Positions 1-64,000 of a stretch of 64,000 nucleotides of DNA are shown here, in pieces. Where the stretch lies: contig NC_092383.1 in NCBI RefSeq assembly GCF_030028105.1, forward strand, positions 97,859,604 to 97,923,603, read 5' to 3'. The stretch's first letter is position 1; the number at the start of each line of letters is the position of its first letter. Below the pieces are notes generated by a model that was not told the DNA's origin, did no database searches, and saw only the letters and a program-made list of their open reading frames with translations. This DNA comes from Mobula birostris (Eukaryota). The position numbers and the translations under genes are program-made.

Positions 1-98
1 CCGTGATCTACAGATAGAGGACATTGGTGATTATGAGGTGACTGTTACAGCAAGTTCAGGAGCACAGACTCAGAACAAAATGCGACTGAAGGTGTGCG
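1..98 (+). CDS. Gene A IgV exon 1, 3' part (CD2/SLAM-like V domain)
   Basis: Frame from base 2 reads RDLQIEDIGDYEVTVTASSGAQTQNKMRLKVC, then G|GTGAGT donor at 99 (phase 1). Exon end and following intron match gene B V1 (47761-48081). Confidence 0.85.
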
Positions 99-1956
99 GT
101 GAGTGAGATGCCGTGGAGGGGCCTGGGTTTCATCAGTTCCTGAAATGTCCCTAGTTAATGGGCGAGGGGTGATCCTGTGTGCTCCCCTGTTTTCTGAATC
201 CTACTGTCTGTCTGCATCCAGAGCTGGGCTCATGGTCCCAGTGTAGTGTGGCTGAGTCAGTGTGAGGCTGGAGGACACACTCACCACATCTGCGGAGACT
301 GGACCAGAGACTGAAGCATCGAACTGTCAATGGGGAGCCTTGTGACTCCGATGCTGGAGGGGATGAGCAGATTGAGAAGGGGGAACAGGAGAAAGGCCGA
401 TCTGGTGGGAGGGACGGATGATTGGATCCCACTGTATCCTGTCAAAGGCCTGGTCTGTCATGTTCAGGGATCCCATTTTCCCAGGATACTGCTTGTTAAT
501 TCCCTAGCCTGAGGTCTGAGCTCAGCAAGGTGTTTATTCCTCAGCCTTCGTGCTGTGCTGAGTGAGAGCCTGTGTATTCATTACACTGAATGTAGTGTCC
601 CAGTGAGTGACACAGTACACGGACACAACAGCACACTCACACACACCAGTATGGTTCCTGACTCACCCTAACAGTAATATAACATTCACAATTATCTCAC
701 TCAGCAACGTCTGTCTGAGAAATCTCCTCCACCCCAGGTTTAACGGGTTCCATTGGAGGGAGGAGAATGTCAGAACATGGGGAATAGAACATCACAGGAA
801 CAGCTCCTCAGCCTCATGATGTGCTGCCAAACTCATTGCTAATGGAATCCAGTTAAGCTAATCCCTTCTGACTGTTCGTGCTCCATATGCCTTTATTCTC
901 TACACATTCATGTGTGTATGTACAGCCTCTCAAAAATCTCTTTGGCCTTTGCCTCTATCACAACTCCCGGCAGCCCATTTCAGGCTCCCACCACTCTCTG
1001 TGTAAAGAAAAACTTGCCCTGCACATCTCCTTTGAATTCACCCCTGTCACTGTAAATGCACAATCTCTGGCATTAGCCACTTTTTAAATGATTTTTAAAA
1101 ATTTTATCGAGATACTGCGGGCAATAGGCCCTTCCGGGACTTTGAGACTCGCAGCCCAGCGATTCCCCCAATTGTAACCCAGCCTAATCACAGGGCAATT
1201 TATAATGACCAATTAACCATCCAATCGGTACATTATTGGACTGTGGGAGGAAACCAGAGAACGCAGAGGAATCCCACGTGGACATGGGGAGAATGCACAA
1301 ACTCCTTACGGGCAGTGGGAATTCAACCTGGTTCACTGGTATTGTAAAGCGTTGTGCTAACCACTAAGCTATCATGCCACCCCTGGGAAAAAATCCTGTC
1401 TGTCTATCATCTGTGTCCTTAAAAATGTTATAAACTTGTATCAGGTCAATCCTCAACCTCCGGCACTCAGAGGAAACAACCCAAATATGTCCAAACTTTT
1501 CTTCCAGCACATGCCCTGTAATCCGGGCACCAAGATGGTAAATGTCTGTTCCCTCTCCAAAGCCTTCACATTCTTCCTTTAATGGGGTGGCTGGAAATGA
1601 ATGCAATACTCCAGATGTGGCCTAATTAGAATTTTCAAAGATGTAGCATAACTTCTTGCCTTTTGAACTCAGTGCCTCGACTGATGAGGACAAGCATGTA
1701 AAATCCCTTCTTTTTTTTAATATAATTTTTATTAAATTTTCAAAATGAATACATGGAAAGATAATATCTACCCTACCTCCTCCCCTTAACCCTTCCCCCC
1801 TCCCCCCCGTATGTAGTCCTACCTAAAAAGAAAAGAAAGAGAAAAAAAGAACCGCCTGGGTATTGGGAGGTTTCCACATGCTCCATGGGATTTAAAATAA
1901 ATTTAGTATACTTATTCGTTAGTTTCCCCAAGGGACCAAGATCTTTATCGGAGCAA

Positions 1957-4900
1957 TTAAATATGCCATCCTACCTTTTGTAAATAAGGGCGCCAGATAT
2001 TCAAAAATGTTTCATATTTATCTCTTAAATTATAAGTAATTTTTTCGAGTGGAATAGAACTAGCCATTTAATTGTTCCAACGATTCATACTTAAATACGA
2101 ATCAAATTTCCAAGTCACAGCTATAGTCTTCTTAGCTACTGCCAATGCAATTTTTATAAATTTTTTCTGATACTTATTCAATTTAAGTTTTGGCTTTATC
2201 CCTTCAATATCACCTAGTAGAAATAATACAGGGTTATGTGGAAGTTGAGTTCCAGTAATTTGTTCCAATAAGACTCTTAAATTTATCCAAAAGGGTTGAA
2301 TTTTAAAACAAGACCAAGTAGAATGTAAAAAAGTACCAATTCCTTGATTACACTGAAAGCATTTATCGGATAGATTTGAATTTAATCTATTTATTTTTTG
2401 TGGTGTAATATTATTGGTGTAAAAAGTTATATTGTACTAATCTAAGTCGAACATTTATTGTATTTGTCATACTGTCAAGGCACAGTCTTGACCAATTTGT
2501 TTCATCAATATTGATATTCAGATCTGTTTCCCATTTTTGTTTTGACTTATGGATTCCTTGTTTAATTGTCTGTTTTTGAATCAAATTATACATACAAGAA
2601 ATAAATTTTTTAATTTTCCCTTTTTGAATTAAAATTTCAATTTCATTAGGCTTTGGCAAAAACATTGTTTGACCCAGCTTGCCTTTTAAATAAGCCCTTA
2701 ATTGAAGGTAACAAAAGAAAGTGTTATTTGATATTTTATATTTATCCTTTAGTTGTTCAAATGACATCAATATACCTCGTTCATAACAGTCTCCTATAAA
2801 TCTAATCCCTTTTTGGTACCAATTATATAAAAGTTGATTGTCCATTGTAAAAGGAATAAGCCTGTTTTGAAACAAAGGTCTCCTTGCTAATAAAGATTTC
2901 TGTATTTCATTATCAACATTTACCTTATTCCATAGATCAATCAAATGTATTAATATAGGAGATTCTTTCTTTTCCCATATCCATTTAGATTCCCATTTAT
3001 ATATAAAATCTTCAGGTCTATTTTCTCCTATCTTGTCTAATTCTATTTTAATCCATGCTGGTTTTCGATCATCGAAGAAAGATGCAATAAATCTAAGTTG
3101 ATTTGCTTTATAATAATTCTTAAAGTTTGGAAGTTGTAACCCTCCTAACTCAAATTTACATGTCAATTTTTCCAATGATATTCTTGACATCTTACCTTTC
3201 CAAAGAAATTTTCTCACACATTTATTTAACTCTTGGAAAAAAAATTCTGTGGCAATTGTATTGGTAATGTTTGAAACAAATATTGTAATCTGGGAAATAT
3301 ATTCATTTTTACAACATCGACTCTGCCTGCTAATGTTATTGGTAGTATCATCCATTTGTGAAGATCTTCTTGAATTTTTTTCAATAGTGGTACATAATTA
3401 AATTTATATAAATTCTTTACATCATTATCAAGTCTTATACCTAAATATACCATTTACTGGTCATCTAAATTGTGTTGCTGATCAACATTGGCTATAGTCT
3501 CCTTTAGTAAGAGGTAAAATTTCACTTTTATCCCAATTTATTTTATAACCTGATACCTTCCCATATTCCTCCAATCTAAAAGATAATTTATGTAGCGAAT
3601 GTTGTGGGTTTGTTAAGTAAATCAAAACACCATCAGCAAAAAGATTAATTTTATATTCTTCCTGATTAACTCTAAAACCCATAATATCTGGATCAATTCT
3701 GATTAGTTCTGCTAATGGCTCTATCACCAGTATAAATAAAGCAGGTGATAATGGACAACCTTGTCTAGTTGACCTTTTTAACTGGAATGGTGTTGAAATT
3801 TGAGAAGTTTGTCACTACTTTAGCATTAGGGTTAGTATTTAAAGTTTTAATCCAATTTATAAAAGATGTTCCTAACCCATATTTTTCTAATACTTTAAAT
3901 AAAAAAATCCCATTCCAATCTATCAAATGCTTTTTCTGCATCCAAGGCTACTACTATACTCTTCTCCTCCCTTTTTTGTGCCAAATGAATTATACTGAGT
4001 AACCGAGTTACATTATCTGCCAATTGTCTATTTTTAATAAATCCTGTTTGATCCATATGTATTAATTTTGGTAAATATTTAGATAATCTATTCGATAGAA
4101 TTTTTGCTATTATTTTATAATCCGTATTCAATAAAGAAATAGGCCTGTATGATGTTGGTTTCATTGGATCTCTGTCTTTTTTTGGCAATACTATTACAAT
4201 CGCTGTTGAAAAAGATTCTGGGAGTTTATGTATTTTTTCTGCTTGACGTATTAGCTCGATAAAGGGAGAAAATAATAAATCTTTAAACTTTTTATAAAAT
4301 TCAGGTGGAAAACCATCTTCTCCTGGAGATTTATTACTTTGGGGTGATCCTAAAGCTTCTTCAACCTCTTTTAATGTAAAAGGCGTATCTAATCCCTTCT
4401 GTTCTTCCGAATTCAATTTTGGAAGAGTTACTTGTGATAAAAACCTTTCTATCTCATTAACATCATTTTGTGATTCTGATTGATATAATTCAGAATAGAA
4501 ACTTTTAAAGGTTTCATTTATTTCAAAAGGTTTATAAGTTATTTTATTTGCACTTGTTCTAATTGCATTTATTGTTTTGGAAGCTTGTTCCGTTTTCAAC
4601 TGCCAAGCAAGAATTTTATGTGCTCTCTCACCTAACTCATAATACCTTTGCTTAGTTCTTATGATTGCTTTTTCCATTCTATATGTCTGAAGCGTATTAT
4701 ATTGTAACTTCTTATTGACAAGTTGCCTTCGTTTTTCTTCCAACATATATCTTTGAGATTCTTTTTCTAATTTTGTAATCTCTTTTTCTAATTGATCTAG
4801 TTCTGCCATATATTCTTTCTTGATTTTAGATGTATAGCTTATTATCTGGCCCCTCAAATATGCTTTCATTGCATCCCATAATATAAATTTATCATCCACT

Positions 4901-5730
4901 GAATGAAAATTTGTATCCAAAAAAAATTGGATCTGCTTTTTCATAAAATCACAAAAATCTTGACATTTTAATAATGTTGAGTTAAATCTCCATCTATAAG
5001 CCACTTCTTCCTTACCAGTCATTATTATTGTCATTAATAAAGGAGAATGATCTGACAATATTCTTGCTTTATATTCCATATTTTTCACTCTGTGTTGAAT
5101 ATGCATTGATAATAGGAAAAATTCTATCCTTGAGTAAGTTTTGTGTCTATGAGAATAGAACGAATAGTCTCTTTCTTTAGGATTGATTCTTCTCCATATA
5201 TCAATCAAATTTAAATCTTTCATCAATGATAGAGTTGGATTTACTACTTTCGATTTTGTAACAGCCTTAGTTGATCTATCTAAGACTGGGTCTAAGCAAA
5301 AATTAAAATCTCCTCCTATTAATATTTTTTCATGTGCATCAGCCAAATTCAAAAAAGCTTCTTGTATGAATTTTGCATCATTTTCATTTGGTGCATAAAT
5401 ATTCATAAAAGTCCATGATTCAGAGAAAAGTTGACAATATATAATCACATATCTCCCTGCAGAATCGGTTATTACATTTTGTATTCTAATTGGTAACATT
5501 TTATTGATCAAAATTGCTACTCTCCTCGCTTTTGAATTAAATGAAGCTGCAACAACACTACCCACCCAATCTCTCTTTAATTTCTGATGTTCTGTTTCTG
5601 TTAAATGCATTTCCTGTAAAAAGGCTTAATCTATCTTCATTTTCTTAATATGTGTTAAGATTCTTTTCCTTTTCACTGGTCCATTAAGCCCATTAAGATT
5701 AAAGCTCAAAAAATTCAATAAATTAGTCAT
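1957..5730 (-). pseudogene. L1 ORF2 (AP endonuclease + reverse transcriptase), broken by stops and frameshifts
   Basis: ATG at 5730 (MTNLLNFLSFNLNGLN), stop near 5628, ORF-track pieces 3895-5610, 3482-3727, 3226-3453, 2411-3355, 2068-2268; terminal TAA at 1957. Confidence 0.9.
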
Positions 5731-6246
5731 TATTTTTAACAAAGTTACTCCAATCTAAAACATTACTTAGCTTCTCAACTCTCATAGTTCCTTGGGGAAT
5801 CTCTTTGAACTTCACCAAGTTGCTATGTGTTTCCCTCCCAATAATCCAGGCAAAAAGAAAAAAAAGATAGATGAGATATAAAAAAAGAAAAAAACAAAAT
5901 ACCCCCCCACTAATGTTGTGAATGAAAGGATACACAACACTACCCCCCTCCATTTTGCGGGTTGTGGCTAAAGCCACGCTTGCACACATGATTAACGTAG
6001 CAATTGGTCAGTGCTTCTTCCAGCTCCCCCGTAACAAAAAAATTATATATAGATTTAAAAAAATTAATGTTACTATTCCCAACTAGTATTCCTCAAATTT
6101 TAACCTTACTTCCCCTCCCTCATATAATTCGTAATATATTTATATATTCATCCACCTTCAAAAATCCAACAAGTCCATTCTTTGACCCAGTCTTCTTCTT
6201 CAATCCATCTCGCTCCCCTGGTTTTGTTCTTGTATCTGGTGAATAT

Positions 6247-6516
6247 TCAGAGAATCTTGCACAAACTGCTCCGCTTTCTGGTAATCATCCGGTAAAAATC
6301 TTTTTTCTCCACCAGCCAAAAAATCTTCAAGGTTGCAGGATAACGCAATATAAATTGATAACCATGATCCCATAGGACTTTTTTCACTGGATTAAATTTC
6401 TTCCTTCTCTTCAAAAGTTCATAACTTATGTCAGGGTAGAAAAAAATTTTATTCCCTTGAACCATCAATGGCCCTTTTCTATTCTTGGCAGCTTGGGCAG
6501 CTGCCTGTGGAATCCT
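6247..6516 (-). pseudogene. L1 ORF1 C-terminal fragment
   Basis: QAAAQAAKNRKGPLMVQGNKIFFYPDISYELLKRRKKFNPVKKVL...RYPATLKI, typical of the L1 ORF1p C-terminal domain. Confidence 0.85.
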
Positions 6517-6652
6517 TTGCAAATGAAAGAGGAGGACCAATCAATTGAAATTGAGCGGGCACATAGAGCTCTAAGACCAAAACCACAAGATGACCAATAT
6601 CCACTAGCAATTTTAATAAAATTCTGAAGATTTCAAGACAAGGAAAGGATTC
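6517..6652 (+). mobile_element. Inverted 5' segment of the L1 (ORF1 RRM region)
   Basis: + strand reads LQMKEEDQSIEIERAHRALRPKPQDDQYPLAILIKF*RFQDKERI, the sequence that natively precedes the minus-strand QAAAQAAK; it abuts the right TSD. Confidence 0.9.
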
Positions 6653-7155
6653 TAAAATCCCTTCTTTACCCCCCAATCAACATGCAGCCACGTATCCCCA
6701 CCCATGTCTGCATCTGATCCATGTCCAATTGCATCTATTGGCACTCCCCTGCACCATCCACAACACCGACAGTCTGTTGGAGGCCTTTGGCCGACCTAGA
6801 GCCTATTCCCCACTCACTAAAATCGGGGTTGGTCTGACCCTGATCTCAGCTCTACTTTCCTGCCTGTTTCCACCCATCTCCCCAAATCCTCCCCAGATCA
6901 AAACTCTGACTGAACCTTGAATACAGTGACTCAGCCTCCACAACTCTCTGGGGAAGAAAATTCCATCGATTCCTGAACCTTAGAGAGGAGAAATCCTTCC
7001 TCATATCTGTCTGAAATTATGGTCCCTTATTCTGAAACTGTGCCCTTGTTTTAGATCATACAGGAGGGGGAAACATCCTCCCAACACCCACCTCACCCCG
7101 ATTCCTGCTCCAGTCACTGAACTCACCAGCTGACTGCCTCCTCTTGTCTCCTCAG

Positions 7156-7458
7156 AATGGATGGAGACCGTGAAAGGACTTTGGGGACAGTGGGTCTCCT
7201 TACCTGCTGGGATCACAGGCGGGCTGGACGTTTCTCAGGTGGTGTGGAGAAGAGACGGAACCACAATAGCAGAATATGCAAATGGAGTCATTTCTTACTT
7301 CGGTCCTGAGGAGTACAAGCGACGGATAACTCTTTATCCCGGGAACTTCAGTCTGAAAATCCGTGATCTACAGAGAGAGGATACTGGTGATTATGAGGTG
7401 ACTGTTACACCAAGTAGAGGAGGACAGATTCAGGCGGAAATGCGACTGGAGGTAAATG
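7156..7458 (+). CDS. Gene A IgV exon 2 (CD2/SLAM-like, no canonical Cys pair)
   Basis: Acceptor CTCTTGTCTCCTCAG, 303 nt, phase 1-1, donor GTGAGT. Translation has VVWRR (C-strand Trp), FSLKIRDLQREDTGDYEV (D-x-G-x-Y without Cys), RLEV. Confidence 0.9.
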
Positions 7459-8946
7459 GTGAGTGAAGCGTTGCAGAGGGCCCAGGTTTCTTTGATTCCT
7501 CTAACACTTCCAATTAATGGGTGAAGGCAGATCCTGTGTGTTCCCCTGTTTTCTAAACCCCACTGACTGTCCGTGTCCAGAGCTGGGCTCACGGTTCCAG
7601 TGTAGTGGGATTGAGTCAGTGTGAGTCTGGAGGACACACTCACCACATCCCCGGAGGCTGGACTAGAAACTATGAAGCATTGAACTTTCAATGGGGATCC
7701 TTGTGGCTCCAAGGCTGGAGGGGATGAACAGATGGTGTGGGGGATTGGGAGATGGGCGGATGGTGTGAGGGGGGCTGGTGGTTGGGCCAAACAGTCTATA
7801 TCTGTGGGTCAGTTCAACAGATCCCTCTGTATCCCCAGGTCAAAGTCCTGGTCTTTCATGTTCAGGGATCCCATTTTCCGAGGGCACTGCTTGTGACTTC
7901 TCCAGACTGAGGTCTGAGCTCAGCAAGGTGTTTATTCCTCAGCCTTCATGCTGTACTGTGCTGCGTGAGACCCTGTGTATTCATTACACTGAATATAATG
8001 TCCCAGTGAATGACACAGTACACGGACACAACAGCACACACACACAGCAATATGGTTCCTGACTCGCTCAAACAGTAATATCACATTCACAGTAATCTCA
8101 CTCAGCAACGTTTGTCTGAGAAATCTCCTCCACCCCAGGTTTAACGGGTCCCATTGGAGGGGGGAGAATGTCAGAACGTGGGGAATGGAACATCACAGGA
8201 ACAGCTCCTCAGCCTCATGATGTGCTGCCAAACTCATTGCTAATGGAACCCAGTTAAGCTAATCCCTTCTGACTGTTCGTGTTCCATATGCCTTTATTCT
8301 CTAGACATTCATGTGTGTATGTGACAGCCTCTCAAAAGTCTCTCTGGCCTTTGCCTCTACCACCACTCCAGACAGCCCATTTCAGGCTCCCACTCCCACT
8401 CTCTGTGTGAAGAAAAACTTGCCCTGCACATCTCCTTTGAATTTACCCCTGTCACTGTAAGTGCACCATCTCCGGTATTAGACACTTTTTATTTGATTTT
8501 TAAAAATTTTTTTGAGATACACCAGGGAATAGTCCCTTCTGGGATTTGAACCACACTGCCCAGCAATCCCCTGATTGTAACCCAGCCTAATCACAGGACA
8601 ATTTATAATGACTGATTAACCATCCAATCGGTACGTGTTTGGACTGTGGGGGAAAACCAGAGCACGCAGAGGAATCCCACGTGGACACGGGGAGAATGTA
8701 CAAACTCCTTATGGGCAGCGGGAATTCAACCTGGTTCACTGGTACTGTAAAGCGTTGTGCTAACCACTACGCTATAGTACAACCCTTGGGCGGAAAAATC
8801 CTGGCTTTACAGTACCAGTTGGAAGTGATTAGCTTCTACTTTAAACGCAAACAACAGGAATTCTGCAGACGCTGGAAATTCAAGCAACACACATCAAAGT
8901 TGCTGGTGAACGCAGCAGGCCAGGCAGCATCTCTAGGAAGAGGTGC

Positions 8947-8982
8947 AGTCGACGTTTCAGGCCGAGATCCTTCGTCAGGACT
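8947..8982 (-). ncRNA. Minimal type I hammerhead ribozyme motif
   Basis: Reverse complement: AGTC-CTGACGA-AGGATCTCGGCCT-GAAAC-GTC-GACT (stem I, core, stem II, palindromic ACGT stem III, GUC cleavage triplet). Confidence 0.75.
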
Positions 8983-9078
8983 AACTGAAGGAAGAGTGAG
9001 TAAGGGATTTGAAAGTTGGAGGGGGAGGGGGAGATCCAAAATCAACTTTCAAATCCCTTACTCACTCTTCCTTCAGTT

Positions 9079-9114
9079 AGTCCTGACGAAGGATCTCGGC
9101 CTGAAACGTCGACT
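9079..9114 (+). ncRNA. Minimal type I hammerhead ribozyme motif
   Basis: AGTC 9079-82, CTGACGA 9083-89, AGG...CCT stem II 9090-9102, GAAAC 9103-07, GTC 9108-10, GACT 9111-14. Confidence 0.75.
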
Positions 9115-9998
9115 GCACCTCTTCCTAGAGATGCTGCCTGGCCTGCTGCGTTCACCAGCAACTTTTATGTGTGTAGCTTCTACTTTATCTGTGTTCTTAA
9201 AAATGTTATAAACTTCTATCAGGTCTATCCTCAACCTCAGACACTCAGAGGAAACAACCCAAATCTGTCCAATTGTTTTTCTTCCAGCACCTGCCCTATA
9301 ATCTAAGCAGTATCATGGTAAATGTCTGTACCCTCTCCAAAGCCTCCCCATCCTACCTTTAATTGGGTGGCTGGAAGTGAATGCAATACCTTAGATGTGG
9401 CCAAACCAGAATTTAAAAGATGTAGCATAAGTTCCTGACTGTTGAACTCAGTGCCTCGACTGATGAGGACAAGCATGTAAAGTCCCTTCTTTACCCCCCT
9501 GATCAACATGCAGCCACGTTTCCCCACCCATGTCTGCATCTGATCCATGTCCAGTTGCACATATTGGCGCTCCCCTGCACCATCCACAACACCACCAATC
9601 TTTATCTCATCTACAAATGTGCTAACCGTCCCATCTATATTTCTGTCCTTCGGCTCCTGAATCCTAAAATCCATTCACTGAGATCAGGGCTGGTTTGACC
9701 TTGAACTCGGCTCCACTTTCCAGCTTGTTCCCACGCCTTAAGCGACTACTCCAGATCAGATCTCTCTCAGCCTTGAATACAGTGACTCCACTGCTCTCTG
9801 GGGGAAAAAAATGGGGAGATTCCTGACCCTTGGAGAGGAGACATCATTCCTCATCTCTGTCTGAAATGGTGCTTTATTCTGAAACTGTGCCTTGTTCTAC
9901 ACCCCACACAAAGATGAACACCTCCCCAGAACCCACCTCACTCTTGATTCCTCCAGTCACTGAGCTTACCTGCTGACTGCCTCCTCTTGTCTCCACAG

Positions 9999-10086
9999 AC
10001 TGGGTGGAGACTGCGAAAGGAGTTTAGGGACATATGGTCTCTTTGCCTGGTGGGATCTCAGCCAGACTGGATGTTCCTAAGGTGGT
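9999..10086 (+). pseudogene. Truncated IgV pseudo-exon in gene A
   Basis: Intact acceptor CTCCTCTTGTCTCCACAG; reads DWVETAKGV*GHMVSLPGGISARLDVPKVV (TAG at 10025-27). Homology then jumps to sequence resembling 13170-13280, implying a deletion. Confidence 0.8.
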
Positions 10087-10221
10087 TCTGGTCCCAATAG
10101 CTTCGTCTGCACCCCTTATGAAAACGTGCTTGGTGCTCTTATTGTTGCGGAGACCAGAACTGTGCATGGTGCTCCCAGTGAGGTCCAATCCAGGGATATG
10201 GAGACCAGAATTTGGGGGTGT

Positions 10222-10392
10222 GAGAGGTGATTAAAAAGGGGACTGACGGTAATGGGTGTGTGTGAGAGGTGATTGGAAAGGGGACTGATGGTAATGGGTG
10301 TGTGTGAGAGGTTTGGAAAGGGAACTGATGGTAATGAGCGTGTGTGAGAGGTTTGGGAAGGGAACTGACGGTAATGGGCGTGTGTGAGAGGC
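10222..10392 (+). repeat. ~42-bp minisatellite (GAGAGGTGATTGGAAAGGGGACTGATGGTAATGGGTGTGTGT)
   Basis: About 4 tandem copies; same unit at 13408-13612. Confidence 0.8.
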
Positions 10393-10577
10393 AGCAGGCA
10401 TCACCTTCCTGTCTCCAACCAGCTAACAGGAATCACCTGACACTGGTTCCCAATTCTTCACTTGCAGCCTATTTTAAACCAAGCTCTCATCCACAGCCCT
10501 TGTTCATTCATCATGCCCACCAGCCTCAACCAGTTGCTCCTGGCCTTCAGTTACCTTGTTGCCTTGTCGTCTAAGAC

Positions 10578-11135
10578 ATTTTAGAACATCAAACGGTACA
10601 GCGCAGGGACAGGCCCTTTGTCCCATAATGTTATGCCTAACTAACTAAATTAGTAATCAAATGCCCAACTAAACTAATCCCTTCTGCTTACACATTGCCC
10701 ATACGCTTCCAGTTCCAGCATGTTTGTGTGCCTATCTAAACGCCTCCACCACCACCATCACGGGCAGCACGTTCCAGGCACCCACCACCCACCCTCTGTG
10801 TAAAAATACTTGCTTCACATCTCCTTCCAACTTAACCCCTGTCATCTTAAATGCATGTACTCTGCTATTAAACATTCCAACCCTGTCTGTCTACTCTATC
10901 TATGCCTCGCATAATCTGATAAACCTCTATCAGATCTTCCCTTAGCTTCTGCCACTCCAGAGGAAATAACCTAAGTTTGTCCAACATTTTTGACCCTGGA
11001 GAAAAATACAGGCTAACTACTTTATCTGTGTCCTTCAAAATTTATAAACTTATGTCAGGTCTATCTTTAACCTCTGACACTCAGAGGAAACATTCCAAGT
11101 TTGTCCAGAAATTCCTTATAGCACGTGCTTTTTAA
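10578..11135 (-). mobile_element. Old CR1 3'-end fragment
   Basis: CR1-type tail (AGAACATCAAACGGTACAGCGCAGGGACAGGCCCTT) and RT C-terminal-like sequence as in other CR1 copies here. Confidence 0.6.
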
Positions 11136-11147
11136 TCTAGGCACTCA

Positions 11148-11389
11148 CCGCCAAGGTATGATCCCAGCACGTTAGGAGACTGTCTGTCCCGAAGCTCCTT
11201 TCACAGTCCCCATCCAGTCTGAGGAGACAAGAGGAGGCAGTCAGCAGGTGAGCTTAGAGACTGGAGCAGGAATCAGAGTGAGGTGGGTTCTGAATGAGGG
11301 CACAGTTTCAAAATAAGGGACCACCATTTCAGACAGAGATGATCCCCTCGCCAAAGGTCTGGAATCAATGCAATTTTCTCCCAAAAAGA
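11148..11389 (-). repeat. Inverted duplicate of 11878-12119 (gene A V3 acceptor region plus first 71 nt of exon)
   Basis: 242-bp reverse complement, no indels, 4 mismatches found by hand; 488-nt spacer. Confidence 0.95.
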
Positions 11390-12048
11390 AATGTCTGCTC
11401 CCTATCCAAAGCCTTCACATTCTTCATATAATGAAATGACTGGAACAGAAAGCAATACTTCAGATCTCCAAACTAGGGATTTTAAGGATACAGTATAACT
11501 TCCTAATTTATGAACTCATTGCCTCAACTAAGCCAGTACCTTATTTTACCACCCTATCAATATGCAGCCACATTTCCCTGCTATTGTCTGCATCTGAGCC
11601 ATATCCAATTGCACCTATTGGCACTTCTCTCTACAATGCACAACACCACCAATCTTTATCTCATCTATAAACATGCTAACCTTCCCGTCTACATTTCTAT
11701 CCAAAGAACAGTTAGAGGCCTTAAAGGCTCACAACCCTGCTTCCTGCTCACTGAGATCAGGGTTGGGCTGATCTTGATCTTAGCTCTGCTTTCCTGCCTG
11801 TTCCCACGCCTTCCCCAACTCCTTTCCACATCAAAACTCTGTCTCAGTCCTGAACACAGGGACTCAGCCTCCACAGCTCTTTTTGGGAGAAAATTGCATT
11901 GATTCCAGACCTTTGGCAAGGGGATCATCTCTGTCTGAAATGGTAGTCCCTTATTTTGAAACTGTGCCCTCATTCAGAACCCACCTCACTCTGATTCCTG
12001 CTCCAGTCTCTAAGCTCACCTGCTGACTGCCTCCTCTTGTCTCCTCAG

Positions 12049-12351
12049 ACTGGATGGGGACTGTGAAAGGAGCTTCGGGACAGACAGTCTCCTTACGTGC
12101 TGGGATCACACCTTGGCGGGATGTTTATCAGGTGGTGTGGAGATCAAACGGAACCAGAATAGCAGAATACACAAATGGCACCATTTCCTACTTCGGTACT
12201 GAGGAGTACAAGCAACGGATAACTCTTCATCCCAGGGACTTCAGTCTGGAAATCCGTGATCTACAGAGAGAGGATGCTGGTGATTATGAGGTGGAAATTG
12301 CTGTGGGTTCTGGAGCTGAACTTAAGGCGAGAGTGCGACTGGAAGTGAACG
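12049..12351 (+). CDS. Gene A IgV exon 3
   Basis: Acceptor CTCCTCTTGTCTCCTCAG, 303 nt, phase 1-1, donor GTGAGT; VVWRSNG...FSLEIRDLQREDAGDYEVEI...RVRLEV. Counterpart of gene B V3. Confidence 0.9.
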
Positions 12352-13407
12352 GTGAGTGAGACACAGCGAGGGGCCTGGGTTTTACCAGTTCCTGAAACAC
12401 CCTAATTAATGGGTGACGGGAGATCCTGGCCATTCCACTCTTTACTGAACCCCACTGCCTGATTGTCCATGTCCAAGACATTCATTCTTGGGGGTAGAGG
12501 TGGAGAGTTTGGGAGGGTTGGTTGGAGTAGCCTGTCTGAGTATCTGCAGTGACATTGACAGGTACACAGCGGCCACTGTGTACCCCAGTGGTGGAGCTGA
12601 AATTCCCCCAGACGATAAGATAATTGCCATTGTCGATGGAACTCTAAAGAATGGACACCTCTCAAGTGAATCATGTTTGCATCACCCTGATCCACAGATC
12701 CTGGGACAGAGATCCACCTAGTTCTGTAGCACAGGTCTTCAGTACCACACCTGGGTGTAGTCTGGTCCCATAGTTGTTGCTGTATCCAGTAAGCTGATGT
12801 CACAGGGAATGAACTGAATTGTCTGGAGACTGGTTTTTGTGATGGGGGATCTCAGGAGGAAGCTGAGGGAGATCGTCCACTCAGCACTTCTGTCTGAACA
12901 TGGATGTGAATGATCAGCCTTATCTCTGGCACTCACACGCTGGGTCGCACCGTCAGTGAGGGAGGGGATGTTTATAGAGACTCCACCTCCCATCAGCTGT
13001 TGTCCATGACCAGATGTAAGGGGACTGTGGAGCTTTGATCTGATCTGTGGGGTGTGGGATCCCTCAGCTCAGTTTCCTCCGGCTTTGCTGTTGAACTTAC
13101 ACTTTATCCTGTGTTACAGCTTCACCAGGTCGGCACCTCACCATTTTTAGAATTCCTTGGGCGGCTCCCAGTAGGTCCCTCTGCATCCTTCATCAAAACG
13201 TATTTGGTGCTGTCAGTGTTACATGGGCCAGAACTGTGTAGTTTTCCCAGTGAGGTCCAATCCAGAGATATGGAGACCAGATCAGTGCACAGTGCTCCCA
13301 GCGTGGTCTCACAGGGATATGAAGACAAGATCTGTGTACAGAGCTCCCAGTCTGTAATAAACCAGGGATATAGAGAGTAGAACTCGGGCTTAAAAGAAAT
13401 ACTCGGA

Positions 13408-13612
13408 ACGGGGACTGACGTTAATGGACATGTGTGAGAGGTTATTGCAAAGAGACTGACAGTAATAGGAGTGTGTGAGAGGGAACTGATGGTAATTGGT
13501 GTGTCTGAGAGGTGATTGGAAGGGGGACTGACGATAATGGGTTTGTGTGGGAGGTTTAGAAAGGGGACTGACAGTAATGGGTGTGTTTGAGAGGTGATTG
13601 GAAAGGCGACTG
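13408..13612 (+). repeat. ~42-bp minisatellite
   Basis: About 5 degenerate copies of GAGAGGTGATTGGAAAGGGGACTGACRGTAATGGGTGTGT. Confidence 0.8.
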
Positions 13613-13622
13613 ACTCTATGAG

Positions 13623-14826
13623 TTAACATAGAAAACCTACAGCTCAATACACGCCCTTCAGCCCCCAATGCTGTGCTGAATATGTACTTAATTTAGAAGC
13701 ATAGCCCTCTATTTTTCTAAGCTCCATGTACCTATCCAGGAGTCTCTGAAAAGACCCTATCATTATCCGCCTCCACCACCATTGCCGGCAGCCCATTCCA
13801 CATACTCACCACTCTCTGTATTAAAAAAAACTTACCCCTGACTTCTCTGTACCTACTTCCAAGCACCTTAAAAATGTGTCCTCTTGTGTTAGTCATTTCA
13901 GCCCTGGGAAAAAGCTTCTTGACTATCCACACGATCAATGCCTCTCATCATCTTGTACACCTCTATCAGGTCACCTCTCATCTTCCGTCACTCCAAGGAG
14001 AAAAGGCCGAGTTCACTCAACCTATTCTCATAAGGCAATCTCCCCAATCCAGGCAGCATCCTTGTAAATCTCCTCTGCACCCTTTCTATAGTTTCTACAT
14101 CCTGTAGGGAGGTGACCAGAACTGAGCACAGCACTTCAAGTGGGATCTGACCATGGTCCTATAAAGCTGTAACATTACCTCTTGGCTCTTAAGCTCAATC
14201 GTATGGTTGATGAAGGCCAATACACCATATGCTTTCTTAACCACAGAGTCAACCTGCGCAGCTGCTTTGAGTGTCCTATGTACTCGGACCCCAAGATTCC
14301 TCTGATCCTCCACACTGCCAAGAGTCTTACCACTAATACTGTATTCTGTCATCATATTTGACCTAGCAAAATGAGCCACCTCACACTTTTCTGGTTTGAA
14401 CTCCATCTGCCACTTCTCAGCCCAGTTTTGCATCCTATTGATGTCCCGCTGTAACCTCTGACAGCCATCCACACTATCCACAACACCCCCAACCTTTGTG
14501 ACATCAGCAAATTTACTAACCCATCCCTCCACTCCACATCCAAGTCATTTATAAAAATCACAAAGAGAAGGGGTCCCAGAACAGATCCCTGAAGCACACC
14601 ACTGGTCACAGACCTCCATGCAGAGTATGACCCATCTACAACCACTCTTTGCCTTCTGTGGGCAAGCCAATTCTGGATCCACAAAGCAAGGTCCCCTTGG
14701 ATCCCATGCCTCCTTACTTTCTCAGTAAGCCTGGCATAGGGTACCTTATCAAATGCCTTGCTGAAATCTATATACACTACACCTACTGCTCTACCTTCAT
14801 CAATGTGTTTGGTCACATCCGCAAAA
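13623..14826 (-). mobile_element. CR1 LINE 3' fragment (RT)
   Basis: [43 protein letters not shown]; CATAGAAAACCTACAG tail. Confidence 0.9.
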
Positions 14827-14829
14827 TTC

Positions 14830-16070
14830 AGAGTTCATGATTTGTTTAGAAATTTGAAGGTGGGGGGAAAGCTGTTCCTAAGACATTGAGTATGTGTCTT
14901 CAGGCTCTGGTACCACCTCTTTGTTGGTAGTAATGAGATGAGGGCATGTGCTGGGTGGCTGGGATCCTGAATGAAGGACGCTGCCTTTTTGAGGCAGGTT
15001 CTTTTGATGTCGTTATTGCTTGGGAGGCTCGTGCACATGATGGAACTGGCCGAGTTTCCAATGCGCAGCAGATTCTTCCGCATGTTTTTACACTTCATCT
15101 CAGACAATGATACAACTGATCATGCCCTCCACAGTTCATCTGTAGAAACCTGCTTGAGTTTTTGGTGACATACCAAATTTTGTCAAACTCCCAATGAAAT
15201 TGAGCCACTTAAATGCCCTCTTTGAAATTTACAGTTGGGCCCAGGATAGATCTTCAAAGATGTTGATGCTCAGGAAATTGAAACTCCTCACTCCTTTATA
15301 TTGTTGATCCCTCAATGACGACTGGGGTGTCTTCCCTTGAATTTCCCTTCTTGAAATCCACAATCAATTCTGTGGTCTTACTGACGTTGACTGCAAAGTT
15401 GTTGTTACAACACCATTCAACCAGCTGATCTATCTCACTCCACTCCTGTACACCACCTCATCACTGTCTGAGATTTGTATCATTGGTGAAATTTTAGATT
15501 GCAGTTGAGTTGTTACCAACCATACAATCATGGGTTAGGTTTACAGTTAGGGTTAGAGAAAGTAGAACAATGCGCTAAGCACACAATTTTGAGGTGCACC
15601 AGTGTTGCTTGTGAACAAAGAGGAGATGATCATTTTTTTCCGCACTCACTGTGATCTCCTGATGAAGAACTCCAGGATCTGGTTGCAGAGGCCCAGGGTT
15701 TGGAGTTTGTTGGTTAGTTCTGAGGGGATGATGGGGCTGTAATCAATAGACAACCTGACATGGGTATCGCTGATGTCCAGGTGGTCCAATCCTGACTGGA
15801 GAGCCAGTGACATAGCATCTGCTATACATCTGTGGGCAAATTGCAGCAGGACCAGGTCTTTGCTGAGGCAGGAGTCAATTCTAGTCGTCATTAACCGTTC
15901 CAAGCTATTCACCAGAGTAGATGTGAGTGAAAGTGAGTGATGGTCGTTGAGGCGGCTCATTCTTTTATTTTTGGGCACCAGTATGAATGAGGCCTTTTTG
16001 AAGCGGTTGGGAACCTCTGGTTACAGCAGTGAGAGATTGAAGATGTCCTTGACACTCCCACCTGTTGGTT
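14830..16070 (-). mobile_element. Rex1/Babar-like LINE fragment
   Basis: LNDHHSLSLTS...ERL, DLVLLQFA, and C-terminal IQDPSHPAHALISLLPTKRWYQSLKTHTQCLRNSF. Confidence 0.75.
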
Positions 16071-16469
16071 GACACAGATTTTGGGTGCCCTACCAGGTAC
16101 AGCAAAGATGTTCTGACATCAGCTTCAGAGACAGATATCAATGGATTGCCGGGGGCTGGAAAATTTGGCAAGACCGTGTGAGCCAATTATGGAACGCCAC
16201 TGGTTTTGTTAGCGGGTCAGAGTCAGCACAAACCATATTCCGTACCTCAGCTGAGGTCCAGGGCTTTAGAATTGGGGTTTCTCCCACCATTGTTCGGGGA
16301 AATGGACCGATATCTCCCCAGTAGAGCTATCTGTTGCCTCAGCTCTTATTCCCTTTGATTTTGTTGTCTGTTGCCTTCGAAAAGGTGTTAATTCGGGGAA
16401 CCATTCTGTTCCGGACCCTCGGTGTGCAAACAATAGGCAACGCAGAATAGGTGGGTGGTTGCGGCTACT

Positions 16470-16961
16470 TCAATGACCTGAGAGGTCCTGAGGTGGATCA
16501 CACGGAGGAGGGGGAGAAGCAGAAGCAGCCGGTAACTGTGGGTGCAGACTGTTGGCGGGTCCTGGAGCCGCGGCCGTCGGTGTCCTGGGTTTTTTGTTAG
16601 AAGTAGTTTCTTTCTTACGTTTTGTCTTAGGTTGTTGGTGCTGTTTGGCCACTTGTTCCCATTTATTAAAACACCACATCACATAATCGAGGTACCATGT
16701 AGGATCTCCGCTAGCTGAATCAGTCGTCTCCTTCCAATATTTTATCTTTTTCTGGTCAAAAGAACCTCCATAAGGCCAATCCCCTTTATTCCAACCGTAC
16801 AAATCACTAGAAAATGTAACCGAGTCCCTGCTGTCCACTGTTTCCAAAAAAACCTTATCTGCGGGTGATCCCAGGGGGAACCAGCAGTCACCCAGCAATT
16901 TCTTTGTCTTCTTGTACTTTTCGATTTTCTTCATTGTGGTGTCATTTACTGGTATTTTCAT
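16470..16961 (-). pseudogene. gag: Endogenous retrovirus gag N-terminus (class I, gamma/epsilon-like matrix plus proline-rich region)
   Basis: WPYGGSFDQKKI matrix-like motif followed by LHPQLPAASASPPPP; PBS about 500 nt upstream on the same strand. Confidence 0.65.
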
Positions 16962-17466
16962 TTTAGGACCACTCAGGCATCACTTCTGAGGCACTGTTCT
17001 CGACGGTTTACCTTTAGAAAGGGCAGCTAACCTACCAGGACGGTTACCCATCTTTTCAAGTCTTAAACCTTACTTAACGGGTGTTAATATATTCCCACGC
17101 CCCAGCTATTGGCTTGTATAATCAGCTGATTATGACGATGAACATCTGGGTCCAAAAAAGATCAGTTTTATTCTAATGCAATTTAAAATTTCATTATTCC
17201 CTGTCCCTTCTCCCAGTTTCTGTCCTGTTCTTACTGGAACTCAGGAACACTGGTCACCACCGGTAAGGGACAACGTTGTCTAACACAGTCCTGGTCCCCA
17301 GTCTTGAATCCCTTATTTCAGGGCAATCTCATGTGCAGCCTTGTCTGACACCATCCCAGGTCCCTGGTCTTGAAGCCCGTCTTCCAGGGCAAACTCGTGG
17401 GCAGCCTATTTCCCTTCCAAGGTGCCAATTTCTCCATCATAGGTTCACCATATCCCTTTTAAAGGG

Positions 17467-17483
17467 ATCCCATCTCGTCACCG
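17467..17483 (-). promoter_or_regulatory. Degenerate primer-binding site, tRNA-Ser(GCT)-like
   Basis: Minus strand CGGTGACGAG-ATGGGAT versus expected TGGCGACGAGGATGGGAT (2 substitutions, 1 deletion). Confidence 0.6.
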
Positions 17484-17624
17484 ATATTGTCTGGGCATAT
17501 CAAGTAACATTCGGACTGAAATATTGATATTGTCGGGGAATTCAAAAGAACAGTTGGACCCAGATATTCAACTGTTTCTTATTTCCGTGGCCATGTGAGA
17601 ATCGTCTCTCAAACAGTAAGACTG

Positions 17625-19147
17625 CAGGTGTCCTCCGCTTTTCGAATGTTCACTTTACGAAACCTCACTGTGACGAAAAACCTACATTAATACCCTGTTT
17701 TCGCTTTCAGAAGGTGTTTTCACTGTTATGAGGAAAGGCAGGCGTGAAAAAATCGGTGCGTGATAAAAGGCAGCGCGCGCGCCGAGCAGCCGCTGTCCCT
17801 CGGATTCGGAACGGCATTGCTTTAACACGTTGCATTGAGCAGCCGTTAGCAAGATGATTTCAAAGGTGTCGGAAAAGCCTGAAAGAGTAAGGGTGTTACA
17901 CAGCGTAAAACTAGACATAATTAAGCATTTCGATCGTGGTGGATGAAGCAAGGACAAAGCTTCTGGAAGTTGACGAAGATGATGTTGAAGAGGTTTTGGC
18001 ATCCCATGACCAAGAACTGATAGATGAAGAGCTGATGCAATTGGAAGAGGAAAGGATAACAATCGAAACCGAATGCAACCGAAGGCAGAAAGTGAAGCAA
18101 CTGCGTGAGATTTTCGCTGCAATGATAAAGTATGACTTTAATTTTGAAAGGGTACGCAGGTTTAGGGGATATTTGCAGGATGGTTTGAGTGCTTACAAAC
18201 AACTGTATGATAGAAAAATGCGCGAGGCTGAGCAGTCAAGCAAGCCTTCCACATCAGCCACAGCAGACGACGAACCTCAACCTTCGACATTGAGGTGGGC
18301 AGCCATAGGAGAAGGTGAGCTGCCTGCCTTGATCGACAATGAGATGTCCCACCACCCCAACACCTGGGCCCCGGACAGATACTGTACCGATTTGCGAAGA
18401 ACGCAGCGGTAGCCAGGAGGCATACAGCACATCTTTAAGAAAAAAGCCGAAATAAACATGCTAATTAATTAGGTGCCGCCTAGCACGTAATTGTCGCCTC
18501 TGATCTGCGCCGACACTTACGTGCCGGGCAGCACCTAATTAATTAGCATGTTTATTTCGGCTTTTTTCTTAAAGATGTGCTGTGTGCCTCCAGCCTACTG
18601 CTGCATTCTTCGCGGCAATGTATCGGGTTGGCGGCCCAGAGGGTGGGAGCCACTGTAACACCCAGCCTGCGACAACTCAGTCTAACACACCATCATCAGT
18701 GTGCTCAGCGCTGTTTTCCCAATTCCGGTAAGTGATACTACACTGTACATACATTATTTCTACTTTATATAGGCTGCGTATTTTTACGTGTTATTTGGTA
18801 GATTTGGCAGCTTCATAGTTTAAAGGTTACTGGAGAGCGCATTTATGCCAACAGCGCTTGCGTGAGATTTTCGCTATGGAGATCTGTGCAGGCAATCGTT
18901 GTAGAGAAGTATTTCTACTTTATATAGGCTGTGTATTTATCATATCATTCCTGCTTTTACTATATGTTACTGATATTTTAGGTTTTATGTGTTATTTGGC
19001 ATGATTTGGTAGGTTATTTTTGGGTCTGCGAACACTCACAAAATTTTCCCATATGAATAAATGGTAATTGCTTCTTCACTTCACGACATTTCGGCTTATG
19101 AACCGTTTCATAGGAACGCTCTACCTTCGGATGGCGGGGGAAACGTG
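17625..19147 (+). mobile_element. Tigger/pogo-like DNA transposon, internally deleted
   Basis: Imperfect TIRs CAGGTGTCCTCCGCTTTTCGAA and (rc) CACGTTTCCCCCGCCATCCGAA, TA at the right end. N-terminal HTH-like VKLDIIKHFDRG fused to C-terminal EDDVEEVLASHDQELIDEEL. Confidence 0.8.
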
Positions 19148-19574
19148 TATATAATTCATAATTCTTCCTTTTCAGACAGCTACAGACTTCAAGTCAAGGT
19201 TTCCTGATAATGTAAGTAGATGTAATCCAAGCATTTGTGAGACTGAATGGAAGTACCTTTTCACAACAAGCCCTGCAGCTGGAGGAGGGTGGTTAGCAAT
19301 TAGCTCAGCATCTTGCTGTTATGCTTTAATAATACTTGTGGTTTTCCACACTCCCTTTTATCTTTTCAACATTTTCTGTTCCCTTCTACCAGAACATTCA
19401 GTGGTCATACATTTTCATTAACCCTCAAAATTTCCTCTCACCCATTTTCCAGTGTTGCCTTCAGCTGTCCTTTTTGACTTCTCCTCCCATACTCCCAGCT
19501 CAACAAGACAGCTCCTCTCTGTGTCCGATCTCAGGAGTGTGTGGGACAGTGCAGAATGAACAAGGATCTGTGTT

Positions 19575-20473
19575 TTACTCGTAACTTCTTCCGGTTAAGA
19601 TGGTGCTGCTGAACCTCTGCGATCTCTGGTTGGCAGCTAACGAAACAATGACAGCGACTAAATACTTTGTTAACCACACTTTTAGCAAACAATCATCGCA
19701 GTAGTCTGTAACTTCCCTTTGGGATTGGAGGCATTTCGATGTGGCGGAACCGAGGCAAGGCGAGGCGGCGGACCCGTTGCCGAGAGCGTGGGAAATCAAG
19801 AAAATTCAGGCACGGGCCGAATTGAAACTGCGTGGTCCAGGCGCCAGACATGACTGAGCACGATCTGCGGACGGAGATTTACAGACCGAATCAATGCCGT
19901 GGGGTCAGGCACCAGACACAACTAAGCATGATTTTTGGATGGAGATTTACAGGAGAATTGAAGTGGTGAGTCCAGCGTATCCAAGAGACGAGCCGGTTGT
20001 TCAGATGGAGATTTAACCACTGGGCCAGATAGAAAAGGTCAGGTTGTTGAGGCCCGAGGCAAGGCTTGGGCTGCCTCAGATCGCTGCTCAAAGCGGCAGA
20101 ACCCGATGTTGGGATGGAGAGTTACGCTCCGAGCCAGATTGGAAACGTCAGGGTGTCAGAAAGGTCTGGGTGACGGGGACCGAGGTGAGGTTCGGGCTGA
20201 TTAAGATCGCTGCTCCACAATGTTTACATGGCTCTACACTAAAGTATGGGACTCTCTTGCAGACCTCAGTTCAAAAACACGACTGGCTTGCAGTTACTGT
20301 TTACATGATGGATTGTTTCTATTGCACATTGAGTATTCAACGGTCTTTTTTCATATTGGTGTGTTTGTTTTTGTGTTTCTTTGTCTCGTGGCTGGCTGCC
20401 TGTCAGGAGATGAATCTGGAGGTTCTATAATGTATGCACATTTTGATAAACTGTACTTTGTACTTTGAACTTT
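19575..20473 (+). mobile_element. Non-autonomous retroposon with (TTTGAAC/TTTGTAC)n tail
   Basis: Ends GATAAACTGTACTTTGTACTTTGAACTTT; no coding similarity recognised; family unassigned. Confidence 0.4.
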
Positions 20474-20868
20474 AATTGGGGATAGAGTCAGGGATACAGG
20501 GTGATGGGGAGAGGGGTTTCTGTGGGAAGGTGTGAGGGAGTTGGATTAACATCAATTGAGATACAGTCAGCGATACAGGGCACTGTGGGAGTGTGGTTAC
20601 CAAGTGACAGTGTGAAGGAACTTGTTTAACATCAGTGGAGATACAGCTGGTGACATTGTTGGCTGTGATTTAAGGGGAGTGATGTGAGGATGATTGGAAC
20701 TGGAAGTGTGGGAATGGGATTAATTCTGTAATCCTTTCTCTCCATCCCCCTCCCCCTTCATGATGGGGAGTTTTATCTGGCCTGTGGTGAGAGGGAGTGG
20801 ATCCATCAATTCCTTGTTACTGGGAGTATGAGGATAGGATTAATTACAGAATCTTTTCTCCTCCCCAG

Positions 20869-21021
20869 ATCCTGCTGACAGATCGTCACACGCTGCTTGG
20901 ATCATTCCCCTCGTTGTGATACTCATTCTGTTACTTGTGTGTTGCTGTATATATAGAAAGAGGGAGTATCTTCGCTCACACTGGGACAAATGTATGGGAA
21001 AGAAATCCGGAACATCTGACG
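20869..21021 (+). CDS. Gene A transmembrane exon (TM1)
   Basis: Acceptor TCTTTTCTCCTCCCCAG, 153 nt, phase 1-1, donor GTAGGT. DPADRSSH-AAWIIPLVVILILLLVCCCIY-RKREYLRSHWDKCMGKKSGTSD: hydrophobic span plus basic stop-transfer. Confidence 0.85.
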
Positions 21022-21064
21022 GTAGGTGTCTCCCCCCCCCCCGCCCACACACGACCAGTGCCAG

Positions 21065-21237
21065 ATTACAGATCGTCACACACTGGTTGTATAATTCCCA
21101 TTGTGATACTCAGTTTGATCATTGCGTGTGCCGTACTGTATATAATCCGGGGTCATCTTTGCTCTGTAAACTCTGGCATCATTGTCACTCATGCAAGTCC
21201 ACCCCGATGGGAAAGGCATCAAGAAGGATACATGTGA
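21065..21237 (+). CDS. Gene A second, paralogous TM exon (TM2) ending in a stop
   Basis: CCAG|AT phase-1 acceptor; DYRSSHTGCIIPIVILSLIIACAVLYIIRGHLCSVNSGIIVTHASPPRWERHQEGYM*. Nucleotide similarity to TM1 (GATCGTCACAC...TTGTGATACTCA). Confidence 0.6.
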
Positions 21238-21240
21238 TGA

Positions 21241-23995
21241 TGGGGCGGAGGAGAGGGAGGGGCTTTGGGAATGGGGGGAGAAGGAGGAGGAGGGGAGGGT
21301 CTGGGGAGTAGGGAGGAGGAGGGGATGGTCTGGGGAGTAGGGAGGAGGAGGGGTGTCTGGGGAGTGGGGAGGGGCTTTGGGAATGGGAGGAGGAGGAGGA
21401 GAGGGTCTGGGGGAGTAGGGAGGAGGAGGGGAGGGTCTGGGGAGTAGGGAGGAGGAGGGGAGTGTCTGGGGCAGTAGGGAGGAGGAGGGGAGGGTCTGGG
21501 TGAGTAGGGAGGAGGAGAGGCCGTTCTGGGTGAGTAGGGAGGAGCAGGGGAGAATCTGGGGAGGAGGAGGGGTGGGTCTGGGGAGAGGGGAGGAGGAGGG
21601 GAGGGTCTAGGAGCAGAGATGAGGAGGGGAGTTTCTGGGGGAGCAGGGAGGAGGAGGGGAGGGTCTGGGAGAGTAGTGAGGAGGAGGGGAGGGTCTGGGG
21701 GAGTAGGGAAGAGGAGGGGAGGGTCTGGGGAAGAGGAGGGGATGGTCTGGGGAGTAGGGAGGAGGAGGGGAAGGTCTGGGGAGTAGGGAGGAGGAGGGGA
21801 AGGTCTGGGGAGTAGGGAGGAGCAGGGGAGAGTCTGGGGAGGAGGAGGGGAGGGTCTGGGGAGAAGAGAAGTGGAGGGGAGGGTCTGGGGAGTAGGGAGG
21901 AGGAGGGGAGTTTCTGGGGGAGTAGGGAGGAGGAGGGGAGGGTCTGGGAGAGTAGTGAGGAGGAGGAAAGGGTCTGGGGGAATAGAGAGGAGGAAGAGGG
22001 TCTGGGAGAGTATGGAGAAGGAGGGGAGGGTCTGGGGGAGTAGGGGAGGGTCTGAGGAGGAGGAGGGGAGGGTCTAGGGAGTAGGGAGGAGGAGGGAAGG
22101 GTCTGAGGAGTAGGGAGGAGAAGGAGAGTGGGGGAGTAGGGAGGAGGTGGGGAGTGTCTGGGAGAGTAGGGAGGAGGTGGGGAGTGTCTGGGGGAGTAGG
22201 GAGGAGGTGGGGAGTGTCTGGGGGAGTAGGGAGGAGGAAGGGAGTGTGTAGGAGTAGGGAGGAGGAAGGGAGTGTCTGAGGGAGGAGGGGAGTGGGGAGT
22301 AGGGAGGAGGAGGGAAGTGTCTGGGGGAGTAGGGAGGTGGAGGGGACGGTCTGTGTGAATAGGAAGGAGGAGGGGAGGGTCTGGGAGAGCAGGGAGGAGG
22401 AGGGGAGGGTCTGGGGGAGTAGGGAGGAGGAGGGGAGGTTCTGTGAGAGAAAGGTGGAGGAGGGGAGGTTCTGGGAGTAGGGAGGATGAGGGGAGTGTGG
22501 GGGAGGAGGAGGGGAGTGTCTGGGGAGTAGGGAGGAGGAGAGGATGGTCTGGGGGAGTAGGGAGGAGGTGGGGAATGTCTGGGGAGTAGGGAGGAGGAGG
22601 GGAGTGTGGGGGAGGAGGAGGGGAGTGTCTGGGGAGTAGGGAGGAGGAGGGGATGGTCTGGGGGAGTAGGGAGGAGGAGGGGAGGGTCTGGAGGAGGGTC
22701 TGGGGAGGAGGAGTGGAGTTTCTGGGGGAGCAGGGAGGAGGAGGGGACGGTCTGGGAGTGTAGGGAGGAGGAGGGGAGGGTCTGGGGGAGCAGGAAGGAG
22801 GAGGGGAGTTTCTGGGGGAGCAGGAAGGAGGGGGGAGGGTCTTGGGGAATAGAGAGGAGGAGGGGAGGGTCTGGGAGAGTATGGAGAAGGAGGAGAGTGT
22901 GTAGGGAGGAGGAGGGGAGGGTCTGGGGGAGTAGGGAGGAGGAGGGGAGGGTCTGGGTGAGTAGGGAGGAGGAGGGGAGGGTCTGGGTGAGTAGGGAGGA
23001 GGAGGGGAGGGTCTGGGTGAGTAGGGAGGAGGAGGGGACGTTCTGGGTGAGTAGGGAGGAAGAGGGGACGTTCTGGGTGAGTAGGGAGGAGGAGGGGAAG
23101 GTCTGGGGAGTAGGGAGGAGCAGGGGAGTGTCTGGGGAGGAGGACGGGAGGGTCTGGGGAGTAGGGAGGAGGAGGGGAGGGTCTGGGGAGTAGGGAGGAG
23201 GTGGGGAGTGTCTGGGGAGGAGGAGGGGAGGGTCTGGGGAGTAGGGAGGAGGAGGGGAGGGTCTGGGGAGTAGGGAGGAGGAGAGGGGGGAGGGTCTGGG
23301 GAGTAGGGAGGAGGTGGGGAGTGTCTGTGGGAGTAGGGAGGAGGAGGGGAGTGTCTGGGAGTAGGGAGGAGGAGGGGAGTGTCTGGGGAGAAGGGAGGAG
23401 GAGGGGAGGGTCTGGGAGAGTAGAGAGGAGGGTGGGAGGGTCTGGGGGAGTAGGGAGGAGGAGGAGGGGAGGGTCTGGGAGAGTAGGGAGGACGAGCGGA
23501 GGGTCTGGGAGAGTACGGAGGGGTGTGTCTGCGGTCAGGGAGGAAAATGGGAGGATCTGGGGGAGGAGGAGAGGAGGGTCTGTGTGAATAGGAAGGAGGA
23601 GGGGAGGGTCTGGGAGAGCAGGGAGGAGGAGGGGAGGGTCTGGGAGAGTAGGGAGGAGGAGGGGAGTGTCTGGGAGAGTAGGGAGGAGGTGGGGAGTGTG
23701 GGGGAGTAGGGAGGAGGAAGGGAGTGTCTAGGAGTAGGGAGGAGGAGGGGAGGGTCTGGGAGAGTAGGGAGGAGGAGGGGAGGGTCTGGGAGAGTAAGGA
23801 GGAGGAGGGGAGGGTCTGGGGGAGTAGGGAGGAGGAGGGGTGTCTGGGATAGTAAGGAGGAGGAAGGGAGGGTCTGTGGGAATAGGGAGGAGGAGGGGAG
23901 GGTCTGGGAGAGTAGGGAGGAGGAGGGGAGGGTCTGGGGAGTAGGGAGGAGGAGGGGAGGGTCTGAGGGAGCAGGGAGGAGGAGTGGAGGGGCTG
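21241..23995 (+). repeat. G/A-rich minisatellite, unit about GAGTAGGGAGGAGGAGGGGAGGGTCTGGG(G), 29-30 bp
   Basis: About 2.75 kb of tandem degenerate copies, very C-poor on the + strand. Confidence 0.95.
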
Positions 23996-24074
23996 AGGCA
24001 GTGCATTGGAGGGATGTATGTATCAATCAGGAAAGGCACTGATGGGGCCTCCTCACCTCTGCTCTCTGTCTCAG

Positions 24075-24259
24075 AGATCCGATAGTGACACGGCCTTTGA
24101 ACAGTCGACCTGGTAGAGAACACAGCTCATAGACACCCACTCCATCGGAACAGTGTGTGCTAGATACTGCCTCACCTTCCCAGGGCTTCCATCGTTTCCA
24201 ACTGTTGCTTCAGATTTTCACTCTCTGCTCGAAATATGTAAATATACAATAACATTAAA
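24075..24259 (+). CDS. Candidate terminal exon of gene A (codes E-I-R-stop, then 3' UTR)
   Basis: Strong acceptor CCTCCTCACCTCTGCTCTCTGTCTCAG; phase-1 join gives GAG ATC CGA TAG (stop 24083-85); ATTAAA at 24254-59 followed by a GT-rich stretch. Confidence 0.4.
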
Positions 24260-24289
24260 GAACCATTCTAAAACCAATCTTTGGGGTAC

Positions 24290-24560
24290 TGCTTGTCTGT
24301 GTCTTTATTGATGCTTTGCTGCACGCTTGAGTGCTCGGTGGGGGGTGCCAGTGCTTTTTTTGCTGATGGGGGAGGGGGTGATCATTGCTTTGCTGCTGCT
24401 TATGCATGGGGGGAGATGCGGGGGGTGTTGGAGTTCTAACATTTAACTGTCATTCATTCTTTGGGGCACTCTTTTCGTGGATGTTTGCAAAGAAAAAGAA
24501 TTTCAGGATGTATATTTTATACATTTCTCTGACATTAAATGTACCTATTGTAACCTAAAA
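24290..24560 (+). mobile_element. SINE-like retroposon 3' part; same family reversed at about 53720-53900
   Basis: CATTCTTTGGGGCACT...TTTCAGGATGTATA...CATTAAAT matches the reverse complement of the 53720-53900 block. Confidence 0.6.
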
Positions 24561-25464
24561 TATTATTCTGTTGTTGGACATTCATGAAGCTGTAAGGGGT
24601 TACAGAGTGGGGTAGGGGCCCAGGGGCCAGAGAGGGTTACAAAGATAGGGAGGATGATTCAGTCCTTAGAGTGTTGCTGGAGCTGACCTCACCCAGGTAA
24701 GTGGAGAGTGTTCCATCACACTCCTGACTTGTTGATGGGGGAAAGGTGTTGGGGTGTGAAGAGATGAGTCACTCCCACAGGATCCCCAGTCTCTGACCTG
24801 CTGCTGTAGACATGGTGTTGATGTGACTGGTCCAGTTGAGGTTCTGTTCAGCGGTGACCCCGGTGTGTTGATGTGACTGGTCCCGTGAGTTTCTGATCAG
24901 TGGTGACCCCATGATGTTGATGTGACTGGTCCCGTGAGTTTCTGGTCAGTTTCAGTGCTGACCCCAGTGTGTTCATGGTGGGAACTGGACAATGGGGATG
25001 TCAGAGGGAGGTGGTCAGACTCTCTCTTGTTGGAGATGGTCACTGCCTGGTACATGTGTAGTGTGAATGTTACCTGTCACTTCTCAGCCTGTGTCTGACT
25101 GTTGTCCGGGGCTTACTGCATGCAGACGGGCTGCTTCACCTGCTGACGTGTGAATGGAACTGAACATTGTGCAGTCACCAGTGAACATCCCCACTTCTGA
25201 CCTCCATTGACCCTCATTGCACAATAAAGACACCCCAGTCCCACTCTCAAACAACCCCTGGCTCCCAACAACTCCTGATCCCCAAACAATACTGCACTTC
25301 AATCAGTAACCCTACTGTAAATATAAACCAATATATAAAAAATATCTCGACCCCGAAATGACAATCTCACTGAAAAAAACCACACTCAAGATCAATCAAC
25401 ATCCAATCACAATGACATGAACACCTCTGGCGAAAAAAAATCTGCGCACAGACAACAATATTCC

Positions 25465-26790
25465 TCATCCAAGCAACACTTCAACCCCACAATAACTTTT
25501 ATTTATACAGCACTCTTTGTGCAGACAATGTAGTTCAAAGTGTTTTACAAGTGCAAACATAAAAATAAAAGACAAAAAGATGTTAGTTAAAAGTGAGGTT
25601 GAATAAATAGGTTTGAAAGTGTCAGCGAGTCTGCATCCCTTTTCATTGTAGGTACTGAGTTCCACAGATAGGCAATGTACTTTAAAAAAGATGACCTACC
25701 AGTTTTCATTGAAATTCAAGACACCAGCTGAAGAAGACCTGAGAGCTCAAGCAGAATTATAAAACAAAAGCAATTCTGGCATCCTCTGGTCCCAGACCAT
25801 TGAGAGCTTTAAAAACAATTTTAAAATCAATTCTAAAAGATACAAGAGCCAATGCAAAATAATTAGGATGGGAGTGATATGCTCTCTCACCCTGGTTTTA
25901 GTTGAAAGTCTAGCAGTGGTGTTCTAAATAAGTTGAAGTTTATCAATAGATAGCATTGAATGGCCAGTAAAAATTGCATTGCTGTAATCTAGTCTATTTA
26001 ATGTAAGGGTGTGAATTAGTTTTCCAGCATCATTACGATACAGAAATGGATGTTCCTTTGCAATGTTTCTAAGTGTAGAAATGCTGCTCTGGTCATTTTC
26101 TTTATGCGGGATTGAATCTGCAAATCTGAATCAAGGAAGACTCCTAGATTTGTTACTTCTGATTTTACAAGGGGAGCCAAGTTCCCAAGTTTATGAAGAA
26201 GTTTATCTCTTTTGGCTCTGGGACCAACCAGAAATATTTCAGTTTTATCTTCATTTAGTTTCAGGAAATTATTGCTCATACTTTTGGTTATTGAAGCTGT
26301 ATCAGAAGTCAAAGATAGGGTGTTATCGTCAGGCTCGACTGAGAGAGACAATTGTGGAAATCAAGTTTACGCTCTCTGATGATGTCTCCTGAGGGGAGGA
26401 TGTACAAGGAGAAGAGTAGGGGACCAAGGCGGCTTCCCTGAGCACCAAAAGCTACATCGTATCTCTTAGAGAAATGGTCTCAAAGACAGACAATTAATTT
26501 TCTTTCTGAGGTACATTAAGGGCAACACCAGTGAGGTGAACCCAGTTCTCAAGGTGATCTCAGAGAATGTTATGATCAATTGGGTTGAAGGCAGCACTGA
26601 AAGTAGATTGAGGAGAATAAGAACTAAGACCCTGTCGGCATCAGTGCTGAGCCGAAGGTCACAGACAATTTTGGTGAGGGCTGTCTCCACCCAGTGGTTT
26701 GCTCTGAAACCTCTCTAGAGTGTTGTTCTCATCCAGAACGTTGTTTAGTTAGTTGAAAATGACAACACCCTCATCCCAAACGACAACCCA
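25465..26790 (-). mobile_element. L2-clade LINE RT fragment
   Basis: ETALTKIVCDLRLSTDADRVLVLILL and NNFLKLNEDKTEIFLVG. Confidence 0.75.
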
Positions 26791-26874
26791 CCGAAAAAAG
26801 ACTTTGATGCCGAGATAGAGGCAGCTCACGGTTTCTATGGAGATCTCTTTCTTTATTATTGCACAGGCAGATCA

Positions 26875-27610
26875 GTGAGAATGGAACCCAAGGAAGTGGC
26901 TTGCCCCTCCTGTACAATGTGGGAAGTCAGGCTAAGCTCCAGTGTCCCCAATGATCACATTTGCAAGAAGTGCACTTGGGTGCAGCTTCTTACAGACTAC
27001 GTTAGGGAAATGGAGCTGGAACTGGATGAGCTGCGGATCATTCGGGAGACAGAGAAGTTGCTTGATTAAGCATTACAGGGAGGCCGTCTTACCTATGTTG
27101 CCAGATGCACGTAACTGGGTGACCGTCAGGAGAGTGAAAGGGAAAAATATTGAGGACCAGTGATGGAATGTTATGTTGAAGTTGAAGAAGACATTGGTGA
27201 GGCCTACCTACAGGAAAGATGTAACTGAGGTTGAAAGAGTACAGAAAAATATTACAAGGATGTTGCCAGGTGTGGATGATCTGAATTATAAGGAAAGATT
27301 GAATAGGTTAGGACTTTATTCACTGGTATGTAGAAGATTGAGAGGAGATTTGATACAGGTATACAAAATGATGAGGAGTATGGATAGAGTAAATGTAAGC
27401 AGGCTTCCTATAGTGAGATTGGGTGGGACTACAACCGGAGGTCATAGGTTAAAGGTGAAAGGTTTAACAGGAACATGAGGGGAAACCTTTTCACTCAGAG
27501 GGTTGTGAGAGTGTGGAAGCACAAGTGGTGCATATGAGCTTGATTTCACTGTTACTGTGAAGTTTGAATTGACACATAGGTAGACATATGGAGGACTATG
27601 GTCCCATCGA
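26875..27610 (+). mobile_element. CR1 ORF1 zinc-finger/leucine-zipper piece joined to an RT 3' end (internally deleted CR1)
   Basis: CPSCTMWE...HICKKC...VREMELELDELRIIRE, then KTLVRP, ERVQK, YKERLNRLGLYSL. Confidence 0.75.
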
Positions 27611-28140
27611 ACATAGACATCGATAGCACATCATATGACTTTCTGCCCACAATGTTGTGCTGATCATGTAACCTACACTAGAAACTGCCTAGAATTTCCT
27701 TGCTGAATAACCCTCTATTTTTCTCAACTCAGTGTACCTATCTAAGAGTTTCTCAAAAGACCCTATTCTATCCACCTCAACCACCATCACTGGCAGTGCA
27801 TTCCACGCACCCACCACTCTCTATGTGGTTACTTCTGACATCCCCCTTGCACCTACTTCCATGCAACTTAAAGCTATGCTCCTTTTTGTTAGGCATTTCG
27901 GCCCTGGGAAAAAGCCTCTGGATATCCCGGCAATCATTGCCTCTCATCATCTATCAGGTCACCTCTCCTCCGTCGCTACAAGGAGAAAAGGCCAAGTTCG
28001 CTGAAACTATTCTCATAAGGCATGCTCTCCAATCCAGTCAACATCCTTGTAAATCTCCTCCGCACTCTCTATAAATATCCACACTTTTCCTGTAGTGAGG
28101 TGACCAGGGATAAAACACAGTCCTCCAAGTGGAGTCTAAC
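27610..28140 (-). mobile_element. CR1 3' fragment
   Basis: Similar to the 3' parts of 13623-14826 and 30455-32010. Confidence 0.7.
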
Positions 28141-28369
28141 TAAGTTGGGTTGTGGGATAGGTCAGTGCGAATAGGCGGTTTAACTGCTTTTTGCATGGAC
28201 GACTTGGGCCAAAGGGGTGTTCTGTGCTGTACTTTTCTATGACTGCATGAATAATCATTGTGGGTGTTCCTGTCAATGAAACGCATACTGTTCTGGATAC
28301 TATTGGACTCTGTTATAGAGGAAAGCCACAGCAGTCTGGTCTCTGGCAACGTCTACTTCTGTGGCTCCG

Positions 28370-28740
28370 GAGAGAAGGTGGGAGAAGAGGTGAACACTGG
28401 TGATAGAGGATTCACTGGTTAAAGGGACAGAAGAGATTCTGTGGATGAAAACATGTCTAACAGATGTTATGTTGCCTTCCAGGTGCCAGGGTCAGAGACA
28501 TCACTGAGTCCGTTGCATTCTTAACAGGAAAGGTGAGGAGCCAGAAGTCAGGGTCCACATCAGTACCAGTCACAGAGGCAGAAAGGGTGATGAACTCCTG
28601 TAAAGTGCATTCAGGGAGTGAAGTGCTACGTTAAAGGACTCTTGCCACATGCTGGTGAGGCCAGAACTAGGAGGACAATGTGGCTAAAGAGATGGTGCAA
28701 CAGGAGGAATTCAGATACTTGGATCATTGGATTCTCTTCC
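28370..28740 (+). mobile_element. CR1 ORF1 esterase-domain fragment
   Basis: GTGATAGAGGATTCACTGGTTAAAGGGACAGAA...TGTTGCCTTCCAGGTGCCAGGGTCAGAGAC (GDSL-like and CCLPGARVRD motifs). Confidence 0.65.
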
Positions 28741-29299
28741 AAAGTTTAAAGTAAATTTGTTATCAAAGTACATAGCTGTCACCATATACGAACCTGAGAT
28801 TGATTTTCTTGTGGGTGTTCACAATAAATCCAAGAAACACGATAGAATCAATAAAAGATAGCACCCAACAGGAAGGACAAATACCAATGTGCAAAGGACA
28901 TCAAATTATACAAATACCAAAGGAAAAATAAATAAATAAGCAATAAATATTGAGAACATGAGATGAAGAGTCTTAAAAGTGGGTCCATAGATTGTGGCAA
29001 CAGCCCAGTGACAGTGCATGAGAATGATCTGAAGGATGAAAGGGTTAATATATGATGAGTGTGTGCTTGTACTGGCTGCAGTTTAGAAGAATGCAGGGGG
29101 ATCTCATTGAAATTAATCAAATATTGAAAGGTGTGGATAGAGTGGATATGGAGTGGATGTTTCCTATCAGGGTTGTGAGCATAGAACACCACAATCTCAC
29201 ATTTACCTCCAATACAGAATACAGCCCTCAGCTACTCAATTTTGTTCTCCAGCAACTAGAGATTTGCTAACAAGATGCTGGGTCAAGGGAGTCTCATTC

Positions 29300-29520
29300 C
29301 CAAAGAAGAGAAAATCTGCAGATACTGGAAATGCAAGTAACACACACACAAAATGCTGGAGGAACTCAGCAGGCCAGGCAGCACCTGTGGAAAAGAGTTG
29401 TCGACGTTTTGGGCTGAGACCCTTCACACAATCTTGCTGAAGGGTTTCAGCTCGAAATGTTGACTGTACTCTTTTCCATAGATGCAGCCTGGCCTGCCGA
29501 GTTCTTCCAGCATTTTATGG
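29300..29520. mobile_element. Degenerate inverted Penelope terminal-repeat pair with decayed hammerhead cores
   Basis: GTCGACGTTTTGGGCTGAGACCCTTCA faces TGAAGGGTTTCAGCTCGAAATGTTGAC, with flanking CAGCAGGCCAGGCAGC and GCAGCCTGGCCTGCC arms. Confidence 0.7.
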
Positions 29521-30049
29521 GGGTCTCATTCCTTTGTGTTTCAGCCTGGCTTGGAGTGCCACCCACCTGCCTAGCTTCCAGCCACTGAAATTAACCTTCA
29601 CCCACTTAATGGTTCCACACCTGCCAGCTTGAGAGTTAAGTCTCCAAGTCCTTTAGAAGGTTGTGAAATCCGTAGTTCATTAAATCCAATCTAAAATTAC
29701 ATTGCTTAAAGGTAAATTGCATGCTGCAGGTTGCAGTGAGAGTAATTCAAAAGAGGTATGCTTATAAATATTGCACTATGGAAATATACTTGTAGTAACA
29801 AAATGGTATTCTATTGTCTGGAACAAAATTTTACCGAGTGCTTTGCTAATAGTGTTGGTGCAACATTGTGGTGGTGGACCTTGAGTACGGTATGTGGAAA
29901 CCTGCAGAAAGACAGGCAGATAAGGAACCAAGTGAAGTATGACGATCTTGGATGGAAAGGAAATTACGGGGCATGATATAAGAACTGCTTGGCCCAGATG
30001 CCATTTAGAAAAAGCTATTCAGAAACTGACATAAACCTACATGGACGAG

Positions 30050-30455
30050 ATTTATTATGTAAAATGAGAGCTACAATTACCTGCACTCCCGAGGGACATA
30101 ATGTGCGTATATCAGAGAGCCATGACTCGGCTGGAAGTCTTTCCCCCAGGTTGAAGAGGAGTTTGATGGATTGTGTCAATCAAACATGATATGTCCCTGG
30201 TTTATCACAAACAGTAAATCAGGTTTTAAATGTTTGAAATGTACTTTACAAAATCTAGAAAAACCAGTGAAGGTGGGAGGATCTCATACACCACCCTCCA
30301 ATGGATTGTTCGTGCATTTACAGATGGATACTGCAGAATTACCTACGCGTGAAGGATATACATACGTATTGGTCATTCTGAGTGCTTTTTCATGGTGGGT
30401 TGACGCATTTCTTTTTTCGAAAGAATCATACAGTCACAGAAGCTAACTGTTTAAT
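30050..30455 (+). pseudogene. pol: ERV integrase, N-terminal part
   Basis: Zn-finger remnant (CLKC), LFVHLQMDTAELPTREGYTYVLVILSAFSWWVDAF, RKNHTVTEANCLIE. Confidence 0.75.
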
Positions 30456-32010
30456 AGAAACATAGAAAGCATACAGCACAATATAAGCCCTTCAAACACA
30501 AAGCTATGCCGAACATGTCCCTACCTTAGAACTACCTAGGCTTAACCCATAGCCCTCTATTTTTCTAAGCTCCCATGTATTCATCCAGGAATCTCTGAAA
30601 AGACCCTTTCGTTTCTGCCTCCACCACCGTTGCCAGCAGCCCATTCCACGCACTCACCACTCTCTGCATAAAAAACTTACCCCTGACATCTCCTCTGCAC
30701 CTCCTTCCAAGCACCTTAAAACTATGCCCTCTCATGCTAGCCATTTCAGCCCTGGGGAAAAGCCTCTGACTATTCACACGATCAACACATCTCATTATCT
30801 CTATCAGGTCACCTCTCATCCTCTATCGCTCGAAGCAGAAGAGGCCGAGTTCACTCAACCTATTCTCATAAGGCATGCTCCCGAATACAGTCAACATCCT
30901 TGTAAGTCTCCTCTGCACCTTTTCTTTGGTTTCCAGGTCCTTCCTGTAGTGAGGCGACCAGAATTGAGCACAGTACTCCAAGTGGGGTAGACCAGGGTCT
31001 TATATAGCTGCAACATTACCTCTCAGCTTTTAAACTCAATCCCACAATTGATGAAGGCCAATGCACCATATGACTTCTTAACCACAGAGTCAACCTGCAC
31101 AGCAGCTTTGAGTGTCCTATGGACTCGGACCGCAAAAGCCCTCTGATGCTCCACACTGCCAGGAGTCTTACCATTAATGCTATATTCTGTCATCATATTT
31201 GACCTACCAAAATGAACCACCTCACACATCTGGGTTGAACTCCATCTGCCACTTCTCAGCCCAGTTTTGCATCCTATCAATGTCCTGTTGTAACCTCTGA
31301 CAGCCCTCCACAACACCCCCAACATTTGTGTCATTAGCAAATTTACTAACCCATCCCTTCACTTCCTCATCCAGGTCACTTATAAAAATCAACAAGAATA
31401 GGCGTCCCAGAACAGATCCTTGAGGCACACCACTGGTCATCGGCCTCCATGCAGATATGACACATCTACAACCACTCTTTGCCTTCTGTGGGCAAGCAAG
31501 TTCTGGATCCACAAAGCAATGTCCCCTTGTATCCCATGCCTCCTTACTTTCTCAATAAGCCTTGCATAGGGTACCTTATCAAATGCCTTGTTGAAATCCA
31601 TATACACTACATCTACGGCTATACCTTCATCAATGTGGTTAGTCACATCCTCAAAAAATTCAATCAGGCTCGTAAGGGACGACCTGCCTTTGACAAAGCC
31701 ATGCTGACTATTCCTAATCATAATATGCCTCTCTAAATGTTCATAAATCCTGCCTCTCAGTATCTTTTCCATCAACTTACCAACCACTGAAGTTAGACTC
31801 ACTTGCTTATAATTTCCTGGGCTACCTCTACTCCCTTTCTTGAATAAGGGAACAACATCCGCAAACCTCCAATCTTCCAGAACCTGTCCTGTCCTCATTG
31901 ATGATGCGAAGATATTTGCCAGAGGCTCAGCAATCTCCTCCCTCACTTCCCACAGTAGCCTAGGGTACATCCCATCCAGTCCCGGTGACTTATCCAACCT
32001 GATGCTTTCC
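30455..32010 (-). mobile_element. CR1 RT 3' part (continues at 34625-34975)
   Basis: DKSPGLDGMYPRLLWE, NYKQVSLTSVVGK, DFNKAFDKVP, GVPQGSVLG; TGATGCTTTCC duplicated at 32000-32010 and 34624-34634. Confidence 0.9.
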
Positions 32011-32029
32011 TCTTTCAATTTTTTTTTCG

Positions 32030-32700
32030 ATTATGAGGACACTCAGTCCTCGTTTATTGTCATTTAGAAATGCATGCATAAAAAAGTGATACAATGTTCC
32101 TCCAGAATGATGTCACAAGAAATACAGGACAAACCAAGACTAAAACTGACAAAACCACATAATGAAACATACAGTTACAACAGTGCAAAGCAATACCATA
32201 ATTTGATAAGAGCAGACCATGGGCATGATAAAAAAAAGTCTCAAACTCCTGATAGCCTCATTATCGCACGCAGACGGCAGAAGGGAGAAACTCTCCCTGC
32301 CATGAACCTCCAAGCGCCGCAAACTTGCAGATGCAGCACCATTGGAAGCACCCGATCGCAGCGGACTCTGAGTCCGTCCGAAAACTTCGAGCCTCCAACC
32401 AGCCCTTCAACACCGAGCACCGAGCACCATCCTCTGCTGATCGCTTTGACCCTGCCGCGGCCGCCGAGCAACAAGCAAAGCCGAGGACTCAAGGCCTTCC
32501 CCTCCGGAGATCTCGGACCACATAGTAGCAGCAATAGCGAAGCAGGCATTTCAGAAGTTTCACCAGATGTTCCTCCATGCTCTCACGTCCGTCTCCATCA
32601 AATCAAGATTGTGCACGGCACCCTACTTGAAAAATAACAGACATCACCACTGGAGTGGCCGCTGCGAGCTACCTCGAACCAGCTTCTCCTCTCCTCAAGA
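32030..32700 (-). mobile_element. Non-autonomous retroposon, copy 1 of a head-to-head pair
   Basis: Reverse-complement similarity to 32720-33320 (e.g. TGACAATAAA...GACT...TCCTCAT). Confidence 0.7.
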
Positions 32701-32719
32701 GTATGGGAGGAGAAGATGT

Positions 32720-33320
32720 CAGCACAACGCAGCGCACGCAGCTCTCCGGTGAAATGATATCATATCTGTAAGTAGGATGCCGTGCACAATTCTGATTTGA
32801 TGGAGGCAGACGTGAGAAGCAGAGGAACATCTGGAGAAATTTCTGAAATGCCAGGTTTGCTGCCGCTGCTACTGTGTGATCGAGAATCTCCAGAGGGAAG
32901 GCCCCAAAATCCCCGGCTTTGCCTGCTGCTGGCGGCCGAGGCTGAGGTCGAACCATTTGGCAGAGATGGTTCTCGGTACTCAGTGTCAGAGGGCTGATCA
33001 GAGCTCGCAGTTTTCGGACGACTCAGAGTTGGACTGTGGTCGGGAGAGTTTTCTTCCTTCTCCCGTCTGCATGAGATTTGGGACATTCAAGAGACTTTGA
33101 ACTTTTTTACTGTGCCATGGCCTCTTCTTCATTAAGTTATGGTACTCTTGCACTGTTGTAACTCTATGTTATAATTATGTGGTTTTTCTTAGTTTTTCAG
33201 TCTTGGTCTGTCCTGTGTTTCTGCGATATCACACCGGAGGAATATTGTATCATTTCTTAATGCATGAATTACTAAATGACAATAAAAGAAGACTGCATGT
33301 CCTCATCATCTAATAATCTA
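32720..33320 (+). mobile_element. Non-autonomous retroposon, copy 2 of a head-to-head pair
   Basis: Ends AAATGACAATAAAAGAAGACTGCATGTCCTCATCATCTAATAATCTA. Confidence 0.7.
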
Positions 33321-33329
33321 AATTATTTG

Positions 33330-34624
33330 TATTATTATATAAATTGCATAAATACGAATACAAAAATTCATAAGGATACAATACAAATTATATTCATTTA
33401 AATCACAGTAATATGATCACAGTATCCCATATTCCAAATCAATCATGTAGAAAAAAAGATTGAATTATAAAATGAAATAAAATAATAGTTGTATTTTATT
33501 AAAACATCTACCCCCACTACCAAAATGAACTGGTTGGTTAAAAAAAAAACCTGACCATATAATATTATAATAATAATGGCACAGATCCATACTTTAATAA
33601 GAGTTCAAAGAGTATGAAAATAACTCAGAAAGGGTCCTCATGACATTAGAAAATCACGTTTAGAATCAGAAATTGAACAACGAATCTTCTCTAGATCAAG
33701 GCGTAACATAATGTCAGATAGCCATTGAACATGAGTGGGCGGGGCGGCCTCCTGCCACTCGAGCAAGATCACCCTCCTGGCCATAAGAGACATAAAGACC
33801 AATATCAGCAAACTGGATGGCTTCAGTTTTGTAGTATTATCCTCAACAATACCAAACATGGCAGTCACAAGGGATTGGGCTTAAAACTTTATTGAAAAGT
33901 ACAGAAGAAGTTTGAAATACATCTTTCCAATATTTTTCAAGGTTCGGACATATCCAAAACATATGAATTGGTGTGGCCACTCCATTAGTACATCTATCAC
34001 AGTAGAGAGAAATATCCACATAGAAACAAGAGAGCTTGTCTTCAGACATATGAACTCTATGTACCGCTTTGAATTGTAATAAAGAATGACGAGCGCATAA
34101 TGATGAAGAATTAATCAATTTTAAAATAATCTTCCAGCTTTCTTCAGATATGAAAATCTGCAAATCCTTTTCCCAATCTCCTTTAATTTTATCTAAAGAG
34201 GCCTTTTTCAGTCCCAACAGCAGACCGTAAATGTAAGATATTGAACCATTGTCAAAGGGTTTTGATTAAAAATTGTATCTATTATATTCTTATCTGGACG
34301 TAGGAAATGTTTGTGATTGAGATCTTAAAAAATCTGTAATCTGTAAGTATGGAAAAAAGTGGGTATTGGAAAGGTTAAATTTCGTTGAAAGTTGGACAAA
34401 AGAAGAGCGATTCCCTCCATCAAAAAAATCTTGAAGTTGTTTAATACCCAATCTATCTCATTCTTTAAACAACAAGTCAATTAAAGATGGTATTAAAAAC
34501 AATTAGAAAAGTTGGGACTTGACAGGGAGAATCACAATAAACCAAAATATTTTCGAAACCAAATCCTCAAAGTGTGTTTGATCACCACATTGTCAGTTAG
34601 TTTATTTAAAGATAATGGAAATGT
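33330..34624 (-). mobile_element. L1 ORF2 3' fragment plus 3' UTR, inserted into CR1
   Basis: KHTLRIW, IKGDWEKDL, CARHSLLQFK, CDRC, HMFWICP, ARRVILLEW, LDLEKIR. Confidence 0.85.
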
Positions 34625-34975
34625 GATGCTTTCCAAAAGCTCCAGCCCATCCTCTTCCTTAATATCTACACTCTCAAACTTTTCAGTGCACTGCACGTCA
34701 TCCCTACAATCAGCAAGATACTTTTCCATCATGAATACTGAAGCAAAGTATTCATTAAGTACCTCCACTACCTCCTCCGGTTCCATACCCACTTTTCCAC
34801 TGTCACACTTGATTGGTCCTATTCTCTCACGTCTGAATGCTCTTGCTCTTCATATACTTGTAGAATGCCTTGGGGTTTTCCTTAATCTTGTCCACCAATG
34901 CCTTCTCATGGCCCCTTCTGGCTCTCCTAATTTCATTCTTAAGCTCCTTCCTGCTAGCCTTATAATCTTCTAGGT
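34625..34975 (-). mobile_element. CR1 5' part (partner of 30455-32010)
   Basis: EVLNEYFASVF...IKEEDGLELLESI joins ESIRLDKSPG across the duplicated 11-mer. Confidence 0.85.
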
Positions 34976-34984
34976 TTTATCATT

Positions 34985-35200
34985 ATCTAGATTTTGGAAG
35001 TGATTCATCCTGAGGTTCGGGATACCTTGGAAACCGTCTCGCGACAACGGTACACACGTTATGGGAAGGTAATGGGAGAAGTATGTAAGGCCTCAGAGAT
35101 TGATCAACATTTCCATTGTTGCTCCCATCCTCAGTCGGCAGGCTTAGTAGAAAGGGTGAATGGTATAGATAAAATAAGCTGAGTAAAATGTGTGGCCGAT
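34985..35200 (+). pseudogene. pol: ERV integrase catalytic core, continuation of 30050-30455
   Basis: LRFGIPWKPSRDNGTH (frameshifted), CKASEIDQHFHCCSHPQSAGLVERVNG. Confidence 0.75.
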
Positions 35201-35429
35201 TGAAAGTTAACAAGGCGAGTGAAGTTCTTTTTAATCGAAAGGTACACCAAACATGCATAAAACTCTAAAACCAGCATGTTAGAGACAGTGAAAAATTTGA
35301 AGAGCAAATCTCTGCATTAACTGAATGAGCGAAAGAACACTGTGGATCAATGGATATGCTTTGTATGAAATTTCAAAATGAAAAACAAAACGTGAAAGCA
35401 TAGCCAGCCAGTGACGCCTTGGGAGGATG

Positions 35430-36610
35430 ATGGTGGTGATGTGACTGCTGTCACTCCGTCTGGGAAGCCCCGTGTCCTGGGTTCTAGGGGTCCTTAATAA
35501 TGGATGCTGCCTTTCTCAGCTACCGCTCCCTAAAGATGTCCTGGGTACTTTGCAAGCTAATGCCCAAGATGGATCTGACTAGATTTGTAACCTTCTGCAG
35601 CCCCTTTCGGTCCTGTGCTGTAGCTGCTCCATACGGCAGTGATGCAGCCTGTCAGAATGCTCTCCACGGTACAACTATTGAAGTTTTTGAGTGTATTTGT
35701 TGACATGCTAAATCTCTTCAAACTCCTAACAAAGTATAGTCACTGTCTTGCCTTCTTTATAACTACATTGATATGTTGGGACCAGGTTAGATCCTCAGAG
35801 ATCTTGACACCCAGGAACTTGAAGATGCCCACTCTCTCCACATTTGTTCCTCTATGAGGATTGGTATGTGTTCCTTTGTCTTATCCTTCCTGAAGTCCAC
35901 AATCAGCTCTTTCGTCTTACTGACATTGAGTGCCAGGCTGTTGCTGCGACACCACTCCACTAGTTGGTATATCTCACTCCTGTACGTCCTCTCTTCGCCA
36001 CCTGAGATTCTACCAACAATGGTTGTATTGTCAGCAAATTTATAGATGGTATTTGAGCTTTGCCTAGTCACACAGTCATGTGTATATAGAGAGTAGAGCA
36101 GTGGGTTAAGCACACTCCCCTGAGGTGCGCCCTTATATATCATCAGCGAGGAGGATATATTACCACTAATCCGCACAGTTTGTGGTCTTCTGGTTAGGAA
36201 GTCGAGGATCCAATTGCAGAGGGAGATACAGAGGCCCAAGTTCTGCAATTTCTCAATCAGGATTGTGGGAATAATGGTATTAAATGCTGAGCTATCATCA
36301 ATGAACAGCATCCTGATGTAGGTGTTTGTGTTGTCCAGGTGGCCTAAAGTCGTGTGGAGAGCCATTGAGGATGCATCTGCCGTTGACCTATTGCGGCGAT
36401 AGATAGATTGCAGTGGGTCCAGGTCCTTGCTGAGGCAGGAGCTCCATCTAGTCATGACCAACCCCTCTCAAAGCATTTCATCACTGTAGATGTGAGTACT
36501 ACCGGGCGATAGTCATTAAGTCATTATTCTTCTTAGGCACTGGTATAATTGCTGCCATTTTGAAGCAAGTGGGAACTTCCGCCCGTAGCAGTGAAAGGGT
36601 GAAATGATTG
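35430..36610 (-). mobile_element. Rex1/Babar LINE RT fragment
   Basis: ORF 35787-36461: [53 protein letters not shown]. Confidence 0.9.
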
Positions 36611-36870
36611 CTAAATGATGTATTGACAGGCTAGTGGCAGATTCATCGACCATTCTTCAACCAGTCAACAATCTGCTGAAGCACAGGAAGTGCTCAGACG
36701 ATCCTGTGATTCTTTCTGAGGAACAGCTGGATGCATTTGAAACTTTAAAGGTGACATGTGCATTAAGAATCCCAGATACAGCTGGGCAATTCACTCTGTA
36801 TGTCAATCAGAAACACACAATAACAGTCTTAAGTCAAGAACTTGGAGACCGACAGCATCCTTGTACTACT
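36610..36870 (+). pseudogene. pol: ERV pol fragment (RT thumb/connection)
   Basis: LQPVNNLLK...LSEEQLDAFETLK...LRIPD...FTLYV...VLSQELGDRQHP. Confidence 0.6.
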
Positions 36871-36889
36871 TCCTCCCCTCCCCCATGTT

Positions 36890-37020
36890 CTTGCTCCAAC
36901 TTCTCATCTTTTTTACCCCAGTCTTAATGAAGGGTCTCGCACCGAAATGTCGACTGTTTTACTTTTTTTGGTAGATGCTACCTGGCCTGCTGGATTCCTC
37001 CAGCATTTTTTGTGTATTTC
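36890..37020 (+). mobile_element. Penelope terminal-repeat fragment, decayed hammerhead
   Basis: CTTAATGAAGGGTCTCGCACCGAAATGTCGAC followed by GATGCTACCTGGCCTGCTG. Confidence 0.65.
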
Positions 37021-38153
37021 CTGTTGGTTGTTAGTCTGCCAATGATTGAGAGAGGGTTCAAATGGCTGTTGCTGGAACCGAGGCCGTTGATCAGTTAACG
37101 TCACTGCAACTGGAAGAGCAAGGGTCCCTTTCTGGGGAGCGGTAAAATTACCTGTACGGACCTGACTAATCTCAGTCCTCCCCATCCCCTGAAAGGGGTA
37201 TGTGGTTACTGGGACTAACCCTGGCTACCGGGTGTGTCATAGAAACATAGAAAATCTACAGCACAATACAGGCCCTTCGGCCCACAAAGCTGTGCCGAAC
37301 ATGTGTCCCCGACTGTGATGGAAGTGGAGAGAAAAGGCAGCTGTTATATTGCCTGCATAGAGTCCCACATGCGGCACATGGCATCAGCACCTCACCACTG
37401 TCTGGGCCGGCGGGACTGGAGGTCCATGATAGAGGCTGAAAGGTTCTGGTTAATTGCCTTTCCGCGATATGGGACTGTGAGGTGGTCATAGATGGTCAGC
37501 ATCCTTGACTGCTGTGTAGCAGTGGTCAAGTATATTCGGGCCTCTAGTGGGGCAGGAGACATGTTGGTATAACTTTGACAGCGCCTTTCTGAGGTTGGTC
37601 TGGTTAAAGATGGACTTTTTTTTTAAATTTGCGCCTAAACCAATGCTGATTATTATTATTATTATTTTGTGGTAGATACCTCATAGTCCTTATGTTTCCT
37701 GCAAATACTAAAATATTACATTTATTGCTATTAAGCCTACTTGTTTTGCTTAGACTTCCAAGCAGTGATTCTGTTGATTTTTGTTTTAAGTTCAATAGCC
37801 AAATTAATTGAGGTATTGCATGGTCAGAGTATGATTTGTCCAACTCCTGGTAAAGCCTTGCATATCTGTTGTTTGCCTTATTTGACTTTAATAACCGTGT
37901 ATCTTTTGGCATTGTCTGTCTATGTAATGTGAATAGCAGTGGACATTGTGGGTTAGTGTTGTGCTTTTTAGTTGAAAAGCACGCATCTGAGGCTGATTTC
38001 AGGATTGGTGCGTGATTCACGTGGGTCGGATGCTCTGTTGGTTTGTTTTGTTTATGCTCTGTGTAGCCCGGGTTGTCTCCGATGCTGTTGACACTGTAAC
38101 AGTTCACTTCTATATTAGATCTATCAATTGCTGTTGTTTGTGAATCAACAGAG

Positions 38154-38662
38154 GCAGACATCCCACCTCTCCCGGAAGTTCCGGGAGTCTCCCGCATATT
38201 AATAATGGCTCCCTGATGCCTGCAATGTATATACAATATCACATAAATCAATTTTTTTGAGAGCGAGAGAGAAAGCAAGCGAGAGCGCGAGAGAGAGAGA
38301 GCGCGCCATGACAGAGTGTTCCAAAAAAAAGAAAATATAAAACGTACTTCACCCCAGACTACCCTAAAGCGTACCCCTGCCTAATAGGGGTCAAAAGTAA
38401 TGACAGTGTTGCTCGCTGCACTGTTTGCAACAGTGACTTTTCTATTGCCCATGGTAGGTTAAGACTGTAAAAGACATGTTGAGGTGAGTATAACAGGTGT
38501 CATTCGTTCATTAGTATAGCTAACGTTATTTAAACTAGCTGGCTGGCTGCTAAGGAGCTAGTCTATTGCAGACATCCCACCTCTCTCAGAAGTTCCAGGA
38601 ATCTCCCGCAAATTGATGGTGCTACCTCCCCGAAATCAGTTTTTGCAGGGTGGGATGTCTGC
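38154..38662. mobile_element. MITE-like element with terminal inverted repeats
   Basis: GCAGACATCCCAC at 38154 (repeated internally near 38569) and GTGGGATGTCTGC ending at 38662; no convincing TSD. Confidence 0.55.
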
Positions 38663-38799
38663 AGGGGCATTTATAGTAGGCACATAATGCTTGAACGCCA
38701 CGCGTCTGGCCTTGCACAATACATCTCTCAGCACCATCACTGAATAATTCAGCCCCACTGTAGAAACAACAAGAAAAAATCTCTCGCGCCGCCATGGCT

Positions 38800-39000
38800 T
38801 CCCAGCTCTTTACTGCATCCTTCCTCCCTCAGGTTTCACCTATCAGCTCATCTTTCTCCCTTTCACCCCTCCCCCGCCTTTTAAATCTATTTCGCAGCTT
38901 TTTACTCTAGTCCTGCCAAAGGTCTCGGCCCGAAACGTTGACTGTACTCTTTTCCATAGATGCAGCCTGGCCTGCTGAGTTCCTCCAGTATTTTGTGTAT
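38800..39000 (+). mobile_element. Penelope terminal-repeat fragment, hammerhead core mutated
   Basis: AGTCCTGCCAAAGGTCTCGGCCCGAAACGTTGACT. Confidence 0.65.
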
Positions 39001-39629
39001 CACTGCTGACAGTAGCCAGAGTTCGAATGTCTGAATCCCAGAAGCTGTCGCGGTTGGAAACGTCTCGTAACTAAACCCTCTCCCTTGGCTGCTCGGAGAG
39101 GCGGTGATTGGAGTCACGGATGAAAGTCGGATACAAGATGTCTCTTTCAGGCAACCAGCACCTCTCCTCGGCTCCGAATCCTTCCCATTGCCGAATGCCT
39201 CAAAGTTACAGGAACAATTTCTTACCCTCCGTCATCAGATTTCTGAATGGTCAAGAATCCAGGAACTCACTATTCCTCCTCCTGTTTTTCGCGAGTGATT
39301 TAATAATTATTGTAATTTATAGTTTTATAACGTATTGCATTGTACTGCTGCCGCAAAACTACAAATTACGCAATGATATTAAACCTGATTCTGATTGTAT
39401 GTGTGTAGATCCGGTCCCTGACCGCGGATTTCCTGCAAACCCGACCGCCACACGGAGCTGGTCCTCAGACTGCTGGATGACGATTGTGGTGGAGTGAGGG
39501 TTGAGATAGGAGTGAGGGCGACAAAGCGGGTGGAAATAGTTTGAGCAAACAGGCGGGTAGAGAGATTTAAAAAGTCTGTGGGTAAAGATACAACGGGTCG
39601 ATGTGTCAAACAGACAGAGTGTCGTCTCA

Positions 39630-39741
39630 CTGAATTCCTGACTTTTCTCTTCCGGGAGTGGCGGGCCGGGTGTAACCGGAAATCTCTTCCTGTTTTCCCC
39701 CGAGATTCTCCGAAACTCCAGATCGACAGAACGCCCTCACG
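39630..39741 (+). promoter_or_regulatory. Candidate TATA-less ETS/GC-box promoter of gene B
   Basis: ETS-type cores AATTCCTG 39633-40, CTTCCGGG 39649-56, ACCGGAAAT 39675-83, CTTCCTGT 39686-93, plus GGCGGG, all within 110 nt of the leader ATG. Confidence 0.5.
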
Positions 39742-39793
39742 ATGTGGATGGTCTCGCCCCTGCTCTGTGTTGTCGCCTGGGTCGCCCGTGTGG
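39742..39793 (+). CDS. Gene B leader (signal peptide) exon
   Basis: ATG TGG ATG...GTG G|GTAAGG; MWMVSPLLCVVAWVARV, phase 1. Joins 47761 in frame to give ...VARVAETGDSPTTV, a plausible cleavage region. Confidence 0.75.
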
Positions 39794-40649
39794 GTAAGGT
39801 CATATGTGGTGATCGATAGTGATTAGAGAACAGGAAGATCTTCCAGCTTCTCCCTTCTCCCGTGTGTTCAGAGTTCTGTCTCTCGCTCTCCTCTCTCCCT
39901 CTGTGTTCAGAGTTCTGTCCCTCCCTCATCACTCCCCCCTCTCCTCTTCCCCTCTCCTCTCCACATCCCCTCTTCCCCTTCCCCCGTCCCCTCTGGTCAG
40001 AGCTCTGTTTATCCCGCTCCCTGTTCCCAGTGTTCAGAGCTCTGTCTACCTCTCTTCATAACTCAGAGCCTACCTTTGCCTTTCGCTCTTTCTCCCTTCG
40101 TCCATGTAGACAGAAATGATTTCGATCAAACTCTAGAGTTGGAGAGAGGTTTTCCTCATGGTGCAAACGCTGTGAGAATAATTGTGCTGTGGATGTCACA
40201 GCGCTTCCTTCCTGATTGTTTTCTGTTGGACAAGAGGCCAAGCATACAGTTGCAAAGGGAGGTGTTGTGTCTCATTTCTAGGAGTTTGGAGATGATTTTA
40301 CTTGGAATTGTGGAATGGAAGATGGATCTATTGTTGTTAAACAATAGCCTAAGATAGGTGTCTTTACTACACGTGGACAGGGTGAAGACTCCCTCTGGAT
40401 GGTACAAACATTGTTTCTGTGAACTGCAGTGAGGCGGAGAACTCCATGCCACAGTGAGAAGGAGATGATCTGTCCAGCTGGCTGGAGGTGGTTTGTCCAG
40501 CTGGCCAGGGAGGCTGTGGGATGTGGAGGGGAACCTGCAGGTGGTGGTGTTCTCCTGTACTGCTGCTCTTATCCTTCCTGGTGGGAGGGGTGACAGGTTT
40601 GCAAGGTCCTGTCACAGTAGCTTGGGTGTGTGACTACAGTGGATTTTGC

Positions 40650-41190
40650 AGATTAGCTTTATAAAGATCTTTATTTTTTTGTAGTGATAATACCCAAATA
40701 TTTAAAAGAGTTCACAATTCTAAATGGAATATCCTTATACAGTATATAAAAACAGGAACATTTAAAGGGAACAATTCACTTTTATTTAAATTAAGTTTAT
40801 ATCCTGAAAATTTTCCAAAATCATTTAATAATTTCAAAAGATTAGGAATAGATTCTTCAGGATTCGAGATATAAACCAAAAGATCATCTGCATAAAGAGT
40901 AATCTTATGTATGGTCCCATTTATAGAAATACCATGAATATTTTTAGCTTTGTGAATTGTTGTAGCCAAAGGCTCCAATGTGAGATTAAATAATAAAGGA
41001 CTTAATGGACACCCTTGTCAAGTACCTCGTGAAAGGAAAAAAAGGGAGACCTAAGATTATTAGTAATGACGGTAGTGATAGGATTCTTAAGAGATTATTT
41101 GAATCCACTTATTAAAATTATTACCAAAGCCAAATCTCTCTAATACATTAAACAAATAATCCATTCAACTCTATCAAATGCCTAATACAT
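40650..41190 (-). mobile_element. L1 RT fragment
   Basis: AFDRVEW, LYADDLLVYI, SGYKLNLNKSE, FKYLGI. Confidence 0.85.
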
Positions 41191-41199
41191 TGATTGTTC

Positions 41200-41818
41200 T
41201 ATTTGAAATAGTTCCGCATTATATTCAGGTATTTCATTTTCAAACTAACATGTAATTGCATTTGTTACATTGTTGGCAAGAAGAGCTATTCTTTTGAAGT
41301 GGAAAGATACCTCTGCTCCTACACTAATTCAATGGTTTTCCCAAGTAATGTTATGTCTTAGTTTGGAAAAAATTAGAAGTAGAACTTTTGATACCCGATT
41401 TGATTTTGAGAGAAGGTGGGGCTCTTTTGCTATATATTATCATTTAATTTGAATCATTTTACATTGTTTCCTTCCAATTTTATGTTATATAAATGTGATT
41501 TGGTGGTTGTTGTTTTCTTTTTCTTTATATATATATATATATATATAAATAAATGATTGAAATGATTGTAAGATGTATTGCTCCGGGAGTTGATTCCTAA
41601 TGGGATTTTTCCTCTCTTTTTTTTGTTTTATAGTTAGTGGTTTTTTTTAAGTTAGCTGGGGTTCTCTTTTTCCCTTCTTCTTTTATAAAATTGTTTTTTC
41701 ATTAGCATATATAATTTTTTTTCTCTTCAGCTTTATTATATATTTACTAATTTGTTGAATTTCTGTATTTTATAGCTGTAGAAGATTATATATTAATAAA
41801 AAGATTTAAAAATGAAAT
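41200..41818 (+). mobile_element. L1 3' end (ORF2 C-terminus, 3' UTR, AATAAA and A-rich tail)
   Basis: LARRAILLKWK...LSLEKIRS; AATAAAAAGATTTAAAAATGAAA tail. Confidence 0.8.
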
Positions 41819-43370
41819 GACATATAACGTGAAAAGAATTAGTCTCAACATAGACCCCTGTAGAACATCACTAGTCACTGGCAACCAACCAGAAAAGGCT
41901 CCTTTTATTCCCACTCTTTGCCTCCTGCCAGACAACCATTTCCCTGTAATACTATGGGCTCGGAGCTTGTTAAGCAGCCTCATGTGTGACACCGTCTGAA
42001 ATTCCAAGTACACAACATTGCCCGTTTCTTCTTTACTTTTATCTATCCTGCTTGTTATTTCTTCAAAGAACTCTTTAACAGATTGTTAGAAATGATTTTC
42101 CCTTAAGGAAACCATGCTGACTGCAGCGAATTTTATCATGTCCCTCCAAATACCCCAAAATGATATCCTTAACAATCAACTCAAACATCTTCCCAGCCAC
42201 TGAGGTCAGACTAACTAGCCCATAATTTCCTTTCTACTACCTCCCTCCCCTTCTTGAAGAGTGGGGTGACATTTGCAATTTTCCAGTCCTCCTGAACAAT
42301 GCCAGAATCTCTTGATTCTTGAAAGATTGTTACCAACTTCTTCACAATCCAGGTGACTTACCAATCTTCAAACCTTTCAGTTTCCCAAGAACCTTGTCCT
42401 TAGGAATGGCAACTTCATACAATACAGCTTCCCAACATTCTTGAACTGCCAGCATTCTGCTAGTGTATTCCACAGTAAAGACTGATGCAAAATACTTATT
42501 CAATTCATCTGCCATTTCCTTGTCAACACATTACTACCTCTCCCGTATTATTTTGCAGTGGTCCAATTTCTACTGGCACCTCACTTTTGCACTTTGAATA
42601 TCTGAAGAAACTTTTGGTCTTCTTTAATATTATTGGCTGGCTTACATTCGTATTCCCTCTTTTCCTTCTTTATGACTTTTTGTTTGCCTTCTGTTAGTTT
42701 TTAAAATCTTCCCGATCCACTAACTCCTTATAATTTTTTCTTCTTCGTTGGGATGTATATATCCTGCACCTTACGAATTGCTCCAGAAATTCCAGTCATT
42801 GCTGCTTTACAATAATCCCTGGTAGCATTCAATTTTGGTCAGCTCCTTTCCCATGCCTCTGTAATTCCCTTTACTCCACTGTAATGACAATACAGCAAAC
42901 TTCAGCTTCTCCTGCTCAAATTACATGGTGAATTCTATCATATATGGTCACTTGTCCTGAAGTGTTCCTTTACCTGAAGCCCTCTATTCAATCCTGGTAC
43001 ATTGCACAGCACCCAACCCAGAATAGCTGATCCCCTCGTGGGCCAAAACCAGATCTCATACTTATTCCAGAAACTCCCCCTCTTGGGATCCAGCAGTAAC
43101 TTGATTTTCCCAATCTACCTGCACATTGAAATCCTCCATGACAATTGTAATGCTGCCCTTTTGACATGCATTTTCTGGCTGCTGTTGTACTTTGTCAACA
43201 ACATCTTTACTTCTGTTTGGGATTCTGTCGATAACTCCCATCACTATCTTTTTACCCTTGTAGTTCCTTAATTCAACCCAAAATGATTTTACACATTCTG
43301 ATCCTACGTTATCTCTTTCTAATGATTTGATTTCATTTTTTACCAACAGAGCTACACCACCCCTCTGCCT
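41818..43370 (-). mobile_element. Older CR1 ORF2 fragment (endonuclease to RT)
   Basis: RGGVALLVKNEI, WVELRN, MEDFN, HMRLLNKLRAH, SDVLQGS. Confidence 0.75.
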
Positions 43371-44777
43371 GTCTGCTTTCATTTCGATACCTGAACAGCC
43401 ACACTCTGATTGAGGAACAGTTTCTTCCCCTCCACCATCAGATTTCTGAACCATGGACCCAGTAACAATACCTTGCTATTCCTCTTTGTCATGGTTTATT
43501 GTTTGTAATTTAGTGTAATTGTTGCTTTGTGGCAACCTTGCACTGGACAACAGATTTCACAACATTGGTCAGTGACAATAAACCGGATTGGTGGCGGATG
43601 TTCGATTGAGCAGCTGGTGCATATCACAAATCCTGCTTATGGAACCACTGACACAAGGCAGACAATCTCTAAAGAGGATTAGTAATAGTTGGGTGACAAA
43701 TCTTGTAAAGACACTGCCAAAAGGTGGCAATGGCAAAAAACTTCAGTAGAAAATTTGTCTAGAGCAATCATGGTCAAGACCATGATCGTCCATGTTAGAC
43801 GAAACAGAACATAATGAATGAATGAATAAACCTGAATTTGATTCTGACCACAGTGTGCAATGCCCTCCACCCGAGGTCCCTCCATGGAGAGACCTTCACT
43901 GAGAGTCTCATCTCCCACCAGATGGCACAGCAGATCATCAGGCAGGAATGGTTTGCAGACAAGGATAAGGAATGGTAGAGTCTGTAGGAGCAGACCGTAC
44001 CAAAACTACTTCCACACACCACAGAATGGTAAAGAGGCAACTCGCGTTTTATTTGGGATCTCTCCTACGGAGAAGGTATGACATGTACAAAAGGGATGGG
44101 TTACACCTGAAGCTGAAGGGGACCAATATCTTTTCAGGTTTGTTGTCTGGGAATTAAGCTAATTTGGCAGGGGGATGGGAGCCAGAGTGATAGCACTGAG
44201 GATGGGGAGGTTGGTTTACAAATGGAGGCAGTGAGTAGTGAGACTACTAGCAAGGAGAGGCGGATGACTGGACAAAATTGTAGTCAACGGGTTGAGTTGC
44301 AAATCCTGGGAAGCTCCAGACCCTGGGCCTCTGTACCTCCATCTGTAGCTGGATCCTTAACTTTCTAACCAGAAGACATAATCTGTGCAGATTGTAAATA
44401 ACATCTCTACTTCGCTGACAATCAACACTGGCACATTTCAGGGATGCGTACTTACTCTGCACCCATGACCATGTAGCTAGGCACAGCTCAACTGTCATCT
44501 ATCAATTTGCTGATGATACAACCATTGTTCGTTGAAACTCAGGTGGTGATGAGCGGGCGTAGTGGAGCGGCTAGTTGAGTGATGTTGCCATAACTAACTT
44601 GCACTCAACATGAGTAAGACCAAGGAACTGATTGTGGACTTTAGCAAGGGCAAGGTGAAGGAACAAACACTCCTCAGGGAGTGATCACAAATGAAGACAG
44701 TGAGTAATTTTAAGTTCCTGGGTGTCAATATCACTGAGGACCGAACCTGGACATAAAATATTGACACTGCTATAATG

Positions 44778-45290
44778 ACCAACTCAGGTTGGAGGAACCA
44801 CTCCTTCTGTTCCGTCTGGGTAGCCTCCAACCTGATGGCATGAACATTGACTTCTCTAACTTCTGTTAATGCCCCACCTCGCCCTCGTACCCCAGCCCTT
44901 ATTTATTTATTTATTTTCCCTCTTTTTTTTGTCCCCCCCCCTCTTTTTTCTCCCTCTATCTCTCTCACTATAACTCCTTGCCCATCCTCTGGGTACCCCT
45001 TCCCCTTTCTTTCTCCCTAGGCCTCCTCTCCCATGATCCTCTCCCTTCGCCAGCCTCTTATCCCTTATGCCAATCACCTGTCCAGCTCTTGGCTCTATCC
45101 CTCCCCCTCCTGTCTTCTCCTATCATTTTGAACCTCCCTCTCCCAGTCCCACTCCCACTTTCAAATCTCTTACTAACTCTTCTTTCAGTTAGTCCTGACG
45201 AAGGGTCTCGGCCCGAAACGTCAACTGAACCTCTTCCTAGAGATGCTGCCTGGCCTGCTGCGTTCACCAGCATTTTTTGTGTGTGTTGCG
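44778..45290 (+). mobile_element. Penelope-like element 3' end (GIY-YIG C-terminus plus terminal repeat)
   Basis: QLRLEEPLLLFRLGSLQPDGMNIDFSNFC* followed by a pyrimidine-rich UTR and a hammerhead motif. Confidence 0.8.
45191..45226 (+). ncRNA. Minimal hammerhead ribozyme motif (core intact, one stem I mismatch)
   Basis: AGTC-CTGACGA-AGGGTCTCGGCCC-GAAAC-GTC-AACT. Confidence 0.65.
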
Positions 45291-45730
45291 ATAATGAACA
45301 ACAGCTATATTTCATTATGAGTTTGAGAATATTTGTTTTGTCTGCGAAAAGAGTTGAAAATTTCTACAGATGTCCCATGGGAAGCTTCGTATACATATTA
45401 TACATTCTATACATATATTTACTGCAATTTAGTTTCTTTTTCTCTATCATCATGTATCGCATTGTCCTGCTAACTCAAAATTAACAAATTTTACAACCCA
45501 TGCCGGTGATAATAAACCTGATTCTGATTCTGAATATTGAAGGAGCTAAACCGATGGTCTTGGAGAGGATGTTTCATATGTGCAGGGTGGGGTGTCTTCG
45601 ACCACAGGGCACAGCCTCAAAACACAATGATGTCCCATTGAAACAGAAATGCCCCTCCTCTTCCCTTTCTCCCATTGCCCTCTGTTCTCTCCTATCAGAT
45701 ACCTTCTTCCCCAGCCTGTTTCCTTCAGAA

Positions 45731-46930
45731 ATATAGAAAATAAGTGCAGGAGTAGGACATTCGGCCCTTCGAGCCTGCACCACCGTTCAGTATGATCATG
45801 GCTGATCATCCAACTCAAAACCCTGTACCTGCCTTCTCTCCATACCCCCTGATCCCTTTAGCTACAAGGGCCATACCTAACTCCCTCTGAAATATAGCCA
45901 ATGAACTGGCCTCAACTGTTTCCTGTGGCAGAGAATTCTACAAATTCACCACTCTCTGTGTGAAGACGTTTTTCCTCATCTCGGTCCTAAATGGCTTCCC
46001 CTTTATCCTCAAACTGGGATCCCTCATTCTGGACTTCCCCAACATCAGGAACAATCTTCCTACATCTAGCCTGTCCAATCCCTTTAGAATTTTATACGTT
46101 TCAATAAGATCCCCCCTCAATCTTCTAAATTCCAGAGAGTATAAGCCTAGTCGATCCAGTCTTTCATCATATGAAAGTCCTGCCATCCCAGGAATCAATC
46201 TGGTGAACCTTGTTTGTACTCCCTCTATGGCAAGAATGTCTTTCCTCAGATTAGGGGACCAAAACTGCACACAATACTCCAGGTGTGGTCTCACCAAGGC
46301 CTTGTACAACTGCAGTAGAACCTCCCTGCTCCTGTACTCAAATCCTCTTGCTATAAATGCCAGCATACCATTCGCCTTTTTCACCACTTGCTGTATCTGC
46401 ATGCCCACTTTCAATGACTGGTGTATAATGACACCCCGGTCTCGTTGCACCTCCCCTTTTCCTAATCGGCCACCATTCAGATAATAATCTGTCTTCTTGT
46501 TCTTGCCACCAGAGTGGATAACCTCACATTTATCCACATTAAATTGCATCTGCCATGAATTTGCCCACTCACCTAACCTATCCAAGTCACCCTGCATCCT
46601 CTTAGCATCCTCCTCACAGCTAACACTGCCGCCCAGCTTCGTGTCATCTGCAAACTTGGAGATGCTGCATTTAATTCCCTCGTCTAAGTCATTAATATAT
46701 TTTGTAAACAACTGGGGTCCCAGCACTGAGCCTTGCGGTACCCCACTAGTCACTGCCTGCCATTCTGAAAGGGTCCCATTTATTCCCAGTCTTTGCTTCC
46801 TGTCTGCCAACCGATTCTCCATCCACATCAATATCTTACCCCCAATACTGTGTGCTTTAAGTTTGCACACTGATCTCCTGTGTGGGACCTTGCCAAAAGC
46901 CTTTTGAAAATCCAAATATACCACATCCAC
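45731..46930 (-). mobile_element. Young CR1 3' fragment, RT frame open for 330 aa
   Basis: ORF 45938-46930: DFQKAF, GVPQGSVLGPQLF, KFADDTKL, RPHLEYCVQFWSP. Confidence 0.95.
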
Positions 46931-47070
46931 TCATGAAGGGTCTTAGCCCAAAACAATGACGATTCACTCTTTTTCCATAGATACTGCCTGGCCTGTTGAG
47001 TTCCTCCAGCATTTTGTGAATGTTGCTTGGATTTCCAGCATCTGCAGATTTTCTCAGCTTTACCTTTCCC
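46930..47070 (+). mobile_element. Penelope terminal-repeat fragment
   Basis: CATGAAGGGTCTTAGCCCAAAAC...CTGCCTGGCCTGTTGAGTTCCTCCAGCA...CCAGCATCTGCAGA. Confidence 0.6.
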
Positions 47071-47760
47071 CACCCACGTGACTTCATCCAGCATCTTCCA
47101 GCCAGTTCTCCTTCCCCTCTCCCCATAGGAAGCGAGAACCAAAGATACTACATTTACTAAAAGTTAACAAACAGGTGATAATTCAAACAGAATCTCAAAA
47201 AGAAAGCTAAAACAACAAGGAAAAGGACAATTAAAAAACAAAAATTGTAGACCTTAATCCAACAACGTCATGTTAATCCGACAATGTCACTGTGAAGAAC
47301 CAGTGGTCAGGGTCAGCCGAGAGGACCAGTGCCACGGTCGACCTCTGCAGAAGCACAGTGTGGACGAGCTTCATTCTGTACATGACCTGTGCACTGGGAG
47401 TGGGTGAAGGGACAGTGTAGTCGGTGGTTTCCCGTATTCCCTCATTGTGTTCACTCTCTCCAAACACTACAAACCTTTTCTCCAGACTGGAGCCCATTTG
47501 CTATGTCTCTGCCTCCCTGTCATGACAATCGATATCTGGCTGCAGGCTGCAACTCCCTTCCTCAGGGCCGGGTGTGGAGTGTCTTCACTCTGTTCCCCTG
47601 GTGGGCTCACTGTGTGATGTAGGAACTGTGTGCCGGGTCTCTCTCAGGGACGGGAGCCAGATGATGGGCCGCATGGCCTGCTCCTGTAACTGTGATCCTC
47701 CCGGCTCTGATTCTACAGTTACTGAATTCACCTGCTGACTGTCTCCTCTTGTCTCCTCAG

Positions 47761-48081
47761 CTGAGACTGGGGATTCCCCGACCACTGTGAACGGAACTTG
47801 GGGACAGTCGGTCTCCTTACCTCCTGGGATCCCAATCGGACCGGACGTTGCTGAGCTTGTGTGGAGACGGTTGTCACCCAGGGTGAAGATAGTGACATAT
47901 TCAAAGAAGATCAGTGACTATTACGGTTCTGAGGAGTACAAGCGACGGATAACTTTTCATCCCGGGAACTTCAGTCTGGAAATCCGTGATCTGCAGAGAG
48001 AGGACACTGGTGATTACGAGGTGACTGTTACAGCAAGTTCAGGAGCACAGGCTCAGAACAAAATGCGACTGGAGGTGTACG
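47761..48081 (+). CDS. Gene B IgV exon 1 (N-terminal domain)
   Basis: Acceptor CTCCTCTTGTCTCCTCAG, 321 nt, phase 1-1, donor GTGAGT; (A)ETGDSPTTVNGTWGQSVSLPPG...LVWRR...DLQREDTGDYEV...RLEVY. Confidence 0.9.
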
Positions 48082-50221
48082 GTGAGTGAGACGCCTCGGA
48101 GGGGCCCGGGTTTCATCAGTTCCTGAAGCACCCCAATTAATGATCCTGTGTGTTCCCCTGTTTACTGAACCCACTGACTGCCGGTGTCCAGAGCTGGGCT
48201 CACGGTCCTAGTGTAGTGAGGCTGAGTCAGTGTGAGTCTGGAGGACACACTCACCACATCCCCGGAGACTGAACCAGAGGCTGTGAAGCATCAAACTGTC
48301 AATGGGGAACCTCGTGACTCTGAGGCTGGAGGAGCTGAGCAGATGGGGAAGGGGGAACAGGAGATAGGCTGATCTGGTGGGAGGGACTGGTCGATGGGCT
48401 GAACAGTCTATATCTGTGGGTCAGTTAAACAGATCCCTCTGTATCCCCAGGTCAAAGGCCTGGTCTGTCATGTTCAGGGATCCCATTTTCAGAAGGCACT
48501 GCTTGTTAATTGCCCAGACTGAGGTCTGAGCTCAGCAAGGTGTTTATTCCTCAGCCTTCATGCTGTGCTGTGCTGAGTGAGACCCTGTGTGTTCATTACA
48601 CTGAATATAGTGTCCCAGTGAGTGACACAGTACACGGACACAACAGCACACTCACACACAGCAATATGGTTCCTGACTCACTCTAACAGTAATATCACAT
48701 TCACAATTACCTCACTCAGCAACGTTTGTCTGAGAAATCTCCTCCACCCCAGGTTTAACGGGTTCCATAGGAGGGAGGAGAATATCAGAACGTGGGGAAT
48801 AGAACGTCACAGGAACAGCTCCTCAGCTCATGATGTGCTGCCAAACTCATTGCTAATGGAATCCAGTTAAGCTAATCCCTTCTGACTGTTCGTGTTCCAT
48901 ATGCCTTTATTCTCTACACATTCATGCGTGTACGTACAGCCTCTCAGAAATCTCTCTGGCCTTTGCCTCTGCCACCACTCCAGACAGCCCATTTCAGGCT
49001 CCCACCCCCACTCTCTGTGTGAAGAAAAACTTGTCCCGCACATCTCCTTTGAATTTACCCCTGTCACTGTAAATGCACCATCTCCGGTATTAGACACTTT
49101 TTATTTGATTTTTTAAAATTTTTTTGAGATACACCAGGGAATAGTCCCTTCCGGGATTTGAACTACACTGCCCAGCAATCCCCTGATTGTAACCCAGCCT
49201 AATCACAGGACAATTTATAATGACTGATTAACCATCCAATCAGTACGTGTTTGGACTGTGGGAGGAAACCAGAGCACGCAGAGGAATCCCACGTGGACAC
49301 GGGGAGAATGTACAAACTCCTTACGGGCAGTGGGAATTCAACCTGGTTCACTGGTACTGTAAAGTGTTGTGCTAACCACTACGCTATAGTGCCACCCCTG
49401 GGAAAAAATCCTGTCTGTCTATCATCTGTGTCTTAAAAATGTTATAAACTTGTATCAGGTCAATCCTCAACCTCCGGCACTGTGAGGAAACAACCAACAT
49501 TTGTCCAAACTTTTCCTCCAGCACATGCCCTGTAATCCGGGCACAATGATGGTAAATGTCTGTTCCCTCTCCAAAACCTCCACATTCTTCCTTTAATGGG
49601 GTGGCTGGAAATGAATGCAATACTCCAGATGTGGCCTAATTGGAATTTTTAAAGATGTAGCATAACTTCTTGCCTTTTGAACTCAGTGCCTCGACTGATG
49701 AGGACAAGCATGTAAAATCCCTTCTTTACCCCCCGATCAACATGCAGCCACGTTTCCCCACCCATGTCTGCATCTGATCCATGTCCAATTGCATCTATTG
49801 GCACTCCTCTGCACCATCCACAACACCAACAATCTGTTGGAGGCCTTTGGCCCACCTGGAGCCTATTCCCCACTTACTGAAATCAGGGTTGGTCTGACCT
49901 TGATCTCAGCTCTACTTTCCTGCCTGTTTCCACCCTCTCCCCAAATCCTCTCCAGATCAAAACTCTGTCTGAACCTTGAATACAGTGACTCAGCCTCCAC
50001 AACTCTCTGGGGAAGAAAATTCCATCGATTCCTGAACCTTAGAGAGGAGAAATCCTTCCTCATATCTGTCTGAAATTATACTCCCTTATTCTGAAACTGT
50101 GCCCTCATTTTAGATCATACAGGAGGGGGAAACGTCCTCCCAACACCCACCTCACCCCGATTCCTGCTCCAGTCACTGAACTCACCGGCTGACGGCTGAC
50201 TGCTTCCTCTTGTCTCCTCAG

Positions 50222-50524
50222 AGTGGATGGGGACCGTGACAAGAGCTTGGGGACAGTTGGTCTCCCTACCTGCTGGGATCACACGCGGGCTGGACGTTTC
50301 TCAGGTGGTGTGGAGAAGAGATGGAACCACAATAGCAGAATATGCAAATGGAGTCATTTCTTACTTCGGTCCTGAGGAGTACAAGCGACGGATAACTCTT
50401 CATCTCGGGAACTTCAGTCTGGAAATTCGTGATCTACAGATAAAGGACACTGGTTATTACGAGGTGACTGTTACAGCAAGTTCAGGAACACAGACTCAGA
50501 ACAAAATGCGACTGGAGGTGTACG
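50222..50524 (+). CDS. Gene B IgV exon 2
   Basis: Acceptor CTTCCTCTTGTCTCCTCAG, 303 nt, phase 1-1, donor GTGAGT; central part nearly identical to gene A V2. Confidence 0.9.
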
Positions 50525-52280
50525 GTGAGTGAAGCGTTGCAGAGGGGCCCAGGTTTCTTTGGTTCCTCTAACACTTCCAATTACTGGCTGAGGGCAGATC
50601 CTCTGTGTTCCCCTGTTTACTGAACCCCACTGACTGCCCGTGTCCAGAGCTGGGCTCACGGTCCCAGTGTAGTGGGGTTGAGACAGTGTGAGTCTGGAGG
50701 ACACACTCACCACATCCCCTGAGACTGGACCAGAGACTGTGAAGCATCGAACTGTCAATGGGGAACCTCGTGACTCTGAGGCTGGAGGAGATGAGCAGAT
50801 GGTGTGGGGGAACAGGAGATAGGCCAATCTGGTGGGAGGGGCTGATGACTGGGTCGAACAGTCTATATCTGTGGGTCTTTTCAACAGATCCCTCCGTATT
50901 CCCAGGTCAAAGGCCTGGTCTTTCATGTTCAGGGATCCCATTTTCAGAAGGCACTGCTTGTTAATTCCCCAGACTGAGGTCTGAGCTCAGCAAAGTGTTT
51001 ATTCCTCAGCCTTCATGCTGTGCTGTGCTGAGTGAGACCTTGTGTGTTCATTACACTGAATATAGTGTCCCAGTGAGTGACACTGTACACGGACACAACA
51101 GCACACTCACACACAGCAATATGGTTCCTGACTCACTCTAACAGTAATATCACATTCACAATAATCTCACTCAGCAACGTTTGTCTGAGAAATCTCCTCC
51201 ACCCCAGGTTTAACGGGTTCCATTGGAGGGGGGAGAATGTCAGAACATGGGGAATAGAACGTCACAGGAACAGCTCCTCAGCTCATGATGTGCTGCCAAA
51301 CTCATTGCTAATGGAACCCAGTTAAGCTAATCCCTTCTGACTGTTCGTGCTCCATATGCCTTTATTCTCTACACATTCATGTGTGTATGTACAGCCTCTC
51401 AAAAATCCCTCTGGCCTTTGCCTCTATCACAACTCCCGGCAGCCCATTTCAGGCTCCCACTCCCACTCTCTGTGTAAAGAAAAACTTGCCCTGCACATCT
51501 CCTTTGAATTATACCATCTCTGTAAATGCACCATCTCCGGTGTTAGACAATTATATTTGTTTTTTTATATTTTATTGAGATACACCAGGGAATAGTCCCT
51601 TCCAGGATTTGAACCACACTGCCCAGCAATCCCCCGATTGTAACCCAGCCTAATCACAGGACAATTTATAATAACCAATTAACCATCCAATCGGTACGTG
51701 TTTGTTGTAGGAGGAAACCAGAGCACGCAGAGGAATCCCACGTGGACATGGGGAGAATGTACAAACTCCTTATGGGCAGCGGGAATTCAACCTGGTTCAC
51801 TGGTATTGTAAAGCGTTGTGCTAACCACTACGCTATCATGCAACCCTTGGGGAAAGAATACTGGCTGTCTACTTTATCTGTGTTCTTATAAATGTTAAAC
51901 ACTTGTATCAGGTCTATCCTCAACCTCCAACACTGTGAGGAAACAACCAAAATTATCCAACTTTTTCTTCCAGCACATGCCCTGTAGTCCAGGCACCCAG
52001 ATGGTAAATGTCTGTTCCCTCTCTAAAGCCTCCACGTTCTTCCTTTAACGGAGTGGCTGGAAATGAATGCAATATTCCAGATGTCGCTGAATCAGAGTTT
52101 TTAAAGGTGTAGCATAACTTCTGGACTTTTGAACTCACTGCACCGACTGATGAGGACAAGCATGTAAAATCCCTTCTTTACCCCCCAATCAACATGCAGC
52201 CACGTTTCCCCACCCACGTCTGCATCTGATCCATCCAATTGCATCTATTCTCTGTACCCTCCACAACACCACCAATCTTT

Positions 52281-53530
52281 GTAGAACATAGAACATAGAA
52301 TAGTACAGCACAGTACAGGCCCTTCGGCCCACAATGTTGTGCTGACCATCAAACCCTGCCTCCCATATAAGCCCCCAACTTAAATTCCTCCATATACCTG
52401 TCTAGTAGTCTCTTAAACTTCACTAGTGTATCTGCCTCCACCACTGACTCAGACAGTGCATTCCACACACCAACCACTCTCTGAGTAAAAGACCTTCCTC
52501 TAATATCCCCCTTGAACTTCCCACCCCTTACCTTAAAGCCATGTCCTCTTGTATTGAGCAGTGGTGCCCTGGGGAAGAGGCGCTGGCTATCCACTCTTAT
52601 CTATTCCTCTTATTATCTTGTACACCTCTATCATATCTCCTCTCATCCTCCTCCTCTCCAAAGTGTAAAGCCCTAGCTCCCTTAATCTCTGATCATAATG
52701 CATACTTTCTAAACCAGGCAGCATCCTGGTAAATCTCCTCTGTACCCTTTCCAATGCTTCCACATTCTTCCTATAGTGAGGTGACCAGAACTGGACACAG
52801 TACTCCAAGTGTGGCCTAACCAGAATTTATAGAGTTGCATCTTTACATCGCGACTCTTAAACTCTATCCCTCGACTTATGAAAGCTAACACCCCATAAGC
52901 CTTCTTAACTACCCTATCCACCTGTGAGGCAACTTACAGGGATCTGTGGACATGTACCCCGTGATCCCTCTGCTCCTCCACACTACCAAGTATCCTGCCA
53001 TTTACTTTGTACTCTGCCTTGGAATTTGTCCTTCCAAAGTGTACCACCTCACATTTCTCCGGGTTGAACTCCATCTGCCACTTCCCAGCCCACTTCTGCA
53101 TCCTATCAATGTCTCTCTGCAATCTTTGACAATCCTCTACACTATCTACAACACCATCAACCTTTGTGTCGTCTGCAAACTTGCCAACCCACCCGTCTAC
53201 CCCCACATCCAAGTCGTTAATAAAAATCACGAAAAGTAGAGGTCCCAGAACAGATCCTTGTGGGACACCACTAGTCACAATCCTCCAATCTGAATGTACT
53301 CCCTCCACCACCACCCCTCTGCCTTCTGCAGGCAAGCCAATTCTGAATCCACCTGGCCAAACTTCCCTGGATCCCATGCCTTCTGACTTTCTGAATAAGC
53401 CTACCGTGTGGAACCTTGTCAAATGCCTTACTATAATCCATATAGATCACATCCACTGCGCTAACCTCATCTATGTGCCTGGTCACCTCCTCAAAGAACT
53501 CTATCAGGCTTGTTAGACACGATCTGCTCT
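52281..53530 (-). mobile_element. Young CR1 3' fragment in the gene B V2-V3 intron
   Basis: (AGAACAT)n tail, [20 protein letters not shown]. The paralogous intron near 9600 has the empty site ACCAATCTTTATCTCATCTACA. Confidence 0.9.
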
Positions 53531-54349
53531 CATCTACAGGCTTGTTAGACATGATCTGCCCTTATCTCATCTACAAACATCCTAACCCTCCCATCTGTAT
53601 TTCTATCCAAGGAACAGTGAGTGGCCTTTCACCCACCTCGAGCTGACTCCCCACTCACTGAATTCGGGGTTGGTCTGACCCTGATCTCAGCTCCACTTCC
53701 CTGCCTCTTTCAAAGGTTCAGAGTTTCAATTTAATGACAGAGAAATGTATACAATATACATCCTGAAATGCTTTTTCTTTGCAAAACATCCACAAAAACA
53801 GAGAAGTGCCCCAAAGAATGAACGACAGTTAAACGTGAGAACCGCTAAGATCCCCCCCCTAGCTCCCCCTTCCAGCGTGTAAGCGGTGGCGAGCAACAAT
53901 CCCCCTATCCCCGACTCCTCTTCAGACTAAAATGCAAGAGAGAACCAGTAAATAAAACCCAAGCTGGGTTCACAGAAAACAAGTCATTACCAAGATGTAG
54001 TGATATCTAATTCCCAGTAAACACTCTCAATTTAACCCATGCAATTCCAGGCATACAGATGACAGGTAATGATGTTTAAAGATATCACTACCCTCAGAAT
54101 TATATCCCTCTCAGCTTTGAATACAGTGACTCAGCACCTCTCTGGGGGAGAAAATTCCTCTGGTTCCTGATCCTTGGAGAGGGGAAATTGTTCCTCATCT
54201 CCGTCTGAAATTATGGTCTCTTATTCTAAAACTGTACCCTTGTTCTAGATCCCACAAGAGGGGGAAACACCCTCCCAACACCCCCCTCACTCTGATTCCT
54301 GCTCCAGTCACTGAGCTCACCTGCTGACTGCCTCCTCTTTTCTCCTCAG

Positions 54350-54652
54350 AATGGATGGGAACTGTGAAAGGAGCTCGGGGAGAGACAGTCTCCTTAACTG
54401 CTGGGATCACAGTCGGGCCGGGCGTTTCTGAGGTGGTGTGGAGGTCAGATGGAACCAAAAAAGCCAAATACAGAAGTGGAAACATTTCCTACTTCGGTCC
54501 TGAGGAGTACAAGCGACGGATAACTCTTCATCCCAGGAAATTCAGTCTGGAAATCCGTAATCTACAGATAGAGGATGCCGGTGATTATGAGGTGGAAATT
54601 GCCGTGGGTTCTGGAGCTGAATCTAAGGCGAGAGTGCGACTGGAGGTGTACG
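54350..54652 (+). CDS. Gene B IgV exon 3
   Basis: Acceptor CTCCTCTTTTCTCCTCAG, 303 nt, phase 1-1, donor GTGAGT; EDAGDYEVEIAVGSGAESKARVRLEVY. Confidence 0.9.
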
Positions 54653-55795
54653 GTGAGTGAGACACTGCAAAACGGTCCAGATTTCACCAGTTCCTGAAAC
54701 ATCCTAATAAATGGGTGACGGCAGATCCTGGCCATTCCACTCTTTACTGAACCACACCGACTGATTGTCCATGTCCAAGACATTCATTCTTGGGGGTAGA
54801 GGTGGAGAGTTTGGGAGGGCTGGTTGGAGTAGCTTGTCTGAGTATCTGCAGTGACATTGACAAGTACACACAGCGGCCACTGTGTACCGGTGGTGGAGCT
54901 GAAATTCCCCCAGAGGATGCGATAATTGCTGTCGTCGATGGAGATGAAAAGAGTGGTCTCCTTGCAAAAGAATCATGGTTGCATCACCCTGAGGAGTTTG
55001 TATCCTGGGAGTCTCCCCAGTCCCTTCTCTTCGGGACGGTGTACTCCTTTGGACTGTGGCCATGACAGGGGAAGAAGGCGGCACCCTCCCGTAGTCAACT
55101 CCCCCCACATAGTGTGGTCCTTGGCACCCTGAAGGAGCCAACTTCCCCACCACGTGGTTCCTGCACCTCAGGGCAACCTCCACCTCGGAGGAAGGTCACC
55201 TCCTCCTCCTTCATTGAGGGATGCAGAGATTCCATCAAAGATGAAGTATCCACCTCTATCCCTTCTTCCTCCTGTCCAGCTCCCCCAAGTCTCAGAGCAG
55301 GTGGTCTCTCTGAGATCAGCCCAGGGTTGAGGATAGGACCGGACCTGAGAAAACCACATTATCGGTGGATGCCAATGATGTACCTGTACGGGAACAGCTC
55401 GCACAGAGATCCACATAGTTCTATAGCACAGGTCTTCAGTACCACACCTTGGGTGTAGTCTGGTCCCATAGCTGTTGCTGTATCCAGTACTCTGATATCA
55501 CAGGGTATGAACTGAATTGTCTGGAGACTGGTTTCTGTGATGGGGGATCTCAGGAGGAAGCTGAGGGAGATCATCCACTCAGCACTTCTGTCTGAACATG
55601 GATGTGAATGATCAGCCTTATCTCTGGCACTCACACGCTGGGTCTTACTGTCAGTGAGGGAGTTTATGGAGACTCCACCGCCCATCAGCTGTTGTTCATG
55701 ACCAGATGTGAGGGGACTGTGGAGCTTTATTCTGATCCGTGGGGTGTGAGATCTCTCAGGTCTGTCTCCCGCAGCAGACTGCGATTGAGCTCACA

Positions 55796-56506
55796 TGTCA
55801 TGTGACCACTGTTTCGTTTACTGTGAGTGTCACTTTAAAAAGGCTGGATGAGGCGGGACTATGACGTCAGTATAACAAGCTGCGATGGACCGCTGGGATA
55901 TTGAGTAGTAAGAAGAGAAAGAGAGAGCGAGGAAGCTTTGGACCGCAAGCTGCCAGCAGGGTCTTGCTGTTAATGGGTAAAGTCTGATACTTTCCCATGC
56001 CCAAAGGATTGGGTTGATCAACACATTGGATGTGTGATCCATATGTGGATTTTTGTTGGAGTATCCTGTGGCAACCACTTTTGTTGACCCTTACCTGGAT
56101 TCGGGTGTGTTATATGGTAACCACTTGTGCTGAAGGACATTCTGTGACTGTCACCTTGTGATATCTCAACGAGGATTTCGGAATGACTCGACGGATAAGA
56201 CCTTCGACGACTGTTACTTCATTTACCCAGTGTGAAAACTGTGGAACTTTTCGTGATTGCCTCCTCTCTACATCTTAATGTGGTTACAAATCTTTCCCAT
56301 AATTTATTCCGTGGATTATTGAACCTTTTCTATTGTCATCTTAAGACTTTAAGAATTATTCCTAAGCTTGACAGTTTGGGAGCAAACTGTTAACTTCTGT
56401 TTATTTTGTTTAATTTCTTATATTTTTGAGTAGATACTAATAAAGATAGTGGTTTTAACGTTGAAACCTAACTCCATTTATGATCTATTGCTGCTGGTAT
56501 GTAACA
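55796..56506 (+). repeat. LTR 1 of Gmr1-like retrotransposon (TG...CA, 711 bp)
   Basis: TGTCATGTGACC...GTAACA; homologous to 63144-63820; followed by a PBS. Confidence 0.9.
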
Positions 56507-56511
56507 AAAAT

Positions 56512-56529
56512 TGGGGGTTCAGCCGCAAT
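56512..56529 (+). promoter_or_regulatory. PBS, degenerate tRNA-Pro-like
   Basis: TGGGGGTTCAGCCGCAAT versus TGGGGGCTCGTCCGGGAT, 5 nt after the LTR end. Confidence 0.55.
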
Positions 56530-56619
56530 TCGAACAAAATTGGAGCTTATTGATTGATTGATTATCGATCTGATTGATTACTTTCCTTTTGATTGACTTG
56601 TGTGTGGAAGCCAGCAGCA

Positions 56620-58320
56620 ATGGATATTGAGGGATTTCTGGCATTGACAACCCCTGAGGCATTAGGGGAAGCCTAAAAGGATGACTTGTTGGCCATTGCT
56701 AAAAAGCTGGGAATTGTTATGGTAAAATCATATATGAAAAAGGTAGAGATTCAGAGGAGAATAGCAGAGTGCTATATTTCTTCGAGGGAGTTTAAAGAGG
56801 AGGTGTTAGAAAGGTTTCCTGAAAGTAAAGCAGATCAGTTACAGCTGGAAGAAATGAAGTTAGAGAGACTTAAATTAGAGGACAGGGAAAGACAAAGATA
56901 GTTTGAAGCTGCGGAAGCAGAAAAACAAAGGAGGTTATAATGATGCAGCTGTATAAAACTCTGGTTAGGCCACACTTGGAGTACTGTGTCCAGTTCTGGT
57001 CACCTCACTATAGGAAGGATGTGGAAGCATTGGAAAGGGTACAGAGGAGATTTACTAGGCTGCTGGCTGGTTTAGAAAGTATGCATTATGATCAGAGATT
57101 AAGGGAGCTAGGGCTTTACTCTTTGGAGAGAAGGAGGATGAGAGGAGACATGATAGAGGTGTACAAGATAATAAGAGGAATAGATAGAGTGGATAGCCAG
57201 TGCCTCTTCCCCAGGGCACCACTGCTCAATACAAGAGGACATGGCTTTAAGGTAAGGGGTGGGAAGTTCAAGGGGGATATTAGAGGAAGGTTTTTTACTC
57301 AGAGAGTGGTTGGTGTGTGGAATGCACTGCCTGAGTCAGTGGTGGAGGCAGATACACTAGTGAAGTTTAAGAGACTACTAGAGAAGTATATGGAGGAATC
57401 TAAGGTAGGGGCTTATATGGCAGGCAGGGTTTGAGGGTCGACATAACATTGTGGGCCGAAGGGCCTGTACTGTGCTGTACTATTCTGTGTTCTATGTTCT
57501 ATGTTTGAGCTAGCGAGGTCAGAGAAGCTACCGCTGGGGGGTCTAGCGTTTGACACTGGTGATAGGTTTGTTGCCAGTTAGGAAGTTAAATTGGTCCATC
57601 CATTTGATGAGGCTGAGGTTGATAAATACTTTCAGCATTTTGAGAAAGTTGCTCAGAGCCTACAGTTGCCAAGGGGGTGTTGGCCTCTTCTGTTACAGAG
57701 TGTAATTAAGGGTAATGCTCAGCAGGCTTACTCTGCCCTATCAGTTGAAGATGCAGCTAATTATGAGACAGTAAGACAGGCTATGCTTAAAGCTTAGGAG
57801 CTGGTTCCAGAAGCCTACAGGCAAAGGTTTAGGAATTTGAAGAAATCTGTGAACCAGACTCATGTGGAATTTGCTGATGAGAAGTCTGTTTGTTTTGAAC
57901 GGTGGTGCACATCTAAAAGTGTGGATGGTGATTTTGGCAAACTGAAAGAGTTAGTTTTAATTGAAGAATTTCAAGGGTGTGTCCATAATGACATAAAGAC
58001 ATATTTAGATGAGAAGGATGCGGCCACTTGGCAAGAATCTGCTAAATTAGCAGATGAGTTTGCTCTAACCCACAAGTTTTAAGTTTACCCTGAGTAAGAC
58101 CTTCCAAAAGAGTAGCATGGATAGTCAGGGTAAACCAGAAATTAAATCTGGGACTAGTGACAAAGGTAAGGATGAAGGGAAGCAGTTAAAGGAGAAGCGT
58201 TCTGGTCCTATTTGTCACTACTGCAGGAAAGCTGGTCATGTTATGGCTAACTGTTTCCTCCTAAAGAAGAAGAAGGAAAAGGAGGCATCCAGATGTCTGT
58301 GTTCAATATGTTGAAACACC
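56620..58320 (+). pseudogene. gag: gag (capsid/SCAN-related plus CCHC), with stops and a CR1 insertion
   Basis: MDIEGFLALTTPEALGEA*KDDLL; PFDEAEVDKYFQHFEKVA; ELVPEAYRQRFR; CX2CX4HX4C. Confidence 0.85.
56930..57503 (+). mobile_element. Young CR1 3' fragment inserted in gag
   Basis: KTLVRPHLEYCVQFWSPHY...; (TTCTATG)n tail; near-identical to the 3' part of 52281-53530. Confidence 0.92.
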
Positions 58321-58515
58321 TGTAAACCCACAGAGTTCCGGACCTTCTGATAAAGCTCTGTCAGGGGCTGAGATGTCTGACCCGATTAGGAAAGAATTCA
58401 TTCCTTTTGTGTCAGTGGGGTTTGCTTCAGTGAACGAGGGGTCAACCATGGTACCAGTGAAAATTCTTCGAGATACGGGGGCTTCTCAGTCACTCTTGTT
58501 AGACAGTGTTCTAGT

Positions 58516-59714
58516 CCAGCGGTCCCCAACCACTGGGCCGTGGACCGGTACCGGGCCACAAAGCATGTGCTACCGGGCCGCAAGGAAATGATTTGATTTG
58601 GCGATATGAGTCAGCTGCACCTTTCCTCATTCCCTGTCATGCACTGTTGACCTTCAACGCATGCGAGGACCTTACCCACGTATCATCCATGTCAGCGCGG
58701 GAAGGAGATCAACTCCTCGAACTTGCAAATGACAGCGGGCTGAAAAGTATGTTTGACATAACATCTCTGCCGGCATTCTGGATCAAAGTCAAGGCTAAAT
58801 ATCCTGAGATAGCCATGAAGGCACTGAAAACATTGCTTCCATTTCCAACATATCTCTGCAATGAATGCAATGAAAACTAAATTGCGGAATAGACTGGACA
58901 TAAGGAAGCTCCTTTGAGTATCGCTGTCTCCCATCACCCCTTGATAGGACCGTTTTGTTGCAGGGAAACAAGCCCAGGGCTCCCACTGATTCAGCGATAT
59001 TGGTGTGTTGCAATGATTTTATATGTTCATATGGGGAAAATATGTGCTGTGTGTTTAATATCTAAACGTTACTTGAAATGTTATAATGCTATTGACTTAT
59101 AAGTGACTTATATAACCATATAACAATTACAGCACGGAAACAAGCCATCTCGGCCCTTCTAGTCCATGCCGAATGCTTACTCTCACCCAGTCCTGCACTC
59201 AGCCCATAACCCTCCATTCCTTTCCTGTCCATATACCCATCCAATTTTTCTTTTAATGATAATATCGAACCTGCTTCTACCACTTCTACTGGAAGTTCGT
59301 TCAACACTTACTTCAAGCTCCCCTGTCCTCCCCTGATAATTGACTTATCACAATATTCATGCGAGGAAAATATGCGGTGTGTGTTTAATATTAAATTTGT
59401 TAGGTAAACCCTTTTAGAAATGAAATTGAGTGTATTAGCCACTTATCACCTGCAGTTCAATCATGATTAACGCCCCCCACAGACAGAATCGCCAAAAACG
59501 ATTTGTAGAAAAAAAAGGGCACGTACACGCTTGCGCACACAGGTGCCCGCGCAAGGCTTCATGGCCATTGTAGTCTTTCTTGGGGTAAACACAACATATT
59601 TCACTGCTATTCTTGTCCGTTGGCAACCATCTGCCCCCCCCCCCCCGTTGGCCGGTCCGCAAGAATATTGTCAATATTAAACCGGTCCGCAGTGCTTAAA
59701 AGGTTGGGGACCCC
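58516..59714. mobile_element. hAT/Charlie-like non-autonomous transposon in the protease region, containing a CR1 tail (about 59110-59320)
   Basis: TIRs CAGCGGTCCCCAACC and GGTTGGGGACCCC; imperfect TSD GTTCTAGT/GTTCTAAA; remnant FWIKVKAKYPEIAMKALKTLLPFPTYLC (hAT dimerisation-like). Confidence 0.8.
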
Positions 59715-60397
59715 GTTCTAAAGTTTGGTGATGAGACTGCCATTGGTGAGGTAAATCTTACTAAAGGCATTGGGGGTGACACTGTTTCTGTACCTCTGCA
59801 CAAGGTAATTTTGAAGTCAGAGTTAGTTTCAGGACCTGTTAAGATAGGACTATGACCCAGTTTACGGTGACAGGTGTTTCTTTGTTATTAGGGAATGACC
59901 TAGCTGGTGGCAAAGTTGTCCCTGCTGTGCAGCTGACAATTAAGCCAATCACTGATGATCCAACGATAGATTCTAACATTTATCCCTCGTGTGCAGTAAC
60001 TCGAGCTAGGGCAAAGAAACTTGCAAATGCAGATGATCCTGTGCAGCATGGTTCCGCTGCTCATGATAGCCCAAACAGGGACTCAGATTTTGGTGACTTG
60101 TCAGCGAATTTCCTGCCTTCATTGTTTGACCAAGATTCTTGTATTAGGTCTGACTATAATGACTTGTTTTTGTCCAGAAAGGATTTATAGCAGAACAGAA
60201 CAGAGACCTTGAGATTGCAACCTTGAGGGGAAAAAGCTCTCTCAGGTGATGAGATTGAGAAAGTGCCAGTGGGGTATTATATCAAGGATGGGGTGTTAAT
60301 GAGGAAGTGGAGACCACCTGATATTTTTGCAAGTGAGAAACGGGCAATTGTTTACCAGGTTGTAGTTCCTGAAGTCTATAGGAATTAGATTTTAACT

Positions 60398-61420
60398 TTG
60401 CCCCATAGTATGCCCTTGGGTGGCCATCTAGGTGTGAATAAAACTGTGGACAAGGTTTTGAAACAATTCTCCTGGCCTAGTTTGAGGAAAGATGTTGCGA
60501 CATTTTGTCGAACTTGTCATAGTGGTCAGGTTGTGGCTAAACCTAATCAGGTTACCCCAGTGGCCCCACTGCAGCCTATTCCTGCATTTGGTGATCCCTT
60601 TTCTAAAGTTATTGTGGATTGTGTTGGCCCATTGCCAAAGAGTAAAGCTGGCCATCAGTATTTGTTAACCATCATGTGTACAGCATCTAGATTTCCAGAA
60701 GCAATACCTCTTAGGAATGTAAAAGCTCAAACTGTGTCAAAGGCTCTCATAAAGTTTTTCACTTTATTTTGTATGCCTAAAGAAATCCAGTTTGATCAAG
60801 GAAGTAATTTTATGTCAGGATTATTTCAGTAGGTAGTTTATGAACTGGGAGCCAAACAAACTGTGTCATCTGTGTACCATCCAGAATCCCAAGGGGCCTT
60901 AGAAAGATTCCATTCTACCCTCAAAACCATGATTAAGGCATCCTGTATTGAAAATGAGAAGGATTGGGATGAGGAAGTTCACTTGCTTTTATTTGCAGTA
61001 AGGGAGTCGGTGCAAGAGTCCCTAGGCTTTAGCCCCTTTGAACTTGTGTTTCGGCACCAGGTCCGAGGACCTTTGGCTTTATTAAAAGAACAGTGGATTA
61101 ACAATAAACTGCATATTAATTTGCTGGATTACGTTTTAAAATTCAAGGGCATATTGCAAAGGGCTTGCAACTTAGAAAAGGAAAATTTAAAATCAGCCCA
61201 GGAAGGAATAAAAACTTGGTATGATAAGGGAGCCAAATTGAGGTCATTCCAGGCAGGAGATAAAGTCCTTGTGTTGTTCCCAGTCCAGACAAACCCTCTG
61301 CAAGCCAGGTTTCATGGTCCCTATGAGATTGTGTCTAAAGTCAATGTGGTGGATTATGTAGTCAAAACACCAGATAGACGAAGGCCAATGCAGCTTTGTC
61401 ACATAAACATGCTTAAGCTG
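60398..61420 (+). pseudogene. pol: Integrase domain
   Basis: GHLGVNKT, CRTC, VIVDCVGPL, DQGSNF, YHPESQGALERFHSTLK. Confidence 0.92.
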
Positions 61421-61742
61421 TATCATCAGAAACAGACAGAAGCTGTGACTGTTGTTGTCAATAACAATGAATCTAACCTCTCTGGGAACTTATTAGCTGA
61501 TCCATCTGAGGCCTATTTTAAACCAAAAATTATTTCAGCCAGACTGACGAATTTGACTGTTTTGGAAATTCTTGATGAGAAATTGGCTCATGTATAACCA
61601 CAGCAATGGCAGCAAATGAAGCAGTTGATCATGAAATTTAGGGACTTGTTCTCTAATGTCCCAAAAAGAACCACAGTAGCTTCACATGATGTAGCTGTCG
61701 GGGATGCCAAACCTATAAAACAACATCCATATTGCATGAATA

Positions 61743-62965
61743 TTGAAAAATGTAGAGTTGCTGAACAAGAAATTGAGTATGTTAGAAAATAGTATTATTA
61801 AGCATTCTACTTCATATTGGATCTCAGCTTGTGTTACGGTACCTAAAGCAGGTGGTAGTATCAGGTTTTGCACTGATTACAGAAAGGTGAATGCTATAAT
61901 AAAAACAGGTGCTTATCTCATCCCTAGAGTGGATGATTGTGTAGACAAGGTTGGAAAAGCTAAGTTTCTTACAAAGATCGATCTCTTAAAAGGATATTGG
62001 TGTGTTCCATTAACAGAGAGAGGTAGAGAAATTACTGCATTTCTAATGCCTTCTGGGTTGTATGAATACAATGTTCTGCCACTTGGAATGAAAAATGCTC
62101 CAAGAACATTCCAGAGAATGATTAATTCTGTAATTCAAGGGTTAGATCACATGGATGCCTATATTGATGATTTTGTCACAGGGAATGACACATGGGAAGG
62201 CCATATCTCTGCAGTGGAAAAGCTGTTTGACAGGCTCTCAAAGGCCAAACGTACACTTAACTTAGCTAAGAGTGAATTTGGCTATGCCACTGTGACCTAT
62301 CTCGGTTATGTTGTAGGTCAGGGCAGGCTGGCTCCTGTTCAGGCAAAAGTTCAGGCAATTTCTGAGGTTCCCATTCCAACCAGTAAAAAAGCTCTCAGAA
62401 GATTATTGGGACTGGTTGGATATTATTGCAAGTTCTGTAAAAACGTTGCTGATATTGCTCTCCCATTGACTAACCTCCTGAAGAAGAGTGAAAAGTTTGT
62501 TTGGACAGAGCCTTGTCAGGAGGCATTTGATAAATTGAAAGCCATCTTCTGTCACCAACCTGTGCTCAGGTCAGCTGACTTTGCAAAGCCATTCTCCATA
62601 GCTGTGGATGCCAGTGATGAAGCTGCAGGAGCAGTGTTACTACAAAGGATGATTATGATGATGTTGACCATCCTGTGGCTTACCTTTCAAAGGAATTCAA
62701 TGAGCATCAAATATATTACTCCACAATAGAGAAGGAATTATTATCACTTATTTTGGCATTGTGGCATTTTGATGTGTATGTTTGCCCAGCTCAGAAACCA
62801 CTTGTGGTTTATACAGATCATAATCCATTGGTGTTTTTGAGTAAGGTGAAAAACAAAACTATAAGGTTGTTAAGTTGGAGTTTGATTTTGCAGGAGTATG
62901 ATCTCTTGATAACTGACATTAAAGGCAAGGATAATATAATAGCCGATTGTCTTTCCAGATGTTAA
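61743..62965 (+). pseudogene. pol: RT and RNase H domains
   Basis: RFCTDYRKVN, KIDLLKGYW, PLGMKNAP, YIDD, VDASD, EKELL, YTDHNPL, NIIADCLSR. Confidence 0.92.
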
Positions 62966-63133
62966 GCTTGCTATATATTTTTTTTAATAGTGGAGTTGAA
63001 TTTACTATTTGTATACGGTTCTGCAATATGTTGTATTAGTCTGTAGTATTCTATATGGTAACCTTATATGTATTGTTCTATATATGCAGTTTGCAGGTAA
63101 AATTTTACTCTTACAGATCAAAATTTTTCTTTT

Positions 63134-63143
63134 TGGTGGGAGG
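63134..63143 (+). promoter_or_regulatory. Polypurine-tract-like sequence
   Basis: TGGTGGGAGG immediately before the TG of LTR 2. Confidence 0.55.
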
Positions 63144-63820
63144 TGTTACGTGACCACTGTTTCGTTTACTGTGAGTGTCACTTTAACACACCAGGATCAG
63201 GTGGGACTATGATGTCAGTATAACAAGTTGTGATGGACCGCTGGAATTTTCAGTAGTAAGAAGAGAGAGAGAGAGAGGAAGCTTTGGACCGCAAGCTGCC
63301 AGCAGGGGCTTTCTGTAAAATGGGTAAAGTCTGATACTTTCCCATGCCCAAAGGATTGGGTTGATCAACACATTGGATGTGTGATTCATATGTGGATTTT
63401 TGTTGGAGTATCCTGTGGCAACCACTTTTGTTGACCCTTACCTGGATTCGGGTGTGTTATATGGTAACCACTTGTGCTGAAGGACATTCCGTGACTGTCA
63501 CCTTGTGATATTTCTACGAGGATTTCGGAATGACTCGACGGATAAGATCTTCGGTGACTGTTACTTCATTTACCCAGCGTGAAAACTGTGAAACTTTTCG
63601 TGATTGCCTCCTCTCTACATCTTAACGTGGTTACAAACCTCTCCCATAATTTATTCCGTGGATTATTGGACCTTTTCTAGTTTGCCATCTGTAGATTTAA
63701 AAACCATTCCTAAGCTTGACAGTTTGGGAGCCACACACACATATAACACTGTTAACTTCTGTTTATTTCGTTTAATCTTTTATATTTTTGTATAGATACT
63801 AATAAAGATAGTGGTTTTAA
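63144..63820 (+). repeat. LTR 2, 3' end deleted, followed by a second PBS, 5' UTR and gag start
   Basis: TGTTACGTGACC start. Homology to LTR 1 stops after GTGGTTTTAA, then GGGGTTCAGCCGCAAT and gag ATG at 63929. Confidence 0.88.
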
Positions 63821-64000
63821 AAGATAGGGGTTCAGCCGCAATCTGAACAAAATTGGAGCTTCCTGATTGATTATCGATCTGATTGGTTACCTCTCTTTTG
63901 ATTGAGTTGTGTTTGGAAACCAGCAGCAATGGATATTGAGGGATGCCTGGCATTGACAACCCCTGAGGCATTAGGGGAAGCCTAAAAGGATGACTTGTTG

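Follow-up and report, generated by a model that had tools for sequence, protein, structure and literature searches.

The V-type immunoglobulin exons in this 64,000-nt stretch of Mobula birostris DNA (the window) raise the question of what kind of surface protein is built from V domains alone, and to which receptor family such a protein belongs. In mammals, SLAM/CD2 receptors play a central part in controlling how lymphocytes and NK cells communicate. The first-pass annotation had read the locus as a cluster of CD2/SLAM-like receptors with a leader, three V domains and a transmembrane (TM) segment. RefSeq names for the family are automated only ('Ly-9-like', 'unc-89-like', 'uncharacterized'), and model P0158 from the window is called "unc-89-like".

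On the + strand, five V exons were located complete and a sixth by its final 98 nt. They belong to two colinear genes, tandem paralogues of which the window covers one and a half. Gene 1 is represented by the end of V1, V2, V3, a TM exon and a tail exon, and is matched by the window-encoded model P0160. Gene 2 is represented by the leader, V1, V2 and V3, and is matched by RefSeq model P0158; the exons for the TM and tail of this gene fall outside the window, past position 64000. Six intact phase 1-1 V exons had originally been counted; the phase and the V1-V2-V3 order of the two genes held, but the count is five intact exons and one cut by the window edge (1-98). The complete V exons, delimited by tblastn and profile search, are 303-321 nt long with borders AG|...G|GTGAGT in phase 1-1, and all five are open with intact splice sites. 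Each V domain is a single phase 1-1 exon, and the domains abut without a linker. The B- and F-strand positions were without Cys in every V exon (VSLPAG..., D[TA]GDYEV), in agreement with the earlier reading, and the V domains of orthologues contained 0-1 Cys each, never at the B or F positions.

In gene 1, the 3' end of the V1 exon, cut by the window start (1..98, + strand), matched V profile positions 70-100 and P0160 residues ~91-122, with the donor G|GTGAGT after position 98. The V2 exon (7156..7458, + strand, 303 nt, phase 1-1, no Cys) aligned to P0160 residues 119-223 with 97% identity; all mismatches fall where the alignment extends upstream of the exon. Two pieces of V debris were found. 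The first is a decayed 5' fragment with an in-frame stop (9995..10087, + strand), detected by tblastn and homologous to the sequence ahead of V2 and V3 and running into them; the second, detected by tblastn, profile search and inverted blastn matches, is the 5' end of a V exon in inverted orientation, interrupted by stops (11160..11231, - strand). The V3 exon (12049..12351, + strand) is intact, with 303 nt in phase 1-1 and 96% identity to the V3 of P0156. It is left out of the M. birostris model P0160 and present in P0156, the M. hypostoma orthologue.

TM exon A (20869..21021, + strand, phase 1-1, DPADRSSHAAWIIPLVVILILLLVCCCIYRKREYLRSHWDKCMGKKSGTSD) was 100% identical to P0160 residues 224-275 and encodes an uncharged segment with a juxtamembrane CCC. 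A duplicate TM-like exon B, open to a stop, is a candidate exon 43 nt downstream of exon A (21065..21237, + strand). The last coding exon of gene 1 (24075..24132, + strand, stop TAG at 24130-24132) is conserved; acceptors at 24075 or 24077 give EIR or DPIVTRPLNSRPGREHSS before the stop. Both kinds of ending occur among the models, as EIR in P0156 and as …GGEHSS in P0001, P0155 and P0157. Model P0160 uses an alternative last exon (28482..28634, + strand, 100% identity to its residues 275-324), and because it also skips V3, the dominant isoform of gene 1 is uncertain. V exons may be skipped in frame, as this single gene model without V3 suggests.

The gene 2 leader exon (39742..39793, + strand, MWMVSPLLCVVAWVARV) starts at an ATG, ends in a phase-1 donor G|GTAAGG and is identical to the N-terminus of P0158. 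With TM exon A, it places both of the flanking exons that had been proposed. The V1 exon (47761..48081, + strand, 321 nt, phase 1-1) was assigned by tblastn and gene-model match. The V2 exon (50222..50524, + strand) was 100% identical to P0158, is transcribed with RNA depth confined to the exon, and is spliced to the V3 exon (54350..54652, + strand). RNA contigs contained this V2-V3 joint (50523/4 to 54349/50, GT..AG) in 4/4 runs, at depths of 383, 529, 165 and 20, and no RNA depth was recorded in the unique intron sequence next to either exon. V3 is also transcribed and is spliced onward in the contigs, to a TM exon outside the window; past position 54652 the loose end of the contigs translates as DPDLRTSYNG, with which the P0158 TM segment begins, so V3 joins the TM exon directly. 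The splicing seen in RNA is this V2 to V3 to TM stretch of gene 2, while gene 1 and the V1 to V2 junction are known from exons and gene models. Mapping of RNA, which had been proposed as a check on the leader-V-V-V-TM architecture, joined V exons to each other with no C2 between V2, V3 and TM of gene 2, and the same build was present in gene models of four ray species. The full-length AF2 model contained three Ig domains (pLDDT 80-90) with continuous strands between domains.

No C2 exon was found in the window by tblastn with C2-bearing relatives, including Mobula birostris P0165, or with an 89-sequence C2 profile run against all 2041 stop-to-stop segments (best E 0.07). These searches and the direct RNA joints bear out the claim that no C2-type exon lies between the V exons or between V3 and TM. 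The window genes thus have no membrane-proximal C2-set domain of the CD2/SLAM consensus. A segment at 55736-55861 (QTAIELTCHVTT) was considered as a C2 relic (E 0.2) and rejected, being unsupported by the closest C2 probes and absent from transcripts.

Similarity of the V domain to CD2/SLAM V domains, without the B-F disulfide, is supported by sequence profiles and predicted structure. The V profile matched CD2 (rat), CD84, CD48 and SLAMF6 (NTB-A) in the PDB over the full domain with E-values of 1e-6 to 1e-4. A single-domain AF2 model (pLDDT 91) gave CD84, CD48, 2B4 and CD2 as its top Foldseek matches (TM-score 0.79-0.85), and Pfam returned V-set with weak Receptor_2B4 and SLAM matches. The single-domain model was used because the whole-protein fold search was uninformative for family; whole-protein searches returned generic multi-Ig proteins only (pIgR, contactins, titin, CEACAM, PSG, Ly-9) with TM-scores below 0.35.

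The relatives of the window genes agree with the CD2/SLAM assignment first proposed, since they include proteins with C2 domains and ITSMs. In the family census, paralogues were V-C2-TM or V-TM with 1-2 ITSMs, and the 99.8-Mb record that contains the window also carries two SLAM-like models with ITSMs (P0018 and P0171). The number of V domains among paralogues ranged from 2 to 4, with P0155 as the 4-V member. Paralogues that share the leader and TM are still V-C2-V or V-C2-V-C2; one of the latter, P0002 of Hemitrygon, has the TM and tail of the V-V-V proteins.

Proteins of V-V-V-TM build whose V1, V2 and V3 are orthologous were found in Mobula and in the dasyatids Hemitrygon and Hypanus, and were not found in sawfish, skates or sharks among the species present in databases, on whose representation the Myliobatiformes limit depends. 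In the domain tree, V1, V2 and V3 each formed a clade mixing Mobula with Hemitrygon and Hypanus, and no sawfish, skate or shark domains fell within the V2 or V3 clades. Since each of the three domains is orthologous between Mobula and dasyatids, the V-V-V build has been kept since the ancestor they share. The tree, the 4-V paralogue and the decayed V debris in gene 1 all favor the original suggestion of a lineage-specific family formed by V-exon duplication. The V-V-V subfamily would be derived, inside Myliobatiformes, from SLAM-like genes of V-C2(-V-C2) build in the same cluster, probably through duplication of V exons and loss of C2 exons.

The tails of the V-V-V proteins are short and contained no ITIM or ITSM, and the TM is uncharged, so that these features and the CCC are as first described. 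The ITSM (TxYxxV/I) count was 0 in all V-V-V-TM proteins of the census, as against 1-2 in the same-chromosome paralogues. The ITSM is present in 6/9 human SLAMF proteins and missing from SLAMF2, 8 and 9 and from CD58. Tyrosine-motif signalling would therefore seem impossible for the V-V-V proteins, and the uncharged TM offers no site for the charged pairing used by ITAM adaptors. Most likely they serve at the cell surface as ligands or adhesion partners that do not themselves signal, a role for which CD48, CD58 and SLAMF8/9 provide the comparison, and their probable partners would be the SLAM-like receptors with ITSMs encoded on the same chromosome.

We consider it likely overall that the two tandem genes encode type I membrane glycoproteins of Myliobatiformes origin, each with a signal peptide, three disulfide-less CD2/SLAM-type V domains, no C2, an uncharged TM and a short tail, and that these serve as non-signalling ligands or adhesion partners. 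We judge it unlikely that they are instead signalling receptors in the manner of SLAMF8/9, with the conserved tail segment (juxtamembrane and GKKSGT[SP]D), palmitoylated Cys residues or a lateral partner as the route, rather than passive ligands. The TM-exon tail segment is strongly conserved between Mobula and dasyatids, with S369, G376 and K377 invariant and an invariant GKK motif inside the conserved GKKSGT[SP] stretch; some close paralogues are named 'SLAM family member 8-like' by NCBI; and the tails of human SLAMF8 and SLAMF9 are ~30 residues long without ITSMs (PMC4718992). However, the ray tail contains no known docking motif, the TM carries no charge, and the tail may just as well be conserved for trafficking or for anchoring to the cytoskeleton.

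Variability among the V domains was higher on the GFCC'C'' strands (entropy 1.07) than on ABED (0.53), and this concentration on the GFCC'C'' faces is consistent with rapid diversification. The dN/dS between the V exons of the two genes was 0.85-0.92, with exon conservation no better than that of introns, a pattern compatible with relaxed constraint and with diversifying selection alike. The genes could accordingly be decaying duplicates under relaxed constraint, transcribed but dispensable by-products of a fast-turnover cluster with an accidental all-V build. A paralogous-exon dN/dS of about 0.9, exon identity not above intron identity, the V debris (9995-10087, 11160-11231), the skipping of V3 in P0160 and the varying V number (2 to 4) point in that direction. 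Decay is nevertheless quite improbable: all five complete V exons retain an open frame and intact splice sites, the core residues are invariant, V1, V2 and V3 are orthologous between Mobula and dasyatids, and RNA word depth was in the hundreds in three runs.

Returning to the ligand reading, we propose tentatively, as a possibility that is on balance doubtful, that V-V-V is a novelty of stingrays and mantas: a ligand or decoy of the SLAM family, rigid and multivalent with three V domains, diversifying by co-evolution with pathogens or paralogues, in which a homophilic V-C2 receptor became a non-signalling counter-structure. Two-V and secreted isoforms would be added by exon skipping and by an acceptor site inside the TM exon. 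If true, the ray V-V-V decoy would have converged in function on the multi-N decoys that rodents have in PSG and CEACAM.

Nothing relevant came from literature searches, whether on the SLAM/CD2 family of cartilaginous fish or of teleosts or on Mobula immune genes, and no transcript-derived (Logan) proteins of the ray V-V-V family were of useful length. A well-described orthologous family with this architecture would have spoken against novelty; automated RefSeq models were found, and no paper. The all-V SLAM/CD2-like build is an undescribed stingray/manta variant of the SLAM/CD2 family, known from gene models only. The names 'Ly-9-like', given to the stingray orthologues, and 'unc-89-like' are misnomers, and the locus corrects these misleading database entries. 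A large SLAM-like cluster appears to be present in the oldest jawed-vertebrate lineage, and one ray order would have rebuilt the V-C2 ectodomain as V-V-V and dropped the signalling motifs. This provides a natural experiment on the purpose of the C2 domain, on the derivation of ligand-only members from receptors and on the repeated evolution of multi-V decoys (compare rodent PSGs).

Among known systems, rodent PSGs are N1-N2-N3-A, with disulfide-less V-type N domains serially duplicated in rodents (PMC10440875). Membership of the CEACAM/PSG lineage instead of CD2/SLAM is scarcely credible: rat CEACAM3, mouse PSG22 and mouse CEACAM5 were among the top whole-protein fold matches and one sawfish relative is named 'CEACAM5-like' by NCBI, but CEACAM1 profile matches were partial (positions 55-100) and to non-N domains where CD2, CD84 and CD48 matched over the full domain, CEACAM1 ranked 26th in the single-domain fold search behind CD84, CD48, 2B4, CD2 and NTB-A, ITSMs on paralogues are a SLAM hallmark, and the ray V is not closest to an N domain, nor does the window contain A/B-type IgC exons. 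Rodent PSGs carry from three up to eight N domains with a single A, and CEACAM11-14 have two N only, all fast-evolving and lineage-specific (PMC10440875). They offer a precedent for serial duplication of a disulfide-less IgV-like exon, although they are secreted, placental members of the CEA family, whereas the ray proteins are membrane-anchored with V domains nearer CD2/SLAM.

Uncharacterised models with 5-17 V-like domains matching the V profile occur in loaches and cyprinids (P0010, P0014, P0017), a frog (P0059) and a Logan transcript (P0047, five V domains and a TM with a short tail). These are much more distant from the ray proteins, at about 10-20 bits per domain, and are probably independent expansions; some of the models resemble fused adjacent genes. 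Ly-9 (SLAMF3, CD229) is V-C2-V-C2 with ITSMs and, like the ray proteins, owes more than two Ig domains to internal duplication. The window genes differ from it as V-V-V-TM, with three V, no C2 and no ITSM, and the ray V2 and V3 fall in separate clades. The SLAM-family consensus ectodomain is IgV-IgC2 (PMC4718992), in contrast to ray proteins without any C2 or ITSM tail. SLAMF8 and SLAMF9 share the short ITSM-less tail but keep the V-C2 ectodomain. With SLAMF1-9, CD2, CD48 and CD58 as a whole, the ray genes have in common an N-terminal V without the B-F disulfide, phase 1 exons, a probable multigene cluster locus and paralogues with C2 and ITSMs, and it is these proteins that gave the best sequence and fold matches.

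Six V-type exons were found on the + strand when the whole window was searched with a V-exon query and a five-exon profile. Gene 1 has the last 98 nt of V1 (1-98, cut by the window start), a complete V2 (7156-7458) and a complete, intact V3 (12049-12351). Gene 2 has complete V1 (47761-48081), V2 (50222-50524) and V3 (54350-54652) exons. The complete exons are 303-321 nt long, and each has a polypyrimidine-AG before its start and G|GTGAGT at its end; all are therefore phase 1-1. As the first-pass annotation had stated, cysteine is missing from both the B-strand position (VSLPAG-type) and the F-strand position (D-x-G-D-Y-E-V) in every complete V exon. DNA self-comparison aligned 1-13077 with 47984-55769 as colinear units at 82-92% identity, and the window contains no N runs. 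The two colinear genes and the phase described in that annotation hold, but its six intact exons are five complete ones and a sixth cut by the edge. Two decayed V-exon pieces, one with a stop (9995-10087) and one inverted (11160-11231), lie between gene 1 V2 and V3.

Contigs from four RNA-type runs of Mobula birostris were placed on 50100-54760, the gene 2 V2-V3 region. V2 and V3 both had RNA depth, and the unique intron flanking them had none. The joint 50523->54349 (GT..AG, cut +1) occurred in 4/4 runs, with depths of 383, 529, 165 and 20; one run was flagged 'probably DNA', yet gave the same intron-free pattern. The RNA letters continuing past 54652, ATCCAGATCTCAGAACATCATACAATGGT, read in phase 1 as DPDLRTSYNG, the first residues of the TM segment of P0158, the RefSeq model of gene 2. 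Gene 2 V2, V3 and TM are thus joined directly in RNA. Within the V2-V3 intron, word depth in the RNA runs rose to ~2,000-33,000 over a repeat (52284-53843) that has many internal rearranged joints, which suggests a transposable element present in many copies and highly transcribed.

Used as tblastn queries on the window, four C2-bearing relatives gave only V, TM and tail matches; C2-domain queries from the nearest V-C2-V paralogues, M. birostris P0165 among them, gave only noise (E > 1). An unfiltered C2 profile of 89 family domains, applied to all 2041 stop-to-stop segments, yielded nothing better than E 0.07, a match on the wrong strand. No C2 exon is hidden in the window; these searches and the RNA joint V2->V3->TM bear out the earlier claim that none separates the V exons. 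An exon-like piece with AG and GT flanks, QTAIELTCHVTTVSFT, is located at 55736-55861 (+), 1.1 kb 3' of gene 2 V3. Its weak resemblance to the B strand of a family C2 domain is not significant (E 0.2), and no transcript contains it; either a C2 relic or a chance likeness may explain it.

The genes were identified by searching 1.84 billion representative proteins with a profile and then by a word-indexed search. P0158, a model of 404 aa that carries the annotation 'muscle M-line assembly protein unc-89-like [Mobula birostris]', corresponds to gene 2, with matches to the leader (39742-39793) and to all three V exons. For the TM and tail part of P0158 the window has no counterpart, which places those gene 2 exons past position 64000; the gene extends over 34,976 nt. 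The gene 1 model, P0160, is encoded in the window and comprises V1, V2, a TM exon (20869-21021) and a last exon (28482-28634). It leaves out the intact V3, just upstream of which is an inverted V-exon fragment (11148-12119 region); the M. hypostoma orthologue, P0156, contains V3, with 96% identity to that of gene 1. A C-terminus conserved among relatives (…GGEHSS) was located at 24077-24132.

Several side features were seen around the gene 1 TM and tail. The last coding exon has frame-switching tandem acceptors 2 nt apart (cAG|AG|, 24073-24077), one giving a tail of ...SGTSD-EIR and a stop, as in P0156, and the other ...SGTSD-DPIVTRPLNSRPGREHSS and a stop, as in the related models P0001, P0155 and P0157. 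The TM exon contains an internal acceptor at ~20948-20960, tatatatAG|AAAGAGGG, use of which would skip the TM helix; the shifted frame then reads ERGSIF.HTGTNVWERNP.HLT, with which the M. birostris paralogue model P0162 ends, and a secreted isoform could result. A second, duplicated TM-like exon (21065-21237), open to a stop, lies 43 nt 3' of the first. The intron between TM and tail exons holds a 2.7-kb G-rich minisatellite (21275-23995; ~94 copies of the 30-nt unit GGGGAGTAGGGAGGAGGAGGGGAGGGTCT) with a GC skew of +0.87 on the coding strand.

Each retrieved relative was assigned an architecture from its V and C2 profile matches, its hydrophobicity and a motif scan. Mobula, Hemitrygon, Hypanus, Pristis, skates and sharks commonly had the canonical V-C2-TM and V-TM forms, with one or two ITSMs; V-C2-V-TM (P0161, P0163, P0165, P0167, P0005) and V-C2-V-C2-TM (P0002) forms were also present. 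Four species had V-V-V-TM proteins: M. birostris, M. hypostoma, Hemitrygon akajei and Hypanus sabinus. M. hypostoma had a V-V-V-V-TM form (P0155) as well. The motif scan found no ITSM or ITIM in any V-V-V protein, and their TM segments are uncharged, both as originally proposed from the window. The data show that these are type I proteins, that they are expressed, and that they have three V domains of the CD2/SLAM type and lack a C2 domain, a tyrosine motif and a charged TM residue.

Such proteins would be unable to recruit SAP, EAT-2 or SHP via ITSMs or ITIMs, and ITAM adaptors, which pair through charged residues, would find no site in the uncharged TM. CD48 is the ligand of 2B4, and CD58 that of CD2. 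The most economical role would likewise be that of ligand or adhesion partner of the ITSM-bearing paralogues; homophilic adhesion would be an alternative. The strongest rival is signalling through a conserved tail, as in SLAMF8 and SLAMF9: the TM-exon-encoded segment is conserved, with an invariant GKK in a GKKSGT[SP] stretch that is itself conserved. The juxtamembrane CCC noted in the first-pass annotation is present in gene 1, where it may be palmitoylated, but gene 2 has no such triplet.

A second rival is that the V-V-V genes are dispensable, decaying duplicates. Between genes 1 and 2, dN/dS was 0.85 for V2 and 0.92 for V3, and exon identity (90.5% and 87.4%, respectively) was not above that of the flanking intron (91-94%). 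Column entropy in the GFCC'C'' strands (1.07) was double that in ABED (0.53), and the distal loops had the highest value (1.32). Diversifying selection on the binding face and partial relaxation could each account for this pattern. The third rival, a CEACAM affinity, is unlikely: CEACAM1 matches of the exon profile to PDB sequences covered only the C-terminal half, in non-N domains, and CEACAM1 ranked 26th in the single-domain fold search.

The same profile gave full-domain alignments to rat CD2 d1, SLAMF5/CD84, CD48, SLAMF6, CD58 and 2B4 (E 8e-7 to 5e-3). Pfam matches to V-set and I-set passed the threshold; those to Receptor_2B4 and SLAM did not. The AF2 model of a single V domain (pLDDT 91, pTM 0.80) was closest to CD84, CD48, 2B4, CD2 and NTB-A (TM 0.78-0.85), and profile and fold agree with the proposed CD2/SLAM-like V domain. 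The full-length model has three Ig domains (pLDDT ~80-90) with continuous G-to-A strands between them; a TM helix follows, and the tail is disordered.

A phylogeny of 102 V domains placed V1 of the V-V-V proteins with the first V of myliobatiform V-C2-V(-C2) genes (support 100/96). V2 domains formed one clade and V3 domains another (99/91), each with Mobula and dasyatid sequences and neither with any sawfish, skate or shark domain; gene 1 V3 paired with its M. hypostoma orthologue beside dasyatid V3s. The V1-V2-V3 build is therefore older than the Myliobatidae/Dasyatidae split, and on present sampling it is confined to Myliobatiformes, which favours the lineage-specific V duplication first suggested. 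TM and tail types are common to P0002, P0165 and the V-V-V proteins, and P0165 also has the gene 2 leader, which points to assembly by exon duplication and loss inside one cluster. Further RefSeq paralogues are located on the chromosome record that contains the window.

The first-pass observation is confirmed overall and its interpretation supported: the V-V-V proteins are real and expressed, and form an all-V variant of the SLAM/CD2 family that is specific to one order. A literature search found no paper on cartilaginous-fish SLAM/CD2 genes or on this subfamily, which is known only as mislabelled automated models and whose function we infer. The same V profile matched uncharacterised models with 6-17 V-like stretches in loaches and cyprinids, V x5-C2 in the frog Mixophyes fleayi and V x5-TM in one Logan transcript, the latter two also uncharacterised (poly-V proteins P0010, P0014, P0017, P0047, P0059); serial V duplication in CD2/SLAM-like genes may thus be recurrent across vertebrates. 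The SLAMF consensus is IgV-IgC2-TM-ITSM, from which SLAMF2 departs by its GPI anchor, SLAMF3 by its duplicated V-C2, and SLAMF8 and SLAMF9 by a short tail (PMC4718992); unlike the ray proteins, none is all-V. The best architectural precedent, though in another family, is provided by the secreted rodent PSGs, with 3-8 IgV-like N domains together with a single A domain, and the secreted CEACAM11-14, with two N domains only (PMC10440875).

What the first reader, a model, noticed from the sequence alone, without database searches (positions are those of the whole stretch)
11148..12119. 242-bp inverted duplication that could base-pair over the gene A V3 splice acceptor
Seen: 11148-11389 is a roughly 98% identical reverse complement of 11878-12119, covering the branch region, pyrimidine tract, AG and first 71 nt of V3, with a 488-nt spacer. 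It is absent from gene B. Established: long pre-mRNA duplexes covering splice sites promote skipping and ADAR editing. Inference: a recent rearrangement created a cis-antisense switch; because V3 is phase 1-1, skipping would give an in-frame two-domain receptor from gene A while gene B keeps three.
Basis: partly seen in the sequence, partly recalled or inferred. Interest (0 to 1): 0.7.

Follow-up and report, generated by a model that had tools for sequence, protein, structure and literature searches.

The report
Backward copy hiding a splice site
A giant manta ray immune-receptor gene carries, inside an intron, a backward copy of the start of its third domain exon; this could fold the RNA and hide that exon's splice site, and a transcript model lacking exactly that exon exists, but cause and effect were not shown.

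Summary
Window 11148-11389 is the reverse complement of 11878-12119: 242 nt, 4 mismatches, 488-nt spacer. The right arm covers 171 nt of intron (candidate branch point, pyrimidine tract, AG) plus the first 71 nt of exon V3 (12049-12351, 303 nt, phase 1-1).

The left arm is a clean, non-transposon insertion into a conserved intronic unit. It replaces about 4 nt and has no target-site duplication. Each arm carries two derived substitutions, so it looks like a real, roughly 1.7%-old inverted micro-duplication, not an assembly artefact.

The gene is a CD2/SLAM-like receptor with three V domains, most likely from Mobula birostris. Its five annotated isoforms include one (P0165) that lacks exactly the 101 residues of V3. 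Four keep V3, and one of those skips V1. Gene B has one model with three V domains.

An earlier scan note (s1-145944, untested) reports a same-sized 242-bp stem 270 kb upstream.

Verdict: a new member of a known kind, of moderate interest.

The parts
11148..11389 (+). Left arm: an inverted (antisense) copy of the V3 acceptor region, inserted into the V2-V3 intron of gene A.
   Evidence: It is 242 nt with 4 mismatches to the reverse complement of 11878-12119. The flanks 10994-11147 and 11389-11529 are contiguous in four paralogous intron units, so this is an insertion.
11390..11877 (+). 488-nt spacer, the loop of the predicted hairpin. It is native intron sequence of the V-exon repeat unit.
   Evidence: It is homologous to 9320-, 49554-, 1540- and 52006- in the paralogous units.
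11878..12119 (+). Right arm, the source copy: 171 nt of intron plus the first 71 nt of exon V3. It contains the CUGAC branch-point consensus at 12023-12027, the pyrimidine tract 12028-12046 and the AG at 12047-12048.
   Evidence: It shares the 9-nt and 31-nt deletions of this unit with the left arm, so the copy was taken from this very unit.
12049..12351 (+). Exon V3 of gene A: an intact 303-nt, phase 1-1, V-set Ig domain.
   Evidence: Pfam V-set 1.3e-08. It is present in isoforms P0207, P0208, P0206 and P0204 and absent from P0165. It is 96-97% identical to the M. hypostoma orthologue P0161.
7156..7458 (+). Exon V2 of gene A.
   Evidence: tblastn of the gene A isoforms gives 100% identity. 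The splice signals are the same as those of V3.
1..97 (+). 3' end of exon V1 of gene A. The rest of V1 and the leader lie upstream of the window.
   Evidence: The translation equals P0165 residues 90-121.
9927..10086 (+). Truncated pseudo-V acceptor and exon fragment in the same intron. It is a second, weaker sense partner for the left arm (84% over 107 nt).
20869..21021 (+). Transmembrane exon of gene A. It is joined to V3 in most isoforms and directly to V2 in P0165.
28482..28631 (+). Last coding exon (cytoplasmic tail) used by P0207, P0165 and P0204.
17713..17760 (+). Alternative terminal coding exon used after V3 in isoform P0206, a form without a transmembrane segment.

Best explanation
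This is a genuine, lineage-specific inverted micro-duplication in the V2-V3 intron of a manta ray CD2/SLAM-like receptor gene with three V domains.

Shown: a 242-bp piece spanning the V3 branch region, pyrimidine tract, AG and 71 nt of exon was copied in reverse orientation and inserted 488 bp upstream. It replaced about 4 nt, left no target-site duplication, and has at most 1 nt of junction microhomology.

Inferred: this came from a replication template switch or from end-joining capture, not from transposition.

Predicted: in the pre-mRNA the two arms form a 242-bp, nearly perfect double-stranded stem that buries the V3 3' splice signals.

Inferred: the stem forms in only part of the transcripts. 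In those it lowers V3 recognition and contributes to the in-frame V1-V2-TM isoform, while most transcripts still include V3. I read it as a by-product of mutation that modulates splicing, not as an evolved on/off switch.
For: The arms are real and have sharp ends. The left arm interrupts sequence that is contiguous in four paralogous units. Both arms share the unit-specific 9-nt and 31-nt deletions. Each arm carries two derived substitutions, three transitions and one transversion, so both have evolved since the copy was made.

The arms match no transposon, only the V-acceptor paralogues. The predicted MFE of 11100-12170 is -605.6 kcal/mol with the stem intact, and the arm-arm duplex is -502 kcal/mol.

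Both arms lie in one intron of one transcription unit. Isoform P0165 equals P0207 minus exactly the 101 V3 residues, and every other residue is identical. Gene B, the M. hypostoma orthologue P0161 and the paralogue P0205 show no V3-less model.

The literature supports the general mechanism. dsRNA over the Py-tract or splice sites blocks U2AF65 access or masks the sites (PMC7404189). Inverted intronic repeat pairs promote exon skipping (PMC13019027). MMBIR and short-range template switching make inverted copies (PMC2621351 and PMC7954356).
Against: Four of five annotated isoforms keep V3, so the stem cannot be an efficient block. The same gene has a V1-skipped isoform, and a sister-species paralogue has an exact 101-aa V-exon skip. 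Skipping therefore happens in this family with no known hairpin.

The V3 splice signals are as strong as those of V2. The 488-nt loop and upstream decoy partners (the pseudo-V fragment and the V2 acceptor) could reduce stem formation in vivo, as could RNA helicases (my own knowledge).

The word shares of the same-species DNA runs (0.89-0.94) are also what an allele without the arm would give (0.90). They therefore do not confirm the arm independently.
Confidence: 0.5

Rival explanations
1. The duplication is real but neutral for splicing. The stem rarely forms, or is unwound before it matters, because of co-transcriptional 3' splice-site recognition, helicases and the long loop. The V3-less isoform is then ordinary leaky skipping of a symmetrical Ig exon.
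For: Four of five isoforms include V3. V1 skipping occurs in the same gene, and an exact 101-aa V-exon skip occurs in M. hypostoma LOC134355363 X1/X2. The V3 splice signals are canonical and identical to those of V2. The four arm differences fit neutral drift, and nothing suggests that pairing is being maintained. Run X15 holds 0.19 of the words, exactly what the V3 exon alone would give (0.196), which fits mature mRNA containing V3.
Against: A 242-bp duplex of -502 kcal/mol directly over the branch point, Py-tract and AG is far longer than structures known to affect splicing. Inverted Alu pairs of similar length, at kilobase distances, do form in vivo and alter splicing (PMC13019027, PMC11263572). 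The only annotated V3-less model in this gene set belongs to the gene that carries the arm.
Confidence: 0.35
2. The inverted copy is a selected cis-antisense switch, possibly regulated by ADAR or helicase levels, that lets gene A alternate between three-domain and two-domain receptors.
For: The predicted two-domain product exists as an annotated isoform. V3 itself is well conserved, with 3 of 101 residues different from the M. hypostoma orthologue, so the exon is kept while being optional. An earlier scan note reports a same-sized 242-bp stem 270 kb upstream (s1-145944, untested). If that copy is paralogous, the structure has been retained in two genes.
Against: There is no evidence of selection on complementarity: four unpaired substitutions and no compensatory change. 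There is no tissue or condition data. Retention in a recent segmental duplicate needs no selection. The likely paralogue P0205 has no V3-less model.
Confidence: 0.08
3. The main consequence is RNA editing or dsRNA handling, not skipping. The exon-intron duplex acts like an editing-site complementary sequence. ADAR would then edit the arms, including the first 23 codons of V3, or the intronic hairpin would be processed or retained.
For: The duplex contains 71 nt of coding sequence paired to intronic sequence, the classic architecture of ADAR recoding sites (my own knowledge). Long perfect dsRNA is an ADAR substrate (PMC11263572, PMC7404189). The RNA-labelled runs X9 and X10 hold 0.46-0.52 of the words of 10950-12450, more than the exon alone (0.196). 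That matches exon plus right arm plus flanking intron (0.39-0.46), so unspliced or retained RNA around the stem may be present.
Against: No reads could be laid, so no A-to-G differences were seen. The run kinds are guesses by the tool. The annotated proteins match the genomic V3 exactly.
Confidence: 0.1
4. The left arm is an assembly or chimeric-read artefact and does not exist in the animal.
For: I obtained no independent read confirmation. The DNA-run word shares cannot separate presence from absence.
Against: A fold-back chimera would reverse everything beyond the turn, whereas this is a 242-bp insert in otherwise collinear sequence. The arms differ at four sites, and at two of them the left arm keeps the ancestral base that the adjacent source has lost. 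A copy made from the same molecule could not do that. The differences are substitutions, not homopolymer indels. A second locus with the same structure is reported in this genome (s1-145944, untested).
Confidence: 0.05

Closest known systems
Splice-site sequestration by a pre-mRNA hairpin (engineered hairpins over splice sites; dsRNA between GA-rich sequence and the Py-tract that blocks U2AF65, reviewed in PMC7404189)
   Same: An intramolecular duplex covers the branch point, pyrimidine tract, AG and the start of the exon. The expected outcome is skipping of a symmetrical cassette exon. The antisense arm is purine-rich opposite the Py-tract.
   Different: At 242 bp the stem is far longer than typical regulatory stems. 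It arose from a self-copy of the acceptor, not from chance complementarity. Its effect has not been demonstrated here.
Inverted Alu (IRAlu) pairs that promote loop-out exon skipping or circRNA formation (PMC13019027, PMC11263572)
   Same: The arms are long (about 250-300 nt), nearly perfect inverted repeats within one pre-mRNA. They are lineage-specific in origin, are ADAR substrates, and are associated with skippable exons.
   Different: The arms here are not transposons. They do not bracket the exon: one arm overlaps the acceptor and the loop holds only intron, so the mode would be masking, not loop-out. The true IRAlu-like layout in this window is in gene B (LINE ends 52282-52828 / 56956-57501 around B-V3).
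ADAR editing-site complementary sequences (exon-intron duplexes such as the GluA2 Q/R site; my own knowledge)
   Same: Coding sequence is paired to a nearby intronic complement in the same transcript.
   Different: Editing was not tested. The known ECS duplexes are short, imperfect and conserved, whereas this one is long, nearly perfect and young.
Template-switch / MMBIR-type inverted duplications (PMC2621351, PMC7954356)
   Same: The copy is inverted and placed within a few hundred bp of its source. There is no target-site duplication, a small deletion at the insertion point, and it is not a transposon.
   Different: Junction microhomology is only 0-1 nt, so end-joining capture of a fragment is equally possible. 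The 242-bp size lies between the short-range (tens of bp) and the kilobase-scale events usually described.

Membership tests
Splice-site-masking pre-mRNA hairpin | Two complementary segments lie in the same transcript. | tested here: met
   Both arms lie in the V2-V3 intron and V3 exon of gene A, as mapped with its annotated isoforms. The predicted stem is intact in both the MFE and centroid structures.
Splice-site-masking pre-mRNA hairpin | The duplex covers the branch point, Py-tract or splice site of the affected exon. | tested here: met
   The right arm 11878-12119 contains CUGAC (A at 12026), the Py-tract 12028-12046, the AG at 12047-48 and 71 nt of exon. The branch point is assigned from the consensus only.
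Splice-site-masking pre-mRNA hairpin | The masked exon is skipped in some transcripts. | tested here: met
   P0165 equals P0207 minus exactly the 101 V3 residues. These are annotation models; I did not see the reads behind them.
Splice-site-masking pre-mRNA hairpin | The skipping depends on the duplex. | not testable with these tools
   This needs a minigene, or a comparison with an arm-less allele or species. V-exon skipping also occurs without a known hairpin.
Inverted transposon pair (IRAlu-type) loop-out skipping | The arms are two transposon copies in opposite orientation. | tested here: not met
   The arms match only the gene's own V-acceptor paralogues, not dispersed repeats.
Inverted transposon pair (IRAlu-type) loop-out skipping | The arms lie in the introns on both sides of the exon. 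| tested here: not met
   The left arm is upstream, the right arm overlaps the acceptor, and the loop is purely intronic.
Template-switch / MMBIR inverted duplication | An inverted copy lies close to its source, with no target-site duplication. | tested here: met
   The copy sits 488 bp from its source. The insert replaces about 4 nt (TGGT, by comparison with unit 9255-9380) and nothing is duplicated at the ends.
Template-switch / MMBIR inverted duplication | There is microhomology at the switch points. | tested here: inconclusive
   0 nt at the left junction and 1 nt (A at 11389) at the right junction.
ADAR exon-intron editing duplex (ECS type) | A-to-I editing occurs in the paired exon or intron. 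| not tested
SLAM/CD2 family receptor (host gene) | It has an N-terminal V-set domain of the 2B4/CD2 type without the canonical intradomain disulfide. | tested here: met
   For P0207, V-set scores 6.5e-26 (three stretches) and Receptor_2B4 scores 40.4 bits against a cut-off of 21. The V domains have no paired cysteines. Relatives in other rays are named Ly-9-like or SLAM family.
SLAM/CD2 family receptor (host gene) | It has a membrane-proximal C2-set domain and ITSM (TxYxxV/I) motifs in the tail. | tested here: not met
   The architecture is V-V-V-TM with no C2-type hit. Neither of the two tail tyrosines (IYRKR, EYLRS) fits an ITSM or ITIM (sequence). I therefore call the gene CD2/SLAM-like, not a SLAM member.

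The most novel reading that the evidence does not exclude
The inverted self-copy is a retained regulatory element, present in two paralogous manta receptor genes. It works as an ADAR- or helicase-sensitive device that toggles the receptor between three and two V domains, and it may also direct A-to-I recoding of the first 23 codons of V3. That would be a germline-encoded, RNA-level way of diversifying an immune-receptor ectodomain in a cartilaginous fish.
Probability: 0.07. Interest if true: 0.75.

Novelty: new member of a known kind. Interest (0 to 1): 0.4.

Why it matters
If the stem really lowers V3 inclusion, this would be a clean natural case in which one small DNA rearrangement, with no transposon involved, turned a constitutive Ig-domain exon into an optional one and changed the domain count of an immune receptor. 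It comes with built-in comparisons: gene B, a close paralogue and a sister species. That would make the birth of an alternative exon by RNA structure directly testable with existing RNA-seq and a simple minigene. If the stem has no effect, the case shows how well vertebrate splicing tolerates a 242-bp duplex lying over a 3' splice site.

Tried and rejected
**Read laying.** I sent window:7000-12700 with runs X1, X5, X10 and X12, so as to include V2 and catch V2-V3 junctions. No DNA junctions, splice junctions or editing could therefore be examined.

One search ran the local repeat finder over the whole window by reference, and my scripts used a local BLAST database of the window built earlier.

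**Orthologue and paralogue DNA.** The look-up of encoding contigs for P0161 (M. hypostoma) and P0205 (a same-chromosome paralogue) returned gene ranges but no DNA, because the files were too large.

**Independent contigs through exact ORFs.** The V3 ORF and the spacer ORF are not on record.

**Short transcript-derived protein fragments spanning V2-TM or V3-TM.** None were found.

**Rfam scan of 10500-12800.** Only two chance-level hits appeared, far below their gathering scores.

**Word shares of DNA runs as proof of the arm.** I rejected this. An arm-less allele would still give 0.90, against the observed 0.89-0.94.

**Transposon origin of the arms.** Rejected.

**The pseudo-V fragment as source of the left arm.** Rejected: it is 84% identical, against 98% for V3, and the unit-specific deletions are shared only with V3.

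Full report
**Observation.** The inverted repeat is real. The repeat finder reports arms at 11148-11394 and 11873-12119 with 98% complementarity. A base-by-base check places the true arms at 11148-11389 and 11878-12119. They are 242 nt long with four mismatches (11158/12109, 11173/12094, 11322/11945, 11349/11918) and a 488-nt spacer, and complementarity ends abruptly on all four sides. The sequence puts the AG at 12047-12048 and the exon at 12049-12351 (303 nt, phase 1-1, GT at 12352). The right arm therefore contains 171 nt of intron and the first 71 nt of the exon. It includes a CUGAC branch-point consensus with its A at 12026, 22 nt before the AG, and the pyrimidine tract.

**Host gene.** The exon encodes a V-set Ig domain (Pfam).
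- A full-library HMMER search found three-V-domain membrane proteins of rays, named Ly-9-like or SLAM-family-like, as the closest relatives.
- Proteins listed without source names, on a 99,800,974-bp contig of assembly GCA_030028105.1, are the window's own products. Named neighbours on that contig are from Mobula birostris, the giant manta ray.
- Mapping these models onto the window gives gene A as follows: V1 ends at 97, V2 is 7156-7458, V3 is 12049-12351, an alternative terminal exon is 17713-17760, the TM exon is 20869-21021, and the last coding exon is 28482-28631.
- Gene B has its leader at 39742-, V1 at about 47760-48080, V2 at about 50221-50523 and V3 at about 54349-54651. Its TM exon lies beyond the window.
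- The architecture is V-V-V-TM with no C2 domain and no ITSM (and the sequence). I call the gene CD2/SLAM-like and do not file it as a SLAM member.

**Origin of the left arm.** A BLAST of 10500-12700 against the window shows that each V exon sits in a repeated intron-exon unit.
- The sequences flanking the left arm (10994-11147 and 11389-11529) are contiguous in the paralogous units at about 1381-1682, 9180-9400, 49490-49620 and 51845-52280. Alignments show the 242 bp replacing about 4 nt (TGGT, by comparison with the nearest unit at 9255-9380).
- There is no target-site duplication, and junction microhomology is 0-1 nt.
- The arms match only V-acceptor paralogues, not dispersed repeats. They share the 9-nt and 31-nt deletions peculiar to the V3 unit, so the copy was taken from the adjacent V3 acceptor itself.
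- This pattern fits a replication template switch or MMBIR-type event, or end-joining capture (PMC2621351, PMC7954356). It does not fit transposition.

**Age, and the artefact question.** Polarising the four differences against five paralogues shows two derived changes in the right arm (G>A at 11918 and 11945) and two in the left arm.
- The left arm thus keeps ancestral bases that its source has since lost. A chimeric copy of the same molecule could not do this.
- The differences are substitutions, not homopolymer indels.
- A fold-back chimera would also invert everything beyond the turn, whereas this is a 242-bp insert in collinear sequence.
- Arm divergence is 1.65% (Poisson 95% interval 0.45-4.2%). 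DNA runs under a second species label hold 0.59-0.60 of the sampled 31-mers, which corresponds to about 1.65% divergence. The event is therefore roughly as old as that species split, and I cannot say on which side of it the event falls.
- I put the chance of an artefact at about 5%. No independent read evidence was obtained. I modelled the word shares and found that an allele without the arm would still score 0.90, so the 0.89-0.94 of the same-species DNA runs proves nothing.
- An earlier scan note (s1-145944) reports a finding of identical size (972 letters, 242-bp stem) 270,519 bases upstream in the same genome. A close paralogue (P0205; 369 of 378 residues identical to P0207 in a global alignment) lies on the same chromosome. 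If these are the same locus, the insert predates a gene duplication. I could not fetch that DNA, so this remains a lead.

**RNA structure.** Folding 11100-12170 as RNA gives -605.6 kcal/mol, with the whole 242-bp stem present in both the MFE and centroid structures. The arm-arm duplex alone is -502 kcal/mol. Three further points come from the sequence.
- The left arm is also complementary to a truncated pseudo-V fragment earlier in the same intron (9951-10057, 84% over 107 nt), and more loosely to the V2 acceptor. Both are transcribed before V3, so they could act as decoys that delay pairing with V3.
- Read on the sense strand, the left arm carries strong 5'-splice-site-like motifs: CAG|GTGAGC at 11247/11248 and AAG|GTATGA at 11155/11156. 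No annotated isoform uses either.
- The stem's loop is purely intronic, so the expected mode is masking of the acceptor. It is not loop-out of an exon or circRNA formation.

**Is V3 skipped?** The protein collection holds five products of gene A.

| Isoform | Length | Composition |
|---|---|---|
| P0207 | 425 aa | V1-V2-V3-TM-tail |
| P0208 | 378 aa | V1-V2-V3-TM, short tail |
| P0206 | 341 aa | V1-V2-V3 plus the alternative exon, no TM |
| P0165 | 324 aa | V1-V2-TM-tail (V3 absent) |
| P0204 | 318 aa | leader-V2-V3-TM-tail (named isoform X5) |

- A global alignment shows that P0165 is P0207 minus exactly 101 residues, the V3 exon, with every other residue identical.
- Gene B has one model (P0163) with three V domains. 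The M. hypostoma orthologue (P0161, 96-97% identical in V3) has one model that includes V3. The paralogue P0205 also includes V3.
- From my knowledge of the NCBI pipeline, alternative isoforms are normally called only with transcript support. I did not see the underlying reads.
- Against a strong effect: four of five isoforms keep V3; the same gene also skips V1; and M. hypostoma LOC134355363 isoforms X1 and X2 differ by an exact 101-aa V exon. Skipping of these symmetrical exons is thus a family trait.
- The V3 splice signals are canonical and identical to those of V2.

**Hints from run indices (inference only).** Among runs the tool guesses to be RNA, X15 holds 0.19 of the words of 10950-12450, exactly what the V3 exon alone would give (0.196). 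X10 and X9 hold 0.46 and 0.52. These match exon plus right arm (0.39), or that plus about 100 nt of downstream intron (0.46). This fits mature mRNA containing V3 in one sample and unspliced or retained RNA around the stem in others. It cannot be confirmed without laying reads.

**Comparison with what is known.**
- Masking of Py-tracts and splice sites by dsRNA, including ADAR-bound duplexes between GA-rich sequence and the Py-tract, is established (PMC7404189).
- Inverted Alu pairs promote exon skipping and are lineage-specific sources of new isoforms (PMC13019027; PMC11263572).
- This element would work like these, but it is not an inverted-transposon pair: the arms are a self-copy and do not bracket the exon, so both membership tests were not met.
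- It also has the layout of an ADAR exon-intron editing duplex. Editing was not tested.
- Gene B's V3 is bracketed by a 547-nt, 96-97% inverted pair of LINE 3' ends (52282-52828 and 56956-57501), which is the true IRAlu-like layout. Gene B is therefore not a structure-free control.

**What failed.** I kept those letters out of every later database, pattern, paper and findings search. DNA of the orthologue and of the paralogue could not be fetched. Exact-ORF look-ups and a search for short transcript-derived protein fragments found nothing. Rfam gave only chance-level hits.

**Verdict.**

| Claim | My estimate |
|---|---|
| The inverted micro-duplication is real | about 0.9-0.95 |
| It is real and contributes measurably to V3 skipping | about 0.5 |
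| It is real but neutral for splicing | about 0.35 |
| It is a selected switch | about 0.08 |

- The structure can mask the V3 acceptor. The predicted isoform exists, but V3 is usually included and causality is untested.
- It is a new member of a known kind, a cis RNA duplex over a splice site that arose here by self-copy, and of moderate interest.
- Its main value is as a natural experiment that existing data could settle.

Noticed in passing
window 52282-52828 and 56956-57501: A 547-nt inverted pair, 96-97% complementary, of LINE 3' ends brackets gene B's V3 exon (about 54349-54651). The upstream arm is 1.5 kb from the exon and the downstream arm 2.3 kb. This is the classic layout for loop-out exon skipping or circRNA formation, yet gene B has only a three-V model. 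It makes gene B an imperfect control for the finding.
   Followed up: partly
window 9180-10086 (pseudo-V fragment about 9927-10086): A partial, older duplicate (about 70% identical) of the V3 intron-exon unit lies in the same intron and is truncated about 40-90 nt into the V exon. Its acceptor region is 84% complementary to the left arm over 107 nt and could compete with V3 for pairing.
   Followed up: partly
window 8882-9018 and 9043-9179: A 137-nt palindrome, 99% complementary with a 24-nt loop, lies in the V2-V3 intron of gene A. A related copy sits at 45139-45289 (90%). It is probably a fold-back or MITE-like element.
   Followed up: no
window 11245-11253 and 11153-11161: Read on the sense strand, the left arm contains 5'-splice-site-like motifs: CAG|GTGAGC and AAG|GTATGA. 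In the second motif the derived G>A at 11158 makes GTG into GTA. No annotated isoform uses either.
   Followed up: no
window 21336-24000: A long array of diverged 30-nt tandem repeats lies just downstream of gene A's TM exon. It translates into GRRRG/EEEG-like runs in some frames, and its meaning is unknown.
   Followed up: no
window 10213-10392 and 13385-13482: Short arrays of a 40-42-nt tandem repeat (GGGGACTGACGGTAATGGGTGTGTGTGAGAGG-like) flank the V3 unit on both sides.
   Followed up: no
gene A isoforms (window 1-28631): Gene A has five annotated products, including a V1-skipped form (P0204) and a form without a TM segment that ends in exon 17713-17760 (P0206). Domain number and membrane anchoring both vary.
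   Followed up: partly
same chromosome, outside the window: A very close paralogue of gene A (P0205, 378 aa; 369 of 378 residues identical to P0207) lies on the same chromosome. Scan note s1-145944 reports a same-sized 242-bp stem 270,519 bases upstream. These may be the same locus.
   Followed up: no
window 58500-63000: An LTR-retrotransposon-like block with integrase and reverse-transcriptase ORFs (60398-62965, + strand) lies downstream of gene B's V3, probably in its V3-TM intron.
   Followed up: no
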